NCBI RefSeq assembly: GCF_030684315.1
Contig: NC_081380.1
Span: 29,323,951 to 29,387,950 of the forward strand
Source of the DNA: Stegostoma tigrinum
Lineage: Eukaryota
DNA: 64,000 nucleotides
Direction of reading: 5' to 3'
The position numbers and the translations under genes are program-made. Positions within the stretch are counted from its first letter, which is position 1. The number at the start of each line of letters is the position of its first letter. A model generated the notes under the pieces. The model had not been told where the DNA came from. It did not search any database and worked only from the letters and a program-made list of their open reading frames with translations. Positions 1-64,000 of this stretch are shown here, in pieces.

Positions 1-390
1 AGGTTGGTAGCACATCAGCTTTAGCTTAGAAGGTTACGGATTCAATTCCCAATTCTGATAACAGCATACAAAATCCAAGCTGATATCTCAGTGCAGTACA
101 AAGACTGTAACATACTGTCAGAGATGCCATATTTCAAATAAGATACTTAACCAAGGCTCTATATACCCCACAGTTGGGCACAACCAACCCTGTCGCACTA
201 TTCCAAAGGCAATGCAACTCAGCTCCAAGTGTTAGTGAATGCTTGTCCATTAGCCAACATAAAAAAGGCAGATTATCTGGGTAGGATTATATTACATTTT
301 ATGAGATATTCCTATGTACAAATTAGTTGATCTATTACTTACACTAAAAAGCAACTACAGGTCAAAAGCATTTCCTTAGTGAAATCATGC
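1..390 (+). mobile_element. Degenerate Deu-domain SINE (SacSINE1/AmnSINE1-like)
   Basis: tRNA-like head (ggttacggattcaattccc), then Deu-like blocks ctgtcagagatgccatatttcaaataagatacttaaccaagg and aaaggcagattatctggg; recognised from memory of the family consensus. Confidence 0.6.
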
Positions 391-394
391 CCAG

Positions 395-710
395 TGGGGG
401 GAGTGGCGTTGGCATAACGTTACTGCCATTGGACTAGCAATCCAGAGCCATAAGGTCTGTGGGCATGGGTTCAAACCCTACCATGGGATTTGCTGAAATT
501 TGAATTCATTAAAAAGCTGGTACAAAAAGCTAACATTATGTCACCTGTCAACTGTTGTAAAACCTACCTGGTTCACTAATGTCCTTCATGGAAGGAAATC
601 CTCTGTCCTACCTGAACCAACTTGTGACTCCAGATTCAAGCTCCCTCTGGGCAATTAAGGGTGAGCAATAAGATTTGGGCAATAAATATATATGAATGAA
701 TTTAAAAAAA
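395..710 (+). mobile_element. tRNA-derived SINE with conserved core and LINE-derived tail
   Basis: B-box-like gggttcaaaccc; core ctggttcactaatgtccttcatggaaggaaatc; tail ggcaattaaggg...ggcaataaa; related copies at 44565-45127(-) and 61958-62490. Confidence 0.65.
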
Positions 711-1106
711 GTTCAGACAGGTGCAGTATAAATCCTTCTAAAGTTATTATTAAGAGCTACACATTTTAAGTGCTTGATAAGTATATTTCGATACATAAAT
801 TTGCTCCCGTGATTGCATGACAGTTTGATATTTTATAAATAAGAAGAGAACTACACATGTATTTGTCATCATCAAATCTTGTAAGTATCCACCAACAAAA
901 TAAAAGACAGCTTTTGACAACCATTTTGCTCTTTGGGAAGGTAATGTGTTGCTATGTACTTTCATCATAATAAATGCACGTGTAATTTGTATTATCACAT
1001 TCACACTTGAAGCAAAGAGTCTGGCCACCTTTTACACGAAAGCAGTATCTTGTCTTTTCAGAAATTCAAGTAAGTGGCTTTTTATAAGAGCTACAACCTG
1101 TGACAA

Positions 1107-1168
1107 AGATAGCAGGAACTGCAGATGCTGGAGAATTTGAGATAACAAGGTGTAGAGCTAGACGAACA
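1107..1168 (-). mobile_element. Penelope-like element 3' terminal fragment
   Basis: ggaactgcagatgctggagaatttgagataacaaggtgtagagct matches the termini at 4708, 9928 and 51812. Confidence 0.8.
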
Positions 1169-2517
1169 AATGTGCTTTTTGCCCAAAGTGCACTACTGAC
1201 CTGCAAAATCAAAATACAACAAATATAAAGTTGAAGCGGTTTGTTGTGATCAATTTTCTCCTTCAAAAATCATTATTATCTGTTCAATCTTGCACACTAA
1301 CCCTACTCTGAATATTTAAACACTGGTCATTGTTTTACTTCCTATTATTCCAAATGTTCCATAACTGCATGGTCTCATAAGGTTTGTGTCCAGCATCCTC
1401 AACTCATAGTGACTGCCAGCTTGATAAGTCACCAGTATATTGGATGACTCCCCCCCCCCAACCCCCAATTTTTTCAGGCTCCTATTGAACCTTTGCCATT
1501 GGCAGCTGCAATAAGATAAACACTTTTATGGGCATTGCATGTTCCTATGGCCTTTATAACAAATCAAGGGGAAAACTCAATTTGACACTCTAGTCTAGCT
1601 CAAACAAGAAAATATTCTAATCTCTCTAATTAACAATGTAATGTGACATTTTCACACAATTGCACGACGTGGTTTATGTTAACAATTAATGTTCAGTTAT
1701 CTTATAACTCAAGTGACATGCAATTTATTATTTTCAAAAAGAAATATCGAGATCAGAAAAAATCCCACAACGCAAGATATAAACATGTAGTTGTGATAAA
1801 TCCAACTGACGTCAGACTTAGAAATAACTGCAGTGATCCCAGCTGGTGATGGTATTGAACAGGTTAGATCCCAGAATGTAACTTGACTTGATGAACCTTG
1901 AATTTTATCTTTGTAATTTGGTTACCCTGCTGATCAGTCACTGAGCATATTAACAAAAGGCTGCCAATGCATGTTAACAAAAAGTACAACCAAATTTGTT
2001 ATGCTAAATTAAAAGAAACAAATAATTATACAATAGACAAAAAGCAGTTGAGATGATTTTATTACAAATATTAAAACTAAAGATTCAACCTTTCACTTTC
2101 AATAATGACTCAAGATACTCACAACTCTGAGTTTTAAAGTTCTTCGTTCAGTTGCCAGGCAGTACCAGATGTCTTTTTGGCACATTTCTGTATTCACTTG
2201 ATGTTAGCTTCTTTCGAATAATATGCCCCGAGACCCTGGAACAGACTGCAAACACAGCTCAACAAGGACTTAACATGGATTCCTTGAAGTTCTCTTCTAC
2301 AGCCTTCTGTTTATTCCATTTTCCTTTATTGTGATTCATTTGTCCTGGAAAATGATAAACTGTATTGCTGCTCTTTAAGAACTTTTCTCCTTGAATGGCC
2401 TGCTTCTGTTTGAAGCCTGAGCACTCAATAGACTTTTGGATGGCTCTCTTTTTTCCAAAGGGAAAATGAATCTCTCTCTATGCCCAGACATTCCTTTCTT
2501 CCACATTTGTTTTTCTA

Positions 2518-2890
2518 AAGCACAGAATTGTTATGGTGCTGAAAGTGGCCACTCACACCTGCACCAGCTCATTAAATGACCATCATTGTCTAGTGCCAAT
2601 CTCTTGCTTTTTCCATGTTTCTTTGTGCATTATTTTAATCCAAAAAAAAAGTATCCAAAGCCCTCTTGAATGCCTCAATTGAACCTTCCATTCATGATGC
2701 ATTCAGACTCTAATCTCTGTGTGAATTTTTGTTCTCACTTCACCTTTTCTTCTTTTGCAGATCATGTCCTCTTCCTCTTGTTCCTTTTAGGAGCAAGAAC
2801 ACTGTTCATGTCTACTCTAACGAACCCATTCATGGTTTTGAAAACCTCCATCAGATCTCCTCTTAGCCTCTCCACAGAGAACTGTTCTAT
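2518..2890 (-). mobile_element. Old CR1 LINE 3' fragment
   Basis: aaaacctccatcagatctcctcttagcct is the reverse of the RLRGDLMEVF motif seen in other CR1 copies here. Confidence 0.55.
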
Positions 2891-3387
2891 TCACCTCAAG
2901 GCTTATATTTTCAAGGCCCCATTTAAATGTTACACATTTCCAGACATCCATCACAGAATTCAGAAATGAAATCATGTCCTTCCCCTCTTAATCCACACAA
3001 TACAGAAATACAAATAAAAAAACTTAAAGCTAATCATTGTTCTGTCCATGTTAGGATTCGTTTCAAAATAACAATAATAATAATATCATAAACCATGTAC
3101 ATATCATGTACACAACAGACATTAACCAAAAATAAAAAATATGATTATTATTTCCAATGAAGCAAAAATATTATTCCTACTTTTGGAGCTTTAAACGATA
3201 ATCCTATGGTTCAATGTGAATTTGCTCTAATTCCCACAGCATTTCACGTTTCACCTAAATACCTTTTTTTTTTAAAATGGCGAATCTGACCCGGTGTTTG
3301 TAATATTTATCAATTGATCATCCAACCATTCTTACTGCATCGGCATAGTGAGAAGACTTCTAGGTTAAATATTTTAGGGCAGACTTT

Positions 3388-3615
3388 CATAGAACATAGA
3401 ATAATACAGTGCAGAACAGGCCCTTCGGCCCTCAATGTTGCACCAACCTGTGAACTAATCTAAGCCCATCCCCCTACACTATCCCATCATCATCCATGTG
3501 CTTATCCAAGGACTGTTTAAATGCCCCTAATGTGGCTGAGTTAACTACATTGGCAGGCAGGGCATTCCATGTCCTTACCACTCTCTGAGTAAAGAACATG
3601 CCTCTGACATCGGTC
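3388..3615 (-). mobile_element. CR1 LINE 3' end (5'-truncated)
   Basis: ORF2 C-terminus TDVRGMFFTQRVVRTWNALP...LDKHM; 3' tail repeat catagaacataga. Confidence 0.9.
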
Positions 3616-4707
3616 TTTCTTTTATTGCTGTTGGTATAGGGAATCGTCAGCGGCAGCCAAAAGTCAAAAGGATACAATGGATCTCGGTAAATTTCTGCCC
3701 ATTTAAAATAACGCATTAAAAATCAAGTGCTATCATATAAGTCTTATTGTCCCCTTATTGTTACCTGCAGTAAACCAGTGGAATACCGAGCCAAGTTTGA
3801 ATATGATTCAAAGCACAGTGATGGACATTAGATTGCTATCTTGTCATTTGGAAGTAAAATAAATAACACTAAGCTTAATATCTTGACTTACATTATGCAT
3901 CTTTATTTGTTTTAATTGAAAATATTCATGAGCTCTGCAGAAAAGAGATTTCAGTCACTTTTAGAGGGGGGAGGAATTAAAAGGTTATAAAAGGTGCTGG
4001 GAGATTTTACAAATCTGTATATTCTAGGCTTTTCAATCCATTAATATAGTGTTGATATAATTATGGAGAACAATCTCACAACTTCCAATACACATGATGA
4101 TCAAGCAGCGTGCCTACTAAAAAGACAATCACAGAAAATTATTCTCATTGTGGCTACGTTTCCCCTAATATCAAGCACGTAATAAAATAAGAAAAGCTTT
4201 TGCTCTTGTGAAAGAAGAGCTGCTGTTGAAACTCAGAAGAAAAATATCCCTTCAGAGCACTCTTAATCAATCTAACAGGCTCATGTGGGAATCTTCATTA
4301 TTCAGACACTCACAAGGAAATGTTTGGAAAATGGGATATAGGCCTAGAAATTGATCCAGGTGGCTGCAATATGACAGGCAGGAAGTCTATGAGCATTTCC
4401 ATCCAGAAATGTGCAGCCTAAGGACAACAGGCCTCCTTTATCAAGTCTAAAGTAGTTTTTAAGGCCCTTTGCATATGCAGTATATAGGGCATAATGTCCC
4501 TTTAAGGTCCCTCCTCTAGAAATTGATTCCCAACCACCCTGGACAACCACCCCTCATGCAATCTCTAGTCTTGGAGGCCTGGATCCATTTCACTTAAACT
4601 GAGCAGCCAGATGTCACACTGCTTCACAGCAGTACGCTGTAAGATCACACCCAGACCAATGCTCAAAATACACAGACATGACGACAGATGGGGGGGGGGG
4701 GGGGGGG

Positions 4708-4939
4708 TAATAGGAACTGCCGATGCTGGAGAATCTGAGACAACAAGGTGTAGAGCTGGATGAACACAGCAGGCCAAGCAGCATCAGAGGAGCAGGAAAG
4801 CTGACATTTTGGGTCTGGACCCTTCTTCAGAAATCTGAAGGAACCTGAAGAAGGGTCCGGACCCGAAACATTAGCTTTCCTAGTCCTCTGATGCTGCTTG
4901 GCCTGCTGTGTTCATCCAGCTCTACACCTTGTTATCTCA
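4708..4939. mobile_element. Fold-back PLE-terminus mini-element with inverted HHR motifs
   Basis: Arms 4737-4830 and 4845-4939 are reverse complements; flanks atgacgacagatgg (4678) / ataatgacagatgg (4939) form a degenerate 14-bp TSD. Confidence 0.85.
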
Positions 4940-7337
4940 TAATGACAGATGGATTTGCTTCCAAAATGCCTAGGAAAATTCAAAGACCAACCAGAGAATA
5001 CTTGTTCCCATAAGTAAAATTGATTGAATTTGCAAAGAGCTATTCCTCCAATTAATGGCTTTTTCGATGTTGAATCTGATGTTGATAAACTGACTGAGCT
5101 GGGATTGGGGAAGACATTTTCCAGGTGGGGGATCAGGACTGTGTTGTGGAGGGAAAGCCTTTTCCAGTGGCCATATTTAGTGGGTGGGGGTTGGGTGTAA
5201 CTTATTGTTAGGTGTCCTTTGATAAAGGAGATAGGAAGGGTGCTGTGAAAGGGGGGGTGGGTCTACCAGTGCCAAGGAAGGAATTGTCTGCGGGGGCCAG
5301 GCAGGCCATCTGCTGGAGTGTCCACTGAGGCTAGGAAGGCTATTTGCCTGTGCTTGGTGCGCGTGTGGGGGAAGTGAACAAGGTGACTCCAAGGGAGGTG
5401 GTGGGAGGAGAAAGCTGTCAGAGAAGAAAACTACAAAAGAGGGGATAGTGAGGCCACAGAGGAAGGAGCACAGTTTTAAAGTGAATAAAAGAACATACAG
5501 TTATCTCTGAGTCATGAAAACTTGAATTCATTGTGGAATCTCTCACTTAAGGCTACATATATTCAAGAACATCTATCTGGGGGAAACACTGTCATTTTTA
5601 GACAACTGTGTCAATCGCAATGCTTAAAGCTGAGATTGAGATTGGAATATTTAGGATAGTTGATAACTGCCTGAAGATCTTCCTGCTTTGTGTATACAAA
5701 ATCAAAGTGCATCATGCTATGACCTCATCAGTCTGGAATGTGTGATGGTTTTTTGTGTGTAAAAGTGCATGTCAGTTATTTATTTTTGCTAACTTTTTAA
5801 TTCCTGCTATTTGCAGCTACTTTAAATTCTGTGATGCCAACTAAATGAACACTTGCTTATATGTGACTTTTAAATTTAATGAAAGGTTGATAATTGAGGA
5901 TGTTGATGAATTCTTTCAGTTCTGCAAATGCAATTCCAAAATATTATTGCACTGTCACCTAATAACTAAGTGAGAATGACAAATGAGTTCTTGGAGATCA
6001 AGAAGTAACCTCTTAAGAAAATCTCATAAGAGGCCTTGAAAGAAAAAGTTGACCCTAGCAACAGGCCCAACATCTGAAGGCCCTCAGACTTCACTTTTAG
6101 CTACAGAAAATGAATACTGCACCATTTGCAAATTGGTCTATCTGAATTTCAGGTCCATAATGTCGGTGGTACTTTCCCAGACATAATACATTATGACAAT
6201 CTGTCACTGATTGAGGCCTGTGTTTAATTTAACTTAAACTGAAGTAATAAAATTTCACTTTGCCCCAAATCTTGATGAAAGCTCATAAAAATCAATGAAG
6301 CCCCTAACAATGTTACTTTTGTAGGATTATACCTTAATGAAATAAATCAACCTGTATGCCACATAAGGAGATTTGAATGACTATGAATAGAAAATGGACA
6401 TTCCATTGATTTATTAAGATATATAGTTGCTGGATTTTATGATCAAATATTTAGTCCTTCATTGATGCATGAAATCCACTAAAATAAAAACCCTCAGCAA
6501 ATTATTGTACATGTAAATACCATTCCCATCCACATTGAATAGCACTTAGTTTAACCCATCCAGCTAAGAAGACTGAAATTTCCTCTATGTTCTAATTTTT
6601 GAGTGATTCGTCCAGGGCAGAACGTGCATTCTCTCTACCCTTACCTTACACCCCATAACTGGGAGGTTAGGATTGTTTAATTTATCTATTGAGAAATGCA
6701 GATACAGAGGCCGTTTATGTTGGCTCGACAGAAAATTGAATGAGATATTGTGAAGGGAAGCTTGAGATGTCTTTTTTCCCCAAATTATATCATTTCCATT
6801 CTGAGTCAAAGAAACCACTGAAATTTCTTATATCTGTACCTGGGCATGCTGGATAGCATAAAGGCACCTGTCCAAGGAAATTAAAAAGGAAACTTGCTGC
6901 AATAGTCAATTGATACAGGTCTCATATTATAGCATGTCTAACATATTTGAAGAAATACATTATGGTCCTAATTACCTTCTAGTAAAAATGCAAGCAGCCC
7001 TACAAATCAGTCCCTCCAATAATCAGCATTCCTTTCTTTTTGGCATTATGTAAATTTTCTTCCAATTCCCTGACCATCTCTTCGGCTCTCAAGACTCTAG
7101 CCCCAACCTTACCACTCTTCAACTTCCTTTCCCCTTTTAAAAGCTAGCATAAACTTCACCACTTTTGAGAAACCTTTTACCACCTTTCCTAATACAATCT
7201 CCCTTGGCTTTGTGCCTGTTTCTTTATTTTGCAGTATCAGGCTTTAAGCATCATTAACATCATTACCTGCAGTAGGGACCGTCAAGTAAGTTTAATGGGA
7301 ATGTGAAGAAGAAAGCAATTGGCAGACTATTTTGACT

Positions 7338-7518
7338 GAAAGCTACAAATGCTGGAGATTACAATGGGTCAGGCAGCATCCATGGAGAGACAGCACACCA
7401 ACTTTTTGAGCCTAGGTGAATTTAAGCTTGCTCTCTCTCCATGGATGCTGCCCGGCCCGCTGTGGTCTCCAGTATTTGTTGGTTTCAGTACAGAGTCCAG
7501 CATTTGCAGCAATTTTCC
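7338..7518. mobile_element. Older fold-back PLE-terminus mini-element
   Basis: ggcagcatccatggagaga ... tctctccatggatgctgcc inverted arms; tail tccagcatttgcagc. Confidence 0.65.
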
Positions 7519-8043
7519 AGACTTTTTTTTTTCTTTTTGGGATTGACAGACCTCATGATGCCATTACTACCATTGTGCTGCTCTTATTCAGCACTCTTAC
7601 ATTCAAAGGATTGTTCTTTGTTCAACAGTTTTCCAAATTTCCTTCTAGTCATGCCTTTTCTGTGGTTAAATTTCAGACCTTTAGCTTTTTACTCCCTCAC
7701 TATCCTAAATACGCATCCCTTCATTTTAAAAAAAAATTACATCGCTGTATTTCTGCACAGATATATCATCTAAAATCTACCCAATGAACAATTTGTTGGT
7801 CACTGAATCCAATGTTTTCTCAGTAACAGGTGGAACAGTCCTGTCTCATTTTTCCTTCTTCTGAACTCCATTGGCTTTTCTTTTAGCCCTGACAAGGTTA
7901 ACAAATGAAATATTAACTGGCACTTTCTCTCAATAAATGCCATAATACATGTCCAATATTTTCTCCTATTTGAAAGCATTACTTACAGATCTGTGTGTAA
8001 GTAGGGTTGGGAAATAAGAAGTGTGAAAAAAAACTCAATACAA

Positions 8044-8250
8044 TAAAAACCAGAATATTGTGGATACTGGAGATCTAAAATAAGAGCAAAGTGCTGGAAA
8101 AACCCTGTAGATCTGGCAGCATCGGCAGGCAGAGAAACAGAGTTAACATTCTGAGTCCAATATACCTTTCTTTTGGCTCAAAACATTACCCCTCTTCCTC
8201 TTTCTACAGATTTACTAGCCCTGGGCTTCACCAGCACTTTACTGCTTGTT
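8044..8250. mobile_element. Degenerate fold-back PLE-terminus mini-element
   Basis: aaagtgctggaaaaaccc...ccagcacttt inverted ends; aacattctgagtc / ctcaaaacatt core relics. Confidence 0.5.
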
Positions 8251-8376
8251 CAAAATACCGAACTCTGAAGCATGTTACTGCAAAGCAACAATACACAACT
8301 AAACTTCATTTTTTTGCACTGTAACTTACAGGGAATCATTGTGGGGAGAAGGTAGGTACACTATGGATTATTATTG

Positions 8377-9803
8377 TATTATGGTCAAATCCTGGGTGAG
8401 GTTCCCCAATTCATGTTGGCTCCAGACCAAATACGATTGAGTCCTGGGCGAAAGATAACTGGCCCCATTTCTTTATTCACCCATTACCTCAGTTAGTTGT
8501 AGCAGTTTGTTTAGGGCCTTCCCTTGTAGATACCTTTTGCCCAGATACAAATGAACTTCCATTTTAAATGGCACAAATTTAAACCAGGTTTTCTTCATAC
8601 AATCCTAGAGCTGTACAGCCTGGAAACAGACCCTTTGGTCCAACTCATCCATACCAGCCGGATATCTCAAATTAATATCATCCTATTTGTCAGCTCTTGG
8701 CTCATATCCCTCTAAATCTTTCTTATTTATATACCTATCCAATTGCTTTTTTAATGTTGTAATTCTACCAGCCTCCACCTCTTCCTCTGGCAGCTCATTC
8801 ATACATGCACCACCCTGTGTAAGAAGAAGTTACCCCTCAGGTCCTTTTTAAATCTTTCCCCTCTCACCTTAAACTGATGACCTCCAGTTTTGGGCTCCCC
8901 TACCCTGGGGAAAATACCTTCACTATTCACTCTATTATTGCCTCTCGCCATTTTATAAACTTCCATAAGGTCACCCCTCAAACTCTGATAGTCCAATTCA
9001 CAAATGAAGTTTATTAATGACTAAACAAAAGAATTATTAATGCAATACACATAAAACATAGATTAGAAATAAATGAGTTCAAAAAGATAAAAATTTCTAG
9101 AAAATATATATGGATTGACTTCTAAATTGTTTACAAAGAGTAGATAGTTAAGTATTGTGGCCATTGCAATGGAGACTACCACTAACATAGATATTAGTAG
9201 GTGAACAGTCAGTTTCACAGTCCTTAGTTCTACAGGTTAGCTGAGGTTCTGTACTCCTGATTCCTTTTGACCTCGACTGAATTTCAGCATTCAGGTGAAA
9301 GTGAAAGTCATTTGTTTTCCTATTTGTGCTGAAGTCGTTTGCAGCACTCAAGAGTGAGAGAAGGTCTTTATCTTTAAGGGTGGCTAGGGAATAATGCTTT
9401 GACTGTGACCTTCACAGCATGCTAAAACTCAGCCCCAGGCTGGAGCACACAAGAGCATTCAGCTCCACTTGTCCACTTCAGTCAAGTTGAAACTGACTTT
9501 TTAAACTCCTGTCTTTGTTTTATCCTCCAGGAATAAACAAACAAAGAAGAGCCTTTTTTTGCTGAAGGGGGAAAGATAGTTATCACTTTGAAGTTTTTTT
9601 TCCCTGTTTGACATTTGCTAACAACTTTAAAGTTCAACTTTCTTTTGGATTTCCGCATACCTTTGCCAGACAGTAACTGAATTTAAATCCAGGGCTTTTC
9701 CTGCAGTGGTTTGCCTTTTTGAAAAAAAATTACATTTTGGAATTGAAGGTTTTTTAAAAAAAAATGAGTCAATAATTCAGGGTTCTGATCCATCATCTTA
9801 GCA
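8377..9803 (-). mobile_element. Putative solo LTR interrupted by CR1
   Basis: Left end tattatggtc resembles the reverse complement of the LTR end ccataaca (36319); right end ...cttagca; possible 4-bp TSD attg/actg. Confidence 0.35.
8596..8995 (-). mobile_element. CR1 LINE 3' fragment
   Basis: ORF LRGDLMEVYKM...LRGNFFLHRVVHV. Confidence 0.9.
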
Positions 9804-10023
9804 ACTGAAATATGATGATCTGTCCCAGGTATATTGTCGGAATCTATTGGCTCCAAGTGGCTGGAGTGTGTTGCAGAATGATGCCAATAGCATGGGTTAC
9901 ACCACACTCTAGCCAACTAAGTCAACAGAGATAAGGGGAACTGCAGATGCTGGAGAATCCAAGATAACAAATTGTGGGGCTGGATGAACACAGCAGGCCC
10001 AGCAGCATCTCAGGAGCACAAAA

Positions 10024-10054
10024 GCTGACGTTTCGGGCCTAGACCCTTCATCAG
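10024..10054 (-). ncRNA. Minimal type-I hammerhead ribozyme motif (intact core)
   Basis: CUGAUGA-A-GGGU(CUAG)GCCC-GAAA-CG-UC-AGC. Confidence 0.7.
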
Positions 10055-10270
10055 AAAAGGGGGATGGGGAGAGGATTCTGAAATAAATAGGGAGAGAGGA
10101 GGAGGCAGACTGAAGGTGGATAGAGGAGAAGATAGGTGGAGAGGAGAGTATGGGTGGGGAGGTAGGGAGGGAATAGGTCAGAACGGGGAGGACGGACAGG
10201 TCAAGAGGGCGGGATGAGGTCAGTAGGTAGGAAATGGAGGTGCAGCTTGAGGTGGGAGGACAGGATAGGT

Positions 10271-10459
10271 GGGAGGAAGAACAGGTTAGGCGGGAGGAAG
10301 AACAGGTTAGGCGGGAGGAAGAACAGGTTAGGCGGGAGGAAGAACAGGTTAGGCGGGAGGAAGAACAGGTTAGGCGGGAGGAAGAACAGGTTAGGCGGGA
10401 GGAAGAACAGGTTAGGCGGGAGGAAGAACAGGTTAGGCGGGAGGAAGAACAGGTTAGGC
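10271..10459. repeat. 9 perfect copies of a 21-bp unit (gggaggaagaacaggttaggc)
   Basis: Directly visible; translates as (GGRKNRL)9. Confidence 0.97.
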
Positions 10460-11603
10460 AGGCGGGGACGAGCTGGGCTGGTTTTGGGATGCAGTGGGGG
10501 GAGGGGAGATTTTGAAGCTGGTGAAATTCACATTGATACCATTGGGCTGCAGGGTTCCCAAGTGGAATATGAGTTGCTGTTCCTGCAACTGACAGGCGGC
10601 ATCATTGTGGCACTGCAGGAGGCCCGGGTTGGACATGTCGTCTAAGGAATGGGAGGGGGAGTTAAAATGGTTCACGACTGGGAGGTGCCATCGTTTACTG
10701 TGAACCGAGTGTAAGTGTTCTCCAAAGTGGTCCCCAAGCCTCCGCTTGGTTTCCCCAATGTAGAGGACGCCACACTGTGTACAACAGATGCAGTATACTA
10801 CATTGGCAGATGTGCAGGTGAACATCTGCTTGATGTGGAAAGTCATCTTAGGGCCTGGGATGGGGGTGAGAGAGGAGGTGTGGGGGTACATGTAGCACTT
10901 CCTGCGGTTGCAGGGGAAGGTGCCGGGTGTGGTGGGGTTGGAGGGCAGTGTGGAGCGGACAAGGGAGTCACGGAGAGAATGGTCTCTCCGGAAGGCAGAC
11001 AAGGGTGGGGATGGAAAAATGGCTTGGGTGGTGAGGTCGGATTGTAGATGGCGGAAGTGTCGGAGGATGATGCTTTGTATCCGGAGGTTGGTGGGGTGGT
11101 ATGTGAGGACAAGGGGGATTCTGTTTTGGCAGTTATTGCGAGGGCGGGGTGTGAAGGAGGAGATGCGGGAAATGCGGGAGACACGGTCGAGGGCATTCCC
11201 GACCACTGCAAGGGGTAAGTTGCGGCCCTTGAAGAACGAGAACATCTGGGATGTGTGCGAGTGGAATCCCTCATCCTGGGAGCAGATGCGGCTGAGGCGA
11301 AGGAATTGGGAATAGGGGATGGGATATTTGCAGGAGGGTGGGTGGGAGGAGGTGTATTCCAGGAAGCTGTGGGAGTCAGTGGGCTTGAAATGGACATCGG
11401 TTTGTTGGTGGTTGCCTGAGATGGAGACAGAAAGGTCCAGGAAGGTGAGGGATGTGTTGGAGATGGTCCAGGTGAACTTGAGGTTGGGGTGGAAGGTGTT
11501 GGTGACATGGATGAACTGTTCGAACTCCTCTTGGGAGCATGAGACGGCGCCGATACACTCATCAATGTAACGGAGGAAGAGGTGGGGTTTTGGGCCAGCG
11601 TAG
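10454..11603 (-). pseudogene. PLE RT/GIY-YIG polyprotein fragment (~380 codons, no internal stop, no N-terminus)
   Basis: The 263-aa ORF extends upstream in frame by hand translation (TYAGPKPHLFLRYIDECIG...); the catalytic YIDD reads YIDE. Confidence 0.85.
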
Positions 11604-13170
11604 GTGCCAGCATTTCCCTCAATTCACTCCTATACCTGCTGTAATAGTTCAATGAGGACTGCCTCCTGGCTGTGCTCCATGTTTGGTGTTCCACAAGCTA
11701 TATAACAGTTTACTTCCCTCTCATAGAGAGGGTGGCATCTATAGTTCCTCATGATCTGTTGTGATTTACCTAAGATTAAAAATGCTCCCCATCCTTAAAA
11801 AGGGCAGACTAGTTTGCAGATACACATTCACCTGCAATACTGAATTTTAGCAAAGCAAACCTGTCTAAAAATGTTTTCTTCCACCTCTCACATGCTCCAT
11901 TGCTGTTATTTAAGTGAAAGCAAGTGGTCTCATTTTTTTTTGTCCAGGCCTAAGTTCAATTGACAGAAAACATAGCTGGGATCCAGATCCTGTACCAGAA
12001 AAGTGACTAGGATATTACTGAGAAGTCAATGTAAAATTTTCAATATTTATTATCCAATAAGACTTGATTAACATGCAAAATATAACTGATCATTCCTCAT
12101 AACTTTAGTCATTGCAATATCACAACAGTAAAATATTCACTTTCATGCAGCATTTCCCATGATAGCTACTACTCGTTAACTGAGCTCTCATTCATAGTAA
12201 ATTCATAGATTATGTTCTGAGTTTCCAATGTGTTTCAGTATGCAATTGCTCTAGGACCACGATTAACACATTCCCATTCAAGTGAAAGCAAGCTGATGAT
12301 CACAAGCATGCTCAAGATAACATATTGGTATTTTACTACATCTCAAAAAAATTGTATAATTAGTCATCTGTGCCTATGAAATCTATTACTATGGGAGGTG
12401 TGGACTTCAACTTATTGATACTGTAGCACAGATATTTGAAACCAAGAGGTGAAGTAGGATAGGAACAATATTCATGATATTTCACCTTGTGGAAAAGTAT
12501 TTGCAGAAACTGAAAACCTGCAAAAACTAAAAATCAAACAGAAAACCAAACAATTGCAGTGGACATTCCTAACCTGAGGTCTTTGCTTGCATTATACAAC
12601 CTGCTCTCTGCTGCCAGTTTGGATCATCATAAAATTTCATTGGTGTTTAACATGAAGTCAAAGAAACAGTGGAGCAGAGGCACAGCTGAAGCTAGCCAAA
12701 CAAAACAGAAATATTTTTCTGGACACCTCCACAGGCAGAAACTGCCCAGTCATCCTTCACAGGCCAGTGATCAGGCACCTCCTGTCACACTGGATGAAGT
12801 ACAGTGGGTAGCTGGGTCTTGTTAAGAAGGGTCACTTCAACCTTGAAAAGCTCCAACTCAAACACTGTCCTTCTCAGTACTCCCACTCAATGAACAGACG
12901 ATTAGATTCAAACAAACGTAATCATACCAACATGTACAGAAATATACAACAGGGATAAATAATTGTTTGCACTTTAGCTGCTGTTTTCAGTGTCTTGTTG
13001 TCATCTTGAAGAATACTTAGTCAGAAGCAAATTAAAAAGTCAATGAGAGTTGAAATGCAACACGGGGTAATGTTGGATGGGATGCATATTATAGTTTGGG
13101 GCTCCTGATGCTCTTTTTAAGTCAGAAGTCACACAGCACCAGGTCATAGTCCAACAAGTTTATGTGAAAT

Positions 13171-13206
13171 CATAAGCTTTCGAAGCATAGCCCCTTCGTC
13201 AGGTGA
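13171..13206 (-). ncRNA. Minimal hammerhead motif of PLE family 2
   Basis: cac-CUGACGA-A-GGGGC(UAU)GCUUC-GAAA-GC-UU-aug; palindromic AAGCUU stem III. Confidence 0.6.
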
Positions 13207-13451
13207 AGTGAGAAAAAACCACACAGAACACAGAATTTATTGGTAAATACATCAAAAGATCATACAAATGGTGTGACTGAAGTGTCAACAGGCCAAATAT
13301 TAAGTCCCTGCAGGTGTTCCAAACTGTTCGACAGTGTGAGTAAAGTATCAACAGCTGAATAACAAGTGAACGGATGACCTATAATTTGATTAAATGAGGC
13401 AGAGAGACAATTGCAAAAAAATTAAAAATGTGCTGGAGACAAACTAGATGA

Positions 13452-15570
13452 GATTAGGCAAGATTTAGGGAGCATAGGAGGGGGAAGGAAACTGCAGGGG
13501 ATGGGCACATTAGAAATGTGGAGCTTATTCAAGGAAAAGCTCCTGTGTGTCCTAGATAAGTATGTACCTGTCAGGCAGGGAGGAAGCTGTAGAGTTCAGG
13601 AGCCGTGGTTTACGAAGGAGGTGGAATCTCTGGTCAAGAGGAAAAAGAAGGCTTATGTTAGGATGAGATGTGAAGGCTCAGTTAGGGCACTTGAGGGCTA
13701 CAGGTAGCCAGGAAGTACCAAAAGAGAGAACTCAGAACAGCCAGGAGGAGACATGAGAAGTTGTTGGCGGATAGGATCAGGGTAAACTCTAAGGCTTTCT
13801 ATAGGTATTTAAGGAATAAAAGAATGGCCCTAATTTTACTCTCGTCAATCAAAGATAGTAGTGGGAAGTTGTGTCTGGAGTCAGAGGAGATAGGGGAAGC
13901 ACTAAATGAATATTTTTCGACAGTATTCACTCTAGAAAATGACAATGTTGTCAAGGAAAATACTGAGATACAGGCTACTAGACTAGGTGGGATTGAGGTT
14001 CACAAGGAAGAGGTATTAGAAATCCTACAGAGTGTGAAGATAGATAAATCACCTGGGCCGGATGGGATTTATCCTAGGATCCTCTGGGAAGCCAGGAAGG
14101 AGATTGCTGAGCCTTTGGCATTGATCTTTAACTCGTCATTGTCTACAGGAATACTCCCAGAAGACTGGAGGATAGCAAATGTGGTTCCCCTGTTCAAGAA
14201 TGGGAGTAGAGACAACCCTGATAATTATAGACCAGTGAGCCTTACTTCAGTTGTTGGTAAAGTGTTGGAAAAGGTTATAAGAGATAGGATTTATAATTAT
14301 CCAGAAAAGAATAATTTGATTAGGGATAGTCAGCTTGGCTATGTGAAGGGTAGGTCGTGCCTCACAAACCTCCTTGAGTTCTTTGAGAAGGTAACCAAAC
14401 AGGTAGATGAGAGTAAACCGGTTGATGTGGTGTACATGGATTTGAGCAAGGCTTTCGATAAGGTTCCCCACAGTAGGGTATTGTACAAAATGGGGAGGAA
14501 TGGAATTGTGGGAGATACAGCAGTTTGGATCGGAAATTGGCTTGCTGAAAGAAGACAGAGGGTGGTAGTTGATGGGAAACGTTCATCCTGGAGACCAGTT
14601 ACTAGTGGTGTACCGCAAGGGTCAGTGTTCGGTCCACTGCTGTTTGTCATTTGTATAAACGACTTGGATGAGGGCGTAGAAGGATGGGTTAGTAAATTTG
14701 CAGACAACACTAAGGTCGGTGGAGTTGTGGATAGTGATGAAGGATGCTGTAGGTTACAGAGAGACATAGACAAGCTGTAGAGCTGGGCTAAAAGGTGGCA
14801 AATAGAGTTTAATGCAGAGTTTAAGTGTGAGGTGATGCACTTTGATGGGAGTAACCGGAAGGCAAAGTACTGGGCTAATGGCAAGATTCTTGGTAGTGTA
14901 GATGAGCAGAGAGATCTCGGTGTCCATGTACACAGATCCTTGAAAGTTGCCACCCAGGTTGACAGGGCTGTTAAGAAGGCATACAGTGTTTTAGCTTTTA
15001 TTAATAAAGGGATCAAGTTCCAGAACCATGAGGTTATGCTGCAGCTGCACTTGGAGTATTGTGTACAGTTCTGGTCACCGCATAATAAGAAGGATGTGGA
15101 AGCTTTGGAAAGGGTGCAGAGGAGATTTACTGGGATGTTGCCTGGTATGGAGGGAAGGTCTTACGAGGAAAGGCTGAGGGATTGGAGGCTGTTTTCATTA
15201 GAGAGAAGAAGGTTAAGAGGTGACTTAATTGAAACATATAAAATAATCAGAGGGTTAGATAGGGTGAATAGGGAGAGCCTTTTTCCTAGGATGGTGACCG
15301 CGAGCACGAGGAGGCATAGCTTTAAATTGAGGGGTGAAAGATATAGGACAGATGTCAGAGGTAGTTTCTTTACTCATAGTAGTAAGGGAATGGCACACTT
15401 TGCCTGCAACAGTAGTAGCTTCGCCAACTTTAAGTACATTTAAGTCATCATTGGATAAGCATATGGACGTACATAGAATAGTGTAGGTTAGATGGGCTTC
15501 AGATTGGTATGAAGGTTGGCACAACATCGAAGGCTGAAGGGCCTGTACTGTGCTGTAAATGTTCTATGTT
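13452..15570 (+). mobile_element. CR1 LINE, 5'-truncated, ORF2 RT pseudogene
   Basis: [34 protein letters not shown]; in-frame stops; tail gttctatgttcta; TSD ctagatga (13444, 15571). Confidence 0.96.
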
Positions 15571-17269
15571 CTAGATGACTGGAATAACATGGCACATACA
15601 AGAGTCACATGCTGAGTGTCTAATCAAACTAATAAGTAATCCAAAACTGTACAACATAATTAAGATAGACAGATTGTAACATTTTATCAAGGTGATGGTG
15701 TCAAAACAGGTCAGCAAGGAAGATTTTACAGATGCAGAACAGTATGCTGTAGTCATCGGTAGCAAAACATGCACCCAAGATCACGGCTGAGGCTGTCTCC
15801 ATGGGTACAGAACTCAGCTATCAGTTTCTGCTCAGCAATTCCGTGTTGTTGTGTATCTCGAACGCTGCCTTGGAGGACAATTACCCGATGACTGGAGGCG
15901 AAATGTCCTTGACTGCTGAAGTGTTCCCCAACTGGGAGGGAGCATTACTGTCTGGCAGGTACTCACTGTGCCCATTCATCTTTTGTCATAGCGTCTGCAT
16001 GGTCTCGCCAATATACCAGGCCTCAGGGCATCCTTGCCTGCAGCATATGAAACAGACAATGTTGGCCAAGTCACAAGTAACTGCAGCGTGTGTGGTGGGT
16101 GCTGTTCCCACATGTGATGGTAGTGTCCATGTTGATGATCTGACATGTCTTGCAGAGGTTACTGTGGCAGGGTTGTGTAGCATTGTGTTCATGTTGTCCT
16201 GAAGGCTGGGTAGTTTGCTGTGAATGATGGTCCATTTAAGGTTTGGCAGCTGTTTGAAAGTGAGAAATGGAGGCGTAGGGATGATCTTGATGAGATGTTC
16301 ATCAATGACACATCAAAGGCCACAAAGAACATGGCGTAGTCTCTCTTTTTAAGATAAAGAACAAGGATTTGAAGCTTGCATTTGATTAACTGGCTGACTT
16401 ATAAAAACTGGGAATACTTACAGAATTATACACAGGAAGCCTCAGGCTTACTTTGAAGGTGTATATTAAAACCAGAAACATCCATTGTGAAATACCACAG
16501 TTTACAATTTTCTTCACCCAGTCACGATGAAGACTATTTGTTCTGAACCAGGACAAAAACTTCTGTTGGCAAGTTGTTATGAGAAGGAAGGCAACTCTCA
16601 ATCCTCCCTAGGTCAAAAAAATTCAAACAAGAGATTGTTGCATCATCTTTCCTCTTGCATTTAGGTACAGTTTGAAAGAAAGATAATGCCAAAAATAAGT
16701 CAGTGTGAAGTGGCAGAATATGAAACGTATTCGCTTTTGAGTTTGAGGAGAGATATAATATTGACTACCATTTTGCTCATGTCCAGTACATTTATTTGCC
16801 ATCTGAAACATACAGTCCTAGATAGCAAGAGCCTTACCTCACTAAGTGTGTTAGTCTGCTTCAAATAGAATGGAAAGGTGCATAATGCATGGATAAACAA
16901 CATGCCCAGTATCCAATATAGATCATAAAGAGGCCTGTTGTTATAACCTGGGGTCACACTATCAAATAGATTAGTAGTTAGGAAATTTGGGCTCATCTCT
17001 GAATGAAAGACACTCTGGTTGCTTTCAGGAGTGTCCAGTACACCTAAAACTCAAAAGAATATCCAAGTCAGAAGCTAAAATACTCCACCTTAACCCTTGT
17101 ACAGGGAAAATGACTGGTCATATGAGTGTCAAAGACTATGAAACGAAAGACTCACATGCATTTTGTACTCTTAATAACCACCACCAAATGACTCAAAAGA
17201 ACTTTAGTTAAATGTAAAAATTTTTGATATGTAGTAACTGCTCTAATATAACAAATGCAGCAAGCCATG

Positions 17270-17570
17270 TGCTGAGCAAACCAACTCTCACAAACGATGG
17301 TGTAATGCTGACTAAATCATCTGCTTTCTGTGATGTTGATGGATAGACAAATATTGCCTGATCACAGTTCTTCTTGAAATAACACCATGGTGTCTTTCAC
17401 AACCACCTGCGCAGGCAGTTGAGTCCACTTTAATATCCTGTTTGAAAGATGGTCTGACAGTGCATCGCTCTGTCAATATTGCACTGAGTGTGTCGGCTCA
17501 CTGGAGTGGGAGTTGAACCAATAAACCTCACGATTCAGAAGTGAGAGTACTTAACAGCAGAGCCATGGCT
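17270..17570 (-). mobile_element. Deu-domain SINE (degenerate)
   Basis: Reverse complement resembles 1-390 (aaatcatctgc, tcttcttgaaataacaccatgg, ctgacagtgca, tRNA head). Confidence 0.6.
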
Positions 17571-18759
17571 AATTGAACAATTAATCAAAGGTCTTCTTCA
17601 TTACTCATTCCTCAAAATCTCATCCCAGTGCCATTGTTTCATGAGTATCCTCTCCTGGGCTGTTTAATTCTGTTCCTTCCAAACCAGTTCTGTGGATTTC
17701 TCACTGCAGTGAAGGATGCAGCATGTCATGATGATGTGAGCAGCTTTCACATGGCTTTTTTGCCGCACTCTTCCTGCCCCACGAGATTAGACAGCTGAGT
17801 TCTTGCATTAACATTCTTGTCGCTGGCTCTACTTTGATCTTGGTAAACATAGTTGCCCAGTTATAGTGGTGTTCAAACATTATTATTACCCAAGGCTGCA
17901 ACTCTCAGTAGCCCACCTCATGACAGAAAATGTAAGCAGGCAGGCAATATTCTCTGAAATCAAAAGAATCTTGCCAAGTAAAAAAAATTCATTGCGAGAC
18001 AACTGTTGTTGTTGCCTATTATCCATGGCACATCAATTTCATGGCTGGCATTTTCAAAGTAGGTCATCAGCTTATTGTTGGCTGCACCTTTGGACTCCAG
18101 TTTGTGGATAGACCTGATGCTCCTGTTGTTATCTGGATGATCATGTCACAGAAATCAAGGACTGCAGGCACAAGTGACGCACAGCTCTGACAGCTCCTCT
18201 GCTAAGTACAGCATCTATCAGCACTGCTCTTCAGACCCATTAAGGTACAATTCCCACTGCTAATAGTGGTCTTGGAGCTGTGGTAATTATGCCATAACCT
18301 AGCTTGCTTTTACCCTTGTGCTCTCAAAAAAGTTAATACAGTGAAATTTCCTCATGGACACCAGGTCAGCATTTCCAGAGTTTAAGTGCAACAGGTGTCT
18401 ACTATCTCAGCACATTTTCCAAGTAGGATAAACAAATGAAAAGCACAAGAAGCCTTTCATAATTGGACTGTTTCAGCCACATTTGGAATCATACAGCATA
18501 GAAACGAACCCTTTGGCCCACCATGTCTATGCCAACAAACACCAAAACTGCATTCATCCTATTTTGTTGTATTTAGACTATAGCCTACTGTGCTCTGTCA
18601 TTTTAAGCTCTCGTCCTGATGCTTCTTAAACGTTTCAAGAGTACCTGCTTCCACCTCCCTCTCAGGCAGCATATTTCTAGCACCCTCTGGGTCAGATCTC
18701 CTCTAACCCATTTACTCATCCCTTTAAAGAAGCGCCCTACATACTCTGAAGTGACGGGT

Positions 18760-18950
18760 TATTTTTCATCCACCCAGGCAGGCAGGTTGTGTCACAGCTT
18801 AACATCTCATTTTGAAAGGCACCGACTCTGATAAGACAGCACTCCCTTAGAACAGCGCTGAATCATCTCGTCTCAGGCTTGCTTCAGGGTGAAATCTGAG
18901 TTCGCGACTTTCTGACTGAAAATGCTGCTGACTGAGTCATGGCTGACACT
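18760..18950 (-). mobile_element. Deu-domain SINE 5' part
   Basis: ttaacatctcattttgaaagg...gacagcactccc...ttctgactgaaa...ctgagtcatggct. Confidence 0.5.
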
Positions 18951-19253
18951 TGTGCAGATGTGGCAGACTTTCGCATTACCTTTCTATTTTGTAAACGGTT
19001 TGCTAAGCGTAGCCATCTGCATCTACCGTACCGCACCCACCAGCAACTCCCCGCACCCCCCCCCGCCACCCCACCCATGCAAACGTAAGGGAAGTATGTA
19101 TGTTACCCTTAGCAGTTCATTTAAAAAATGCAAAATCCACATCTTGCCAATTTTCAGGGGGCCACTGTCAAACCCACCTACATTTCAGTGTGAAGTCAAT
19201 GAATATTACTAGTTATACCCATCCTCTGACTTCATTTAAATAAAAGAAAAATT

Positions 19254-19404
19254 GGGCTGGAAGTATTCAGCAAGCACGTCAGCAGTTGTGGAGAAATAAA
19301 CCTTTAAAATGTTTTAGGTCAATAACTTTACATCAGAACCTGAAATGGTATCTGTTTCTTTCTCCACAGATGCTGCCTGAGCTGCTAAGTATTCCCAGCA
19401 GTAT
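19254..19404. mobile_element. Old fold-back PLE-terminus element, target of a younger insertion
   Basis: gctggaagtattcagca...tgtggagaaa / tttctccacagatgctgcctgagctgctaagtattcccagca. Confidence 0.6.
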
Positions 19405-19405
19405 C

Positions 19406-19529
19406 AGAGATAATGGGAACTGCAGATGCTGGAGATTCCAAGATAATAAAATGTGAGGCTGGATGAACACAGCAGGCCAAGCAGCATCTCAGGAGCACAA
19501 AAGCTGACGTTTCGGGCCTAGACCCTTCA
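19406..19529 (-). mobile_element. Young PLE 3' terminus truncated inside the HHR core
   Basis: Near-identical to the terminus at 22817; perfect 13-bp TSD tcccagcagtatc (19393, 19530). Confidence 0.9.
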
Positions 19530-19635
19530 TCCCAGCAGTATCTTGCTTTTGCCTTCCTCATGGCGATCTTACATTAGGCAAAGACTTTCCCCTCTTAGAA
19601 TATGAAAGAAAAGAAATTAAACTAAAAGGAAATTG

Positions 19636-19867
19636 AGAGATAACAAGGTGCAGAGCTGGATGAACACAGCAGGTCAAGCAGCATCAGAGGAGCAGGAAAG
19701 CTGACATTTTGGGCCTCGAACCTTCTTCAGAAAAAAATTCTGAAGGAGGATCTAGGCCCAAAATGTCAGCTTTCCTGCTCTTCTGATGCTGCTTGGCCTG
19801 CTGTGTTCATCCAGCTCTGCACCTTGTTATCTCAGATTCTCCAGCATCTGCAGCTCCTGCTATCTCT
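19636..19867. mobile_element. Fold-back PLE-terminus mini-element
   Basis: Arms 19637-19732 and 19738-19833 inverted around an A-rich spacer; TSD aactaaaaggaaa / aactaagaggaaa. Confidence 0.88.
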
Positions 19868-20567
19868 GCAACTAAGAGGAAAGATGAGTTAGCAGGCTGT
19901 GGAAAGAGGTGATAGACAAGCCTTTGTATGGATAATGAAACTTTGAATGTGCTCTGTTCTCACGTCACATTAAGTACATAGAATAAGTACCGTTCTGCCA
20001 AAGGTTTCAGTCTGATAACAACCTGCTGTCTGACTGTTGTTCATATTATAATGAAGCAACTTGAAAAGGCAATTCAGACTATTCAATCCATTTTGATCAC
20101 AAAGGTCGAATTGACCCCAAGTGGATCATTTTTTTTTCTTTGAACAGCTTCAGCTTCAAGCTTTTAAGCCTCTTCCTTCTATGAGACAATAAACTTGGTT
20201 GCTTCCTTTGTGAATTCTTAATCGGGCTCTATATAACAGCTGCACTTCATAATCGTTCATCTCCAAATGTAACACAGTGTTTATTCTTTATGATATGTTC
20301 AATTCTGAATTTCTTCAGCTTACAATCATGCTGGAAGGCACTTCTAGTGTGGGTAGTGTTTCTACCTCTAAGCCAGAAGGCCCTGGTTCAAGTCTCACTG
20401 GTTCAGAGGTGTCTCAAAACATGTTTGAACAGGTTGAGTAAAATATTTATAATCACACCCTTCTTTTGCTGGCACTTGCTTAGATTTATATTGTGCATTT
20501 ACTATCTCCTTAATTACTCATGAATAGCCTTACTGTCCCAGAAAAAAAATTCTTCTAATATTTTAAG

Positions 20568-21982
20568 GAGTGTTAAATTTCTCCATTGTAATAAAAACTA
20601 TGGAAAATTTGTTCTTTAAAAAAATTCTTAAGACATGTTTAGATTGATCTTAATCAAACTTGTTTGCCCCAATTATTTGTCACTCACTATTACATTTTAA
20701 TTAAAAGTGAATGCTTCCTTGGGTTTTTACTTTCTGATTTGCTCTGCTAGAAGACTTCAATGAGATTGGTTCATAACATCATTATTGCTACTTAGAGATT
20801 CCCTTGACCTAACACCAGTTTTAAACTGGTAGGGAGAGAAACGCAAGACACAGTAATGACATATCTTTGTGGGCAAATTTTTTTAAGGCCAGTTATGAAC
20901 ACAAACATCAGTTGCTAACCAGAATGTGCATGCACATTGTTATCTCTGCTATCAGGAGTCAAAGAGTGGAGCTGGATGAACACAGCAGGCTAAGCAGCAT
21001 CTTAGGAGGACAATAGAACATAGAACATAGAACAGTACAGCACAGAACAGGCCCTTCAGCCCACAATGTTGTGCCGACCATTGATCCTCATGTATGCACC
21101 CTCAAATTTCTGTGACCATATACATGTCCAGCAGTCTCTTAAATGACCCCAATGACCTTGCTTCCACAACTGCTGCTGGCAACGCATTCCATGCTCTCAC
21201 AACTCTCTGCGTAAAGAACCTGCCTCTGACATCCCCTCTATACTTTCCACCAACCAGCTTAAAACTATGACCCCTCGTGCTAGCCATTTCTGCCCTGGGA
21301 AATAGTCTCTGGCTATCAACTCTATCTATGCCTCTCATTATCTTGTATACCTCAATTAGGTCCCCTCTCCTCCTCCTTTTCTCCAATGAAAAGAGACCGA
21401 GCTCAGTCAACCTCTCTTCATAAGATAAGCCCTCCAGTCCAGGCAGCATCCTGGTAAACCTCCTCTGAACCCTCTCCAAAGCATCCACATCTTTCCTATA
21501 ATAGGGCGCCCAGAACTGGACGCAGTATTCCAAGTGCGGTCTAACCAAAGTTTTATAAAGCTGCAACAAGATCTCACGACTCTTAAACTCAATCCCCCTG
21601 TTAATGAAAGCCAAAACACCATATGCTTTCTTAACAACCCTGTCCACTTGGGTGGCCATTCTAAGGGATCTATGTATCTGCACACCAAGATCCCTCTGGG
21701 CCTAGGCCTTTCTGACAACTTTTGTTTTCCTTCCTTTATCGCTGAGGAAAGTAGACACAGAAAATAGATGACAGAATAGGTTACTTAGCCTAGCGAGCCT
21801 GCTCTGTCATTCAAGTTGATCGTGGCTGATGGTCCAACTCTGTCTTGATCTATTTGGCATGCACAGGTAGGCTGTGTGTGTGTTTTTATTTGATTGAGAC
21901 AGATCTAAACAGGTCATAAGAATTTTTTTTAAAAGAAGAAACTGTCCATCATTTTTATTACAATGGAGAAATTTGACACCCC
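20568..21982. mobile_element. Putative non-autonomous DNA transposon relic with ~90-bp TIRs, containing nested PLE and CR1 insertions
   Basis: gtgttaaatttctccattgtaataaaaa...aatcaaa (20570-20658) is the diverged reverse complement of 21889-21980. Confidence 0.6.
21013..21697 (-). mobile_element. Young CR1 3' fragment inserted into a PLE terminus
   Basis: Stop-free 193-aa ORF (LVRPHLEYCVQFW, RGDLIEVYK, FTQRVVRAWNALP); (catagaa)n tail; PLE terminus sequence on both sides (20957-21012, 21698-21715). Confidence 0.93.
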
Positions 21983-22035
21983 GAGGCTGGTTCACAGGAC
22001 TGATTAGAGAATCTGGGTAATAGCTAGATCATCTT

Positions 22036-22130
22036 TTCTGAAGAAGGGTCCAGACCCGAAATGTCAGCTTTCCAGCTCCTCTGATGCTAATTGGCCTGCT
22101 ATGTTCATTCAGCTCTACATCTTGTTATAT
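22036..22130 (+). mobile_element. Solo PLE terminus with HHR motif
   Basis: ctgaagaagggtccagacccgaaatgtcagc at 22038; TSD ctagatcat (22024, 22131). Confidence 0.8.
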
Positions 22131-22335
22131 CTAGATCATTTTGGTGCTGTGCAAAGTTTTTTCTTAAAATGGAGTAGTCAGTTTGTCACTGGATGAAAAG
22201 GGATCCTTTCCAGCAAAAAACCATAGCATCATGTGAATATGAGAACAAAGCAAATGAACGTTTTGCCCATTATTGAGCTTGCCCATTCCAGCATCTTGCG
22301 CTGATTGGATCTGCAACTGGGCATCAAATTGGTCA

Positions 22336-22607
22336 TGATAATAAAATGTGAGGCTGGATGAACACAGCAGGCCAAGCAGCATCTCAGGAGCACAAAAGCT
22401 GACGTTTCAGGCCTAGGCCCTTCATCAGAGAGCACAAAAGCTGACGTTTCGGGCCTAGACCCTTCATCAGAGAGCACCTCTCTGATGAAGGGTCTAGGCC
22501 CGAAACGTCAGCTTTTGTGCTCCTGAGATGCTGCTTGGCCTGCTGTGTTCATCCAGCCTCACATTTTATTATCTTGGATTCTCCAGCATCTGCAGTTCCC
22601 ACTATCT
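22336..22607. mobile_element. Fold-back PLE mini-element with three HHR motifs (two tandem on -, one on +)
   Basis: HHRs at 22398-22428(-), 22440-22470(-), 22482-22512(+); perfect 14-bp TSD catcaaattggtca (22322, 22608). Confidence 0.92.
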
Positions 22608-22816
22608 CATCAAATTGGTCAGCTACTTTCCTGCCTTTCACTAGAATGGTGTAAAAATGACGTGGAAACATTAAGCATATTTTTAAAAGGATTAGATTTT
22701 CTTCCTACAAATTCTGCCCACTTGCAATCACATACTTTCAAATAGCTGCATCCCACTATTTTTTTTCCAACCTTCAGGAGGTCCATTTACCGCCTACAAG
22801 TACAAGTGAAAACCTG

Positions 22817-23637
22817 AGATAATGGGAACTGCAGATGCTGGAGAATTCCAAGATAATAAAATGTGAGGCTGGATGAACACAGCAGGCCAAGCAGCATCTC
22901 AGGAGCACAAAAGCTGACGTTTCGGGCCTAGACCCTTCATCAGAGAGGGGGATGGGGAGAGGGAACTGGAATGAATAGGGAGAGAGGGGGAGGCGGACCG
23001 AAGATGGAGAGTAAAGAAGATAGGTGGAGAGAGTATAGGTGGGGAGGTAGGGAGGGGATAGGTCAGTCCAGGGAAGACGGACAGGTCAAGGAGGTGGGAT
23101 GAGGCTAGTAGGTAGATGGGGGTGCGGCTTGGGGTGGGAGGAAGGGATGGGTGAGAGGAAGAACCGGTTAGGGAGGCAGAGACAGGTTGGACTGGTTTTG
23201 GGATGCAGTGGGTGGGGGGGGAAGAGCTGGGCTGGTTGTGTTACACAACCAGCCCAGCTCTTCCCCCTCCCGCCCCACCCGCTGCATCCAAAAACCAGTC
23301 CAACCTGTCTCTGCCTCCCTAACCGGTTCTTCCTCTCACCCATCCCTTCCTCCCACCCCAAGCCGCACCCCCATCTACCTACTAGCCTCATCCCACCTCC
23401 TTGACCTGTCCGTCTTCCCTGGACTGACCTATCCCCTCCCTACCTCCCCACCTATACTCTCTCCACCTATCTTCTTTACTCTCCATCTTCGGTCCGCCTC
23501 CCCCTCTCTCCCTATTCATTCCAGTTCCCTCTCCCCATCCCCCTCTCTGATGAAGGGTCTAGGCCCAAAACGTCAGCTTTTGTGCTCCTGAGATGCTGCT
23601 GGGCCTGCTGTGTTCATCCAGCCTCACATTTTATTAT
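22817..23637. mobile_element. ~820-bp near-perfect palindrome of PLE 3' region
   Basis: Centre ggttgtgt-t-acacaacc at 23242; mirror ORFs 23086-23391(-) and 23099-23404(+); perfect 14-bp TSD caagtgaaaacctg (22803, 23638). Confidence 0.95.
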
Positions 23638-24312
23638 CAAGTGAAAACCTGTCCTGGAAAACCTGTAGGTATTGCACTAATTATACAGCTGTTCCAACAG
23701 TTTATTTGGCTACACTGACAATCTACTTTTGTGATTCAATTGGATGCATTAGTTGCAAATTGATACTCCAGTCCCAATAAAATGACAAATCATAAATGAG
23801 CACCTGCATTGTGCTAAAAGCTGGTTCCATTATACATTGCATGAATCACTCATTTAAACAACCTGTAAAAGTCTGTGTGAGAATTTGCTTTGTGCCAGCA
23901 GTTTTCGCAATAGTTCAGATATTCTCACCTCTTAAATGCCCTTAAAACAATCGCCAGCTTAACTGAGAGTTGAACTACTTAAAGCAAAGTTATTGCAATG
24001 TAAAACACTACAAATGTAAACAAAACAAATATTTCTGACAAACACCCGAATCTTGTGGTGCATAACAAGTGGCTTGAAAAATAAACGTGAATGCAGAAAA
24101 CTCAGCTATGTTAAAAGGGAAACATCCCAGTACTGGATCAGCAAATCCACTGCAATCATTGGATCTATTGTGAAAAACCAAATAACAAGGAAAAATGACA
24201 GCTCGGTGTAGCATCTGCCAAAAAAGAACAAAAGACCAAGAAAAACATATGTGAAGTCACAGATCACGTATCTAAACAGTTGGTGAAATGCTATGGGTAC
24301 TCACTAGGTGAC

Positions 24313-24422
24313 AGTAAGGACTGCAGATGCTGCAAGTCAAAGTTGACAAAATGTGCAGCTGGAGAAGCACATCAGGTCAGATTGCATCGGAGCAGGAAAA
24401 TCAACATTTTGGGTCTGGACTC
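24313..24422 (-). mobile_element. Degenerate PLE terminus
   Basis: ggactgcagatgctg...gagcaggaaaatcaacattttgggtctggac. Confidence 0.6.
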
Positions 24423-25434
24423 TGGCACATACCAGGATGTCCTTTCTCGTGCAACATCTCTTACAGGTCACAGTGACCGCACTCAATCTGATCTACATTT
24501 CCTGCAGGAGCTGGGAGCAGATGGATTGGCACAGGGAATCTGGCAGAATCTCAGCACCGTGCTCAAAACTACATACTAAGCAATCCCACCCACTTATGTG
24601 CCATATTCATTATGGATTCATTCCAAAGCCCCCACAATGTAATATCTGCTGTTGCATTGCATGCATATATCTGTCCATCCTGGCAACAAACATTCAAAGT
24701 GCAACTTACAATATTGCCACAATCACATCTTCAAAGGGATTCACACATCAATTCATTCTTACACAGCCTTAATGCATGATTTATGCAGGAATAAGCACAA
24801 CCCATTGGCTAACCCATCCAGAGAGATGCTGGACATTCTTGTATGCACACATTGGCAAGCCACCATTGCTACTATTATGTTTGCATGGATCATGAAAACT
24901 AATACAGCTTTGTGTTTGGTTTCTAACTTCATGGAATTGCATACAGATGGACTGGGGCTTTTGCCTAAAACAATGAAAACATCTGACAATGGAAAATTTT
25001 CCTCTCAAGGAAATATATATAGTTTTGAAGAGGTCTACCTAGACACAATGGCTGTTCATGCATTGTATTAACCATGGCATGGGAAGTATAAATTGATATT
25101 TTCTGAATCTACCAACCAAGCAACACTGGGTCTTCCAGACAAGTCGGTCTCCCTTCAGTCAAATTGCTTTACCTCATGTTCAGTTGCAGATTATTCATAT
25201 TTGATGCCAAGTGTGTTGTAGAAAGACTAAAAACCTCAATGTCAACCAGAACTTGCTATTGATGTGATGTTCTTCCTCAGTTACTAGCTCATGATGAACT
25301 GTACCATACACAATATGATCATTTTTTGACTTACAAATATGTTTCAAATATAATTGCTTGACCATCACAAAAAAATGCAAAAAACTTCCATCTCTGCATC
25401 ACTGCCTTTTTCTATCCCTGTCTTGTGTGCACCA

Positions 25435-25800
25435 CCACTGCATCCACTGCTTTGATTCCAGCATACTAGATGTTTTCAGCTACTTCCTGGTCAGCTTCGA
25501 ATCTTTTTATTCCCCCCAAAATGTTGCTGCTAATTCAGCTGCATGTTTTCTGTTCTATGTGTCCACCATTCCCAATCTTAATGGCCTGCTAACTCTGTCT
25601 TTGACATTCTAAGTTTAAAGTCATTGTTTTTGGCTTCAAATCTTGTCATGATTCGATTCAAACAAACATATCCATTCACATTCCTCATTCCTGCCTTTTC
25701 CTTTACCTGCCATTGTTGGCAAAGTCTTCAAATGTTTCAAACTTTGGAATTCTCTCCTTGAACCCTTCCACTTCTAAAAGTCCTTCAGTCACTCCCTCAG
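25435..25800 (+). mobile_element. Old L2 LINE 3' fragment
   Basis: catccactgctttgattccagcatactagat (IHxFxxSxLD-like) and caaaatgttgctgc (QNxAA). Confidence 0.45.
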
Positions 25801-27109
25801 GTCCACTGGCTATGTTCCAGAGAAAGGTGCAAAATAAGATATTAACACACTAAACCACAGTGACAAAATGTTCAGTTTGGAAGAGTACCATTTATCGGAA
25901 GAGCACAATTAACATGAAAGCTTCATTAAATCTAAAAGCTTAATCACAACAAATCCTGCCCCCAGGGCACACAAAAAACAAAGGTATCTTGACAACATTA
26001 TGTATGATTATGCTAATTACAAATGCCAGCTTTGTGCATGACAATGTTCACGAGTGATTAGTCAATTCCATGCTTCTTTTGGGAAAACTGCAGAGAGCTA
26101 AAAGGCGGAAGGTTGGACTGAAGCATTTTAGCCTGACTTCCAGAACAGTTTCTTGCCAGTGGCACAATAAGCATTAGGTCAGGATTAAAAACAATGCATC
26201 TGTTGTAACTCTTTCTCTTGTTGGTACGAACCTCCTTTGTTTGCTTTGATAGAGGCAGAGGAGGCAATAACCTGTTTAAAACTAAGTTACCTTCATCATT
26301 AAGGTATCAGAAAATGTAACTGCATATAAAAATGTTAGATTTTGGAACTGTGTGCATGGGACAGTACAAATGTTCAAAGCTTACAGAGCACGATGTAAAA
26401 TGGTACTGGATCAATGTTTTTTTTTCGAGTTTACAATTTCTTAAATAAATGTAGCAGAAAAGTGATAGCATACTGCAAATGGCAACTGATCTAATTAAAA
26501 CTCAATCTACGAAGAGCATCGGACACAAAGGATTTAATGCAGCATGCAATCAGGTTAACAAACCATCAGCCTGTCCTCATCAAATTAAAGTAGGTTGACA
26601 TTGTTTTTTATTATGTGTACAGACCGTTAAGTGGTCATATGTAAAGATTGTCTCGAAAAGGTCAGCACCATCATCAGCACTTCACATCATACACGTGCAT
26701 TCAAGTTATAGTGCTACAAAAGAAAGGTTAAATTGATGTGTTGCTATTGGAAACAGTGGAAATATAAATGTGTCAGTGTGGTCTTCAGGGAGATAGTAAC
26801 CTTTAAATGCATATGAAAATCGCCAAAGTGTAAAAGGATTTATCTTTAACATGTATTAGCCCTTAAAAGGCTACAGCCTAATTTTAGAATTTTATTTTTA
26901 TTTTTCCTCTCTTTCTTTTTAATTCCTGAGATGGCTACCCTTGGATGTGATAGGAAAACTGCCAAACTACTCTCAATCACCTTTAAAATGAAGAGTTCAT
27001 CAACAGTGCTATCAGTGCATAGGAAAATCTTCTGTGCTGACACTTAGTTTGGATACCACCAGGACTACTTGAGTCCTAACTTCATTACTATATTGGTCCA
27101 AGCCTGACA

Positions 27110-27880
27110 AGAAAAAAAGCTGAGGTCCAGATGTGAGTCAAGAGTGGCACTGACATTAAAGCTGAATTTGACTGAGTATGGGATCAAGAGCATGAGCAAA
27201 ACTGGAGTCAATGGGAATCAGGGAGGAATCCCTCCCCTGAATGGAATCAAACTAAGCACAAAGGAAGACAGTTGAGCTTGTTAGAGGTCAGGCATCTGAC
27301 TGTAAGGCATCAATGCAGGAGCTACTCAGAGGAGAGCCCTAGGCCCAACCATCTATGGCTGTTATCTACAAGTCGCAAGTCAGAATTCAGATGAAATATT
27401 CTCCAACTGCCTCGGTGGGTGCAGCTAGAACAACGCAAGAAGCTCAATGCCATCCAGGGCAAAGTAACTATTTGATTGGCATCCAAGCACAACCTTCAAA
27501 ATTCATTCACTTCACTGACATGCAGTGTCTACTTTTTACAAGATTCATTGGAGTGATTCACCAGAGCATCTTCAGTAGTACTTTCCAAACCAGTAATCTC
27601 TCCAACCTAGAAGTACAAGGGTAGCAGATACAAGTGAACAGCATGTTCTCCTCCAACTCACACAGTGTCCTGACTTAGAAGAAAATTTCTGTTTGTTTAT
27701 TGACACTGTCAAAATCACAGAACCCCTTTTCCCAACAGTATTATGGAAATCCCTACACCCTAAGGACTGCAGTATTTCAAGGCAACATCTTGCCATTAAC
27801 TTCTCCAGCACAATTAGAGATTGGCAATAAATTCTGAATTAGCCAAAATGGCAACAGACCATGATTGAATACTTTTTAAA
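27110..27880 (+). mobile_element. Second CR1/L2-group LINE family: RT fragment plus 3' end, internally deleted
   Basis: DIKAEFD..., KLESMGIRE, GATQRRALGPTI (PQGSVLGP-like), IYKSQVRIQMKYSP; tail caattagagattggcaataaa. Confidence 0.8.
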
Positions 27881-29404
27881 AGAAAACCTATCAGTACATG
27901 CATTCTAATAAGTCACCGCCAAAACTGGGATACTTTGACTTAACGTCCATTATGGATTTGCATCTGCTATCTGTGTCTACTGCACCTGAAACTTAGTTGG
28001 ATTCAGTGGCATCCAGCCCTCCCTTCAGCAGTCACAGCATTTCATTTAATGTGGGATTTAATTCACACTACCCTGAATCAATTCATATCATAACATAGCC
28101 TCAGGATTCAACAGCAGATTCTCCTTTTGAACTGGATTGTCACCAGCACATGAATTTGTACAATGTCTGTGAAGGCATGGAGTTAACAGAAACTAAAGCT
28201 AAGTTTTAAACTAAAGTGTTAAGATGCTTCCCCACCTACGCTGCTCTACAATATTACGGATTTACAGGGTTTATCATTTAACTCAGTTGTTTGAACTCAT
28301 TTCCGATTAATGTGATGAGATTAAAAAATAGAATTGCTGTGGGTTTTCCATCTCAATATTCATCTTATTTCACTCAAGAGATTTCCTGTAGCATTTTGAA
28401 CTCTGCCTCAATATACCATTACACGTTATAAAGCAGAAGTTAACCGCTCCCACGGAGAACAAAAACAAAAGTGCCTAAAGAGAAGTACCTCACCCAATAA
28501 TGTGTTTAAAAAAAAGTGAGAAGGGGTGTAATCAGCTTTTCAGTAACTTCTAGTGATTAAATAAAATAAATCCCTGACACGCACTTCAAAATCAACAGGT
28601 GATAATTTATTTATTTAATACAAACAGTGAACAAATTAATGAAACTATTAACAAACAAAATAAATCCTTTTTAACTACGAACTATTCCTGAATAAAGAAA
28701 GATTCTAATGTTATGCTGTTCCAATGAATACAACTCCCATTTATTTGAAAAACAATAGAATTTAATGTCTCAAAATTACAGCCCTGTTACATGTCTTCTG
28801 GAATGTTCTGTGCATTCTTCGTTAATTCTTGCATCAGGAATATTAACTAGTTTTGCTGTTGGTACCATTGTTATTTTGTGGATACTTTCTCTAGACATAC
28901 AGGAGGCAGTAAGAGCCGATGATTCTCTTTTGAGAGCTGACAGCCATTAACTTTGGCAAATAGCAGCTGGCTTTCGGGTCTTGTCCAACAGCCCCTTTCC
29001 TTTTTTACCCTTGGTGACATATCAACATTTCTTACAATAGGATTGGTCCTAAATCATTAAAATCATCCAACTTAAATTTTATTGAGTTTTGGCATATAAG
29101 TGCGCGATTCAAATTGTTTGGGTAAATTCAAAAGCTTGTTGTCTTGTTAAAAACTGCTGCTGAGCCTGATAACTGCACAGGATTTTGATACAACTATTTC
29201 AATTTGGGTCCTCTCTGTGTACTTGCAAACTTTCAAGCTGCAGCTCACAGGCATTCATTTTAAATCTTTAAGCATAGAAAAGGCATGTGATCTTTTAAAT
29301 GGACCATGCAATGGTTCCCCCCGACCCCGAGCATCTTACAAACACCAAATTCTAACTACCTGCCTCCCAATCCACAAGTACCCTATGCAAATTCACAACA
29401 CACA

Positions 29405-29700
29405 TCATAGAATCTGGCCATTACACCCATCAAATCTACACTGACCCTCCAAAAACCATACCACCCAGGCATCTCTCCCACCCTATCACTGTAACCCTGC
29501 ATTTCCCATGAGCAGTTCGCCTAATTTGCACATCTTTGAAGTGTGGGAGAAAACCGGAGCACCTGGAAGTAATTCACACAGACAAGAGGGGCGGGGGGGA
29601 AATGTGCAAACTCCACGCAGACAGTCACCCAAATGTGAAATTGAACCAGGGCCCCTGGTGCTGTGAGGCAGCAGTGTTAACCATCAAACTGCCTCGCCTC
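29405..29700 (-). mobile_element. HE1-like V-SINE
   Basis: V-domain gtggagtttgcacat...ccaggtgctccggttttctcccaca; tRNA head cactgctgcctcacagcaccagggg. Confidence 0.85.
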
Positions 29701-30989
29701 CCTCATATTTCAATAAATCTAACCATCAATTTGCAGTCTCTTTAATTCCCTAAAAGGTCTATATTTCTTGTATTTCAAAGTCTAAACTCTGGAATTTTCA
29801 AAATTGAAATGAATTATATCTGAAATCTCAAATTATCTTACATTGCCACACTCCTGTCAGAACCCATCACATTGCAGCCAACGTGGGACTTCACTCAACC
29901 ATATCCACTCAACATGTACTACCTCGTGCCATACACTCACATGGATTTTGAGCAATTAAATGCAAAGTTTAATTATTGTTTTTGTCTTTGGTAGGATCTA
30001 TGCCAAACAAAGGAACAGTGACATCTAAACAAAATACTTAAATAAGCTTCTCTTAAATTCCCAATTCAGCTTAAAATACAAGGAAATTCTTGCAGGCCAG
30101 GTGTTTCACTGAGGTAGCAGACAGCAAACTGCACACAATATAAGCCAGTGTAATGAGACATATTTCAGCATAGCCCATTGCAAAGGAGAGATTTAGACTG
30201 TTGCGTGACTGCCACTATTTGGTCTCCTGATTCATAGGCATTTATAAAACAGAGTAAAAGGTGAATATCTTTTGCACAGAATCCTTGGCATGTAACAATT
30301 AAAAAGGTAAGATCCTATATAAACATTTGACTGCTATTGGGTTATATCCTGGATCTGAAGGTATGTCATCCTGCATATTATAAGATTTTCTGATGGTCAT
30401 TTATACAACAGCATTGACAAAGCCCACTAACTAGTAATTTTGCAAGTGAATGATATGTACCCCAAAAGTCTTTAGGATGAGGAAGAATGTGATAGGGGGC
30501 CTGAAAATAGTGAACCAGTTTTTAACTTTACACAAAACAAATGTGAATGATTGTTGGGTTTTTTTTTCCCCTGCTCCTCAGCTGTTTCCTTCTGTATTTA
30601 AATATTAACCACATTACAGATGAAGCAAAAGAAAAGCTTATTAAATCTATACATAAGCCAAAGTTTTATCAAGTTTATAAATAATGCTAACTATGCTTCT
30701 GGAAAACACTTCTCCAAATTTGGAGGCAACTTTGCATAATTAAATACAGGACCCAGTGCTTCCTTTGAGTTATGCTAGCTCTGTAGGCACAATTCCCCCA
30801 ATATGTGTCACCAACACTTGCATTCATCACCATTAAAGCTTCTGGGGCCTTCTGATCTGAAATCATCATATTAAGAGCAGGTGCTGCCATAAAACTGATC
30901 ACAGAGTGTGCATGCTGATGAAATTAGAACTCAAAGACTTTGTGCATCTTAAGCTTGTCCTGTCAAGCAATGCCAAGGTTGAGACAGCA

Positions 30990-31850
30990 AAAGGTGGCAA
31001 CTGTTCAGCCTTTTCTCCTGCCCCGTGTATGTTCATGCCTCAACACTGTAGAGGAGTGTGCCGAGATGTAGGACTGGTAGACTTGCAGTTGGTGTTCCAC
31101 ACTCTCTTGCTCAGCTTAGACCTAGCAGCTGCAGCCTTTGCAATGTGTACATGATTTCAGTATCAGTTGACAGGTTGCTGGTGATTGTGGAGCCTACACT
31201 TGCAAAACTAGCGACAATTCTCAGCATCACATCTTCAACACTGATGGATGGCAGTGTGATTCTAAATCATGGCATTGGTCTTCCTGATGCCGATAGTCAA
31301 ACCGAATTCCTCACAGGAACGAGAAAGTCTGTCCATTTGCCACAGTGGGTGATCCTTACCACGGAATGGGAGTGTGGTATCATCAGCATAAAGCAACTCT
31401 GTGATGATGACTTAGCGCACCTTTTTATTGAATCTTCAGTGAGCTAGGCTAAACAGACTTCTATCATTTGTGACGTGCAAGAAGACACTCTCTGTCGATG
31501 ACCTGAAGGCATGTGATGGCAGCAATGGGTCTCAGAGGGTTCCAAAGATGATAACCTTGGTTGATCTTACCCATCATGTTGTCATAAAAACAGATCAGGC
31601 TGAGCAACTTCAGTGGGCATCTAATTTTCTCCAACAACTTAAAATCGACCACCTATGTCCACTGGGTGAAGTGCTTTAGTGAAGAAGGAGACAAATTACA
31701 GTCTCCTTTTTCTCAGAGCAATTCTCTTGCAGCTGGCAGACTTGAGTAGATGGTATCTACTCTAAAACTTCCAGTACTGAGATCACATTGTGAATTGGGG
31801 TTCATGCTTTCAGCCAGGATCTACAGTTTGACAAGGGCAACATGAGTAAG
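30990..31850 (-). mobile_element. RTE-clade LINE RT fragment (decayed)
   Basis: FKLLEKIRCPLKLLSLI..DNMMGKI; QILAES.NPNSQC; QLQE; HIAKAAAARSKLSKRVWN; LLYSVEA*TYTGQEKRLNS. Confidence 0.8.
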
Positions 31851-33794
31851 TACTATTCCTGTCATGCACTGCAGTAAGATACATTGATAGTTGTTGCAGT
31901 CACTATGGCCAGCCCTGCACTAGTGTACAGTCTTAATCTTTATGCCAGCGGATGTCCTCTGTCTCCAACAGAGACATACATTTTAGTGCAATGCTGCAAC
32001 ATTGCCCAGTTTCCCATGTTTGAAAAAATTTAGTTTCTACAACAGTGAAGAGCAATACAATAAATGAATGAAATTTGAACAAGACATGTGTTACACTCAG
32101 GTTAACCAGGCTGCGTGAAGTCTGAGCATCAGGACTGCAGTAGACTACAGGCAACTGCTTAGAAATTTGACCTTAAATTAGATTCCTTGAATATTTGCAT
32201 ATGCATATGCTTAACAAGTATGAGGTTCCTTTGCTAGTTTAACAAAGACTTTAAACCTACTCAAATAAATAGGTTAATGCCTCTGTTATAATGGGGTACA
32301 AGGGCATTTTACACAAATCTATGTGGACAGAAATTCTCAAACAGCTTAATTTCACTGCACTTATGTTCTATTAACAGTTCCCATAGCCACAGGCTACAGG
32401 AAATCAATGCATTATGTATCAGAGAAGACACACTTGAAACTATTGGCAATGAGAATATCATATGCTGTTCCATCATCATGCTAAAAATTAAACAGGTGAA
32501 GGTTGAGTTGTGCTGTTTCCAAAAATATGTATCTGGAATGTCAATTTGATATTGCTAACCCTTTTAAGCTGCCTGAAAAGAATGACACCTTAAATGTACA
32601 TGTTGTGGTGTTGCCCACAGGTCTGAAATTGTACAGATTTCCTAAGCTTTCAAAATAAAAAAAACACAACGAAAACAACATACTGCCAATGTAGCATGAA
32701 ATAAAACCTACTTGCTGCTTGTGTAATGGATTTCTCTGAAATACCTCACCGTGTGCACTCTCCCTTGCTCCTCTCAATGCTTTCTGAGATTTAACTGTTC
32801 TATCTGCCCAAAATTAAATGTAGCATGAAATAAAAAACTAACTTTGCCTTTCACTGTGCAATGGCTTCTAGCTAAACTGCCTGCAATGCTAAATTCCATT
32901 TACTTTCCCTGGGCCTAAGATGGTTTGACAGTTTTGCCAATGAAGAGAATCAAAACCATTAAAAGCTGCTTATATCTTGGCATCATTTGTTAAAAATGGT
33001 GAACAGCAGCAACAGAAATTCTCCCCAGAATGGAGGCAAGTATTTCATTTTCTGCGATGGAACATGCCACATTCAGAAGGATTACAGGACTAGACAGAGA
33101 GGAATTAGTTGATTCAGACATCAACGGCTCAGTAACCTCAAAAATGAATTCAATAAAGTTGACTACCAGATTCAGAGTGGGAAGTGAAATATCATTGTTG
33201 TTAGACACTATTTCCCATAAATGTATAAAATGGTCAAACTGTACATTTCACAAATCTCTGTGAAAACAATTGAGGGGGTAGATGAAGTTAATACAAGGTT
33301 TGCTGAATAGGCACTAGCCAAGAATAGTCACTGCAGACCAAACAAAAGTTGCCAAACTGTGTTGCTAAAACAAAAGGGATTTCATTGAATTTCAGACATC
33401 TCTGGTCACACTGCCTTATGAATGATTGCCAACATTCATTATTTCCTGCCTCAGCTCAAAATAACAAAAAAGGAATTGTAAAGGTAAATAAAAGAAAAAT
33501 GCAAAACAGAAAGCGAAAACGCCAGGATGAAATTGTATTTAGTTATAATATTCAGGATTAACCTGTAAAGGGATCGACAGTTGGAATAGACTTGCAAGTA
33601 GGTTGTGGAATCCGTAACATGGGTAACAATGTAGCCACCATGGCTTTATGCTAGTTTTTTGATTAAATGAACAATTCCTTCAAATGTCTGTGCCTTTCCC
33701 AATTATCTTGCAGAATTTTCCAACAATTATCTACTTCTCTTCAAGCAGACAGTACATAGTCTGTTTCTACCCCTTTTTTTAACGATTATTTAAA

Positions 33795-35020
33795 ACCATA
33801 ATTCTGTGTCGATAAAGGAAATGTTGTTCCAATTAAGCAGCATCCTTTTAGACTTAACCCTTTAAAGTTGGTGCACATTTAAAAAGAAAAGATTGAAAGC
33901 ATGCTCAAAGAAAATATAATCAAAGTGAATTGGATCAATTGGAGCTCACCCATAGTAATGGCGCCAAACCATTCACTGGGTACTATTACAAAGTCAATGC
34001 AGTTACAATATAAGATTCATATCCTATTCCATGTTTGGAAGACTGTATTGAGGATGTGGGACAAGATCTTATATTTTTAGGTTGGACTTACTCAGAGGAT
34101 TCTGGCAGGTATCTTTATTGGAAAGAGTGATGGAAATTTCAGTTTTTGTGACACCAAATGGACTGTACCAGTTTAAAGTCATGCCACTTAATTTGAAGAA
34201 TGTGCCAACCAAATTTCAAAGACTAACCAATAAAGCTATTTCAGGATTACCCAGTTGTGCAGAATATCACGTCATTGCCTGTGTATAAAGTTCACGGAAG
34301 GAACATTCGGAGCATCTAGCAGAATTATTCAATTGACTTCTCCAGACAGGCTTAATGATGAATCTAGCTAGGAGTGAATTCACAAAAAACCTGTTACTGG
34401 ACATGGACAGATAGCCCCTTGGGATATGAAAACAAAGGTTATTGGGGACTTTCCCCATACTGTCGAAGAAGAAGGAAGCACTACAATTCCTGGGACTGAA
34501 TCTTTTTTAAATCGGAAGCACAGGCTGAAGTTCAGCAGCATGGTTGCTGCAACAACTGAACTGTTGAAGAAGTGAAGAAAATTTCAGTGGATGGAAAAGT
34601 TTCAAAGGGTACTAAACTCCCTGAAAATTGTGTTGACCTCTGCTCCAGTGTTGGCCACACCTAACTACGCAAAGCCATTCAAGGTGGTTAGCAATACGAG
34701 GGATATGGGTATCGGTGCTGTGCTCTTGCAAGATGACAAATAGCTTAATCCAAATCCAAAAAGCTTAATATTCATCAATAGAAGAATCCCACAATAGCCT
34801 GGTGAGTTGGGTGCTGGCATTGCAATGTTCCAAGATTAATTTTGCCAGTAAGGTGTCTGAGACAACTATATATACTGATCATAACCCCTTGAAGCTCTCA
34901 GAAACATTTAAAGATAAAATTTTGAGACTATTTCGATGAAGCTTATTATTGCAGCCATTCAATTTGAAATGTATAGATGTGGCAGGATGAGAGAACATAA
35001 TTACTGGTGAATTGTTGTGG
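33795..35020 (+). pseudogene. Gypsy LTR retrotransposon pol relic (RT + RNase H)
   Basis: PIKQHPFRL, WSSPIVM, DSYPIPCLEDCIE, LDLLRGFWQV, FVTPNGLYQFKVMP, LTSAPVLATPNYAKPF, GIGAVLLQ, YTDHNPL. Confidence 0.92.
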
Positions 35021-35215
35021 CTGTGTTGCGTGAGGACAGAGGCATTTGGTGACAGTAAAAATCAGACCAGAATGGACTGTAGTAGTGAATGTTTGTATGC
35101 TTAGAGTCAATGTAATATATATTTATTGTAGCAGACTAATAGGATAAGACTAAACATTTCTTTAAAATAAAATATCTTTGTATTTTGATTGTTCATTTGT
35201 TTTTAAGGTGAGAGG

Positions 35216-36319
35216 TGTGATGACATTATGGCTTTAAGAGGTGCAATTTGTCCTGGTGTTTTTACCAAGAGAGGTAGAGACAGAGGAGTTGAGCAGTCTG
35301 TTCAAAGCCAATAAAGTAAACAGCTTGTGAACCCTTGGGATTTTTTCCTCAAGTTGGAACAATAGAAGCAGCATGAACATGTGGGGAATGGTGAATGGAA
35401 TGGTAGGTTTAACGTATGATGAACAGCTAAGGATCCTGGGATTGTACTCATAAGAGTTTAGAAGGTTGAAGGGAGATCTAATCTAAACTATACATTATCT
35501 TGGAAGTTTCTAAGGGGTGGACACTAGGAAGTTGTTTCCATTAGGCGGGGAGACTAGGACCCGTGGGCACAGCCTTAAAATTAGAGGGAGCAAATTTAAA
35601 ACTGAAATGAGATGACATTTCTTCAGCCAGAAAGCGGTGGGCTTGTGGATTTCATTGCCGCAGAGTGCAGTGGAGGCCGGGACGTTGGATGCCTTCAAGG
35701 CAGAGATCGACAAATTCTTGATCTCAGAAGGAATCAAGGGCTACGGGGAGAGTGCAGGGAAGTGGTGTTGAAATGCCCAGCCATGATTTAAATGGCGGAG
35801 TGGACTTGATGGGCCGAATGGCCTTACTTCCACTCCTATGTCTTATGGTCTTATGGGTCAAGCTCCCACAGAACCAGGATTTTAGTTTAATTTCCAGCAT
35901 TTGCTGGGGTCTTGCAGCCGGATGTGGAAGCTGTTATTCCTCTCTTTGTTACAGCTAAAGGATTGGGTTCCTTTTTTATTGCTAGAATTGCATATGAGAC
36001 AATCTATTTTACTGAATTTGCCTTTGCCAGGCATATGTTTATGGGATGTTACTCTATTGGAACTGTCGCTGTTTAGTAGTTAAATAATTTATTTTTCTGT
36101 GAAGTGTTCCCAATAGACTTAAGCTATTCTCATCCCTTTTACTTTTGTTTGTACAATTGAAAGATCTTAAAAGCCTTCCAAAAGTGAGTTTTGCTTCAAG
36201 CCTGTAGTTTGACCAATCAAACACATAATGTTTTACACTTGCCTTTAAAAATAAGAAAAAGATGAGGTCTAGGCTATCTTCTTAACATATATTGAGCGAG
36301 TTTGGTCTAGTCCATAACA
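35216..36319 (+). mobile_element. 3' LTR of the Gypsy element (TG...CA), interrupted by CR1
   Basis: Polypurine tract aaggtgagagg (35205-35215), then tgtgatgaca; ends gtccataaca. Confidence 0.7.
35390..35856 (+). mobile_element. CR1 3' fragment nested in the LTR
   Basis: RRLKGDLI, FKTEMR*HFFSQKAV; tail cctatgtcttatggtcttatgg. Confidence 0.88.
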
Positions 36320-36445
36320 ATGTCACAGCTGCAAAAATCATCGTTGTCCATTTACTAAAAATTAAAAGAAGGAAAGGCTGGCATTTCTATAGGATATTTC
36401 ATGACCAAGAAACGTTTCAAAGTACTCCGCAGCTGATGTAGTAAT

Positions 36446-37440
36446 AACATAAGAACGTAAGAACTAGGAGCAGGAGTAGGCCATCCGTCCACTTGAGCCT
36501 GCCCTGCCATTTAATAAGATCACGGCTGATCTTTTTGAGACGCAGCTCCACTTACCCGCTCACTCACCATAACCCTTAATTCCTTTACTGTTCAAAAAGT
36601 TATCTAGCCTTGCCTTAAACACATTCAGCAAGGTAGCTTCAACAGCTTCACTGGGCAGGAAATTGCACAGATTCACAACCCATTGGGTGAAGAAATTCCT
36701 CCTGACCTCCTACATCTGCTTCCCTTTATTTTGAGGTGATGTCCTCTAATCCTAGTTTCACCTGCTAGCGGAAACAATCTCCCTGCTTCCATTATTTCTA
36801 TTCCTTCATAATCTTATATGTTTCTACAAGATCTCCCCTCATTCTTCTGAATTCCAATGAGTATAATCCCAGTCTGCTCAGTCTCTCCTCATAATCCAAC
36901 CCTCTCAACTCTGGAATCAACAGAGTGAATCTCCTCTGCACCCGCTCCGGTGCTAGTATATCTCTTCTCAAGTAAGGAGACTAAAACTGCACACGGTACT
37001 CCAGGTGTGACCTCACCAGGACCCCATACAGCTGCAGCTGTTTTTAAACTCCATCCCTCTAGCAATGGCAGATAAAATTCCAATTGCCTTTTTATTACCT
37101 GCTGCACCTGCAATCCTTCTTTTAGCGATTCATGCACAAGGGCACCCAAGTCCCTCTGCACTGCAGCGTGCTGCAATTTTTTAACCATTTAAAACATAGT
37201 CCATTTTGCTGTTATTTCTACCCAAATGGATGACCTCACACTTATCAACATTATACTCGATCTGCCAGACCTTTGCCCACTCACTTAGACTATCTATATC
37301 CCTCTGTAGGCTTTCAGTGTCTTCTGCACACTTTGCTTTACCACTCACCTTAGTGTCATCTGCAAATATTGACACACCACACTTAGCCCCCAACTCCAAA
37401 TCATCTTTGAAAATTGTCAACAATTGCAGTTCCAACACTG
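36446..37440 (-). mobile_element. CR1 3' part nested in a Deu-SINE
   Basis: VSIFADDTKV, LQRDID, DKCEVIHLG, QRDLGALVHESLK; tail aacataagaacgtaagaa; Deu-SINE sequence at 36375-36445 and 37450-37580. Confidence 0.92.
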
Positions 37441-39402
37441 ATACACTAATACCAAAGTGTAGTCACTGTTGTAATGAAGGAAACATGGCAGTTACTTTAT
37501 GCACAGTAAACTCCCATAACAACAATGCATTTTGTGCGATACCGATTGAGGGATCAATAGTAGCCAGGATCCTCTGACCAAGGTATCTAAAAGAAAATAG
37601 TTTTTAATCACTGTGTTGCAATTTATGGGCCACCCTGCTCAAATTGCTGCTGCATTTCCTATTTTACAGCAATGAGTGTATTTCAAGGAGTGCTTTTTGA
37701 CTGTGAATCACTAAGACACATCTTGGGGCCCTAAAAGATATCACATGAAACACTTTCGCTCGTTACGTTGTGCACAATGGACAACCAAAGCTTACGTACA
37801 CATTCCCAAATGACAAGGCTTCCCATCTGGAACAAAGCATCAGATTATGTTGCACTTAGTCTTTCATTTTCAGGAAGCTCACCAATTCAAGGCGTTATTT
37901 AAGAATTGTCCATCTACACATTGTGAAGCATAGCTAGGGGCTAGTATTTGGCAACAACAATTCATTCAGACAGCAAGCATGAGCTGCAAAATGAACAAGA
38001 AGGCTTAAAGTATTGAAAATACATCAGGCTTTAAAAATAAGATCTATAAAAACCCTGATTTTCTGGTAAACCGGTCACTGCAGCATGGCTGAAGGTAGTC
38101 CCGTTTTCAAAGTAAGCATTCTAAAATAACTGATTTAAAATGACTGAACTGCGCCAATATATCTTCCTGCTTTACCTCTGAACCACAGTAGTTACTGCTT
38201 CTGCACTGTGGCAACCGTGAACTCTAACTTAAAATTGCACAGTTGTAATTCGTAAGTATCATCCAGTTTTGCCATGTATCAAGTTGAAATAGGATTTTCC
38301 TACTTGAAGAAACCTTTCAGCACAGTTTACCAATGTAGATTAGATCCACACTGGAGTAAAATCACATTAATTACTGTTATATATTCGCTGACACTCGTTG
38401 GGAGCCGCAATTACTAACAAAAGGGACTATGAGTTGCACTGCATTCACCATTTTGTTAAGGAGATCTCAGTGAAACTTTAATGAATGTGTCAAAACCCAC
38501 TTATGTTACACCTCACCTGCCACATAAAGATGATGGATTTTTGCAATAATACAACTCCTGAAAATGGAAGGGGATTTGCTCAAGACTCCACGTTCAAACA
38601 TCAGTGATGATGCATGAGCGTTCATTGGTTCAATAACGCAATGAACCTGAACCTCACTGCACAAATAAAAACAGATGGACGGGCCAGTAAGTAACCACAA
38701 AGGGATGATTTTCTGAGCAAACAAAGCACATAATCCCCTCTGCTCTTCTCTAAATGAATAGAGTATGTGAATTCTTTGCTGTATTTGCTGGCGGAATAAA
38801 TCAATGCAACAAGGCTTGGTAGGAAAAAAGTTGCTGAATAAAAATTCCATGTAAAGTATGGAGTAGCAAAACAAAGATGAACTCATGGGACAATCAGACA
38901 GACAAGAATATTCTGTTTGTAAGCTACATTTCCATGTTACCAAATATAATTAAGTCATACTTTAGAACACAATGGATAAGGCAATAGATTTACATTTTGA
39001 ACACCAATTATGGTCTCAGACATGCTGAAGTTTGGCAAGTCCTTTCAGAAGAACAAATGCGTTAAAAAAAAGTTTTTCAATTGCATCGTTGCATATAATT
39101 AGAACAAAACAAAGACATTTTAAAGAAATAGAGGGTTTTGGTTGTTCTAATTTGCTAGGTGTTTGTATATTAAGGTTTGTAGTCTATCACAAATGTGTCC
39201 TCTGCCCATTGGCAGCTCCTTGGCTCATTTTCTGTTGATGCTTTGTCCTGAGCTGTTTCTCTTGGCAGCCATCACCATTTGTCATTGTCTTCCATTGTCA
39301 GGGGCAAGATGAGGATACAGGCTCCAAGACTATCTCAGGCAGAATGAGGCTCAACTCCACTTTTGGCATCATTCTGAACCACACACTAGCTGTCTGGGCA
39401 TG

Positions 39403-39758
39403 GAACATAGAACATAGAACATAGGAAAGTACAGCACAGTACAGGCCCGTCGGCCCACGATGTTGTGCCTTGGATTAATCCTAATCCAAAAACAAAATAA
39501 CCTAACCTACATTCCCCTTAATTCACTGCTGTTCATGTGTTTGTCCAGCAGTCGCTTAAATGTCACCGATGACTCTGCTACCACTGGCAAAGTGTTCCAT
39601 GCGCTCACAACTCTCTGGGTGAAGAGCCTCCCTCTGACATCTCCTCTATACCTTCCTTCTAACACCTTGAAACTATGACCCCTCCTGGCAGTCAATCCTG
39701 CCCTGGGGAAAAGTCTCTGGCTATCGACTCTATCCATGCCTCTCATTGCCTTGTACAC
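39403..39758 (-). mobile_element. CR1 3' end
   Basis: DVRGRLFTQRVVSAWNTLP; (aacatag)n tail. Confidence 0.92.
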
Positions 39759-40524
39759 AATTGAACTGTTTGTGTTAATACGGGAACAAAATGTTGTTCT
39801 CTTTCTGTAAACACAATCAACATTTTGATATCACAGCCATATCATTTACCTCTCTGTTAAAAAGAGCAGCAATTTCAAACTAAGCAGTTAGTAACATCTA
39901 ACCAGTTAGACCTTGCTACCCATGGACATAACAATGGCATATGGGTACATTTAACATCATCTGTAGGTGAGTAATCAAGTCACTCTAATTTCAGGTTAGT
40001 GGGCGAAGGCAACATCAGATATTTTCTGAGAATAGGATCAGCGCTCTTTTCATTCACCTTGGGATATAGAATCCTTTTTTACAGATGTATAAAGATGAGA
40101 CTTCTATAAAACGACATTCAGTCTTTCATCCATTTTATTACCATTTACTCCAGTACAGGTTTCTCCTCCTTAAGAGCTCCTCTTGCTCAATTACTCTCCA
40201 AGCAATGTGAGCCAATGATCCAGGGTTCAAACTAATCTCTGTCAGATAACCAAAGATTGTTCATGTAGCATCACTATTGATTGCTTCAAAACAAAAAAGT
40301 CTCATTTCGATGTCCTGTTCATAGCATGAGCCTAAAATGCCAAAATTTATACCTGCATTTCAGGATTAGTCTCAGTTTCATCAGGCCTTCATGAGGAAAT
40401 AACAGAAGGGTCAGTTTCATTTAAAAGTAACATTTTTAAAAATACAAAAGTTATGGTAGACTAGACCAGTTCTACCTTTACAACACATCCTGTGTAAGAA
40501 GACTCTGCAAAGATTCTTACTTTC

Positions 40525-41690
40525 AATTTGATTGAGTTTTTTGAAGAAGTAACAAGGAGGATTGACGAGGGCACAGCAGTGGATTTGATCTGGTCAGATC
40601 ACACAGAATAGGGGGAGAACTAGCCTTTTGGACACATAACTAGCTTGAAGGTAGGAAACAGAGGGTACTGGCAAAGGGCTGCTTTTCAGCCTGGAGGCCT
40701 GCGGCCAGCGGTGTGCCACAAGGATCGGTGTTGGGTCCACTGCTTTTTGTCATTTATATAAGTGATTTGGATGTGAACATAGGAGATATGGTTAGTAAGT
40801 TTGCAGACAAGACCAAAATTGGAGGTGTAGTGGACAGTGAAGAAGGTATCTCAGAGTACAACAGGACCTTGATTCGATGGGCAAATGGGCTCAGAAGTGG
40901 CAGATAAAGTTTAATATGGATAAATGTGAGGAGCTACATTCTGGAAAAGCAGACTAGGACAGGACTTATACACTTAATGGTAAGGTCTTAGGGAATGTTG
41001 CAGAACAAAGACCTTGGAGTGCAGGTTCATATTTACTTGAAGAGGAGTTGCAGCTGGATAGCATAGTGAAGAAGGCATTTAGTATGCTTGTCATTATTGA
41101 TCAGTGCATTGTGTATAGGACTCATGTTGTGGTTGTACAGGACATTTGCTAGGTCACTATTGGAATACTGCATGCAATTCTGGTCTTCCTGCTATAGATA
41201 GGATGTTGTGAAACGAGAAAAGGTTCAGAGAAGAATCACAAGAATATTGCTAAGGTTGGAAGGTTTGAGCTATAGGGAGAGGCTGAATAGGCTGAGGCTA
41301 TTTTCCCTGGAGTGTCAGAAGCTAAGGGATGACTTTATAAAATCATGAGGGGCTTGGATAGGGTAATTAGATAAAGGTCTTTTACCTGGGGTGAGGAAGT
41401 CCAAAACAAGACAGTTTAAAGTGAGAGGGGAAAAGGTTTAAAAGGGATGTAAGGGATAACTTTTTCCACGTAGAGGGTTGTGCATGTATGGAATGAGCTG
41501 CCAGAGGAAGTGGGAGATGGGGTACGATTACTACGTTTAAAAAGCACCTGGATGGGTATATGAATAGGAGGGGTTTAACGGGATGTGGGCCAAATGCTGG
41601 AAAATAGGAGTAGATTTATTTAGGATATCTAGTCAGCGTGGATGAGTTGAAATGAAGGGCTGTTTCCATTCTATACAGTTATATGACTCT
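40525..41690 (+). mobile_element. CR1 RT fragment to 3' end (decayed)
   Basis: PQGSVLGPLLFVIYISDLD...KFADKTKIGG; LEYCMQFWS; tail atatgactct. Confidence 0.92.
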
Positions 41691-42526
41691 AATTGTAGGA
41701 CTTAACCTCTCTGCCCAGAGATCATTTGTCTTTTTGATCTTACTGTTAGTGAAAACACAGGGACCACAAGGAAAACTTTTGTACATAATAAGCTCTTTGC
41801 AAATTTCCTGATAAGCAAAAAAGTTTTTCATCCATCTCACATATCAAATCCTAGTCTGGACTTGCGCATGGTGAGGGACAATTTATTAGAGACGGAAGTG
41901 GGAAGATTTCTATCCTTAATATTTAATTTGTAATTTACGACCAATAGAAGTAGTAATAACGAAAACAGATGTTTATCCACTAGGTTTTGGGACCAAGGTT
42001 TCAGCAATGAAGTACCAACTCTGTTAGAGGAAAATAAAGCAAGATTTCAATGAGGTAATATTTCTTGTTCAATTGGTTAAGGTACTCAGTACTACTGTAT
42101 TAACAATCATCCAAAGCAGGAACTATGAACTCCTAAATGTTTATGGATATACATTTGATTCATAGACTAAACACTGGAAAATGAAATTAGGTAGGATGGT
42201 TCATTTCTCGACCAGTGCAGACACAATGGGCAATGTTTTGTGCTATAATAAATGTCCTATGATTCTATTCTTTCAGCACAAGTTATCCAAACCGATGTCT
42301 TCATAGTTTATTGCGTACCTTGAGCAATGTGTGTCTTACCTCAACCCAAATCCATCTTTAGCAGTTGATATACAGAAAGAGTTCCTGCTCAAATATTCTG
42401 AAGTTGGAAGCAGTGTGGAAGACTGTAGATCAGAGAATTCTTGAAGCTTTAGAAAAAGAGTCCAGGTTTTGATCAGTATCGTGATGTCAGATTGCCATAT
42501 TGTATGGAGGATCATCATGCACATAT

Positions 42527-42553
42527 TTGAATTGAATTGAATTGAATTGAATT
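42527..42553. repeat. (GAATT)n microsatellite
   Basis: tgaattgaattgaattgaattgaatt. Confidence 0.9.
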
Positions 42554-44104
42554 CGTTTTATTGTCACATATACTCAAACGTGTAGAGTGAAAAGTTTATA
42601 CATCACCGCTTACAGTGCCATCTTAGATACAAAATATACCTATATAAAGCTTCTTTAGTCACAAGATCTCTGAAAATAGAGAAACAAAATATCCAGCATT
42701 GCAGAAATAAAAGTCCAGAACAGTGGTTTTCCAACCCAGGCTGGCCCTGGCTCCAGATGGCACTGGGCTTCACTGTGAGAATCATGAGATTGCTCTGGTA
42801 TTGCCTCAAGACTGGATGACCGTGCTGAGGCTATACCAGGCTGAGAAACCAACACGCTGGTCCGAGAGGATGCCATATCGTGCCCCATAACCGTTTTCTT
42901 ATCACTTATTTTACTCTGTAAAAGGTAACTAAATACAAGTAGCTGTTGATAAATTGCAGCTTTTTCAACGCTCAGAACCTTCAAGTTTAATTAAGCTGGT
43001 TGTGGTGTTTCTCTCAGTGCTTCTGGTGGTCAAGCAGTGTCCAGCCTATCTCTTCATAAGCTGTGCAGGATGATTCAAAAGCCTAAGTTAGGCATCACTA
43101 ATTAAAGACCCAAAGGGGACTTAAAAAATAAATTCAATTGCAGTTCCTTATACAATTGATCAAAGACCTGATCCTAGATGAGGCATCTATGACTTTTACT
43201 GGACCTCCCTGCTGTCAGAATGTCTTGTATTAGTGGGAATTAATTGGGTGGGAAAAGCAATGTGATTGAAAATTTCTTTGTAAAACAAATGGCAGAAAAA
43301 TAGGACAGCAAATGACATATGAGTTTATTGTCCTCATGTTGTCAAATGATTATTGTACAGCAGGGCCACAGATTGGCAGCAGATTAGTGTCAACGCTGAA
43401 TCAGTTAATCTACCCCGACTGCAACAACTGAGCTGTTCCGAAAAGGATTTGCTGTGTGCATCTGCTGCAAAGAAGTTATTCTGACAGCCATTCGAGAAAC
43501 AGCAGGCTCACCATTACAAAAACGTAAATGGTACTCTATGCATAAATAAAATTTCAATATTCATGAACATTAGTTTCATAATAATACAGGAAGAGATATA
43601 CAACAATATCAACATTGGCAACATGCCACTTTTATTAAGCTGCCTCAGGGCAATAGTCTACAGCTATAGTTTGCACTGTGTTGAGTTTCTAATACTGTTT
43701 ATGTGAAGTGTTCCATGTAATTTATTTAAGGAAGCAATCATGTTTTGAGCTGAGAAAGCACATCAAAAAGCTCAATTTCTGTCAGATAATTGAGTTTCAT
43801 GTTAACCAAGACATGAACAAAGAAAGCTAATTAAATATGTGCCTCTTCGCTTTTGTTTAGCCATCTCAGAAAGAAAAAAAATGCGTCAGTAATAAATGCA
43901 ATGTCATCTTTTCATTTAGCCAATATTCTCGGTAAAAGGCAGTGATAGAGGAGAATTAAGACACAAATTTGAAACGTTAAACACTATTGTTATGACCAGA
44001 TGACAAAAGGTAAACTGACTTCCCTCTTTTTAACCCAATTCAGCTGGCTGTAAAGATTTTTAATTCTCACGAGATCAAAATGAAGGAGCCATTCACAAAG
44101 TTTG

Positions 44105-44490
44105 AGTCACATGGCACAGAAGAGGGCCTTCTGCCTGCCAAAGCTGCACTTTCAAAAAATTACTCTAAATCTACGTTCATCCCACTTTCCAGCACTTGGC
44201 TCATAGCCATGAATGCAATGACATTTCAACTGCACATCCACACATTTTTTTTTTAAAAGAGGTGGTGAGTGTTCCCCCTCTACCTTGTTCTGAGGAAGGG
44301 TTACCAGACCTGAAACATTAACTCTGATTTCTCTTCACAGAAGCCACCAGACCTGCCGAGCTTTTCCAGCAATTTGTTTTAGTCCTCCCTCTACTACATG
44401 CGCAGGCAGTGCACTCCAGATTCCCACCATCCTCTAGGTGAAAAATACTTTCCTCAATTCCCCTCTGAACTTCCTGTCTTAATATCAATA
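44105..44490 (-). mobile_element. Old CR1 3' fragment containing a PLE terminus with HHR relic (44288-44381, +)
   Basis: QEVQRGIEESIFHLED(G) ORF; inserted ctgaggaagggttaccagacctgaaacattaac. Confidence 0.6.
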
Positions 44491-44564
44491 TCCACTGAAT
44501 CTTTTTCACAGTGGTTATAACTTATTACCTCTGACTACTTAAAAATCAATTTTAAAAAAAAATT

Positions 44565-45127
44565 TGTTCACAGGACAAGGGCGTTGGCCAGTAACATCTC
44601 CAATTGCCCAGAGGGCAGTTAAAAGTCAATTTAAAGTGGAAATGAGGAGACATTTCTTCAGCCAGAGAGTGGTGGGCCTGTGGAATTCATTGCCACAAAG
44701 CGCGGTGGAGGCTGGGACGTTAAACATCTTCAAGGCAGAGACTGATAAATTCTTGATCTCGCAAGAAATTAAAGGGCTATGGGGAGAGTGCAGGGAAGTG
44801 GAGTTGAAATGCCCATCAGCCACGATTAAATGGCAGAGTGTACTCGATGGGCCGAATAGCCTTACTTCCACTCCTATATCTTATGGTCTTAAACACATTG
44901 CTGCAGGTCTAGAGTCACATGTGGTAAGGATGGCAGTTTCCTTCCCTGAAGGACATTAATGAACCAGATGGGTTTTTCATGACAATCGATTCATAAAATT
45001 CCAGATTTCTATTGAATTCACAATTCACCATCTGCTACGGCAGGATTCAAACCCAGATTCCCCAGACCATTCTCTGGGCCCAGGATTAACAGTCTAGCGA
45101 TAATACCACTAGACCATCAGCTGCCCT
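44565..45127 (-). mobile_element. tRNA-SINE (same family as 395-710) split by a CR1 3' end (44628-44890, +)
   Basis: ccttccctgaaggacattaatgaaccag core; CR1 FKVEMRRHFFSQRVVGLWNSLP with tail ctatatcttatggtctt. Confidence 0.85.
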
Positions 45128-45554
45128 GTATATAAAACCTTTCTCAGTTAAGTCTATCGTGTATTATCAAGACTTTCTCTGCCTCATCAAATGCATGTCT
45201 ACTTTAATTGAACCTATATTTTAAATATTGTCACGATGGTGATAAAAAGGGGTTATGAATTTTCATCTGATTCTAATACCCAAGGTGTCTTAAATAATCT
45301 CCTTAAAACTTCTGAGTGAATGAGGGAATTTATTAATTACTAGCCCTGAGAAAAAATAAATAACTACAACAAACACAGATATAAAAGTTTAATGATGGTG
45401 AGAGTGTGTGGTACAAAAAAGACAGAGAATAGGCCGTTTAAAAAGTTTTGAGCTCTTAAGATGACAGGTTTTAACCTGATGTGATTTAAATCCTCAGCAA
45501 CAGTTAAATTTTGATATCTTTGGAGTTCCCAGCGAATGGACACCAAACAGAAAT

Positions 45555-45687
45555 AGGGGACAGGGGAGGTGGAGAGACAGAGGGGGGTTTGGGGGAAGAG
45601 ACAGGGGAGTGAGAGAGACAGAGAGGGGGGAAGAAGTAAATGAGGGGAGAGAGCAAGACCAAGAAGTGACAGGGTGAGAGAGGGTGT

Positions 45688-45737
<50 letters not shown>

Positions 45738-45755
45738 GAGAGAGAGAGAGAGGAG
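45555..45755. repeat. Polypurine tract ending in a (GA)n microsatellite
   Basis: (ga)n run at ~45692-45751. Confidence 0.92.
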
Positions 45756-47709
45756 ATTCCCCTATCCTTCATTAAATATAGATCACTTGTGTATTCCTAC
45801 ATCAGACTTCATTCTATTTCTTGCTGAATAAACTGCAGACAAAAGACATACAGATTGGAGTTCAAAGCCTTTTAATAATGAGAATAAATTGCCTCAGTCT
45901 GGGTGGTATTTATTGATAATTCCATGAGCTTGGTTCAGTCTGGTCAGGGGACAGTACAGCCACCTTAATCAGTGTTTTCCATTTTAAAAAATATGGCACC
46001 CAAAGTATTAAAATCAGATGTTGAAATTTGTAAATTGATGGTCCATTTTTACCACCAGCATGACAATATTAAAATATAGGTTCGATCATAGTAAAACATG
46101 CACTTGATGAGGCAGAGAACATCACGATGGACTTAATTGACAAAATGTTTTAATATATTGACTTTTATAAAGTAATCCATGTTAAAGAGTTATGGCTGCA
46201 GTAAATGGATTCCACAGATAGTGATGCTAACCTTTACAATTGAGTAGCTAAGAACTGCAGATCCTGTTTGAAACAAAAACAGAAAATGTTGAAAACACAA
46301 AGATCAGTAAGAACATGTGGAGAGAGAAAATACATGTAATGTTTCAGGTCAATTATCCTTTGCTTCTATATCTTTTTTCGCTGACACTTGTTGAATGAGG
46401 TGCTTAAGTAATTCATGACTGCATTTGCACTACAAATCGCCAAAATGTCTTTCATCCAATGTCAAAACGTTATTTTTTAAATCTGACATTCTCACTTCTC
46501 TGTTGCAGAGATAGTCCCTGACTCCAGCATTACAGAATTTGGATGTAATTAATCACATTGGACTGATACTGCAATCAGAGTGGACTCAAGTTACAACTGC
46601 ATATTGGCAAGACTATGAATTTGTTTCAGAAAGTCAATGAATGTTAGATTTGAATAGAGAAGATCAATATTTTGAGCCATAAGACAAGCTTTTCATGGTT
46701 AATGCACAGTTAATAGTCTAGCTGCAATTCATATGACACTTCAAGATCTAGTCAAATATAACCATTTTCATCCAAGAGTTATTTGGCCTTCCTCCCAGTT
46801 TCTGTTCTGTCATTATCGTCCACGTGGCCACTGCTCCACCTCTGTTACAGACTTGATGGGTTGAATGGCGTCCTTAGGAACTGTAAAATTCTATGATTCT
46901 ATTTTATTTTCAACTCCAAATCTAGCGGTTCCACTTACTTGGATGTATTTACTGTGCCAGATTTCTCTGCTTGCCTATCAACATTTCGGCTGCAGCCTCT
47001 GAATTTTTTTGCACATCCCAAATAAACTTTGCCCAAGTTCTTGCTTGGAATATTCGCTGCCAAAACCCCTGCACTGTTTGGTTTATTATTTAGGGTTTAA
47101 TCTATTCACTAGACCTTCCCTTTCAAGACTTTCCCTTTCAAGAATTTTCTCTCCCGTTCAACTACAAAGATTTCTTCATACAGATCAGTTGATTTTTTTT
47201 GCTGCTGTCTCTGGTGTACTGGTTTTCAACCTGTTTCCTCTCCCACAGGTATACTATGAAATCTAATGAGACATACTTGTTTCTGTGGGGTTTCTGAATT
47301 TCTGGAGGCCTCAGGAGTAGGATGGTCCTTTTAGGAATCTGAAGTGAACGGATGGAAAATTTCATGCCTTTCTTTAAATCTAGCTTGGTGATAAAAAGTT
47401 CTGATAATACAGTTAAGCTCTTCTTTTACATTGGAATAAAACCATGGGTTAAGTGAAAGAAAAATCATTTATTTCCTTAGGATCACAATGTCCTGGAGCT
47501 GTTTTAGGGGGTATGCATTATTTAATAGCCCTGAAAGACAGGAACAAAATATCGCCAGCTCCACATGTTATTCACATGTTATCCCACTCTTAATAGAACT
47601 CAAAGAAGTGGAAAGAAATGGGGTCAAGTCTATAATGAAAGCAGTCAGCTGTAGCATTCTTGATGTCTCCTATCAGTCAAGAAAAAGCACAAGAACTGAG
47701 AGAGATGGG

Positions 47710-47848
47710 AGATAATGGGAACTGCAGATGCTGAAGAATCTGAGACAACAAAGTGTGGAGCTGGACGAACACAGCAGGCCAAGCAGCATCTGCTCCTAAG
47801 ATGCTACTTGGCCTGCTGTCTTCATCCAGCTCCACGCTCGGTTGTCCC
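47710..47848. mobile_element. Fold-back PLE mini-element with centre (both HHRs) deleted
   Basis: cagcaggccaagcagcatct-gctcct-aagatgctacttggcctgctg. Confidence 0.8.
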
Positions 47849-47961
47849 TAAAACCGAGACAGAATTTGTTTGTCTCCTGCCCTTTATTCACCTGGACATA
47901 GTGTAATGATCAATAAAGAAAAATACAAATACAACACTTCTGATACAACAATCAAGAAAAA

Positions 47962-48220
47962 GGGCCTGCTCTCTTATTAGAGAGACATGACTGGTGGTGG
48001 TTTAACCAGAGGGTCACCGCATCTCAGGCTAAGGGAGATTTTGAAAAGTAGAGTCCTTCATGGTAACCTCAACCGTTGCGGGGTTTAAACCCATGCTGTT
48101 GACACAATTCTGCATTTCAAACTTCACAACCCTGGTTAGCTCAGTAAAATTGGATGGCTGGTTTGAGATGCAGAGTGGGTTTAATTCCTGCACATCTTAT
48201 CATGAAGGATTCTTTTTGTG
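47962..48220. mobile_element. Head-to-head pair of a tRNA-derived SINE
   Basis: Minus copy ...tccttcatggtaacctcaacc...aaaccc...ctgcatttcaaac; plus copy ggttagctcag...gtttgagatgcagagtgggtttaattcc...catgaaggattct. Confidence 0.55.
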
Positions 48221-48689
48221 CCATAAATTGTCCTATTGGACAATGGTGACTTTACTTATTTACTGACCAAGAAAATCAGTTGGCAAATCACCTACAGAGG
48301 ATAGAATGCAGTAAATAATGTAGATTTATAATTCCAATAGCACTGCCTTTGTGACCAGTAAGAACTTGGAATGTTTAAGTCATTAAAAGAAGTGACCAAA
48401 ATATAATTGAGGTGGAATTTTACAATTTGCAGTTCGTGTTTCATGGGCCTTGTCTGCAATGACTCAATGATTTTACCCATGCAATCTTCTACTCTTCACC
48501 TCTTTAACTGTGTATCTGGGCTAAAGAGTTCCTTTCACAGGAATCACACAGCAAAGAGGCAGTGTACTCATCACTGTTGGGCCCTTTTGGCTTTCACATC
48601 CCTGGCACCATATTTAAAAGCCCAGCTGCACACCATGTCAGATGATGCAAGCCAAGAACTTACACACCCACACCATTATTAACAAAAGC

Positions 48690-48912
48690 ATGGCCTTAAG
48701 GGAAGGGAAGTTTAGTCTCCATTTTTTGGATAATGGCCTGGCAGACAGGATATTAGAAAGGAGGGCAGTCCTTTTTCTTGTGGACCTCCACAGGAGACGG
48801 CAACACCAGGCCAAGCCAGCCCTGGCACAAACTGCTGCCCAGGTTAGTGCTATGAAGCCAAACATCCACCCATGCAGGAAAGAAGGTCAACGATCTTGTG
48901 CATGATGTAGGA
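48690..48912 (+). pseudogene. Myb/SANT-like DNA-binding ORF relic of a PIF/Harbinger transposon
   Basis: HFLDNGLADRILERRAVLF...AKPALAQTAAQVSA...CRK/KVNDL (frameshift), followed by a gtaagt donor-like site. Confidence 0.6.
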
Positions 48913-50522
48913 GTAAGTGCCACTATCTTCTCTTTGCTACCTCACACTCTCAGAGTCACCATTAACTCTTTCACTGGACACATCTTTCATCAGGGACCAT
49001 GGTCCACAACTCTTAGTATTGCAAGTATCATGTCAGCTCAACAGCTCTCACTCACCTCATCCTAAAACCACTACCCACTTCCTGCCTCCGCGCATCCTAC
49101 TCATTGACTCACTAGGGATACCTTATCACCTCGTCAGATCATCCATCACCACTAACTGCTCTTCCATTTACTTCCATCATACTCAAACATTCCCTTTGTC
49201 ACATTGCAGGAAAATTAGTCCATTCCCCACAGTATCCTAAATGTCCTACTTATCCCCAGACTGGCTGCACTTGACCTGAAGGACTAACTGGGGCCTAATC
49301 TCGGAGATGCAAGGTTGAAGATCCCTGGACTTTCATCAGGCCAAACCTCTGTACTGGCATTGGACAAGCCCTTGACTAACTGAGGGGTGACAGACCATGG
49401 TGCCTTTCACACAGTTAAGAACTACACTGCCTCTTAAAATTTTCACAAATGGCTACTTGACTGAAGTGCATGCAGTGTGTTTGCTATGCAAATGGCTAGT
49501 ACATGCAGATGTGACATTGACACAGTACAGTTGTCATACAGCAAAATGGTCATCCCTTTGACTGTTCAATTCTCCGGCTATGAAAAGCTGCCTGTCCCTC
49601 ATTTACAGACTGCAAGCCACGCAGGTTGGCACTGAGCACTGAAGACCCCGTGCACTAAAAAAGCAACGTAACCCACCTAGATGTTGGCAGCCAGTTAGCA
49701 ATGAAATCAGTGACTACGTGCAAAGAAAGCAATGCAAAGTAGACAGACTAGCAGCCTCCAAGTAAGCACAAAGTGACCGAGTGTTAACAAAATAAGCTAA
49801 GACCCATAAGATGTATCCTCTGTCGATGCATCCTACGTAGATACCTGAGCCATGTGCAGACTTGTATGCAAAATGACCTGCCGGAAGCATGCTACTTGTA
49901 GGTATCCATCAGTTCCATAGCAAAATGTTGAAGGGCTGATGTGGTGTCACAGTGTTGGTCCAAAAGCAGGCATGATGTATTGAGGCTGGTAGTTTGCCAC
50001 TGTCGACTTGCATTGAAGAAGGGTTGAGAAAGCTGGCAATCATAGCACTTACAGATCTCTTGTTGCAGCTAGATGATGGACAAGACAAGCATTTGGTGAG
50101 CTGCAGCCATCAGCTCTGATCTACATCAGTATTCAGTGCCATCTCATCCCTCACAGTAGAGTAGCATTGGAAGTAAAATATAACTCAGATGAGTTATGCC
50201 TTAATGAGATGAGAATACATGGAAATAATGCAATCCTCACTGAATAGCAAGATTCTCAAGTTGCCATTTAGGGATCAAGGGAAAAAAAGTGTGATTTCTT
50301 TTTAAAATAGAGAGATTCTGATTTTTTTTCATCTCTCCTAAGAAGGAATAGGTCCAAAACAATTAAGAAGTTGTTGTACAAAATGATATTTCAAACAAGG
50401 TCTTCAAGTAAATCTGTACTCAATAATATGTAGACCTAAGCAAGTTAAGTAAACAAAAATCTATAGTCAATGGCTAACCTTGAGAATTGGTGAAAGACTT
50501 AAACAATATTGAAATATACAAT

Positions 50523-50622
50523 AACAAAAACAGAAGTTGCTGGAAAAGCTCAGCAGGTCTGGCAGCATCGAAGATGAAAAAGAAATCAGTTAACATTTCG
50601 GGTCAGGTGACCCTTCCTCAGT
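50523..50622 (-). mobile_element. Older PLE terminus with HHR motif
   Basis: CUGAGGA-A-GGGUC(ACCU)GACCC-GAAAUGUU; TSD aatatacaat (50513, 50623). Confidence 0.75.
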
Positions 50623-51811
50623 AATATACAATTGCATAGTCCCCTTCTCCATCCTCAACTTTCTTGTTTTATTCCTGTAGTTCCTCAGTCCTAAACCTAT
50701 TTATTCATGCTTCATGTATGAACAGAAAGCAAGAGGTACTTGGCAATTTTGAAGCAGGACATTCAAACAATATACTTTGGCAAACTGGGAATAGTGCTGA
50801 TGAGAGGAAAAGCCTGTTTGAGAACCAAACCTACTGAGCTGTTGTAAAACAGCAAAATCAGACCGTGCTATCAAGAAGTAGAAAAAGACCTTGTGAGGCT
50901 AAAGACTACATCAGTGTGAATGACGGCTTGACAAGATTACACAAAACACAATAGGCCTCTCTAATCCCGACAAAGTTTTTCAACTAGCCTTTTTTGTTCC
51001 AGCTTTCCAATCAATTGTTTCTGTCATCTTCACAAGATGGAATTTGCACAAAGTGTAAAATTGGAAGTACCATGTGACGTTTACGCTCAAGTTTGAAACA
51101 AAAATGCATCAAGATCAAAGACTATGAATAGATCATTGAAGTCTTGCAAAATCCAGTTCATCATTGAAAGGAGATATAAAAGAAGTTGTTTAAGTAGCCT
51201 GATGACTACAAGACAACTGTCCGATCTTTTAGGGGTCATCACTTACTTTATCTAAATGTCAGTACATAGAAGGGACCTTCTCTCCCCATTTCCAGGGTAC
51301 CACGGGGTGTCCTGATTGCTGCCAATCCCAACATCTCCCCACCACCCTGTTCTTATGGTCAGCAGCAATCATCCACTCCATATCATGGTAAAAGTGTCCC
51401 TTATTATCTTTCATAAATTGTTCACCCTGACTGCAGACAAGGAAGGAACCCCAACCAGCATTTCAGGAGAGTTGTGGCCGAGAAACTCACAAGAAGCCTA
51501 CAGCTGTAGAGGAAACTCAGTCAGTCTTCGAGAGAATATCTGTATGCTGAGAATCAAATGCAAAGGATCATAATTTATTTCAAAAACATACATGCAACCA
51601 ATTAACAGGGAATCACATTTCTATGGTGGTTATACGATCATTTACACAGGCATAGCATTGCTAAACTGTCTTCATTGTTAAAATACTGACCAAGGGCAGA
51701 ACGAGGTGTACTCTATTACTAAGTAGACTAAGAAGAGCTTGTAATCTGTTTGTAATGTGTAGGTGTGTGGTCTACCGGTAGCTATATGGACATTTGTGTA
51801 ACTACTGGTGT

Positions 51812-51940
51812 GAGAGATAGGAGGAACTGCAGATACTGGAGAATCTGAGATAACAAGGTGTAGAGCTGGATGAACACAGCAGGCCAAGCAGCAGAGGAGC
51901 AGGAAAGCTGATGTTTTGGGCCTAGACCCTTCTTCAGAAA
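51812..51940 (-). mobile_element. Solo PLE terminus (mutated HHR)
   Basis: Matches the 4708/19636 subfamily. Confidence 0.85.
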
Positions 51941-52469
51941 AAATGAGAGTTCTGTTTATCATCTGGATCAGCTGATAAAATGTTTATTCTAAGCCATACA
52001 TAGACAATAGTAGAGTAGAATTTTGCATAGCATGTGTCTGATCCAGAAAAGCATAATATTAAATTCAGATATTTGAGTGTGTTGATTATTTCTCAATGGT
52101 CTCATTTCCAAACTGTCAAGTAACCTATCAAATGTATAAGACATCATCTTCTACAACCAAGGCAGCAATTGTCAGTGGTTGATTTAACACACAGAACTGA
52201 AACCCAGCCTTTTTTTCTGCTCTTCACCATCTGCACAACTATTTGACTGAGGACTGAGATCACTATTTTGTAGTCAGTGGAAAATCTGACCACTTATTCC
52301 TTCTAACACACCAACCAAAACTCTGACTGAGATCAGCGATCTCAACAAAGATCAAGGATGGAGGCTTAAGCATTTGCGGGCTCTGTGTTGACCAGTCATG
52401 CACTTTCCAACCTAACAAAATGAGTAAAATTACAAATAAATAAACAACACATCCCACTTCCTACAGACA

Positions 52470-53566
52470 AAGAGGGTGGCCATGGGTACCTGCATGGGCC
52501 CAAGCTATGCCTGCCTCTTTGTAGGTTACGTGGAACAGTCCCTCTTCCGCACCTACACAGGCCCCAAACCCCACCTCTTCCTTGGTACACCGATGGCTAT
52601 ATCAGCGCCGCCTCTTGCTCCCCCAAGGAGCTCGAACAGTTCATCCACCTCACCAACGCCTTCTACCCCAACCTCAAGTTCACCTGGGCCATCTCTAACA
52701 CATCCCTCACCTTCCTGGACCTCTCAGTCTCCATCTCAGGTAACCAGCTAGAAACTGATGTCCATTTCAAGCCCACTGGCTCCCACAGCTACCTAGAATA
52801 CACCTCCTCCCACCCATCCTCCTGCAAAAATTCAATCCCCTATTCCCAATTCCTCCGCTGCCGCCGCATCTGCTCCCAGGATGAGGCATTCCATTCCCGC
52901 ACATCCCAGATGTCCACGTTCTTCAAGGACCGCAACTTTCCCCCCACAGTGGTCGAGAACGCCCTTGACCGCGTCTCCCACATTCTCATCAACACATCCC
53001 TCACACCCCGCCACAACCGGCCCCAGAGGATCCCCCTCGTTCTTACATACCACCCCACCAACCTCCAGATACAACGCATCATCCTTCGACACTTCTGCCA
53101 TCACTTCACAAGCTTCAAAATCTCCCCTTCCCCTACTGCATCCCAAAACCAGCCCAGCTTGTTCCCCTCCTCTCACTGCATCCCAAAACCAGCCCACCCT
53201 GTCTCCACTTCCCTAACCTGTTCTTCTTCACCCATCCCTTCCAATTACCTGAAGCCGCACCTCCATTTCCTACCTACCACCTCATCTCGCCTCGTTGACC
53301 TGTCCATTTTCCCTGGACTGACCTATCCCCTCCCTACCTCCTCACCTATACTCTCCTCTCTACCTATCTTCTTTTCTCTCCATCTTCAGTCCACCTCCCC
53401 CTCTCTCCCTATTTATTCCTGTTCTCTCTCCCCATACCCCTCTCTGATGAAGGGTCTACGCCCGAAACGTCAGCTTTTGTGCTCGAGATGCTGCTTGGCC
53501 TGTTGTGTTCATCCTGCTCCACACTTTGTTATCTTGGATTCTCCAGCATCTGCAGTTCCCATTATC
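52470..53566 (+). mobile_element. PLE family 1 fragment: RT motifs, GIY-YIG deleted, intact 3' terminus
   Basis: AMGTCMGPSYACLFVGYVE; junction RHFCH|HFTSFKIS at ~53100; intact HHR at 53444-53474. Confidence 0.93.
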
Positions 53567-53659
53567 GCATTATAACTTACTGCCTCATTTTCAAATACTA
53601 TGAATAAATTATGATTTTACGTAAAAGGGGAAATATTTGCCAAATATTCTTTGGAGAAA

Positions 53660-53840
53660 GCAAGAACTGCAGATGCTAGAGTCAGAGACAATGCAGTGTG
53701 GAGATGGAAGAACACAGCAGGCCAGGCAGCATGAGAGGCGCAGGAAAGGGACACTTGGCCCTGACCTAAAACGTCAACTTTCCTGCTCCTCTGATGCTGC
53801 CTGGCCTGCTGTGTTCCTCCAGTTTCACATTGTGTTATCT
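53660..53840. mobile_element. Fold-back PLE mini-element (centre collapsed)
   Basis: gaacacagcaggccaggcagcat / atgctgcctggcctgctgtgttc; TSD-like tgccaaatattctttg / tgccaaacatactttg. Confidence 0.8.
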
Positions 53841-56800
53841 ATGCCAAACATACTTTGTTGTTATTTCTTTCTTTATAAAAGTACAATAAACAAAAAAAAC
53901 ATTTTTTAAGATTGGTGTAAAACTGCATCACATGTTTATGAGTTTTTACTGATTATTTTAATGGATATAGTAGACCGTTAACTTTAAACAAATCTAAAAC
54001 AGCAAGCACAGTACCATCAGATAAAATTGTTAAGGATCTGTGCACCCATCACAATAAGTAATATTAAACTTTGGGAGGTTAGACATAACCAAAATCAGGA
54101 ACCTTGTTTATGGCTGCGATAACTGGAATGAGATCTTTCTCAACAGCCCTTAGTGCAAAAGCTAACACTGGGATATCAGAGGAATTGGACTGTGCATCTT
54201 CAAATGTCACCCACTCAATTTTTTTGTCCAGTTAAATTCAGTGGACAGATCTTCCTTGGTTCACACTGTATGAAGTAAGAAGATCAAATTCTTATTATCA
54301 AATCATCTTATCAAAACAATCAAGTCAATGTATGCTACTCTAAGAGCACAATAGGGTACATTATTATTACAACATATGGGGAAGTGACCTAAACAAAGAT
54401 AGAACGAAGCAGCAGAGGCAATGGAGCAGAAAGCCACTGATGGTTAGTAGCCATTTGGATAGTGTGAAGACTAGAAGAGTGATTAGGATTCATAATAATG
54501 GCAATAGCACAACAGCTGCATTATTCTCTGGGTTAACCAAGAGTTCAGATGACATGATTTTCAAGTCAGCATTGCGGCCTGACCACCTGGATGCCAATGT
54601 TAGGTGAGATTACAGTCAATGACTGTGCAGCATTGTACCAGTGTCACTGTACTTTATTATAAACAGCCTGCAGCTGGTTACTTGGAAACCCCACTGCAAT
54701 ACATTTTAAGGAAACAGTTATTCATGATAATTTGGCAACAAATACAAGTGTAAGTGTTCAGAATTAAGCAGGGAATCTTATAGGGGCCTGAGCAGTATGG
54801 ACTGTGGAGAGATTTCTGCTAAAAATGGGTAAATCCAGTAAGGCTTATCTCAATGTTAGAAGCACCATGTACAATCTTTTATGCTTTTACAGAGCAGGGA
54901 GACTCTCAATTGGCATGTTGCCAATTAAAGGAAATTATGGTTTATTAAATGCCTTGCCAATGGCCCACCCCAACTCATTAATATTCAGCTTCCTATCTCA
55001 AAGGTGAATGAGCTCAGCATTGAACAATCTTGAAATGGAATCAGAGCGGGTACCTGGCGACTTTAGCTTTCTGCTTGCTCATCATCAAACAGCATCTCAG
55101 GGCACAATCCACAGGCACCAGCTGCGTGCAATAGTTATCCTCAAATATTGGCATCTGACACATGCACACTTCTCTCTCTGTTCCACTTATAGGCCACTTA
55201 GGCAGCACAGACAGCTAGCATTGAAAGGCTGAAGAAAGGGTACTTGTATACAGATTCATTTCACAGATTGGGCCAGGCTGCTTCTCAGGGCCACTCACAT
55301 ACTCCCTTAGTGCTTGCACACTTGGTTACACCAGCCATGTACTACAAGCCAGATCACGCCAGCTAGTGCATTAGCATTTCAGCACTTCCACACCGATGAG
55401 ATCTTTCACGCAGTCAGGCTGCTCATCATGCTCGTCAGACTGATGTGTCTGGAGGTTGGGGGGTTGGGGTGTGCAGAAGCTTGATGTTCACCTCAGAAAT
55501 GTTAGTTTAACACCTACAGTATGTGCCGGCTAACCACATGACGAACACGGATTCACGGATTCCATCAAATATCCCTGTTGGAAACTGAGTGGGGCTAGTC
55601 CTCAGTCCAGTTTTGCTGGGAGTTTGTGTTGGGGGTGGGGTGTTTGGGTGGGCTGAATAGCCTACTTCCACATTGTAGGCATTCTATAATTTTAGGAACA
55701 AACGCAATGGAAAGTGGAATGGTTGAGGCGAGTCAGGGATGGAAAGTGGGTCACAGCGCAGCAGACACTCCCTTTTTGGATATAATGAGTTGGTCCCTCA
55801 GCTGGCACGGTACCTTCACCAAGCTGGTACACATACTAGGACTAGGGCCATGGTGGAATGGACAGCAGAGCTGAAGAAAGCTCGGAAAGATTTAGGTGAA
55901 CCCTCCAGGATAGTTTGGACAGTGTGCACCACATCATCCTGGTGGCTGTTTTCTGCACAATTGATGGATGCAATGAAGTGAGTTGCCGGAAGCTGAGGAG
56001 CCAAGCAATGGAAGCAGTCATTTGAGGACAAAGAGCTGGGGGGAAGCTCTTCTAGGGGCTGGCAGAGCTCAGCCACATTAAATTTACAAGGGAGGCAGGA
56101 CCTCAGTGAGTTCCACTCGAGGTGAGCTGGGTGCAGAAGGCCAGGAATGGTCAAGATCAAGATGGCAGCATTGGGTTCAATTGTGGGTGCGAACTGCAAT
56201 CTGTTTCATTTTTAGGAATGACTCTCAAGAGAAAACAGATCCCTTTCCATCACATCCCCCCCCAAAAGGGGTTACTAGATAATATTTCTTTCAAGCTTTC
56301 TCCTTTATTTCTCATTTGGGGTTCCTAGTGGTACACAAATGGGTTATTCCATTTGCTTATGTGACAATAGTACCTGAACTTCAAAAATATTCCATGATTC
56401 TAAACACTTTGGAATACCATGAGAATATATTAAAAATATTTAAAAATTCAAGCTTTTTATTTCTAATTTTAAAACTGGGACTTTTGCTGAGTATTTTATA
56501 CACTTTAGAAATGCTCAGGCTATAAGCAGACAAAATACATTATTGGTAATGTGGATGCTGTTACAGAAGGCTTTTATGTTCTTTCAATTGTACAAAGAAT
56601 AGTTCATACATTACAGCAGTAATGACAGATGATTGCATTCTATGGCTTAAAAATCTTACTAACTTATTAACTGTGATACAGTTTGAAAAGATCCAACTGT
56701 TGCTTGAAGTCATTTGGTGATGTCATTCACTGTGTGCATAGAGAGACAGTAATAAAAGTCCTGGGATGGTGGGGGTCAGGGGATGAAGATGGGGGGGGCA

Positions 56801-57535
56801 GTGTAGGGGCTAGAGCACTGTACTGAATCAGACTGATAGGGGTTCCTTGGGTATATGCCCAACTGAAGCTTTCAGTTTTTCTCCTCCTAAGGTTTATCAG
56901 ACAACATGACTGTGTTTATTCACAGTGACACAATCAGCAAACATAAACATAATGACAAAAGCCCGAATTGCTGGAGCAGAACGTGGGCTGTATGAAACAA
57001 GGACTTTCAATTTTCTTTTTAAAAGAAGTTCATTTCCTATTGAGAAAGAGCGTGTTCAGCTGGCTATACTCAGAAGCAGACAGTGAAGTAATATGAAATG
57101 AGGAAATTCAATTAAATTGAAGCAGTTTGCAGATAACTGAACACTAACCAACCACACCTACTTCTGTTCCAAGTAAGTTCATCTGTCATTTTGAAATGTC
57201 ATTTTTTTTTACATTGACTGCTGCACTGGGGATTCTTTTTCCACAGAAATACAGTGAACATGAATACTACACAATCTTGGATATGCACCCAATTATGATT
57301 ACTTTTGTTCCTACAATTCAGCTCCTCGCCTAGCAGTTTTCCTGGGCATCACTCCCAACCAAGAAACAGATCTATTCAGAGGCGCTTGTGGGGAGCTGGT
57401 TAATGTGACGTTGGTTAATCCTTTCCCATGTAGAGACAGCTTGTTAAATTATATTTTTGTTTCCATTTAAGTGTAACATATTTCCTTTAGGTTAAAATAA
57501 AAAAAGCAAAGACTGCAACAAGTACTTACAGCTAG

Positions 57536-58645
57536 TGATAACAAAGTGTGGAGCTGGATGAACACAGCAGGCCAAGCAGCATCCTAGGAGCACAAAAGCT
57601 GACATTTCAGGCCTAGACCCTTCATCAGAAAAGGGGGATGGGGAGAGGGTTCTGAAATAAATAGGGAGAGGGGGGGAAGCAGATCGAAGATGGGTAAAGG
57701 ACAAGATAGGTGGAGAGGAGAAAGACAAGTTAAAGGGGCGGGGATGGAGCCAGTAGAGGGGAGTGTAGGTGGGGAGGTAGGGAGGAGATAGGTCAGTCCA
57801 GGGAGGACAGACAGGTCAAGGGGGCGGGATGAAGTTAGTGGGTAGGAAATGGAGGTGCCGCTTGAGGTGGGAGAAGGGGATAGATGAGAGGAAGAAAAAG
57901 TTAGGGAGGCGGGGACAAGCTGGGCTGGTTTTGGGATGAAGTAGGGGGAGGGGAGATTTTGAAGCTTGTTAAATCCACATTGATACCATTGTGCTACAGA
58001 GTTCCCAAGCGGAATATGCGTTGCTGCTCCTGCAACCTTCGGGTAGCATCATTGTGGCACTGCAGGAGGCCCAGGATGGACATATCATCTAAAGAATGGG
58101 AGGGGGAGTTGAAATGGTTCGCGACTGGGGGGTGCAGTTGTTTATTGTGAACTGAGTGTAGGTGTTCTGCAAAGTGGTCCCCAAGCCGCCGCTTGGTTTC
58201 CCCAATGTAGAGGAAGCCACACCGGGTACAGTATACCACATTGGCAGATGTGCAGGTGAACCTCTGCTTAATATGGAAAGTCATCTTGGGGCCTGGGATA
58301 GGGGTGAGGGAGGTGGTGTGGGGGCAAGTGTAGCACTTCCTGTGGTTGCAGCGGAAGGTGCCGGGTGTGGTGGGTTTGGAGGGGAGTGTGGAGCGGACAA
58401 GGGAGTCACAGAAAGAGTGGTCTCTCCAGAAGGCAGACAAGGGTGGGGATGGTAAAATGTCTTTGGTGGTGGGGTCGGATTGTAGATGGTGGAAGTGTCG
58501 GAAGATGATGCGTTGAATCCGGAGGTTGGTGGAGTGGTACGAGAGGACGATGAGGATTCTCTTTTGGCGGTTATTGTGGGAACGGGGCGTGAGGGATGAG
58601 TTGCGGGAAATGCTGGAGACACGGTCAAGGGTGTTCTCAACCACT
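57536..58645 (-). mobile_element. PLE family 1 fragment (GIY-YIG + 3' terminus)
   Basis: 216-aa ORF: CNHRKCYTCPH, NVVYCTRCGFLYIGETKRRL; HHR variant at 57598-57628. Confidence 0.94.
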
Positions 58646-59454
58646 GAGAGGTGGGGGTGGGGGGGAGGGTGCGGGGGGAGGTTGTGGTCTTTGAAGAATT
58701 AGGACTTTCTTTATACAAATTGTAGTTCTGAAAGCTGTACAAAACAATTTGAAATTCACAGCCGCAACACAATCAGATAGAATTTTTATTAGAGATGCTT
58801 TAAATTTAGTCGACAGACTGCATCTCAGTTCATTTCTTAATAAGAAATATGTTCTACTATTACAAATAGGACATCTTTCTCTTTCTAATTTGGAATCATC
58901 TACAGATTCAGATGGTATCATTAGCTCTGCTGCCTCTTACAGTTTGTGTAACTGTTTGTACTAAATGTTGTTTTGAATTCTTGATTTGATCAAGTTTCAC
59001 AAGGCATTGACTGTTTTCTGTAGGATGTTTTTATGGATGCCAGGTATATATCAGCCATTATCATAATTGGTAGTATGACTTGTCCTTAAATAACAGGTCA
59101 TCATGTTGAATCATTGAAGCACTTCCTACACTTTGAATGCATTTATTGCTATCACCAACAACCCCATCAACTGCAATAGAAATAATGACCACTTAATCGT
59201 TTCACTGTTGGCAAGTAACCAGGGAGGACACCAAGAAATCCTGCTTTGGTGAATGAATTCTTATCTGCAAATGAAATCGCAAAGCCAACTATAGCGTTTC
59301 ACACAATAATGATCTACTCAGTAGTCATTGAGCCGAGGACCTTCTTGGTACAATTCGCTTATTCTAAAAAAACAAAGGCAGCTTTTACAACAAAAAGTAT
59401 TAAAATGGTATTTTCTAAGGGGCTTCATAGGACCATTATAACACACTATTTTAC

Positions 59455-59910
59455 ATCGAAGGGATGATAGGGCAGATGATAAAAAGCCTGGGCAGTGGTA
59501 GGTATTTGGGTGCTCCTTCAAGGATGAAAGCAGAGAGGCAGAGGAATATAGTGAAGGAAATCTAGAGCATAGGGCCATGACAGCTGTATGTAAGCTGAGT
59601 AATGATGGAACAATGATAAAGGTACAGAATGCTCATGGAGTCAGAATTAGATAGGTATACGCATCTCTGATGGTTGTGGAGGAAATTATAAACATAGGCA
59701 AGGCGATGAAGTGATAAGAATGAGAATTCAAATGTCAAGCTTAACTGGGAGACAAGGGCTGGAATGGTGGGTGAAAGGAATGAGATGCAAATTAGGATTC
59801 AGGCAGCATTGTTTTGGATGACCTGAATTTTACACAGGGTAGAATGCAAAAGGGTGGCTGGAGTGCATTGAAAAGTCAAGTTGAGGGTTAACAAAGACAT
59901 GGATGACACA
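59455..59910 (-). mobile_element. L2 LINE 3' fragment
   Basis: Reverse strand reads IHVFV..LDF and IQVIQNNAA*IL. Confidence 0.6.
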
Positions 59911-60719
59911 TTCCTACACAGATCATATGCTACAAGATCTCTTAATAGAAACTTATAACCTCACTCCATTGTTACTTATGGCCTGCAAAGAACTTGTAAA
60001 GGCTTGTAGAGCAAAAAAAAATTAGTAAATGCATTAAAATGCATGATGGAGACTGAGTTATCTGGGCAATACTTTAGAAACGTAAAATTAATCTTGAAAT
60101 CAAACCATTATGTTACATTGTTCTTTCGCTCCATATTTCGCTGAAAATTACTAAGGGTACTAGTGGGTATTCAGTGTTGCTAAGGCTTTTACTCCTGTGA
60201 AGTTTAATTTATTTTGCATTGGCATGAATATTGCACAGGACCTAAAAGCAAAGTTAATTGATATACATTTACAACAACCTCCAACTTTTTAAAATCAGAA
60301 TGCATTGCAAATATTGTTCCTTGGAGTGAAAGGTTTTGCTGAAGGGTGATAAGATTTGCTGGACAGCAGCAAGGAAGGTACAGAATAAACTAATGGCCAA
60401 GTTCAGAATTCCAGCTGGTTTACCAGTGGCTGTTCCTGGAAAATGCCCAATTCAGGGTGGTGGGGAGAAGAGTCAAAGAGAGAGATCGCAACAAAGTTGA
60501 TAGTTTGATTAGTTCTTGAGTAGCATTGCTTCTGACCATATTCTGTCAAGGCATGTGTATATTTGACTGATATTGAAAAAGAATACTTATTTTAAAATAT
60601 ATCCTTAACTACCTATATCTGTTGGTATTGAGATAGTCTAGACATTCAATCAGTTCAAGGACAACTAGGCGATGTGGATCAAACAATGGTCTTGGCAGTG
60701 ATGTCCACATCCCATAAGA

Positions 60720-61190
60720 CATCTTAGGTGATTTAGAGTTAGTATGCAGATACAGCAATTAATCAAAGCTAATGGAATGCTTTCTTTATAGAATAAAGTA
60801 TGCTATGCTTTAGTTATACAGGCATTGGTGACACCAAACCTCAAAGATTGCGTGCAATTTTGATCTCCTTATTGGAGGAGGGATGGAACCGCACTACAGA
60901 TAGTTCATTATTATTAGATTGCTAGCTGAATGAGAGCAAGAGAGAAGAGGAAGAGGTACGAAGTTAGCCTGGAGCTGTGTTTCTAGAGCAGTAAGACTGG
61001 ACTATTTCCTCGGCCTGTGGCTTGTTAAGGTGCAAAGATCGCATGTAGCAGAGCGATGTGCTCTTCCTGCCAGACGTGGGACATCAGGAAGAGTCTCTAT
61101 GTTACTGACAATTATGTCTGCAGGAAGTGTGTTTGGTTACGAATTCTAACAGATAGCATGGATAGGTTGGAGCAGTGGTTAGAGGAGCAA
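60720..61190 (+). mobile_element. CR1 fragments: ORF2 piece (60720-60930) and ORF1 zinc-finger/leucine-zipper piece (61056-61190)
   Basis: DCVQF*SPY; MCSSCQTWDIR...YVCRKCVWLRILTDSMDRLEQWLE. Confidence 0.7.
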
Positions 61191-61254
61191 ATTGGCTGCA
61201 GACTGGTCCCCAGCATTACAAGTACCAGAGGCGGCAGAGATGGATCATTTACTT

Positions 61255-61605
61255 AGTAATTCTGGCCAAAGACTGCTGCGCTAATGCCACAGCCTTATCT
61301 TTTGCACTGATGTGCTGGGATCTTCCATCATTGAGGATGGGGATATTTGTGGAGCGTCCTCCTCCAGTTTGTGGTTTAATTATCCACCACCATTCACAAC
61401 TGATGCGGCAGGACTACAGAGCTTAGATCTGATCTCTTTTGAGAATCGCTTAAATCTATCACTTGCTACTTTTACTGTTTGCATGCAAGTAGCCCTGTTT
61501 GGTGGCCTCACCAGGTTGGCAACTCAACTTCAGGTATGCCTGGTGTTGCTCCTGTCATGCCCTCCTGCACTCTCTAATGAACCAGGATTATTCCTGGCTT
61601 GAGGT
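61255..61605 (-). mobile_element. CR1/L2-group LINE internal fragment
   Basis: Reverse strand reads GGRSTNIPILNDGRSQHISAKDKAVALA, a typical endonuclease-RT linker. Confidence 0.65.
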
Positions 61606-62109
61606 CACTTTCCAGCGATTGACTTTAAAAGCACTTGAGAAACAGTAAATGTTTTCTGCAACGCAAATGACATTTGATATTTACACTGTAAGAGACTTGG
61701 TTATATTTTACAAAATTCTCAGCAGTAATACAAACAGCCACTGAGTCAGTTATGTTTCATTTGTCAAAAAGAATACTACTGGATGACAGGATTCACAACT
61801 GGCTTCATACATTCAGGTCACATCATAGTTTTGTCAGTGAACCACTGATCCAGAGAATGAGTTTCAAAACCCCCCCCAATGACAGTCTGGATTCAGTTTC
61901 AGAATCAAGATACTTCAAAAACTGGGACAATACTAGTGTAAGTTACAATTAAGCTATTAGATTGTCGTTACAAAAACAAATTTACTAATATCCTTTAAAG
62001 TAACTTACTGTTCTTTATGGGACTCCAGTTCCATACCGAAGTAGTTGACTCATAACCATCCTCTGAAGTGGCTTAACAAACCATTAAGTTATATCAAATT
62101 TTCATGGAA

Positions 62110-62402
62110 TCCAATGAATCCATACAGTGTGGATATAGGCCAGTCAGCCCAACAAGACTAACATCCCCTCCTTATCCCATCACTAATCTGTCTATCCTAC
62201 ACATCCCTGGACACTATAGGTAATCCAGCTAACCTGTACATCCTCGCATTGGAGGATAAAACATGAACACCCAGGGGAAACCCATGCAAACACTAGGAGA
62301 ATACACGGGTGGAGTTTGCACAGTCGTCTGAGACTGGAATCAACCCCCGGTCCCTGGCGCTGTGAGGCAGCAGTGCTAACCACTGAGCCAACATGCCACC
62401 CC
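62110..62402 (-). mobile_element. HE1-like V-SINE nested in a tRNA-SINE (61958-62490)
   Basis: Head gtggttagcactgctgcctcacagcgccagggacc; V-domain gcatgggtttcccctgggtgttc. Confidence 0.85.
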
Positions 62403-64000
62403 TAAATCTTCAAAGAGAATGCCCACAACCACCTTCAAGGCCAACTAGGAAAGATCCATAAATCACCAGCAATGTTCACGTACAGAAAATTAAAGAGAGC
62501 CTGTCTCAAATGAAACTTAAGTTGCAAAAATGAATTCTAAATTTTGCCAATTCCATTAGTCTTCTTAAAATTAAGCATTTCCTGTAAACAGCCCTACTCC
62601 ATAGCCTTACCAGCAGATTTGGTGACATTAAATTGGTACACCAGTTAGAAACTGAGATTTTAACAGTTTCCTTTTTAAATTTTCTCAGAACGGCAGAACA
62701 AGCTGCAGACCTATTTTTGTTTTAAGTGGTCAAAGAAAGGGAGAGAACTTGAAACAACATCCCACAACTTTTCCAACACGTCAGCCACCATGCGCTGGAA
62801 GGCAAACACATTCTGGTTTAATAGTTGGGATTAATCTCATACAAGAGGAAGGTTGGAAGAAAACTAAACACCACGCATTGAAGAAAAATTTTGTATGCAC
62901 GAGTTCAGCAACAAAATTCTATATCTATTCAAGATGAGTCAATACATCCACAAGTAAAATCCCCCAGTTGCAGAGCTATAAAAAGCCAGAAGTATGACTT
63001 AGATATCCAAGCTTCTGAAAGTAAGTTGTTGCATAAAACATCAAAGTACAGTTTAAGACAGGAGCTTGTTTTCTTCATAAATTCCTCATCATTTTACCTT
63101 CAAAAAGATTGAGGAACTGCCTTTGGAGCAGCATCAATACACGTATAAAAGTAACTTCACCGTTACAATTTTTTTAAAATGTTAAGAACCAAGCAATTTT
63201 GAAAAAAGACAGTTTGGAGAAAAAAAAACCCAACTTTCTATCTTCCTACTTGTTTATTGACTGATTAAAATGCAACAACTTCATGGCAAGAGATTTACTG
63301 AATATTTCACAATAGCAGCAAACAATCACCTGACAATAAGCAAATTTCTAAAATGGAAGAACATTTTAAAAAATTAAAAAGTGAAACAAAATTTGAGATT
63401 TTTTTCAGGCACTCATTAAAATGAGTCTCTTGACATAGAAAAGAATATAGAGCAAGAAATGCAGTTTCAATAATTTAACAGGGGATGTGGAAGATGCTGT
63501 GACTCTAAAGTTGATTTCTAGTAGGTCACAAATTAACTTGAAAGCTTCCACAGCTCATCTTCAGCACTGGCAAATGTTCTCACAGTTCAATGGAGGTCAG
63601 AGTGTCAGCATAAGAGTTTTAAATAACAATGTACCACCAATTCTGGAATTCATTTTATTATTACTGCCTTTTCAGGTACAGATTATAACATATCACTGGA
63701 ATATGTACCATAAGACGCCAGCCCATACTGTCAACCAGGCACATAGGCAGCCTACCTCATCAGTATGGTGCAATTACCCAAAACACAATATCTGTCAAGC
63801 ACTAATGTTCTTGTTTGAGAGAAAAGGCAATGAAAAATAGTACTGGCTTATCCAATGCCTTGATATGTAGAGTGACTTTTAACCATAATTCAGAATCTTG
63901 ACTAAAATACATTCATCTTCACTGCTCTTAATAAACTACTTTCAATCACGTTGTTTAATAGAGCTTCTTGAATTTAAAATAAAATGCATGACATTTTCAG

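Follow-up and report, generated by a model that had tools for sequence, protein, structure and literature searches.

Minimal hammerhead ribozymes (min-HHRs) in the pseudo-LTRs (pLTRs) of metazoan Penelope-like elements (PLEs) were described in 2014 by Cervera and De la Pena (PMC4209133), where they are reported to lack activity as monomers and to cleave slowly as dimers. The motif studied here is itself therefore already known. In vitro, PAc, a Poseidon PLE of Anolis carolinensis (Frangieh 2024, PMC11167929), cuts and extends both target strands and uses two RT start sites, and its HHR is protein-assisted and dispensable for insertion. The role of PLE hammerheads and the origin of inverted pLTRs with a one-sided tail are questions posed in the portions drawn on here of the PAc study and of Craig 2021 (PMC8557442). 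A young, very high-copy family such as the one described here offers a large genomic read-out for both questions, with exact positions, counted from C3, for a putative start (-4), a predicted cut (+28) and candidate RT starts (+92 and +127).

The original prediction for our window, the whole 64,000-nt stretch of Stegostoma tigrinum DNA analysed, was of minimal type-I hammerheads repeated at PLE termini. All 17 of the places it listed carry the motif. The window motifs are known minimal type-I hammerheads in the pLTRs of PLEs, here of a Neptune-like family. They share with the examples seen in PMC4209133 the core boxes, the extra base between 9 and 10.1, G10.1-C11.1, the palindromic 15.2-16.2 and the pLTR location, as well as their occurrence mostly as solitary truncated copies with some opposite-strand pairs. 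Stem I of family 1 has 2 bp, as in the D. virilis variant of that paper, where the Schistosoma type has 4-5 bp. Our overall reading, which we think probable though far from assured, is that these are the HHRs of a high-copy Neptune-like Penelope pLTR whose copies decay neutrally, and that most short copies derive from uncleaved, likely capped RNA.

A strict descriptor (the catalytic boxes CUGANGA, GAAA and UH in type-I order, stem II of at least 4 bp and palindromic 15.2/16.2) gave 7 matches in the window against a mean of 0.0 and a maximum of 0 in 30 dinucleotide shuffles, while the core and stem II only gave 12 against a mean of 0.2 and a maximum of 1 in the same shuffles. Across 140 unselected 10-kb genome stretches (1.4 Mb) there were 65 strict matches versus 0, 0 and 0 in three shuffles, which extrapolates to roughly 150,000 copies genome-wide. 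A single 30-nt core has 90,316 exact genome copies. The highest min-HHR count in the part of PMC4209133 used here is about one tenth of this; with another descriptor, that part gives about 9,000 for X. tropicalis and 4,000 for coelacanth, and it names no chondrichthyan. Hammerhead families were absent from the 96 matches of an Rfam scan up to E 5, the matches being only miRNA-like hairpins on inverted repeats, and we make no claim of membership of an Rfam hammerhead family.

The element runs from the HHR through two 3′ end sites (about +92 and +127) and an ATG about 165 nt after C3 into a single RT + GIY-YIG ORF, and the HHR-tail-ATG junction is present in loci L121-L150. The 3′ ends of copies are bimodal at these two sites, which bound a 35-nt tail. 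The 1065-aa ORF of locus L101 matched RVT_1 (E 3.6e-5) and, weakly, GIY-YIG (E 0.04) in Pfam, both below Pfam's cut-offs; its translation contains DKG, a C-x4-C-x2-C linker between RT and EN and CCHH in EN, named after the DKG, CX2-5CxxC linker (RT-EN) and CCHH motifs as given in PMC8557442. Among the 120 matches listed, its homologues carry PF00078/PF26215/PF28514, some also PF01541, and a PDB sequence search with the protein returned 0 matches. On the Cys linker, the element would be assigned to a Neptune-like type. As in PAc, two RT start sites bound the tail downstream of the HHR; unlike in PAc (PMC11167929), the linker is of Neptune type and the start codon is reached some 165 nt past C3, not in the HHR. 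When 18 window ORFs were searched against Pfam the PLE fragments went unmatched. The sole match was a CR1-like RT at 13695-14777.

Each of the three PLE ORF remnants whose terminus is visible leads into the motif, placing the family-1 HHR in the pLTR of a PLE. A 5′-truncated ORF on the minus strand (10454..11623; RT C-terminal part, Cys-linker remnant, GIY-YIG; 82% identity to the ORF of L101) leads from 10493-11605 into a family-1 terminus with an intact HHR (9928..10054, minus strand, C3 10054) and a 35-nt tail. On the plus strand, a deleted ORF remnant (52535-53245) is followed by an intact HHR (C3 53444) and tail (whole unit 52535..53570). The third remnant (57940-58698, within 57537..58698, minus strand) is followed by an HHR with two CpG changes (C3 57628) and no tail. 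Minus-strand positions in the original prediction correspond to about C3 minus 30, such that 10024, 22440, 22913, 13171, 50589 and 57598 there are C3 10054, 22470, 22943, 13202, 50621 and 57628 here. PLE protein homology was also present upstream of 5/27 family-3, 3/11 family-4 and 3/4 family-5 copies, and of 0/4 family-2 copies, including that with C3 13202.

Many of the remaining sites are head-to-head insertions. Those of family 1b lie at 4713..4939 (C3 4830 on the minus strand, G12A, with tail; C3 4845 on the plus strand, without tail; 9-nt shared flank) and 19628..19866 (decayed HHRs; C3 19730, minus, without tail; C3 19740, plus, with tail). A family-1a insertion at 22334..22608, with a 14-nt target-site duplication, has C3 22470 and 22428 on the minus strand without tail and C3 22482 on the plus strand with tail; another insertion with a 14-nt duplication, at 22815..23638, has arms of about 400 nt (C3 22943, minus, intact, with tail; C3 23547, plus, G12A, without tail). 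At 47709..47835 both arms, one with and one without tail, end 3′ of the HHR, and an old insertion at 53664..53840 retains only the 3′ half of an HHR on its plus arm. Single insertions comprise a short minus-strand copy at 19407..19531 (cut inside the core at +2, with tail, 13-nt target-site duplication), a family-1b copy at 22037..22132 on the plus strand (starting just before C3 22038, without tail, 9-nt exact flank repeat) and a short family-1b copy at 51814..51938 on the minus strand (C3 51937, G12A, with tail). A family-2 HHR lies at 13172..13202 (minus, stem III AGCU), and family-3 HHRs lie at 44290..44321 (plus, decayed, 5-bp stem II, 3-bp stem I) and 50590..50621 (minus). Further termini, truncated within the core or on its 3′ side, occur at 19531, 53748, about 24423, 47709-47835, 21016 and 1107-1168. 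The copies 4830, 19730, 23547 and 51937 carry G12A, and 19740 carries A9G + G12A.

The stems had been predicted to covary. In a structural comparison of 175 parsed copies out of 194 candidates (19 skipped), falling into six groups, this stands between families, where both-sided changes occur at pairs 10.2-11.2, 10.3-11.3, 10.4-11.4, 15.2-16.2, 2.1-1.1 and 2.2-1.2, and falls for most of the listed variants within a family, which are no evidence of covariation because the copies decay neutrally. The first pair of stem II is G10.1-C11.1 or its CpG-decay product G.U in all six groups, and the expected extra base after A9 is present in the parsed copies as A or U between 9 and 10.1. There is no helix III: at 15.2-16.2, families 1a, 1b, 3, 4 and 5 have C-G or a CpG-decayed form of it, and 4/4 family-2 copies have G-C. 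The suggested 2-bp stem I holds in family 1, and stem I has at least 3 bp in families 2-5; it shows double changes between families, and predicted occupancy is 0.00. Less well founded were the reading of U.G versus U-A at pair 10.4-11.4 as compensatory, since the change is one-sided, and the two stems proposed for the 13202 copy. Its stem III is the 4-nt palindrome AGCU, the proposed AAGCUU taking in A14 and N17, and its stem II is that of a decayed member of a family in which the other copies have better pairing.

Among 42 copies selected solely on their flanks, non-CpG positions differed at 9/420 in the core versus 33/1932 downstream (p 0.54), and G12, within a CpG, was changed in 7/42. The scattered copies decay neutrally and the core is not conserved in them; G12A, including that at 23547, is CpG decay. 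A candidate dimer signal, the loop-II palindrome, was rejected as it is lost in many 1b and in family-3 loops.

Taking the 5′ ends of young copies from BLAST ends, 46/78 lie at +9..-9 of C3, against 12/92 for a window of the same width around the cut site (p 2e-10), with 2/32 at -10..-28 and only 1/104 at the cut site itself (+27..+29), where ends are not in excess among genome copies. The peak is broad, from -7 to +8. The same boundary is found in family 1b (28/40 scored short, although a few of these copies retain the upstream tract) and family 3 (24/28), and is absent from families 4/5 (1/13 short). As the ends of short copies fall just ahead of the motif and not at the cut site, the RNA was probably still uncleaved when DNA was made from it. 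Genome-wide, a non-C base precedes -4 8,457 times and is G in 5,699 of these; by hand counts among 100 matches listed, G:A is 69:5 at this position and 31:26 one base further out. The pile-up near C3 together with the G excess suggests a capped, uncleaved RNA template. An older subfamily with other upstream sequence was rejected as the source of the -4 peak, which persists at 92% identity and above with unrelated flanks, as was a mere subfamily variant as the source of G at -5, this being found in 1/61 long copies and 2/24 G loci. The 24 G cases in 30 loci comprise 15 inverted junctions, where the other arm could supply the G, 2 long copies with the G variant, 1 direct duplication and 6 single insertions, in 2 of which the target repeat itself ends in G (second read by eye). 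The G is not proven to be untemplated, which counts against the capped-template reading.

Alternatively, as proposed in PMC4209133, HHRs could cut as dimers in tandem transcripts and the monomer be ligated to a circle whose junction RT crosses, in which case the -4 pile-up would be an RT stall or cDNA-hairpin release and not an RNA 5′ end. Ligation would indeed erase +28 ends. At least 11/30 loci carrying the ORF 5′ end exceed one unit, with sequence in direct orientation reaching over 280 nt beyond C3 on its upstream side, so there are also templates longer than a unit (tandem read-through, circles or jumps). The core is also predicted to pair with the cleavage-site segment, so that the cDNA could fold just past C3. 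However, stops do not follow the strength of this hairpin, which is equal or stronger in families 4/5, where there is no stop, and weaker in family 3, which stops. Circles would also leave the G:A skew at exactly one position unexplained, and anole RNA-seq (PMC11167929) showed no read ends at the cut site. We consider this alternative unlikely. Cleaved RNAs might simply escape insertion and be invisible in the genome, which counts against our reading of uncut templates.

In 51/57 inverted insertions one arm carries the 35-nt tail and the other does not (p 3e-10), usually within one target-site duplication. A shared flank of at least 8 nt was found for 19/21 young inverted pairs versus 5/300 mismatched controls, and the arms differ at 27/483 polymorphic sites, where 166 would be expected for random copies. 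This suggests that both nicked strands prime reverse transcription, one per start site. The insertions resemble those of EN+ PLEs of the Neptune clade (Craig 2021, PMC8557442; Arkhipova 2013, PMC3846280) in the inverted 5′-truncated copy, the CX2-5CxxC linker, the 30-40 bp tail at one end only and the target-site duplication round the whole unit, for which those papers, in the sections considered, invoke self-priming or endonuclease resolution. Self-priming or fold-back of one cDNA (PMC3846280) would fit the near-identity of the arms and their often palindromic junctions. Our arm-length and allele data favour two primings: if a tailed first strand folded back, its tailed arm should never be the shorter of the two, yet of 51 pairs 21 have the longer arm without tail and 15 have it with tail, the other 15 being equal, and lengths differ by as much as about 770 nt. 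Fold-back from an untailed strand is unable to make the tail. Moreover, the arms of pair L253 differ at 3/4 subfamily sites. Fold-back appears to us unlikely, slightly more so than circles.

With two primings on uncut RNA as the preferred explanation, the element protein, likely a dimer, would nick the two target strands at a spacing of about 13-15 nt, and each start site would prime one cDNA, in most cases with a single source RNA serving both. These cDNAs would extend toward the RNA 5′ end, capped and starting about 4 nt before the ribozyme core, and be joined to give tail/no-tail inverted insertions. Most short copies would be reverse-transcribed from uncleaved RNA, so the ribozyme would not set the template 5′ end. 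It would be under selection in master elements only, folded ‘off’ unless protein helps, cutting a minority of RNAs or acting at another stage. The in vitro behaviour of PAc agrees with this explanation; there too both target strands are used and the template is apparently unprocessed by the HHR. Use of each start site once per inverted insertion and the 5′-end pile-up with G excess go unreported in the portion of PMC11167929 used here. More speculatively, and with somewhat less than even confidence, the genome may record several hundred thousand Penelope transpositions. In these, a single protein dimer would use one RNA to prime both target strands, with one priming per RT start site, and roughly half of the cDNAs would reach a capped 5′ end, 4 nt ahead of an uncut hammerhead, and run off there. 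The ribozyme would then be an off-by-default switch and not a maker of template ends. If true, it might serve, for example, in cap removal or circle closure only after protein binding.

The doubt originally raised about monomer activity is supported. In a nearest-neighbour model, which has no tertiary contacts or Mg2+, an explicit active dimer has -5.5 kcal/mol versus -38.0 for the inactive duplex and -11.4 per monomer, and the natural tandem 22428/22470 has -3.1 versus -47.0. The further claim that the region is seeded with self-cleavage sites on both strands is weak: the motifs are there, but predicted occupancy of the active fold is close to zero, predicted folds lock the core, and 114/288 termini (40%) lie in inverted pairs, which are predicted to fold into long hairpins engulfing the motif. 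That the dispersed copies cut host transcripts is very improbable, since their great number and a palindromic stem III that permits pairing in trans in principle are set against an unconserved core, the predicted inactive duplex, pairing of inverted termini with their own antisense and the published behaviour of min-HHRs. Non-LTR retrozymes (bioRxiv 10.64898/2026.07.22.740005) are likewise PLE-derived, non-coding, HHR-bearing units; unlike their tandem arrays, the insertions here are scattered, either single or inverted. The one 42-nt direct duplication in the window places the C3 22470 and 22428 HHRs in direct tandem, 42 nt apart; this 42-nt repeat (2.3 copies) is one of 7 tandem repeats in the window.

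The hammerhead ribozyme (HHR) motif in the window is genuine and is of an already known kind; what is newly offered here is a genomic footprint which, as read from the sequence, would point to uncut, capped templates and to double priming. The motif was found at all 17 places listed in the original prediction (whose minus-strand coordinates correspond to approximately C3 minus 30, C3 being the core position used as zero). A strict minimal-hammerhead descriptor recovered seven window copies, with C3 at 10054, 13202, 22428, 22470, 22482, 22943 and 53444, versus none in 30 shuffles, and a descriptor of core and stem II only gave 12 versus a shuffle mean of 0.2. In 140 unselected 10-kb genome stretches the strict descriptor matched 65 times (0, 0 and 0 in shuffles), and one exact 30-nt core occurs 45,079 + 45,237 times in the 3.2-Gb genome (reversed control, 0). 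No hammerhead model in an Rfam scan matched the motif. Clustering of 238 relaxed-descriptor matches gave five real groups, plus chance pairs and 38 singletons. Family-1 termini number 288 per 1.4 Mb sampled, or by extrapolation about 660,000 genome-wide.

Three Penelope-like element (PLE) ORF remnants in the window lead into the HHR motif on the same strand. A long natural copy outside the window (L101) holds a 1065-aa ORF with RT and GIY-YIG Pfam matches, both weak, along with a DKG motif, a C-x4-C-x2-C linker and CCHH; the best named relative of the element protein, at 77% identity, is from Chiloscyllium punctatum, which makes a shark the probable host. Linkers of this type mark Neptune/Nematis PLEs (PMC8557442), and the element would be assigned to them by its linker. 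At loci with an ORF 5′ end the HHR terminus lies 5′ of the ORF, with the ATG approximately 165 nt after C3, which puts the ribozyme within the pseudo-LTR, the location given for it in PMC4209133. PLE protein homology was seen upstream of the HHR in 5/27, 3/11 and 3/4 copies of families 3, 4 and 5, and in 0/4 copies of family 2 (the 13202 copy), which is thus a candidate PLE only.

The HHR structure covaries between families, and to this extent the predicted stem covariation was borne out. Among 175/194 parsed copies in six related groups, read as a pattern and not as a statistical test, pair 10.2-11.2 is G-C or U-A; 10.3-11.3 is G-C, A-U, U.G or U-A; 10.4-11.4 is U.G, U-A, G-C or A-U; 15.2-16.2 is C-G or G-C; 2.1-1.1 is U-A, C-G or A-U; and 2.2-1.2 is C-G, U.G, U-A or A-U. 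N7 varies freely. Since a hit had to have an almost intact core and pairing in stem II to pass the scan, conservation of the former and pairing of the latter are to some extent preset; no such condition was placed on stem I or on the 15.2-16.2 pair. Within family 1, 42 copies chosen from their flanks alone gave no sign of core conservation (non-CpG core differences 9/420 vs 33/1932 downstream, p 0.54), and G12, which lies within a CpG, was changed in 7/42. On these counts CpG decay accounts for the "natural G12A" and for the majority of the remaining variants, and the predicted covariation is wrong for the greater part of its examples. Selection would have worked on master elements rather than on these copies.

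Folding was modeled with nearest-neighbor energies, tertiary contacts and Mg2+ being left out. In the predicted fold the cleavage-site segment is taken up by pairing with the core, and stem I has an occupancy of 0.00. An explicit active dimer is predicted at −5.5 kcal/mol versus −38.0 for the inactive duplex, and the natural tandem 22428/22470 at −3.1 versus −47.0. In three inverted insertions, long hairpins would bury the motif in transcripts of either strand. The predicted inactive fold agrees with the inactive monomers and low-activity dimers described in PMC4209133, and with the protein-assisted cleavage in PMC11167929. At 22482–22511, core positions 0 to +5 are complementary to +24 to +29, a potential "off" hairpin, and the stem II 12-mer is a near-palindrome, for which an inactive intermolecular duplex is predicted to be favored. 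In family 4 (locus L197, ~8380, reverse strand) stem I could, by eye, extend over an internal loop.

The 5′ ends of copies carry no mark of the cut site, predicted between +27 and +28. Only 1 of 104 young copies ends at +27 to +29 (at least 92% identical to a natural reference; 104/106 used, two cut by stretch ends being removed). Ends instead pile up at +9 to −9 (46/78 at risk), versus 12/92 at +37 to +19 and 2/32 at −10 to −28. Likeness to long copies also ends near −4/−5 in families 1b and 3; families 4 and 5 have neither this stop nor the pile-up, and keep long upstream sequence. In long copies of families 1b and 3, position −4 is an A with initiator-like surroundings; the context in 1a resembles a pyrimidine initiator. 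In D. virilis, the Penelope promoter lies inside the pseudo-LTR (PMC2377424). Across the genome, the base preceding −4 is other than C in 8,457 copies, and is G in 5,699 of these; hand counts of the first 100 rows on one contig gave a G:A ratio of 69:5 there and 31:26 one base further out. Copying of a 5′ cap yields an extra G. However, at 15/24 loci with this G the junction is an inverted one and the opposite arm can supply the base; the G may be templated. Longer templates also exist, given that 11 or more of 30 loci holding an ORF 5′ end reach >280 nt upstream of C3. On balance, a capped RNA template starting at −4/−5 seems somewhat the likelier reading. At family-1b 5′ junctions (e.g., 19731–19739), T runs occur at sites with only three T in long copies, and slippage of the RT as it came to the end of its template may explain them. 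The element's first 8–60 nt are directly duplicated at the 5′ junctions of window 22384–22477 and of two loci outside it (L238, L250), as if RT had realigned and recopied at the template end in a telomerase-like manner; natural tandem HHRs result.

The 3′ ends fall into two classes, near +92 and near +127, which bound a known 35-nt tail whose limits have been equated with two RT start sites (PMC11167929). At 22482–22608 the same short TTATCT repeat precedes both sites, and may be the signal by which the two RT starts are recognized. Of 288 family-1 termini, 114 form 57 head-to-head pairs, and 51 of these combine a tailed with an untailed arm (p 3e-10; tail called at threshold +104), with three tail/tail and three none/none. 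A single target-site duplication of at least 8 nt encloses the whole unit in 19/21 young pairs (median 14), versus 5/300 controls for shared flank. This anatomy is already described, and self-priming has been proposed for it (PMC8557442, PMC3846280). Fold-back of the tailed strand, however, is unable to yield the observed arm lengths, the untailed arm being longer in 21 of the 51 pairs, the tailed in 15 and neither in 15. The simplest reading is that an inverted insertion represents two primings, one per nicked target strand, each at its own RT start site. Both would usually use the same source RNA: in 54 young pairs from all loci, unselected and otherwise, arms are discordant at 27/483 polymorphic sites, where random copies would give 166, and at 181/12,992 other sites; at one locus (L253) 3/4 polymorphic sites differ. 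Double priming would fit the Poseidon PLE of Anolis carolinensis, with extension on two strands and a predicted dimer (PMC11167929).

Titles and abstracts listed by searches of the open-access literature mentioned no shark PLE hammerheads, no 5′-end pile-up before the HHR and no one-start-per-arm priming; a tandem-retrozyme survey included one chondrichthyan (bioRxiv 10.64898/2026.07.22.740005).

Elsewhere in the window, a run of ~18 G (4689–4707) lies between an insertion's tail end and the target repeat, and a 21-bp unit is repeated 9.5 times (98% matches) at 10260–10459, inside a PLE copy's 3′ UTR. An old divergent PLE endonuclease-region fragment (15926–16303, minus strand; 32% identity, E 6e-10) was seen with no adjoining HHR terminus. 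A CR1-like LINE RT fragment occupies 13410–15560 on the plus strand (Pfam RVT_1, E 7e-26 over 13695–14777), with short related 3′-end fragments near 3377–3611, 21008–21350 and 39402–39758.

Follow-up and report, generated by a model that had tools for sequence, protein, structure and literature searches.

We have analyzed a family of palindromic, fold-back insertions of a Penelope-like element (PLE) in a 64,000-nucleotide stretch of DNA (the window) and in 600 kb of unselected sequence. The palindromes prove to be genuine insertions. Each fold-back was probably (about 70%, judging from sequence comparison) newly made in one integration event, in which two nicked strands would prime RT on one capped RNA; the minis, which consist of pseudo-LTR (pLTR) only, would represent run-off at the 5' end of this RNA. 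Of two alternatives in the original prediction this agrees with the first, that the fold-backs are repeated products of inverted PLE integration, which is supported by a size continuum and by the patterns of tails and junctions.

Fold-backs of the window and their parent element

At least nine elements made of inverted PLE termini had been predicted in the window. Inverted arms were found at eight of the nine named places by repeat search or self-BLAST; the arms at 8044 are diverged and were recognized by eye and by folding (energies of -51 and -83 kcal/mol on its two strands). The features are listed here, fold-backs without strand.

4677..4952: fold-back of the older 'A' subfamily (4708 element); tail-bearing arm 4708-4831 (-), short insert at the centre, tail-less arm 4845-4939 (+); flanks of 15 bp with 2 mismatches (4677-4691 and 4938-4952), the left one separated from the element by a G run; HHR cores decayed
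7335..7522: fold-back of a different older PLE-like family without linked coding copy (7338 element); arms 7335-7395 and 7429-7489, the right-arm extension read by eye as tail; no HHR core; weak flank of 11 bp with 1 mismatch
8044..8252: diverged, old fold-back from a further PLE-like family, matching the 19254 arm at 72%; TSD and HHR core both missing
9928..11607 (-): parent PLE coding copy, 5'-truncated; RT end, linker, GIY-YIG, pLTR and tail
19254..19401: old fold-back, shared with the relative; right end disrupted by the solo element inserted at 19407; HHR not intact, no direct flanks
19407..19531 (-): young solo pLTR with tail; perfect 13-bp TSD (19393-19405 and 19530-19542); absent from the relative
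19620..19882: fold-back of the A subfamily (19636 element); tail-less arm 19637-19731 (-), centre A7T2, tail-bearing arm 19739-19868 (+); 13-bp TSD with 1 mismatch; HHR cores decayed in both arms; absent from the relative
22034..22131 (+): solo tail-less arm, beginning at the same 5' boundary just ahead of the HHR; direct flanks imperfect
22322..22621: young fold-back (22336 element); tail-less arm 22336-22473 (-), its HHR segment tandemly duplicated (42 nt), linker of 3 nt, tail-bearing arm 22477-22608 (+); 14-bp TSD without mismatch (22322-22335 and 22608-22621)
22482..22508 (+): predicted minimal type I hammerhead motif; intact core, helix II of 4-5 bp, helix I of 2 bp
22470-22444 and 22428-22402 (-): two further intact copies of the hammerhead motif, within the 22336 element
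22803..23651: young, longer fold-back (22817 element); both arms begin ~296 nt upstream of the HHR, left arm tailed; perfect 14-bp TSD (22803-22816 and 23638-23651); HHR intact only on the - strand
47709..47849: mini fold-back (47710 element); both arms begin downstream of the HHR, left arm tailed; weak flank of 12 bp with 2 mismatches
51813..51939 (-): solo A-subfamily arm with tail, beginning at the same 5' boundary
52452..53569 (+): parent PLE copy, 5'-truncated and internally deleted, with pLTR and tail
53638..53857: old mini fold-back (53654-53843; 53660 element); left arm tailed; flanks of 16 bp with 2 mismatches; no HHR core
57537..58698 (-): parent PLE copy, 5'-truncated, end without tail

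The predicted PLE origin is borne out, since the 3' pLTR of elements with an RT- and GIY-YIG-bearing ORF matches the arms. The description of the elements as PLE 3' termini only does not fit 22817, whose ~390-nt arms reach well upstream of the pLTR, so that it is more than a terminus. Flanks of 13-16 bp occur at the five predicted elements (4708, 19636, 22336, 22817 and 53660) and are without mismatch at 22336 and 22817; those at 47710 and 7338 are weak, and 8044 and 19254 have none. A hammerhead on each strand, in contrast to what was predicted, is present only at 22336: with the minimal-hammerhead descriptor, 22817 has an intact core on a single strand and the remaining seven have none, and the arms of 47710 and 53660 begin inside or after the ribozyme. 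An Rfam scan of the window returned 80 matches up to E 1, with no hammerhead and none reaching gathering score; all but two of these were miRNA models, under their cut-offs. Pfam gave no useful family for ten further ORFs of the window.

The relative's contig joins 22324 directly to 22611 and retains exactly one TSD copy, the clean empty site that was expected. The 22817 element is likewise absent from the relative, but there 35 nt replace 22811-23652 where 7 were expected, so this site is not clean; 117 nt replace 19367-19869, and 19636 is absent. The centre of the 19254 element is spanned in a second sample of the same species; no contig piece listed for that sample reaches across the centre of 19636, 22336 or 22817, and two further organisms had no orthologous flanks of sufficient length. 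An assembly fold-back artefact is ruled out by the asymmetric ends, the TSDs, the empty sites in the relative and arm divergence of up to ~25% in old copies.

One parent sequence, L092:3421-6729, reads from stop to stop as a single ORF of 1103 aa. It encodes RT and, at the C-terminus, GIY-YIG, matching Pfam RVT_1 (E 2e-5) and GIY-YIG (E 0.004), both under the Pfam curated cut-offs. At E 0.001 Pfam missed the PLE fragments of the window, and the weak matches came with the longer copy and a looser cut-off. The ORF contains DKG and YIDD motifs and lies between two copies of pLTR plus tail, the arrangement of a pLTR from a partial tandem with a tail of the 30-40-bp class. A further feature of canonical EN+ PLEs, as defined in PMC8557442, is also present (VVYCIHCTRCGFLYIG, its histidines without assignment), and the minimal HHR descriptor is satisfied in young copies. 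The finger of the RT-EN linker, CNRRKCYTC, fits the CX2-5CxxC pattern given there for the Neptune and Nematis clades. The parent thus appears to be an active endonuclease-bearing PLE of Neptune type, by a finger criterion that covers Neptune and Nematis jointly. The fold-backs themselves have the properties of PLE complex insertions: an inverted 5'-truncated copy, a tail at one end and a TSD around the unit.

Tails, arm lengths and junctions in unselected DNA

A census of 12 arbitrary 50-kb blocks found 40 fold-backs, spanning 87-3930 bp, and 51 unpaired arms; 26 of the fold-backs are minis. Overall the sizes form a continuum from 87 bp to 5 kb, the minis grading into fold-backs with coding arms of up to 2.5 kb. 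Many of the 129 scored protein matches occur as -/+ pairs, and 15 of 20 fetched loci are coding fold-backs (up to ~5 kb). By extrapolation the copy number is on the order of 1e5, about 1-2 x 1e5. A TSD score of 10, the cut-off used, was passed by 24 of the 40 fold-backs and by none of 200 mismatched flank pairs; the 16 fold-backs without a TSD at this cut-off count against the two-strand-priming model. The TSD is ~14 bp but variable (10-18 bp). The arms of the young family are 99-100% identical.

A tail of ~35 nt is present on exactly one arm in 38 of the 40 fold-backs (p ~7e-10 against independent choice) and on neither arm in the other two. The same pattern is seen in 24/24 loci picked by similarity, 15/15 long elements and all six window elements of the parent PLE family. 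The tail-less arm is the longer in 23 census fold-backs, the tail-bearing arm in 9, and the two are equal in 6. At the junctions the arms overlap by 1-14 nt in 21 cases, are blunt in 3 and are separated by 1-48 extra nt in 16.

Variants are largely common to both arms: the 15 long young elements have 23 private and 6 shared variants that occur on both arms, versus 3 mixed ones. Arm distance in these elements is 0.24% within and 0.72% between elements, and for 36 census pairs 7.4% within and 13.0% between. Subfamily-type variants on one arm only (25/93) count against one shared template, and gene conversion between arms, or two RNAs from one source locus, could also give common variants. The private variants, like the microhomology at 21/40 junctions, are what one would expect if one cDNA or antisense RNA (the latter proposed in PMC3846280) folded back and copied itself, the endonuclease later trimming the tail of one arm; in PMC8557442 the tail is attributed to resolution of an intermediate by the endonuclease. 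Self-copying cannot make an arm that extends past its template at either end. With the tail-less arm longer in 23/32, an extra trimming step would be needed to rescue this explanation, and 19/40 junctions are blunt or carry inserts. Nor would an antisense template explain the clustering of starts, in solo arms too, at a boundary on the sense strand where an extra G is found. We consider self-copying unlikely; by these counts, antisense self-priming is less well supported than priming of two strands on one sense RNA.

Under the second predicted alternative, a self-propagating unit resembling MITEs or retrozymes, identical centre junctions should recur at different loci. Arm-start pairs differ in 26/26 minis, 23 distinct centre strings were found among the 24 similarity-picked loci and the 22817 junction is unique genome-wide, but the 22336 junction occurs at 13 loci and a second junction at 5. 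Of the 13 loci, 7 have a left-hand tail, 5 a right-hand tail and 1 (L136) a tail at each end, two of the ends having been read by eye. L136 counts against the one-arm rule; several subfamily backgrounds are represented. These differences indicate recurrence and rule out one master element behind the 13 identical junctions. That some minis are transcribed and re-inserted as non-autonomous MITE-, SINE- or retrozyme-like units would suit these shared junctions, some contig joints seen at a depth equal to tens of copies or more, the existence of tandem 42-nt HHR units and the internal promoter of the D. virilis Penelope (PMC2377424), by which a mini might be transcribed. This is nevertheless very improbable, given the variety of junctions, arm starts and tail sides, the variable TSD, and the position of both outer ends at the two RT start sites, presumably not obtainable by copying once through a hairpin. 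None of the 26 minis has intact predicted HHRs on both strands and three have one on one strand. In a read-through RNA of 22336, opening the hairpin for the predicted ribozyme (helix I 2 bp) costs ~40 kcal/mol by folding, so that the ribozyme would be sequestered.

MITEs have homogeneous copies with one common internal sequence, a fixed TSD and TIRs in common with a DNA transposase partner. Assignment to this class is rejected on the differing arm starts, the asymmetric ends and the TSD of 10-18 bp, and a transposase partner on the match of the arms (the sole basis here) to the pLTR of an RT-GIY-YIG element. The lack of two-strand HHRs in the census minis likewise rejects a non-LTR retrozyme, a head-to-tail tandem with at least two intact sense HHRs, the tandem HHR units at 22336 and in C12 being exceptions to this mismatch.

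The 5' boundary of the arms

The starts of the short arms are concentrated at one place. In the census, 35 of 131 arm starts fall inside a 14-nt interval (2.5 per nt, against 0.135 per nt upstream), 31 nt downstream of a TATTTAT box; this box or a one-base variant lies 33-35 nt ahead of the HHR in 39 of 45 long arms. Solo arms also begin at this boundary, and every one of the 42-nt repeats at 22336 and at three places in C12 ends at the same base. Ribozyme cleavage as the main source of the RNA 5' end was rejected because the starts peak ~30 nt upstream of the cut site, with few at it.

G immediately precedes the young start in 71 of the first 100 matches listed out of 12,119, and two bases upstream G occurs in 12 of the first 100 listed out of 3,935; these first matches come from one contig and are not a random sample. 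Read by eye, the G cases per 100 comprise ~23 that adjoin unique flank, ~63 that adjoin the opposite arm, where the G can be that arm's own base, and ~8 that are mutated long copies. The A subfamily has no G excess at the predicted base among the first 100 listed (24 G, 50 A, 26 T), its arm starts being possibly rounded owing to the short reference used. The excess, confined to the young subfamily, is cap-like, and the boundary suggests a capped transcription start.

Long palindromes are prone to deletion. Two-strand priming might be retained while the short arms come from a strong stop of RT at the hammerhead or C-rich tract, or from later deletion at the centre of long palindromes, in place of run-off at a capped end. 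The 43 of 131 arms that begin 4-60 nt inside the pLTR, off the boundary, and the missing G signal of the A subfamily would fit. Against this stand the sharp drop in start density upstream of the boundary, its constant distance to TATTTAT, the specific excess of G in the young subfamily, also beside unique flank, and the solo arms, which share the boundary and are no palindromes; we regard this origin, too, as improbable.

Integration model and relation to known elements

In the preferred reading, two-strand priming on one capped RNA, the GIY-YIG endonuclease would nick both target strands ~14 bp apart, the spacing seen in the TSD. Both 3' ends would prime RT from a common sense RNA, one where the ~35-nt tail ends, the other at the pLTR end just before it; the tail pattern and common template are observed, and a single RNA molecule and a dimer are presumed. 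The two cDNAs would stop independently and their 3' ends be joined by end joining, as the microhomologies and small inserts of the junctions suggest, giving head-to-head arms of unequal length. The RNA would hold two priming sites: its 3' copy would give long arms, and the copy near its 5' end arms of up to ~130 nt, by run-off at a capped start 3-4 nt before the hammerhead, the cap often being copied as G. This RNA may be a full-length transcript or a short one from the pLTR of a truncated copy. The minis have no upstream box; they are probably dead on arrival and their ribozymes probably passengers.

The layout is not new, contrary to the suggestion that the class may be undescribed. Inverted pLTRs with a tail on one and an 8-10-bp TSD are described in PMC3846280, and minimal HHRs on opposite strands, 100-700 bp apart, were ascribed to truncated PLEs in Schistosoma (PMC4209133), in one sentence without analysis of structure or origin. 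The fold-backs are by-products of an active PLE and no new class of mobile element; what the present population adds is mechanism. Like canonical EN+ PLE complex insertions (PMC3846280, PMC8557442 and PMC2377424), they pair a 5'-truncated inverted copy head-to-head with a main copy and have a 30-40-bp one-end tail, a TSD around the unit, an HHR in the pLTR and an RT-GIY-YIG ORF; unlike them, 26/40 are pLTR only and the TSD is ~14 bp, where the rotifer examples have 8-10. The accessible portions of the three accounts did not mention tail coupling, arm-length asymmetry or a 5' boundary with extra G.

The anole Poseidon protein (PAc) nicks and extends both strands in vitro, the tail is delimited by a pair of adjacent internal RT start sites, and a dimer was modelled (PMC11167929); priming there near the pLTR-ORF junction yields products whose length depends on the RNA 5' end. 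That work saw no start-site difference between strands, which counts against our model, and concerns a Poseidon and not a Neptune element; it omits inverted products and coupling of start sites and leaves later steps unvalidated. In L1 twin priming (PMC11702581) the second target end also primes the same RNA, with a discrete TSD, an end-joined inversion junction and, at full-length 5' junctions, an extra G ascribed to the cap. The second L1 primer anneals internally and the segments barely overlap, whereas here both arms begin at the 3' pLTR end, hence full overlap and a palindrome. Non-LTR retrozymes (10.64898/2026.07.22.740005) are likewise non-coding, derived from PLE pLTRs and equipped with type I HHRs, and the tandem 42-nt HHR units resemble their seed; they are head-to-tail with at least two sense HHRs, whereas fold-backs are head-to-head with at most one, except 22336. 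A literature search, largely of open-access main texts, yielded no account of PLE fold-backs in sharks or of PLE cap-copying.

A broader proposal is tentative, its chances a little short of even. The ~1e5 copies may be natural footprints of an undescribed step of PLE integration, in which an asymmetric RT-endonuclease dimer would use two fixed sites of one capped sense RNA to prime both nicked strands. Acting at the 5' pLTR, the dimer would copy as far as the cap, and the cap-copied ends could anneal into a perfect palindrome; occasional jumps from the RNA 5' end into the same RNA would give tandem hammerhead units, a possible birth step of non-LTR retrozymes.

The origin of PLE inverted repeats and of the one-sided tail is called unresolved in PMC3846280, PMC8557442 and PMC11167929. 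The youth and abundance of this family allow competing models to be weighed by counts from DNA alone; the preferred model yields exact predictions for an existing in vitro system. Annotation could mistake such palindromes for MITEs or miRNA hairpins, and polymorphic copies are possible insertion markers.

Fold-back elements in the window and their parent family

Inverted head-to-head arms had been noted at nine places in the window, named here by their starts (4708, 7338, 8044, 19254, 19636, 22336, 22817, 47710 and 53660), and they are present at all nine, although at 8044 they were recognised just by eye and from folding. They correspond to the 3' pLTR of a Penelope-like element (PLE) of which coding remnants also lie in the window. 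Six of the nine elements could be tied to coding copies; 7338, 8044 and 19254 are members of older look-alike families. A protein search of the genome returned 229,634 first-look candidates, of which 129 were scored. One retrieved locus, L092, consists of pLTR and tail (the ~35 nt after the pLTR end), a 1103-aa frame with weak matches to RVT_1 and GIY-YIG, and again pLTR and tail. The parent protein has DKG and YIDD motifs, a CX4CxxC linker and intra-GIY-YIG cysteines, features that the criteria in PMC8557442 place in the Neptune or Nematis type; judged from its sequence by these criteria, the parent would be of one of these types. One PLE copy in the window has some nine repeats of a 21-nt unit after the end of the endonuclease frame (10310-10510, - strand), and related short repeats occur in the ORF of the young family. 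A near-full-length coding copy at another retrieved locus opens with a perfect mini fold-back (L093:6072-6243), its centre 46 nt into the pLTR; each of the 5' arms of this copy bears a tail, while its 3' end is tail-less.

Direct flanks of 13-16 bp were confirmed for five elements and are perfect at 22336 and 22817. The predicted hammerhead ribozyme (HHR) on each strand holds at 22336 only; 22817 retains a single intact core, and no intact core is left in the remaining seven. An ~18-G run (4690-4707) separates the left target-site duplication (TSD) copy of 4708 from its tail end. Four public sequencing runs, among them one from a relative and one from another sample of the window's species, were compared over 18900-24200. 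One contig of the relative joins 22324 to 22611, leaving a single copy of the 14-bp target at 22336, and skips 22817, with 35 nt in its place versus 7 expected. A second contig of the relative is without 19636 and the unpaired (solo) arm at 19407 and retains most of 19254, whose centre is spanned in the second same-species sample. Since the relative's contigs lack 22336, 22817 and 19636 and the centre of 19254 is spanned in another sample, these elements are insertions and not assembly fold-backs, the artefact that had been raised as an alternative.

Other repeats in the window include two LINE fragments, which from their motifs we take to be CR1-like:

13695-15443, + strand, LINE fragment (RVT_1, E 7e-26)
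21020-21701, - strand, LINE fragment

Long AT-rich terminal inverted repeats (20567-20658 and 21889-21982) probably bound a non-autonomous DNA element, whose interior is ~770 nt shorter in the relative, lacking a PLE piece and a LINE fragment (20940-21709). Inverted repeats ~900 bp apart flanking a CT-rich stretch (45166-45265 and 46029-46128) are probably a DNA-transposon remnant.

Abundance and origin of the fold-backs

A census of twelve arbitrary 50-kb blocks, window rows excluded, yielded 40 pairs of arms placed head to head, along with 51 arms that have no partner. TSDs were found at 24 of the 40 unselected fold-backs and at 0 of 200 mismatched flank pairs. In 26 pairs both arms lie within the pLTR (minis); the remaining pairs reach 3.9 kb, and coding fold-backs at selected loci, whose arms are 98-100% identical, reach about 5 kb, so that the minis are one end of a continuum. 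The genome assembly has 3.2 Gb in 835 contigs, and extrapolation gives a rough figure of 140,000 minis and 210,000 fold-backs. In the first 464 kb of the sample, census blocks and window together, the parent family makes up ~9% of the sequence (1.5-16% per block).

Of the two origins originally proposed, repeated inverted PLE integration is borne out by this grading of minis into coding fold-backs and by arm starts that differ among all the unselected minis. A self-propagating unit is not: membership as a MITE was rejected on the differing arm starts of all 26 unselected minis, and as a retrozyme on the absence of two intact HHRs from every one of them (23 lack any intact HHR). In 22336 the ribozyme fold is predicted to form only at a cost of about 40 kcal/mol. 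Centre junctions had been proposed as a check. That of 22817 occurs once in the genome, pointing to de novo formation, and those of 19636 and 22336 recur. The five copies of the 19636 centre are otherwise divergent; the 13 of 22336 stand in several subfamily backgrounds with the tail on the left in 7, on the right in 5 and on both sides in 1 (two ends set by eye), a recurrence that a fixed run-off point would explain. We consider it very likely that the fold-backs formed de novo (probability about 0.9).

Tails, arm lengths and the template

Exactly one arm carries a tail in 38 of the 40 unselected pairs, the other two being tail-less. The same state was seen at 24/24 loci chosen by similarity to 19636, at 15/15 long young loci and in 6/6 window elements of the parent family, with one both-tail exception among 13 junction-selected loci. 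Solo arms in the census are 17 tailed and 34 tail-less. PMC11167929 describes the tail as the interval between two RT start sites, from which we infer that each arm begins at a start site of its own and that the two sites are coupled.

Both arms could in principle come from one cDNA copied as a hairpin, in which case the tail arm should never be shorter than the tail-less one; the counts disfavour this, since of the census pairs 23 have the longer 5' extension on the tail-less arm, 9 have it on the tail arm and 6 have equal arms (p 0.02). Junctions of the 40 pairs show overlaps of 1-14 nt (21), blunt joins (3) or 1-48 extra nt (16). Among 15 long elements, variants on both arms were 23 private and 6 shared versus 3 mixed, and arm distance is 7.4% within an element versus 13.0% between elements (for the 36 of 40 unselected pairs that overlap sufficiently). 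The arms could also have come by common variants through gene conversion, or from two RNAs of one locus, and of 93 subfamily-type variants 25 are confined to one arm. Read on the sense strand, many element-private both-arm variants at the retrieved loci L091-L108 are T>C or A>C; a locus variant, RNA-level change or conversion are candidate sources. The population counts support two independent cDNAs made on one template, and we consider it likely that both nicked target strands prime RT on one capped sense RNA.

The 5' boundary and tandem hammerheads

Arm starts (n=131) concentrate between 10 nt before and 3 nt into the HHR (35; 2.5 per nt); the 57 nt that follow contain 43, and the 89 nt on the upstream side contain 12 (0.135 per nt). 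Of 45 long arms, 39 have TATTTAT, or a sequence one base different from it, at 33-35 nt upstream of the HHR. This box matches the consensus imperfectly, and its position puts the boundary ~31 nt after it, the usual TATA-to-start spacing. The Penelope promoter of D. virilis is internal and TATA-less (PMC2377424).

In the young subfamily the base before the boundary gave counts of G 71, T 23 and A 6 (first 100 of 12,119 matches, native C excluded); two bases upstream the counts were G 12, A 60 and T 28 (first 100 of 3,935). By eye, the G class comprises ~63 opposite-arm contexts, 23 unique flanks, 8 mutated long copies and 6 sense repeats. This extra G resembles that at L1 5' ends, interpreted as the cap in PMC11702581. 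Against a cap origin, the older A subfamily showed no G excess at the tested base (24 G, 50 A, 26 T), with variable A/T runs at its centres in place of it. In the minis, cDNA would run off the RNA 5' end at the boundary, the extra G coming from the cap.

Head-to-tail 42-nt hammerhead repeats of 2-3 units occur at 22390-22473 in the window and at the retrieved loci L146 (~700-800 and ~6780-6910) and L147 (~400-480); the tandem has five exact matches in the genome. Apparently these repeats arise when RT reaches the RNA 5' end and switches template: at 22336 and the three other places cDNA would stop at the boundary, jump back 42 nt and stop there again. The two L146 fold-backs, ~6 kb apart, share this rare tandem and an identical centre with different flanks; an unusual template common to both, or a single burst, may be their source.

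It had been suggested that the class may be undescribed. Inverted pLTRs with one tail and TSD (PMC3846280, PMC8557442, PMC2377424) and opposite-strand HHR pairs (PMC4209133) are in print; a literature search that covered parts of the main texts yielded no account of tail coupling, arm-length asymmetry, a shared template or 5' run-off with G. The fold-backs are real and abundant; they are no new class, and a retroelement class already known gives rise to them as a by-product. Their 42-nt tandems are possible seeds of non-LTR retrozymes, and counts across the population support the view that both strands prime on one sense RNA.

Follow-up and report, generated by a model that had tools for sequence, protein, structure and literature searches.

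A 272-bp insertion with three minimal hammerhead motifs, at positions 22336-22607 of the 64-kb window (the whole stretch of DNA that was analysed), is no special ribozyme cassette: it is a 5′-truncated insertion of a Penelope-like element (PLE) in the published layout. We consider it very probable that the locus is an ordinary PLE insertion with an incidental duplication of 42 bp, and not a working cis dimer of hammerheads in its genomic context. Both the insertion and its 42-bp duplication are real in the assembly. As judged here the locus has little significance: it is one of the very numerous truncated copies of PLEs and bears a small internal duplication. An earlier note on this DNA had described a triple-hammerhead cassette; three hammerhead copies are indeed present, but the inverted copy, the target-site duplication and the asymmetry of the two arms are the standard PLE layout, which occurs six times in the window.

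A precise insertion with an empty site in another organism

The insertion is flanked by a 14-bp target-site duplication (TSD) without mismatch, which bears out the perfect 14-bp TSD reported earlier around all hammerhead copies. Its two copies are 14/14 identical, and in the same search a score of at least 12 was reached by 0 of 300 random position pairs. The coordinates of all features are collected in Table 1. As independent sequences we compared the contigs of four of the 23 runs listed (X1, X2, X5 and X7), of which X1 and X2 represent one sample that is possibly the source of the assembly itself. In one contig from organism C, which is related (X7, record 25), 22130-22324 is joined directly to 22611-22810; the contig thus skips 286 bp, or 272 + 14, and represents the empty site, where the 14-mer stands once. 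Because organism C has this empty site, we conclude that the focal insertion is real and lineage-specific. The right junction was spanned by an X2 contig (record 16) over 22584-22810 with zero differences. The contig pieces listed, which show 15 of 1,477 joints, cover the right junction and the empty site, and leave the centre, the 42-bp duplication and the left junction unspanned.

Table 1. Features of the focal insertion and of related PLE copies in the window
Feature	Position	Strand	Remarks
TSD, left copy	22322..22335		14 bp; single copy at the organism C empty site
Tail-less pLTR arm of PLE, with hammerhead copy B	22336..22432	-	Base 22336 does not match the element
42-bp periodic tract, 2.14 copies, 90 bp	22388..22477	-	GAGCAC (plus strand) in register at 22388, 22430 and 22472
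Minimal hammerhead copy B (C3 at 22428, C17 at 22401)	22401..22428	-	Two helix II substitutions, G10.1-U11.1
Minimal hammerhead copy A (C3 at 22470, C17 at 22443)	22443..22470	-	Identical to the copy of the neighbouring insertion
Centre of head-to-head junction, 3 bp	22475..22477		Carries on the phase of the 42-bp repeat in place of the native upstream sequence
pLTR arm in inverted orientation, carrying a hammerhead (C3 at 22482, C17 at 22509)	22478..22573	+	Antisense to copies A and B
34-nt PLE tail, this arm only	22574..22607	+	Flank junction seen in X2
TSD, right copy	22608..22621		14 bp
Neighbouring head-to-head insertion, same young subfamily, no duplication	22817..23638		Flanked by its own 14-bp TSD; tail on one of the two arms; internal control
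Longer family copy: RT C-terminal part and GIY-YIG frame (10454-11623), then the same 3′ repeat	9929..11623	-	Identifies the PLE

Assignment of the repeat to an endonuclease-bearing Penelope-like element

Comparison of the repeat with the window by BLAST revealed 21 arms of the family. All three PLE reading-frame fragments (10454-11623, 52424-53575 and 57994-58698) run into the repeat. The frame at 10454-11623 (389 aa) had no Pfam match at 0.001 and a weak GIY-YIG match (E 0.026), and it matched 30 longer proteins among 2,168 candidates (best E 1.7e-101; Atlas 0.96). Most of these homologues carry RVT_1 and HTH_animal and some carry GIY-YIG, and the frame aligns with them over the C-terminal part of the reverse transcriptase (RT), a Cys-rich linker and the GIY-YIG motifs. 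Since the reading-frame fragments run into the repeat and the one at 10454-11623 has RT and GIY-YIG homologues, we assign the repeat, from sequence comparison, to the 3′ pseudo-LTR (pLTR) of an endonuclease-bearing PLE. The family is probably of the Neptune type. Within the linker that joins RT to endonuclease (EN), the homologues show the motif CxxxxCxxC, whose first two Cys are retained in the copy from the window; a Cys-rich RT-EN linker is also described for Nematis (PMC8557442). The family is very abundant, and contigs matching the stretch numbered 89,500 of 16.4 million in X1, 107,311 of 16.6 million in X2, 17,816 of 16.1 million in X7 and 972 of 16.1 million in X5. The junction pattern of the duplication had no match in metagenome contigs, and family patterns had none in contigs of metagenomes, viruses and prokaryotes; DNA of this organism is absent from those collections, and these blanks carry no weight.

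Short tandem repeats were also seen in the 3′ region of other PLE copies. A 21-bp minisatellite (10260-10459; 9.5 copies, 98% matches) lies within the 3′ region of one copy, which shows expansion of this region through short tandem duplication, and a 40-bp two-copy repeat (53121-53213) lies in the same PLE 3′ region.

Three minimal hammerheads on two strands

Two hammerhead units in tandem on the minus strand, 42 bp apart, and an inverted intact copy had been noted before, and all three were recovered; the cores start on the minus strand at 22470 (copy A) and 22428 (copy B) and on the plus strand at 22482. All three copies have the CUGANGA and GAAA boxes, an extra base at 9/10.1 and a palindromic helix III. 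The G10.1-C11.1 pair is kept in the copies at 22470 and 22482 and is replaced by G-U in the copy at 22428. Helix I comprises 2 contiguous bp in 8/8 family cores that pass our hammerhead descriptor, which had 10 matches in the window, 2 of them from other repeats. The predicted cleavage nucleotides are 22443 and 22401 on the minus strand and 22509 on the plus strand. The two minus-strand sites are 42 nt apart, so that double cleavage would release a 42-nt unit, as had been proposed. The third hammerhead is on the opposite strand, and one RNA therefore holds either two ribozymes and one antisense copy or one ribozyme and two antisense copies; no single RNA from the focal insertion carries three ribozymes.

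Searching the window against Rfam gave 0 matches at gathering level, the Hammerhead_3 score being 15 bits against a gathering threshold of 48.5 (E 2.3), a blank that fits ribozymes lacking helix III. Sub-threshold Rfam matches to miRNAs were rejected as a mere reflection of the hairpin.

The family hammerhead (for example 22443-22470) is also a quasi-palindrome, in which 6 bp form between the first catalytic box and the helix III/cleavage segment. Its loop II is self-complementary and, together with the quasi-palindrome, gives stable inactive folds of both monomer and dimer in folding predictions. Such folds could explain a need for a protein chaperone.

The head-to-head layout is routine in this family

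Six head-to-head pairs account for 12 of the 21 family arms in the window, and TSDs of 13-14 bp were found for 3/6 of these pairs and for 2/3 of the single arms tested. A head-to-head centre at the position of the focal one is crossed by 56 contigs of X1 and 71 of X2, with 1-3 letters fewer. Given the recurrence of both the pairs and the contig centres, the inverted third hammerhead is routine. One of these insertions, at 22817-23638, is a near-perfect palindrome of 820 bp that lies 210 bp from the focal one.

The starts of the arms are clustered as well. In 9 of the 21 arms the start falls within -5..+2 of hammerhead C3, which lies some 30 nt upstream of the site of cleavage, and starts at the 5′ edge of the hammerhead are found, for example, at 4831/4845, 19531, 19731/19739, 22037, 22432, 22477 and 51938. 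This clustering at C3 is seen in both young and old subfamilies. It means that the copied templates were uncleaved and either ended at the 5′ edge of the ribozyme or had RT stop there, and it is relevant to the debate over whether PLE hammerheads take any part in template processing.

The layout itself has been published. An inverted, 5′-truncated copy beside the pLTR, with a tail of 30-40 bp at one end only, is described in the relevant part of PMC8557442, and PMC3846280 gives the same layout with TSDs of 8-10 bp and names head-to-head as the most frequent arrangement. The excerpt of PMC11167929 explains the tail by two RT start sites, with both strands nicked and extended, and it reports that the hammerhead is active only with protein and is dispensable for insertion in vitro.

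Origin of the 42-bp duplication

The 42-bp tract shows 2 differences between its copies, at 22409 and 22417, and is bounded by a 6-bp microhomology (GAGCAC). Both substitutions are confined to copy B (chance 0.024-0.048 if uniform) and keep helix II paired. Copy A and the plus arm equal the arm of the neighbouring insertion, being identical over the compared stretches; only copy B differs. The upstream breakpoint of the duplication coincides with the edge where family copies usually end, and normal pLTR follows the tract without a break as far as the start site usual for tail-less arms; the tract has no TSD of its own. Among the 8 family cores in the window, the focal pair alone has same-strand cores less than 100 bp apart.

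We give about even weight to an RT jump during insertion, against all other origins, as the source of the duplication; this mechanism is read from one junction, and slippage would yield the same sequence. On this account, the PLE protein would nick both strands 14 bp apart and prime a pair of cDNAs, which would start at the tail start site and at the tail-less site, respectively; both cDNAs would end at the 5′ edge of the hammerhead and then be joined head to head. The minus-sense cDNA would find a 3-nt microhomology on a template some 40 nt back and re-anneal there, perhaps moving between two template molecules in this first jump, and recopy the hammerhead; it would then jump again for 3 nt before being joined to the other arm. 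The extra hammerhead would thus be a by-product of insertion. The confinement of both substitutions to copy B would be expected if copy B came from a different template molecule, and these substitutions might also be explained at the DNA level, by a CpG transition or by correction of the quasi-palindrome. A 42-nt circle as the direct template of the focal insertion was considered and rejected, because the tract continues into normal pLTR.

Two further junctions were noted. The centre of an older head-to-head pair (4831-4850) holds a short partial repeat of the first bases of the hammerhead and is the same type of event at a junction as the focal duplication, on a smaller scale. An X2 joint leads from 22519 to 22480 with one letter between, at depth 151, the kind of joint not being printed; if it is same-strand, it hints at a similar 41-nt hammerhead duplication elsewhere in the genome with a different junction, and such tandems would then be recurrent.

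An alternative path, within the same explanation by PLE insertion and equally incidental, is a later origin of the duplication in the DNA: two 6-bp GAGCAC words, of which one is native and the other was created by the 3-bp junction filler, would have allowed slippage in replication or microhomology-mediated repair. We regard this path as unlikely, although it deserves serious weight: three hexamers in register flank the two units, the tract adjoins a strong DNA hairpin, and the insertion folds as DNA at -128 kcal/mol. Hexamers in register around two units are a signature of microhomology-mediated tandem duplication. However, this route needs the filler to match by chance or through an earlier templated jump, and it leaves unexplained why both substitutions fall in copy B when the rest of the insertion equals the neighbour's arm. 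That the duplication is an error of assembly or consensus, made at a palindrome within a repeat of very high copy number, appears very unlikely and is the least probable of the readings weighed here. Inverted arms of 97-100% and ~10^5 matching contigs per run make the locus hard to assemble, and the duplication is among the parts that the listed contig pieces leave unspanned. Against such an error, the units differ at 2 positions that preserve the pairing of helix II, the TSD and the right junction are exact, the empty site fits to the base, and the longer palindrome next to the locus assembled without a duplication of this kind.

Could the tandem cleave?

A nested cis double hammerhead can be drawn on the tandem, with the palindromic helix III halves paired and a helix I for each core, and to this extent the cis dimer proposed in the earlier note holds; that the dimer works finds no support, the required fold lying 59-75 kcal/mol above the ensemble in the whole insertion. 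All these energies are nearest-neighbour estimates at equilibrium, in which neither tertiary contacts nor proteins are considered. For the isolated tandem the predicted gap is 24-35 kcal/mol, and for two native copies joined by a linker it is 21-33 kcal/mol. Because native copies show nearly the same gap, that of the isolated tandem is no evidence against cleavage, and we rejected it as a refutation; the folding model evidently penalises any hammerhead of this family. In the 22480-22380 construct the two self-complementary helix II regions are predicted to cross-pair.

Specific to the whole insertion is the predicted effect of the antisense arm. In read-through RNA it would add about 35-40 kcal/mol against the double-hammerhead fold, and in a minus-strand transcript it is made first and would pair fully with copy A before copy B appears, in line with the earlier suggestion that the opposite arm sequesters one copy. 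The plus-strand transcript has a single ribozyme, whose core is unpaired with a predicted probability of about zero. Most likely, in these folding estimates, read-through RNA of the locus forms a long double-stranded hairpin (~97-99 bp) without self-cleavage.

A functional reading of the tandem nevertheless has to be weighed: that it is a cis double hammerhead from which a 42-nt RNA is released, either in place or at a source locus, and possibly the seed of a very small retrozyme-like array that was copied into the focal insertion. The catalytic boxes and palindromic helix III are intact in both copies, the nested topology is possible, two junctions are identical, and the X2 joint provides a hint. 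The tandem also has at least 2 consecutive units with a complete hammerhead, which is the operational definition of a retrozyme in the available part of bioRxiv 10.64898/2026.07.22.740005, applied here with our own descriptor. We nonetheless consider this reading improbable. The cost of 35-40 kcal/mol imposed by the antisense arm, which would be transcribed first on the minus strand, speaks against it, as do a helix I of 2 bp, the G-U pair in copy B, a tract that runs into normal pLTR with no TSD of its own, and the fact that the 8 family cores of the window include 1 such pair. Published dimers have low or no activity. Minimal hammerheads with a palindromic helix III are thought to need a dimer, a point of the earlier note with which PMC4209133 agrees in the part cited; these minimal PLE hammerheads cleave weakly even as dimers or trimers (PMC4209133; reviewed in PMC6765202), and 1/9 PLE-related dimers cleaved in the data excerpted from bioRxiv 10.64898/2026.07.22.740005. 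The G10.1-C11.1 pair is called highly conserved in PMC4209133. An ordinary PLE insertion with an incidental duplication remains the reading that we prefer, and the locus could serve as a natural test construct with minimal PLE hammerheads in cis at 42-nt spacing.

Other features of the window

Hammerhead-like cores at 44290, 50621 and 13202 belong to more distant repeats outside the family, and helix II is longer in two of the three; they probably represent further PLE families. RT retroelement fragments of other kinds, with RVT_1 matches, lie at 13695-15443, 21102-21701, 34052-34285, 37184-37462 and 40644-40904, and may be CR1/L2-like, to judge from their look. A scan for host genes covered 150 of the 243 stop-to-stop frames of at least 62 aa. 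Among these 150 frames, a 73-aa frame on the minus strand (21810-22028) had a weak ricin-B-lectin-like match (Pfam E 0.0067; Atlas 0.84), for which homologue searches gave no support; it is possibly a host exon, or a chance match.

Comparison with known systems

A more speculative idea, which we hold to be quite improbable, slightly more so than a functional tandem, is that the PLE RT repeatedly stops where the hammerhead has its 5′ edge and then returns by some 40 nt, the family in this way repeatedly spawning hammerhead-only tandems of 41-42 bp that seed very small retrozymes. If this were true, a tandem without the antisense arm could fold in cis with the help of the PLE protein, cut out a circularisable 42-nt RNA and be copied back. 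This would be a birth step of retrozymes from the pLTR, with a unit shorter than the published ones compared here, and the focal locus would be a trapped, silenced copy. Such short tandems, if recurrent and active, would show how retrozymes originate from PLE pLTRs and would give a lower bound on the size of self-processing repeats. Among the titles that our literature searches listed, none names a 42-bp hammerhead tandem; the supplementary family lists of bioRxiv 10.64898/2026.07.22.740005, which include one cartilaginous fish, could hold similar ones.

Like the non-LTR retrozymes described in the excerpts of PMC7229834 and bioRxiv 10.64898/2026.07.22.740005, the focal tandem has one type I hammerhead per unit and derives from a PLE pLTR. 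Its unit of 42 bp is, however, short beside the 150-450 bp given in PMC7229834 and the 51-972 bp of the family consensus sequences in the preprint. Its ribozyme is minimal, whereas that of non-LTR retrozymes is canonical, and the tandem is embedded in a PLE insertion with no TSD of its own, unlike theirs. As for dispersal of the 42-bp unit, there is one case in 64 kb, continuous with the pLTR. An assignment of the tandem to the retrozymes was rejected on these grounds: a unit that is too short, lacks its own TSD and is continuous with the pLTR.

The minimal hammerheads of PLEs, as given in the excerpt of PMC4209133, share with the focal copies the catalytic boxes, the extra base at 9/10.1 and a loopless palindromic helix III, and in both systems pairs on opposite strands lie close together. 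Helix I has 2 bp in the focal family, against 4-5 bp in Schistosoma and 2 bp in D. virilis. Same-strand copies are spaced by 42 bp at the focal locus and by ~3 kb in the PLEs of that study, and focal copy B lacks G10.1-C11.1, unlike the hammerheads reported there.

The closest match is with the 5′-truncated, head-to-head PLE insertions described in the parts of PMC8557442, PMC3846280 and PMC11167929 cited here. In comparison with these, the focal locus has no ORF left, and its direct repeat consists of an internal duplication of 42 bp that stops 11 nt past the cleavage site, where the known PLEs have a partial tandem that ends at the pLTR end. The focal family otherwise resembles the known EN+ PLEs in carrying a hammerhead in its pLTR and an RT and GIY-YIG frame in its longer copies, and the focal locus shares with the published insertions the inverted pLTR arms, the tail on one arm and the TSD.
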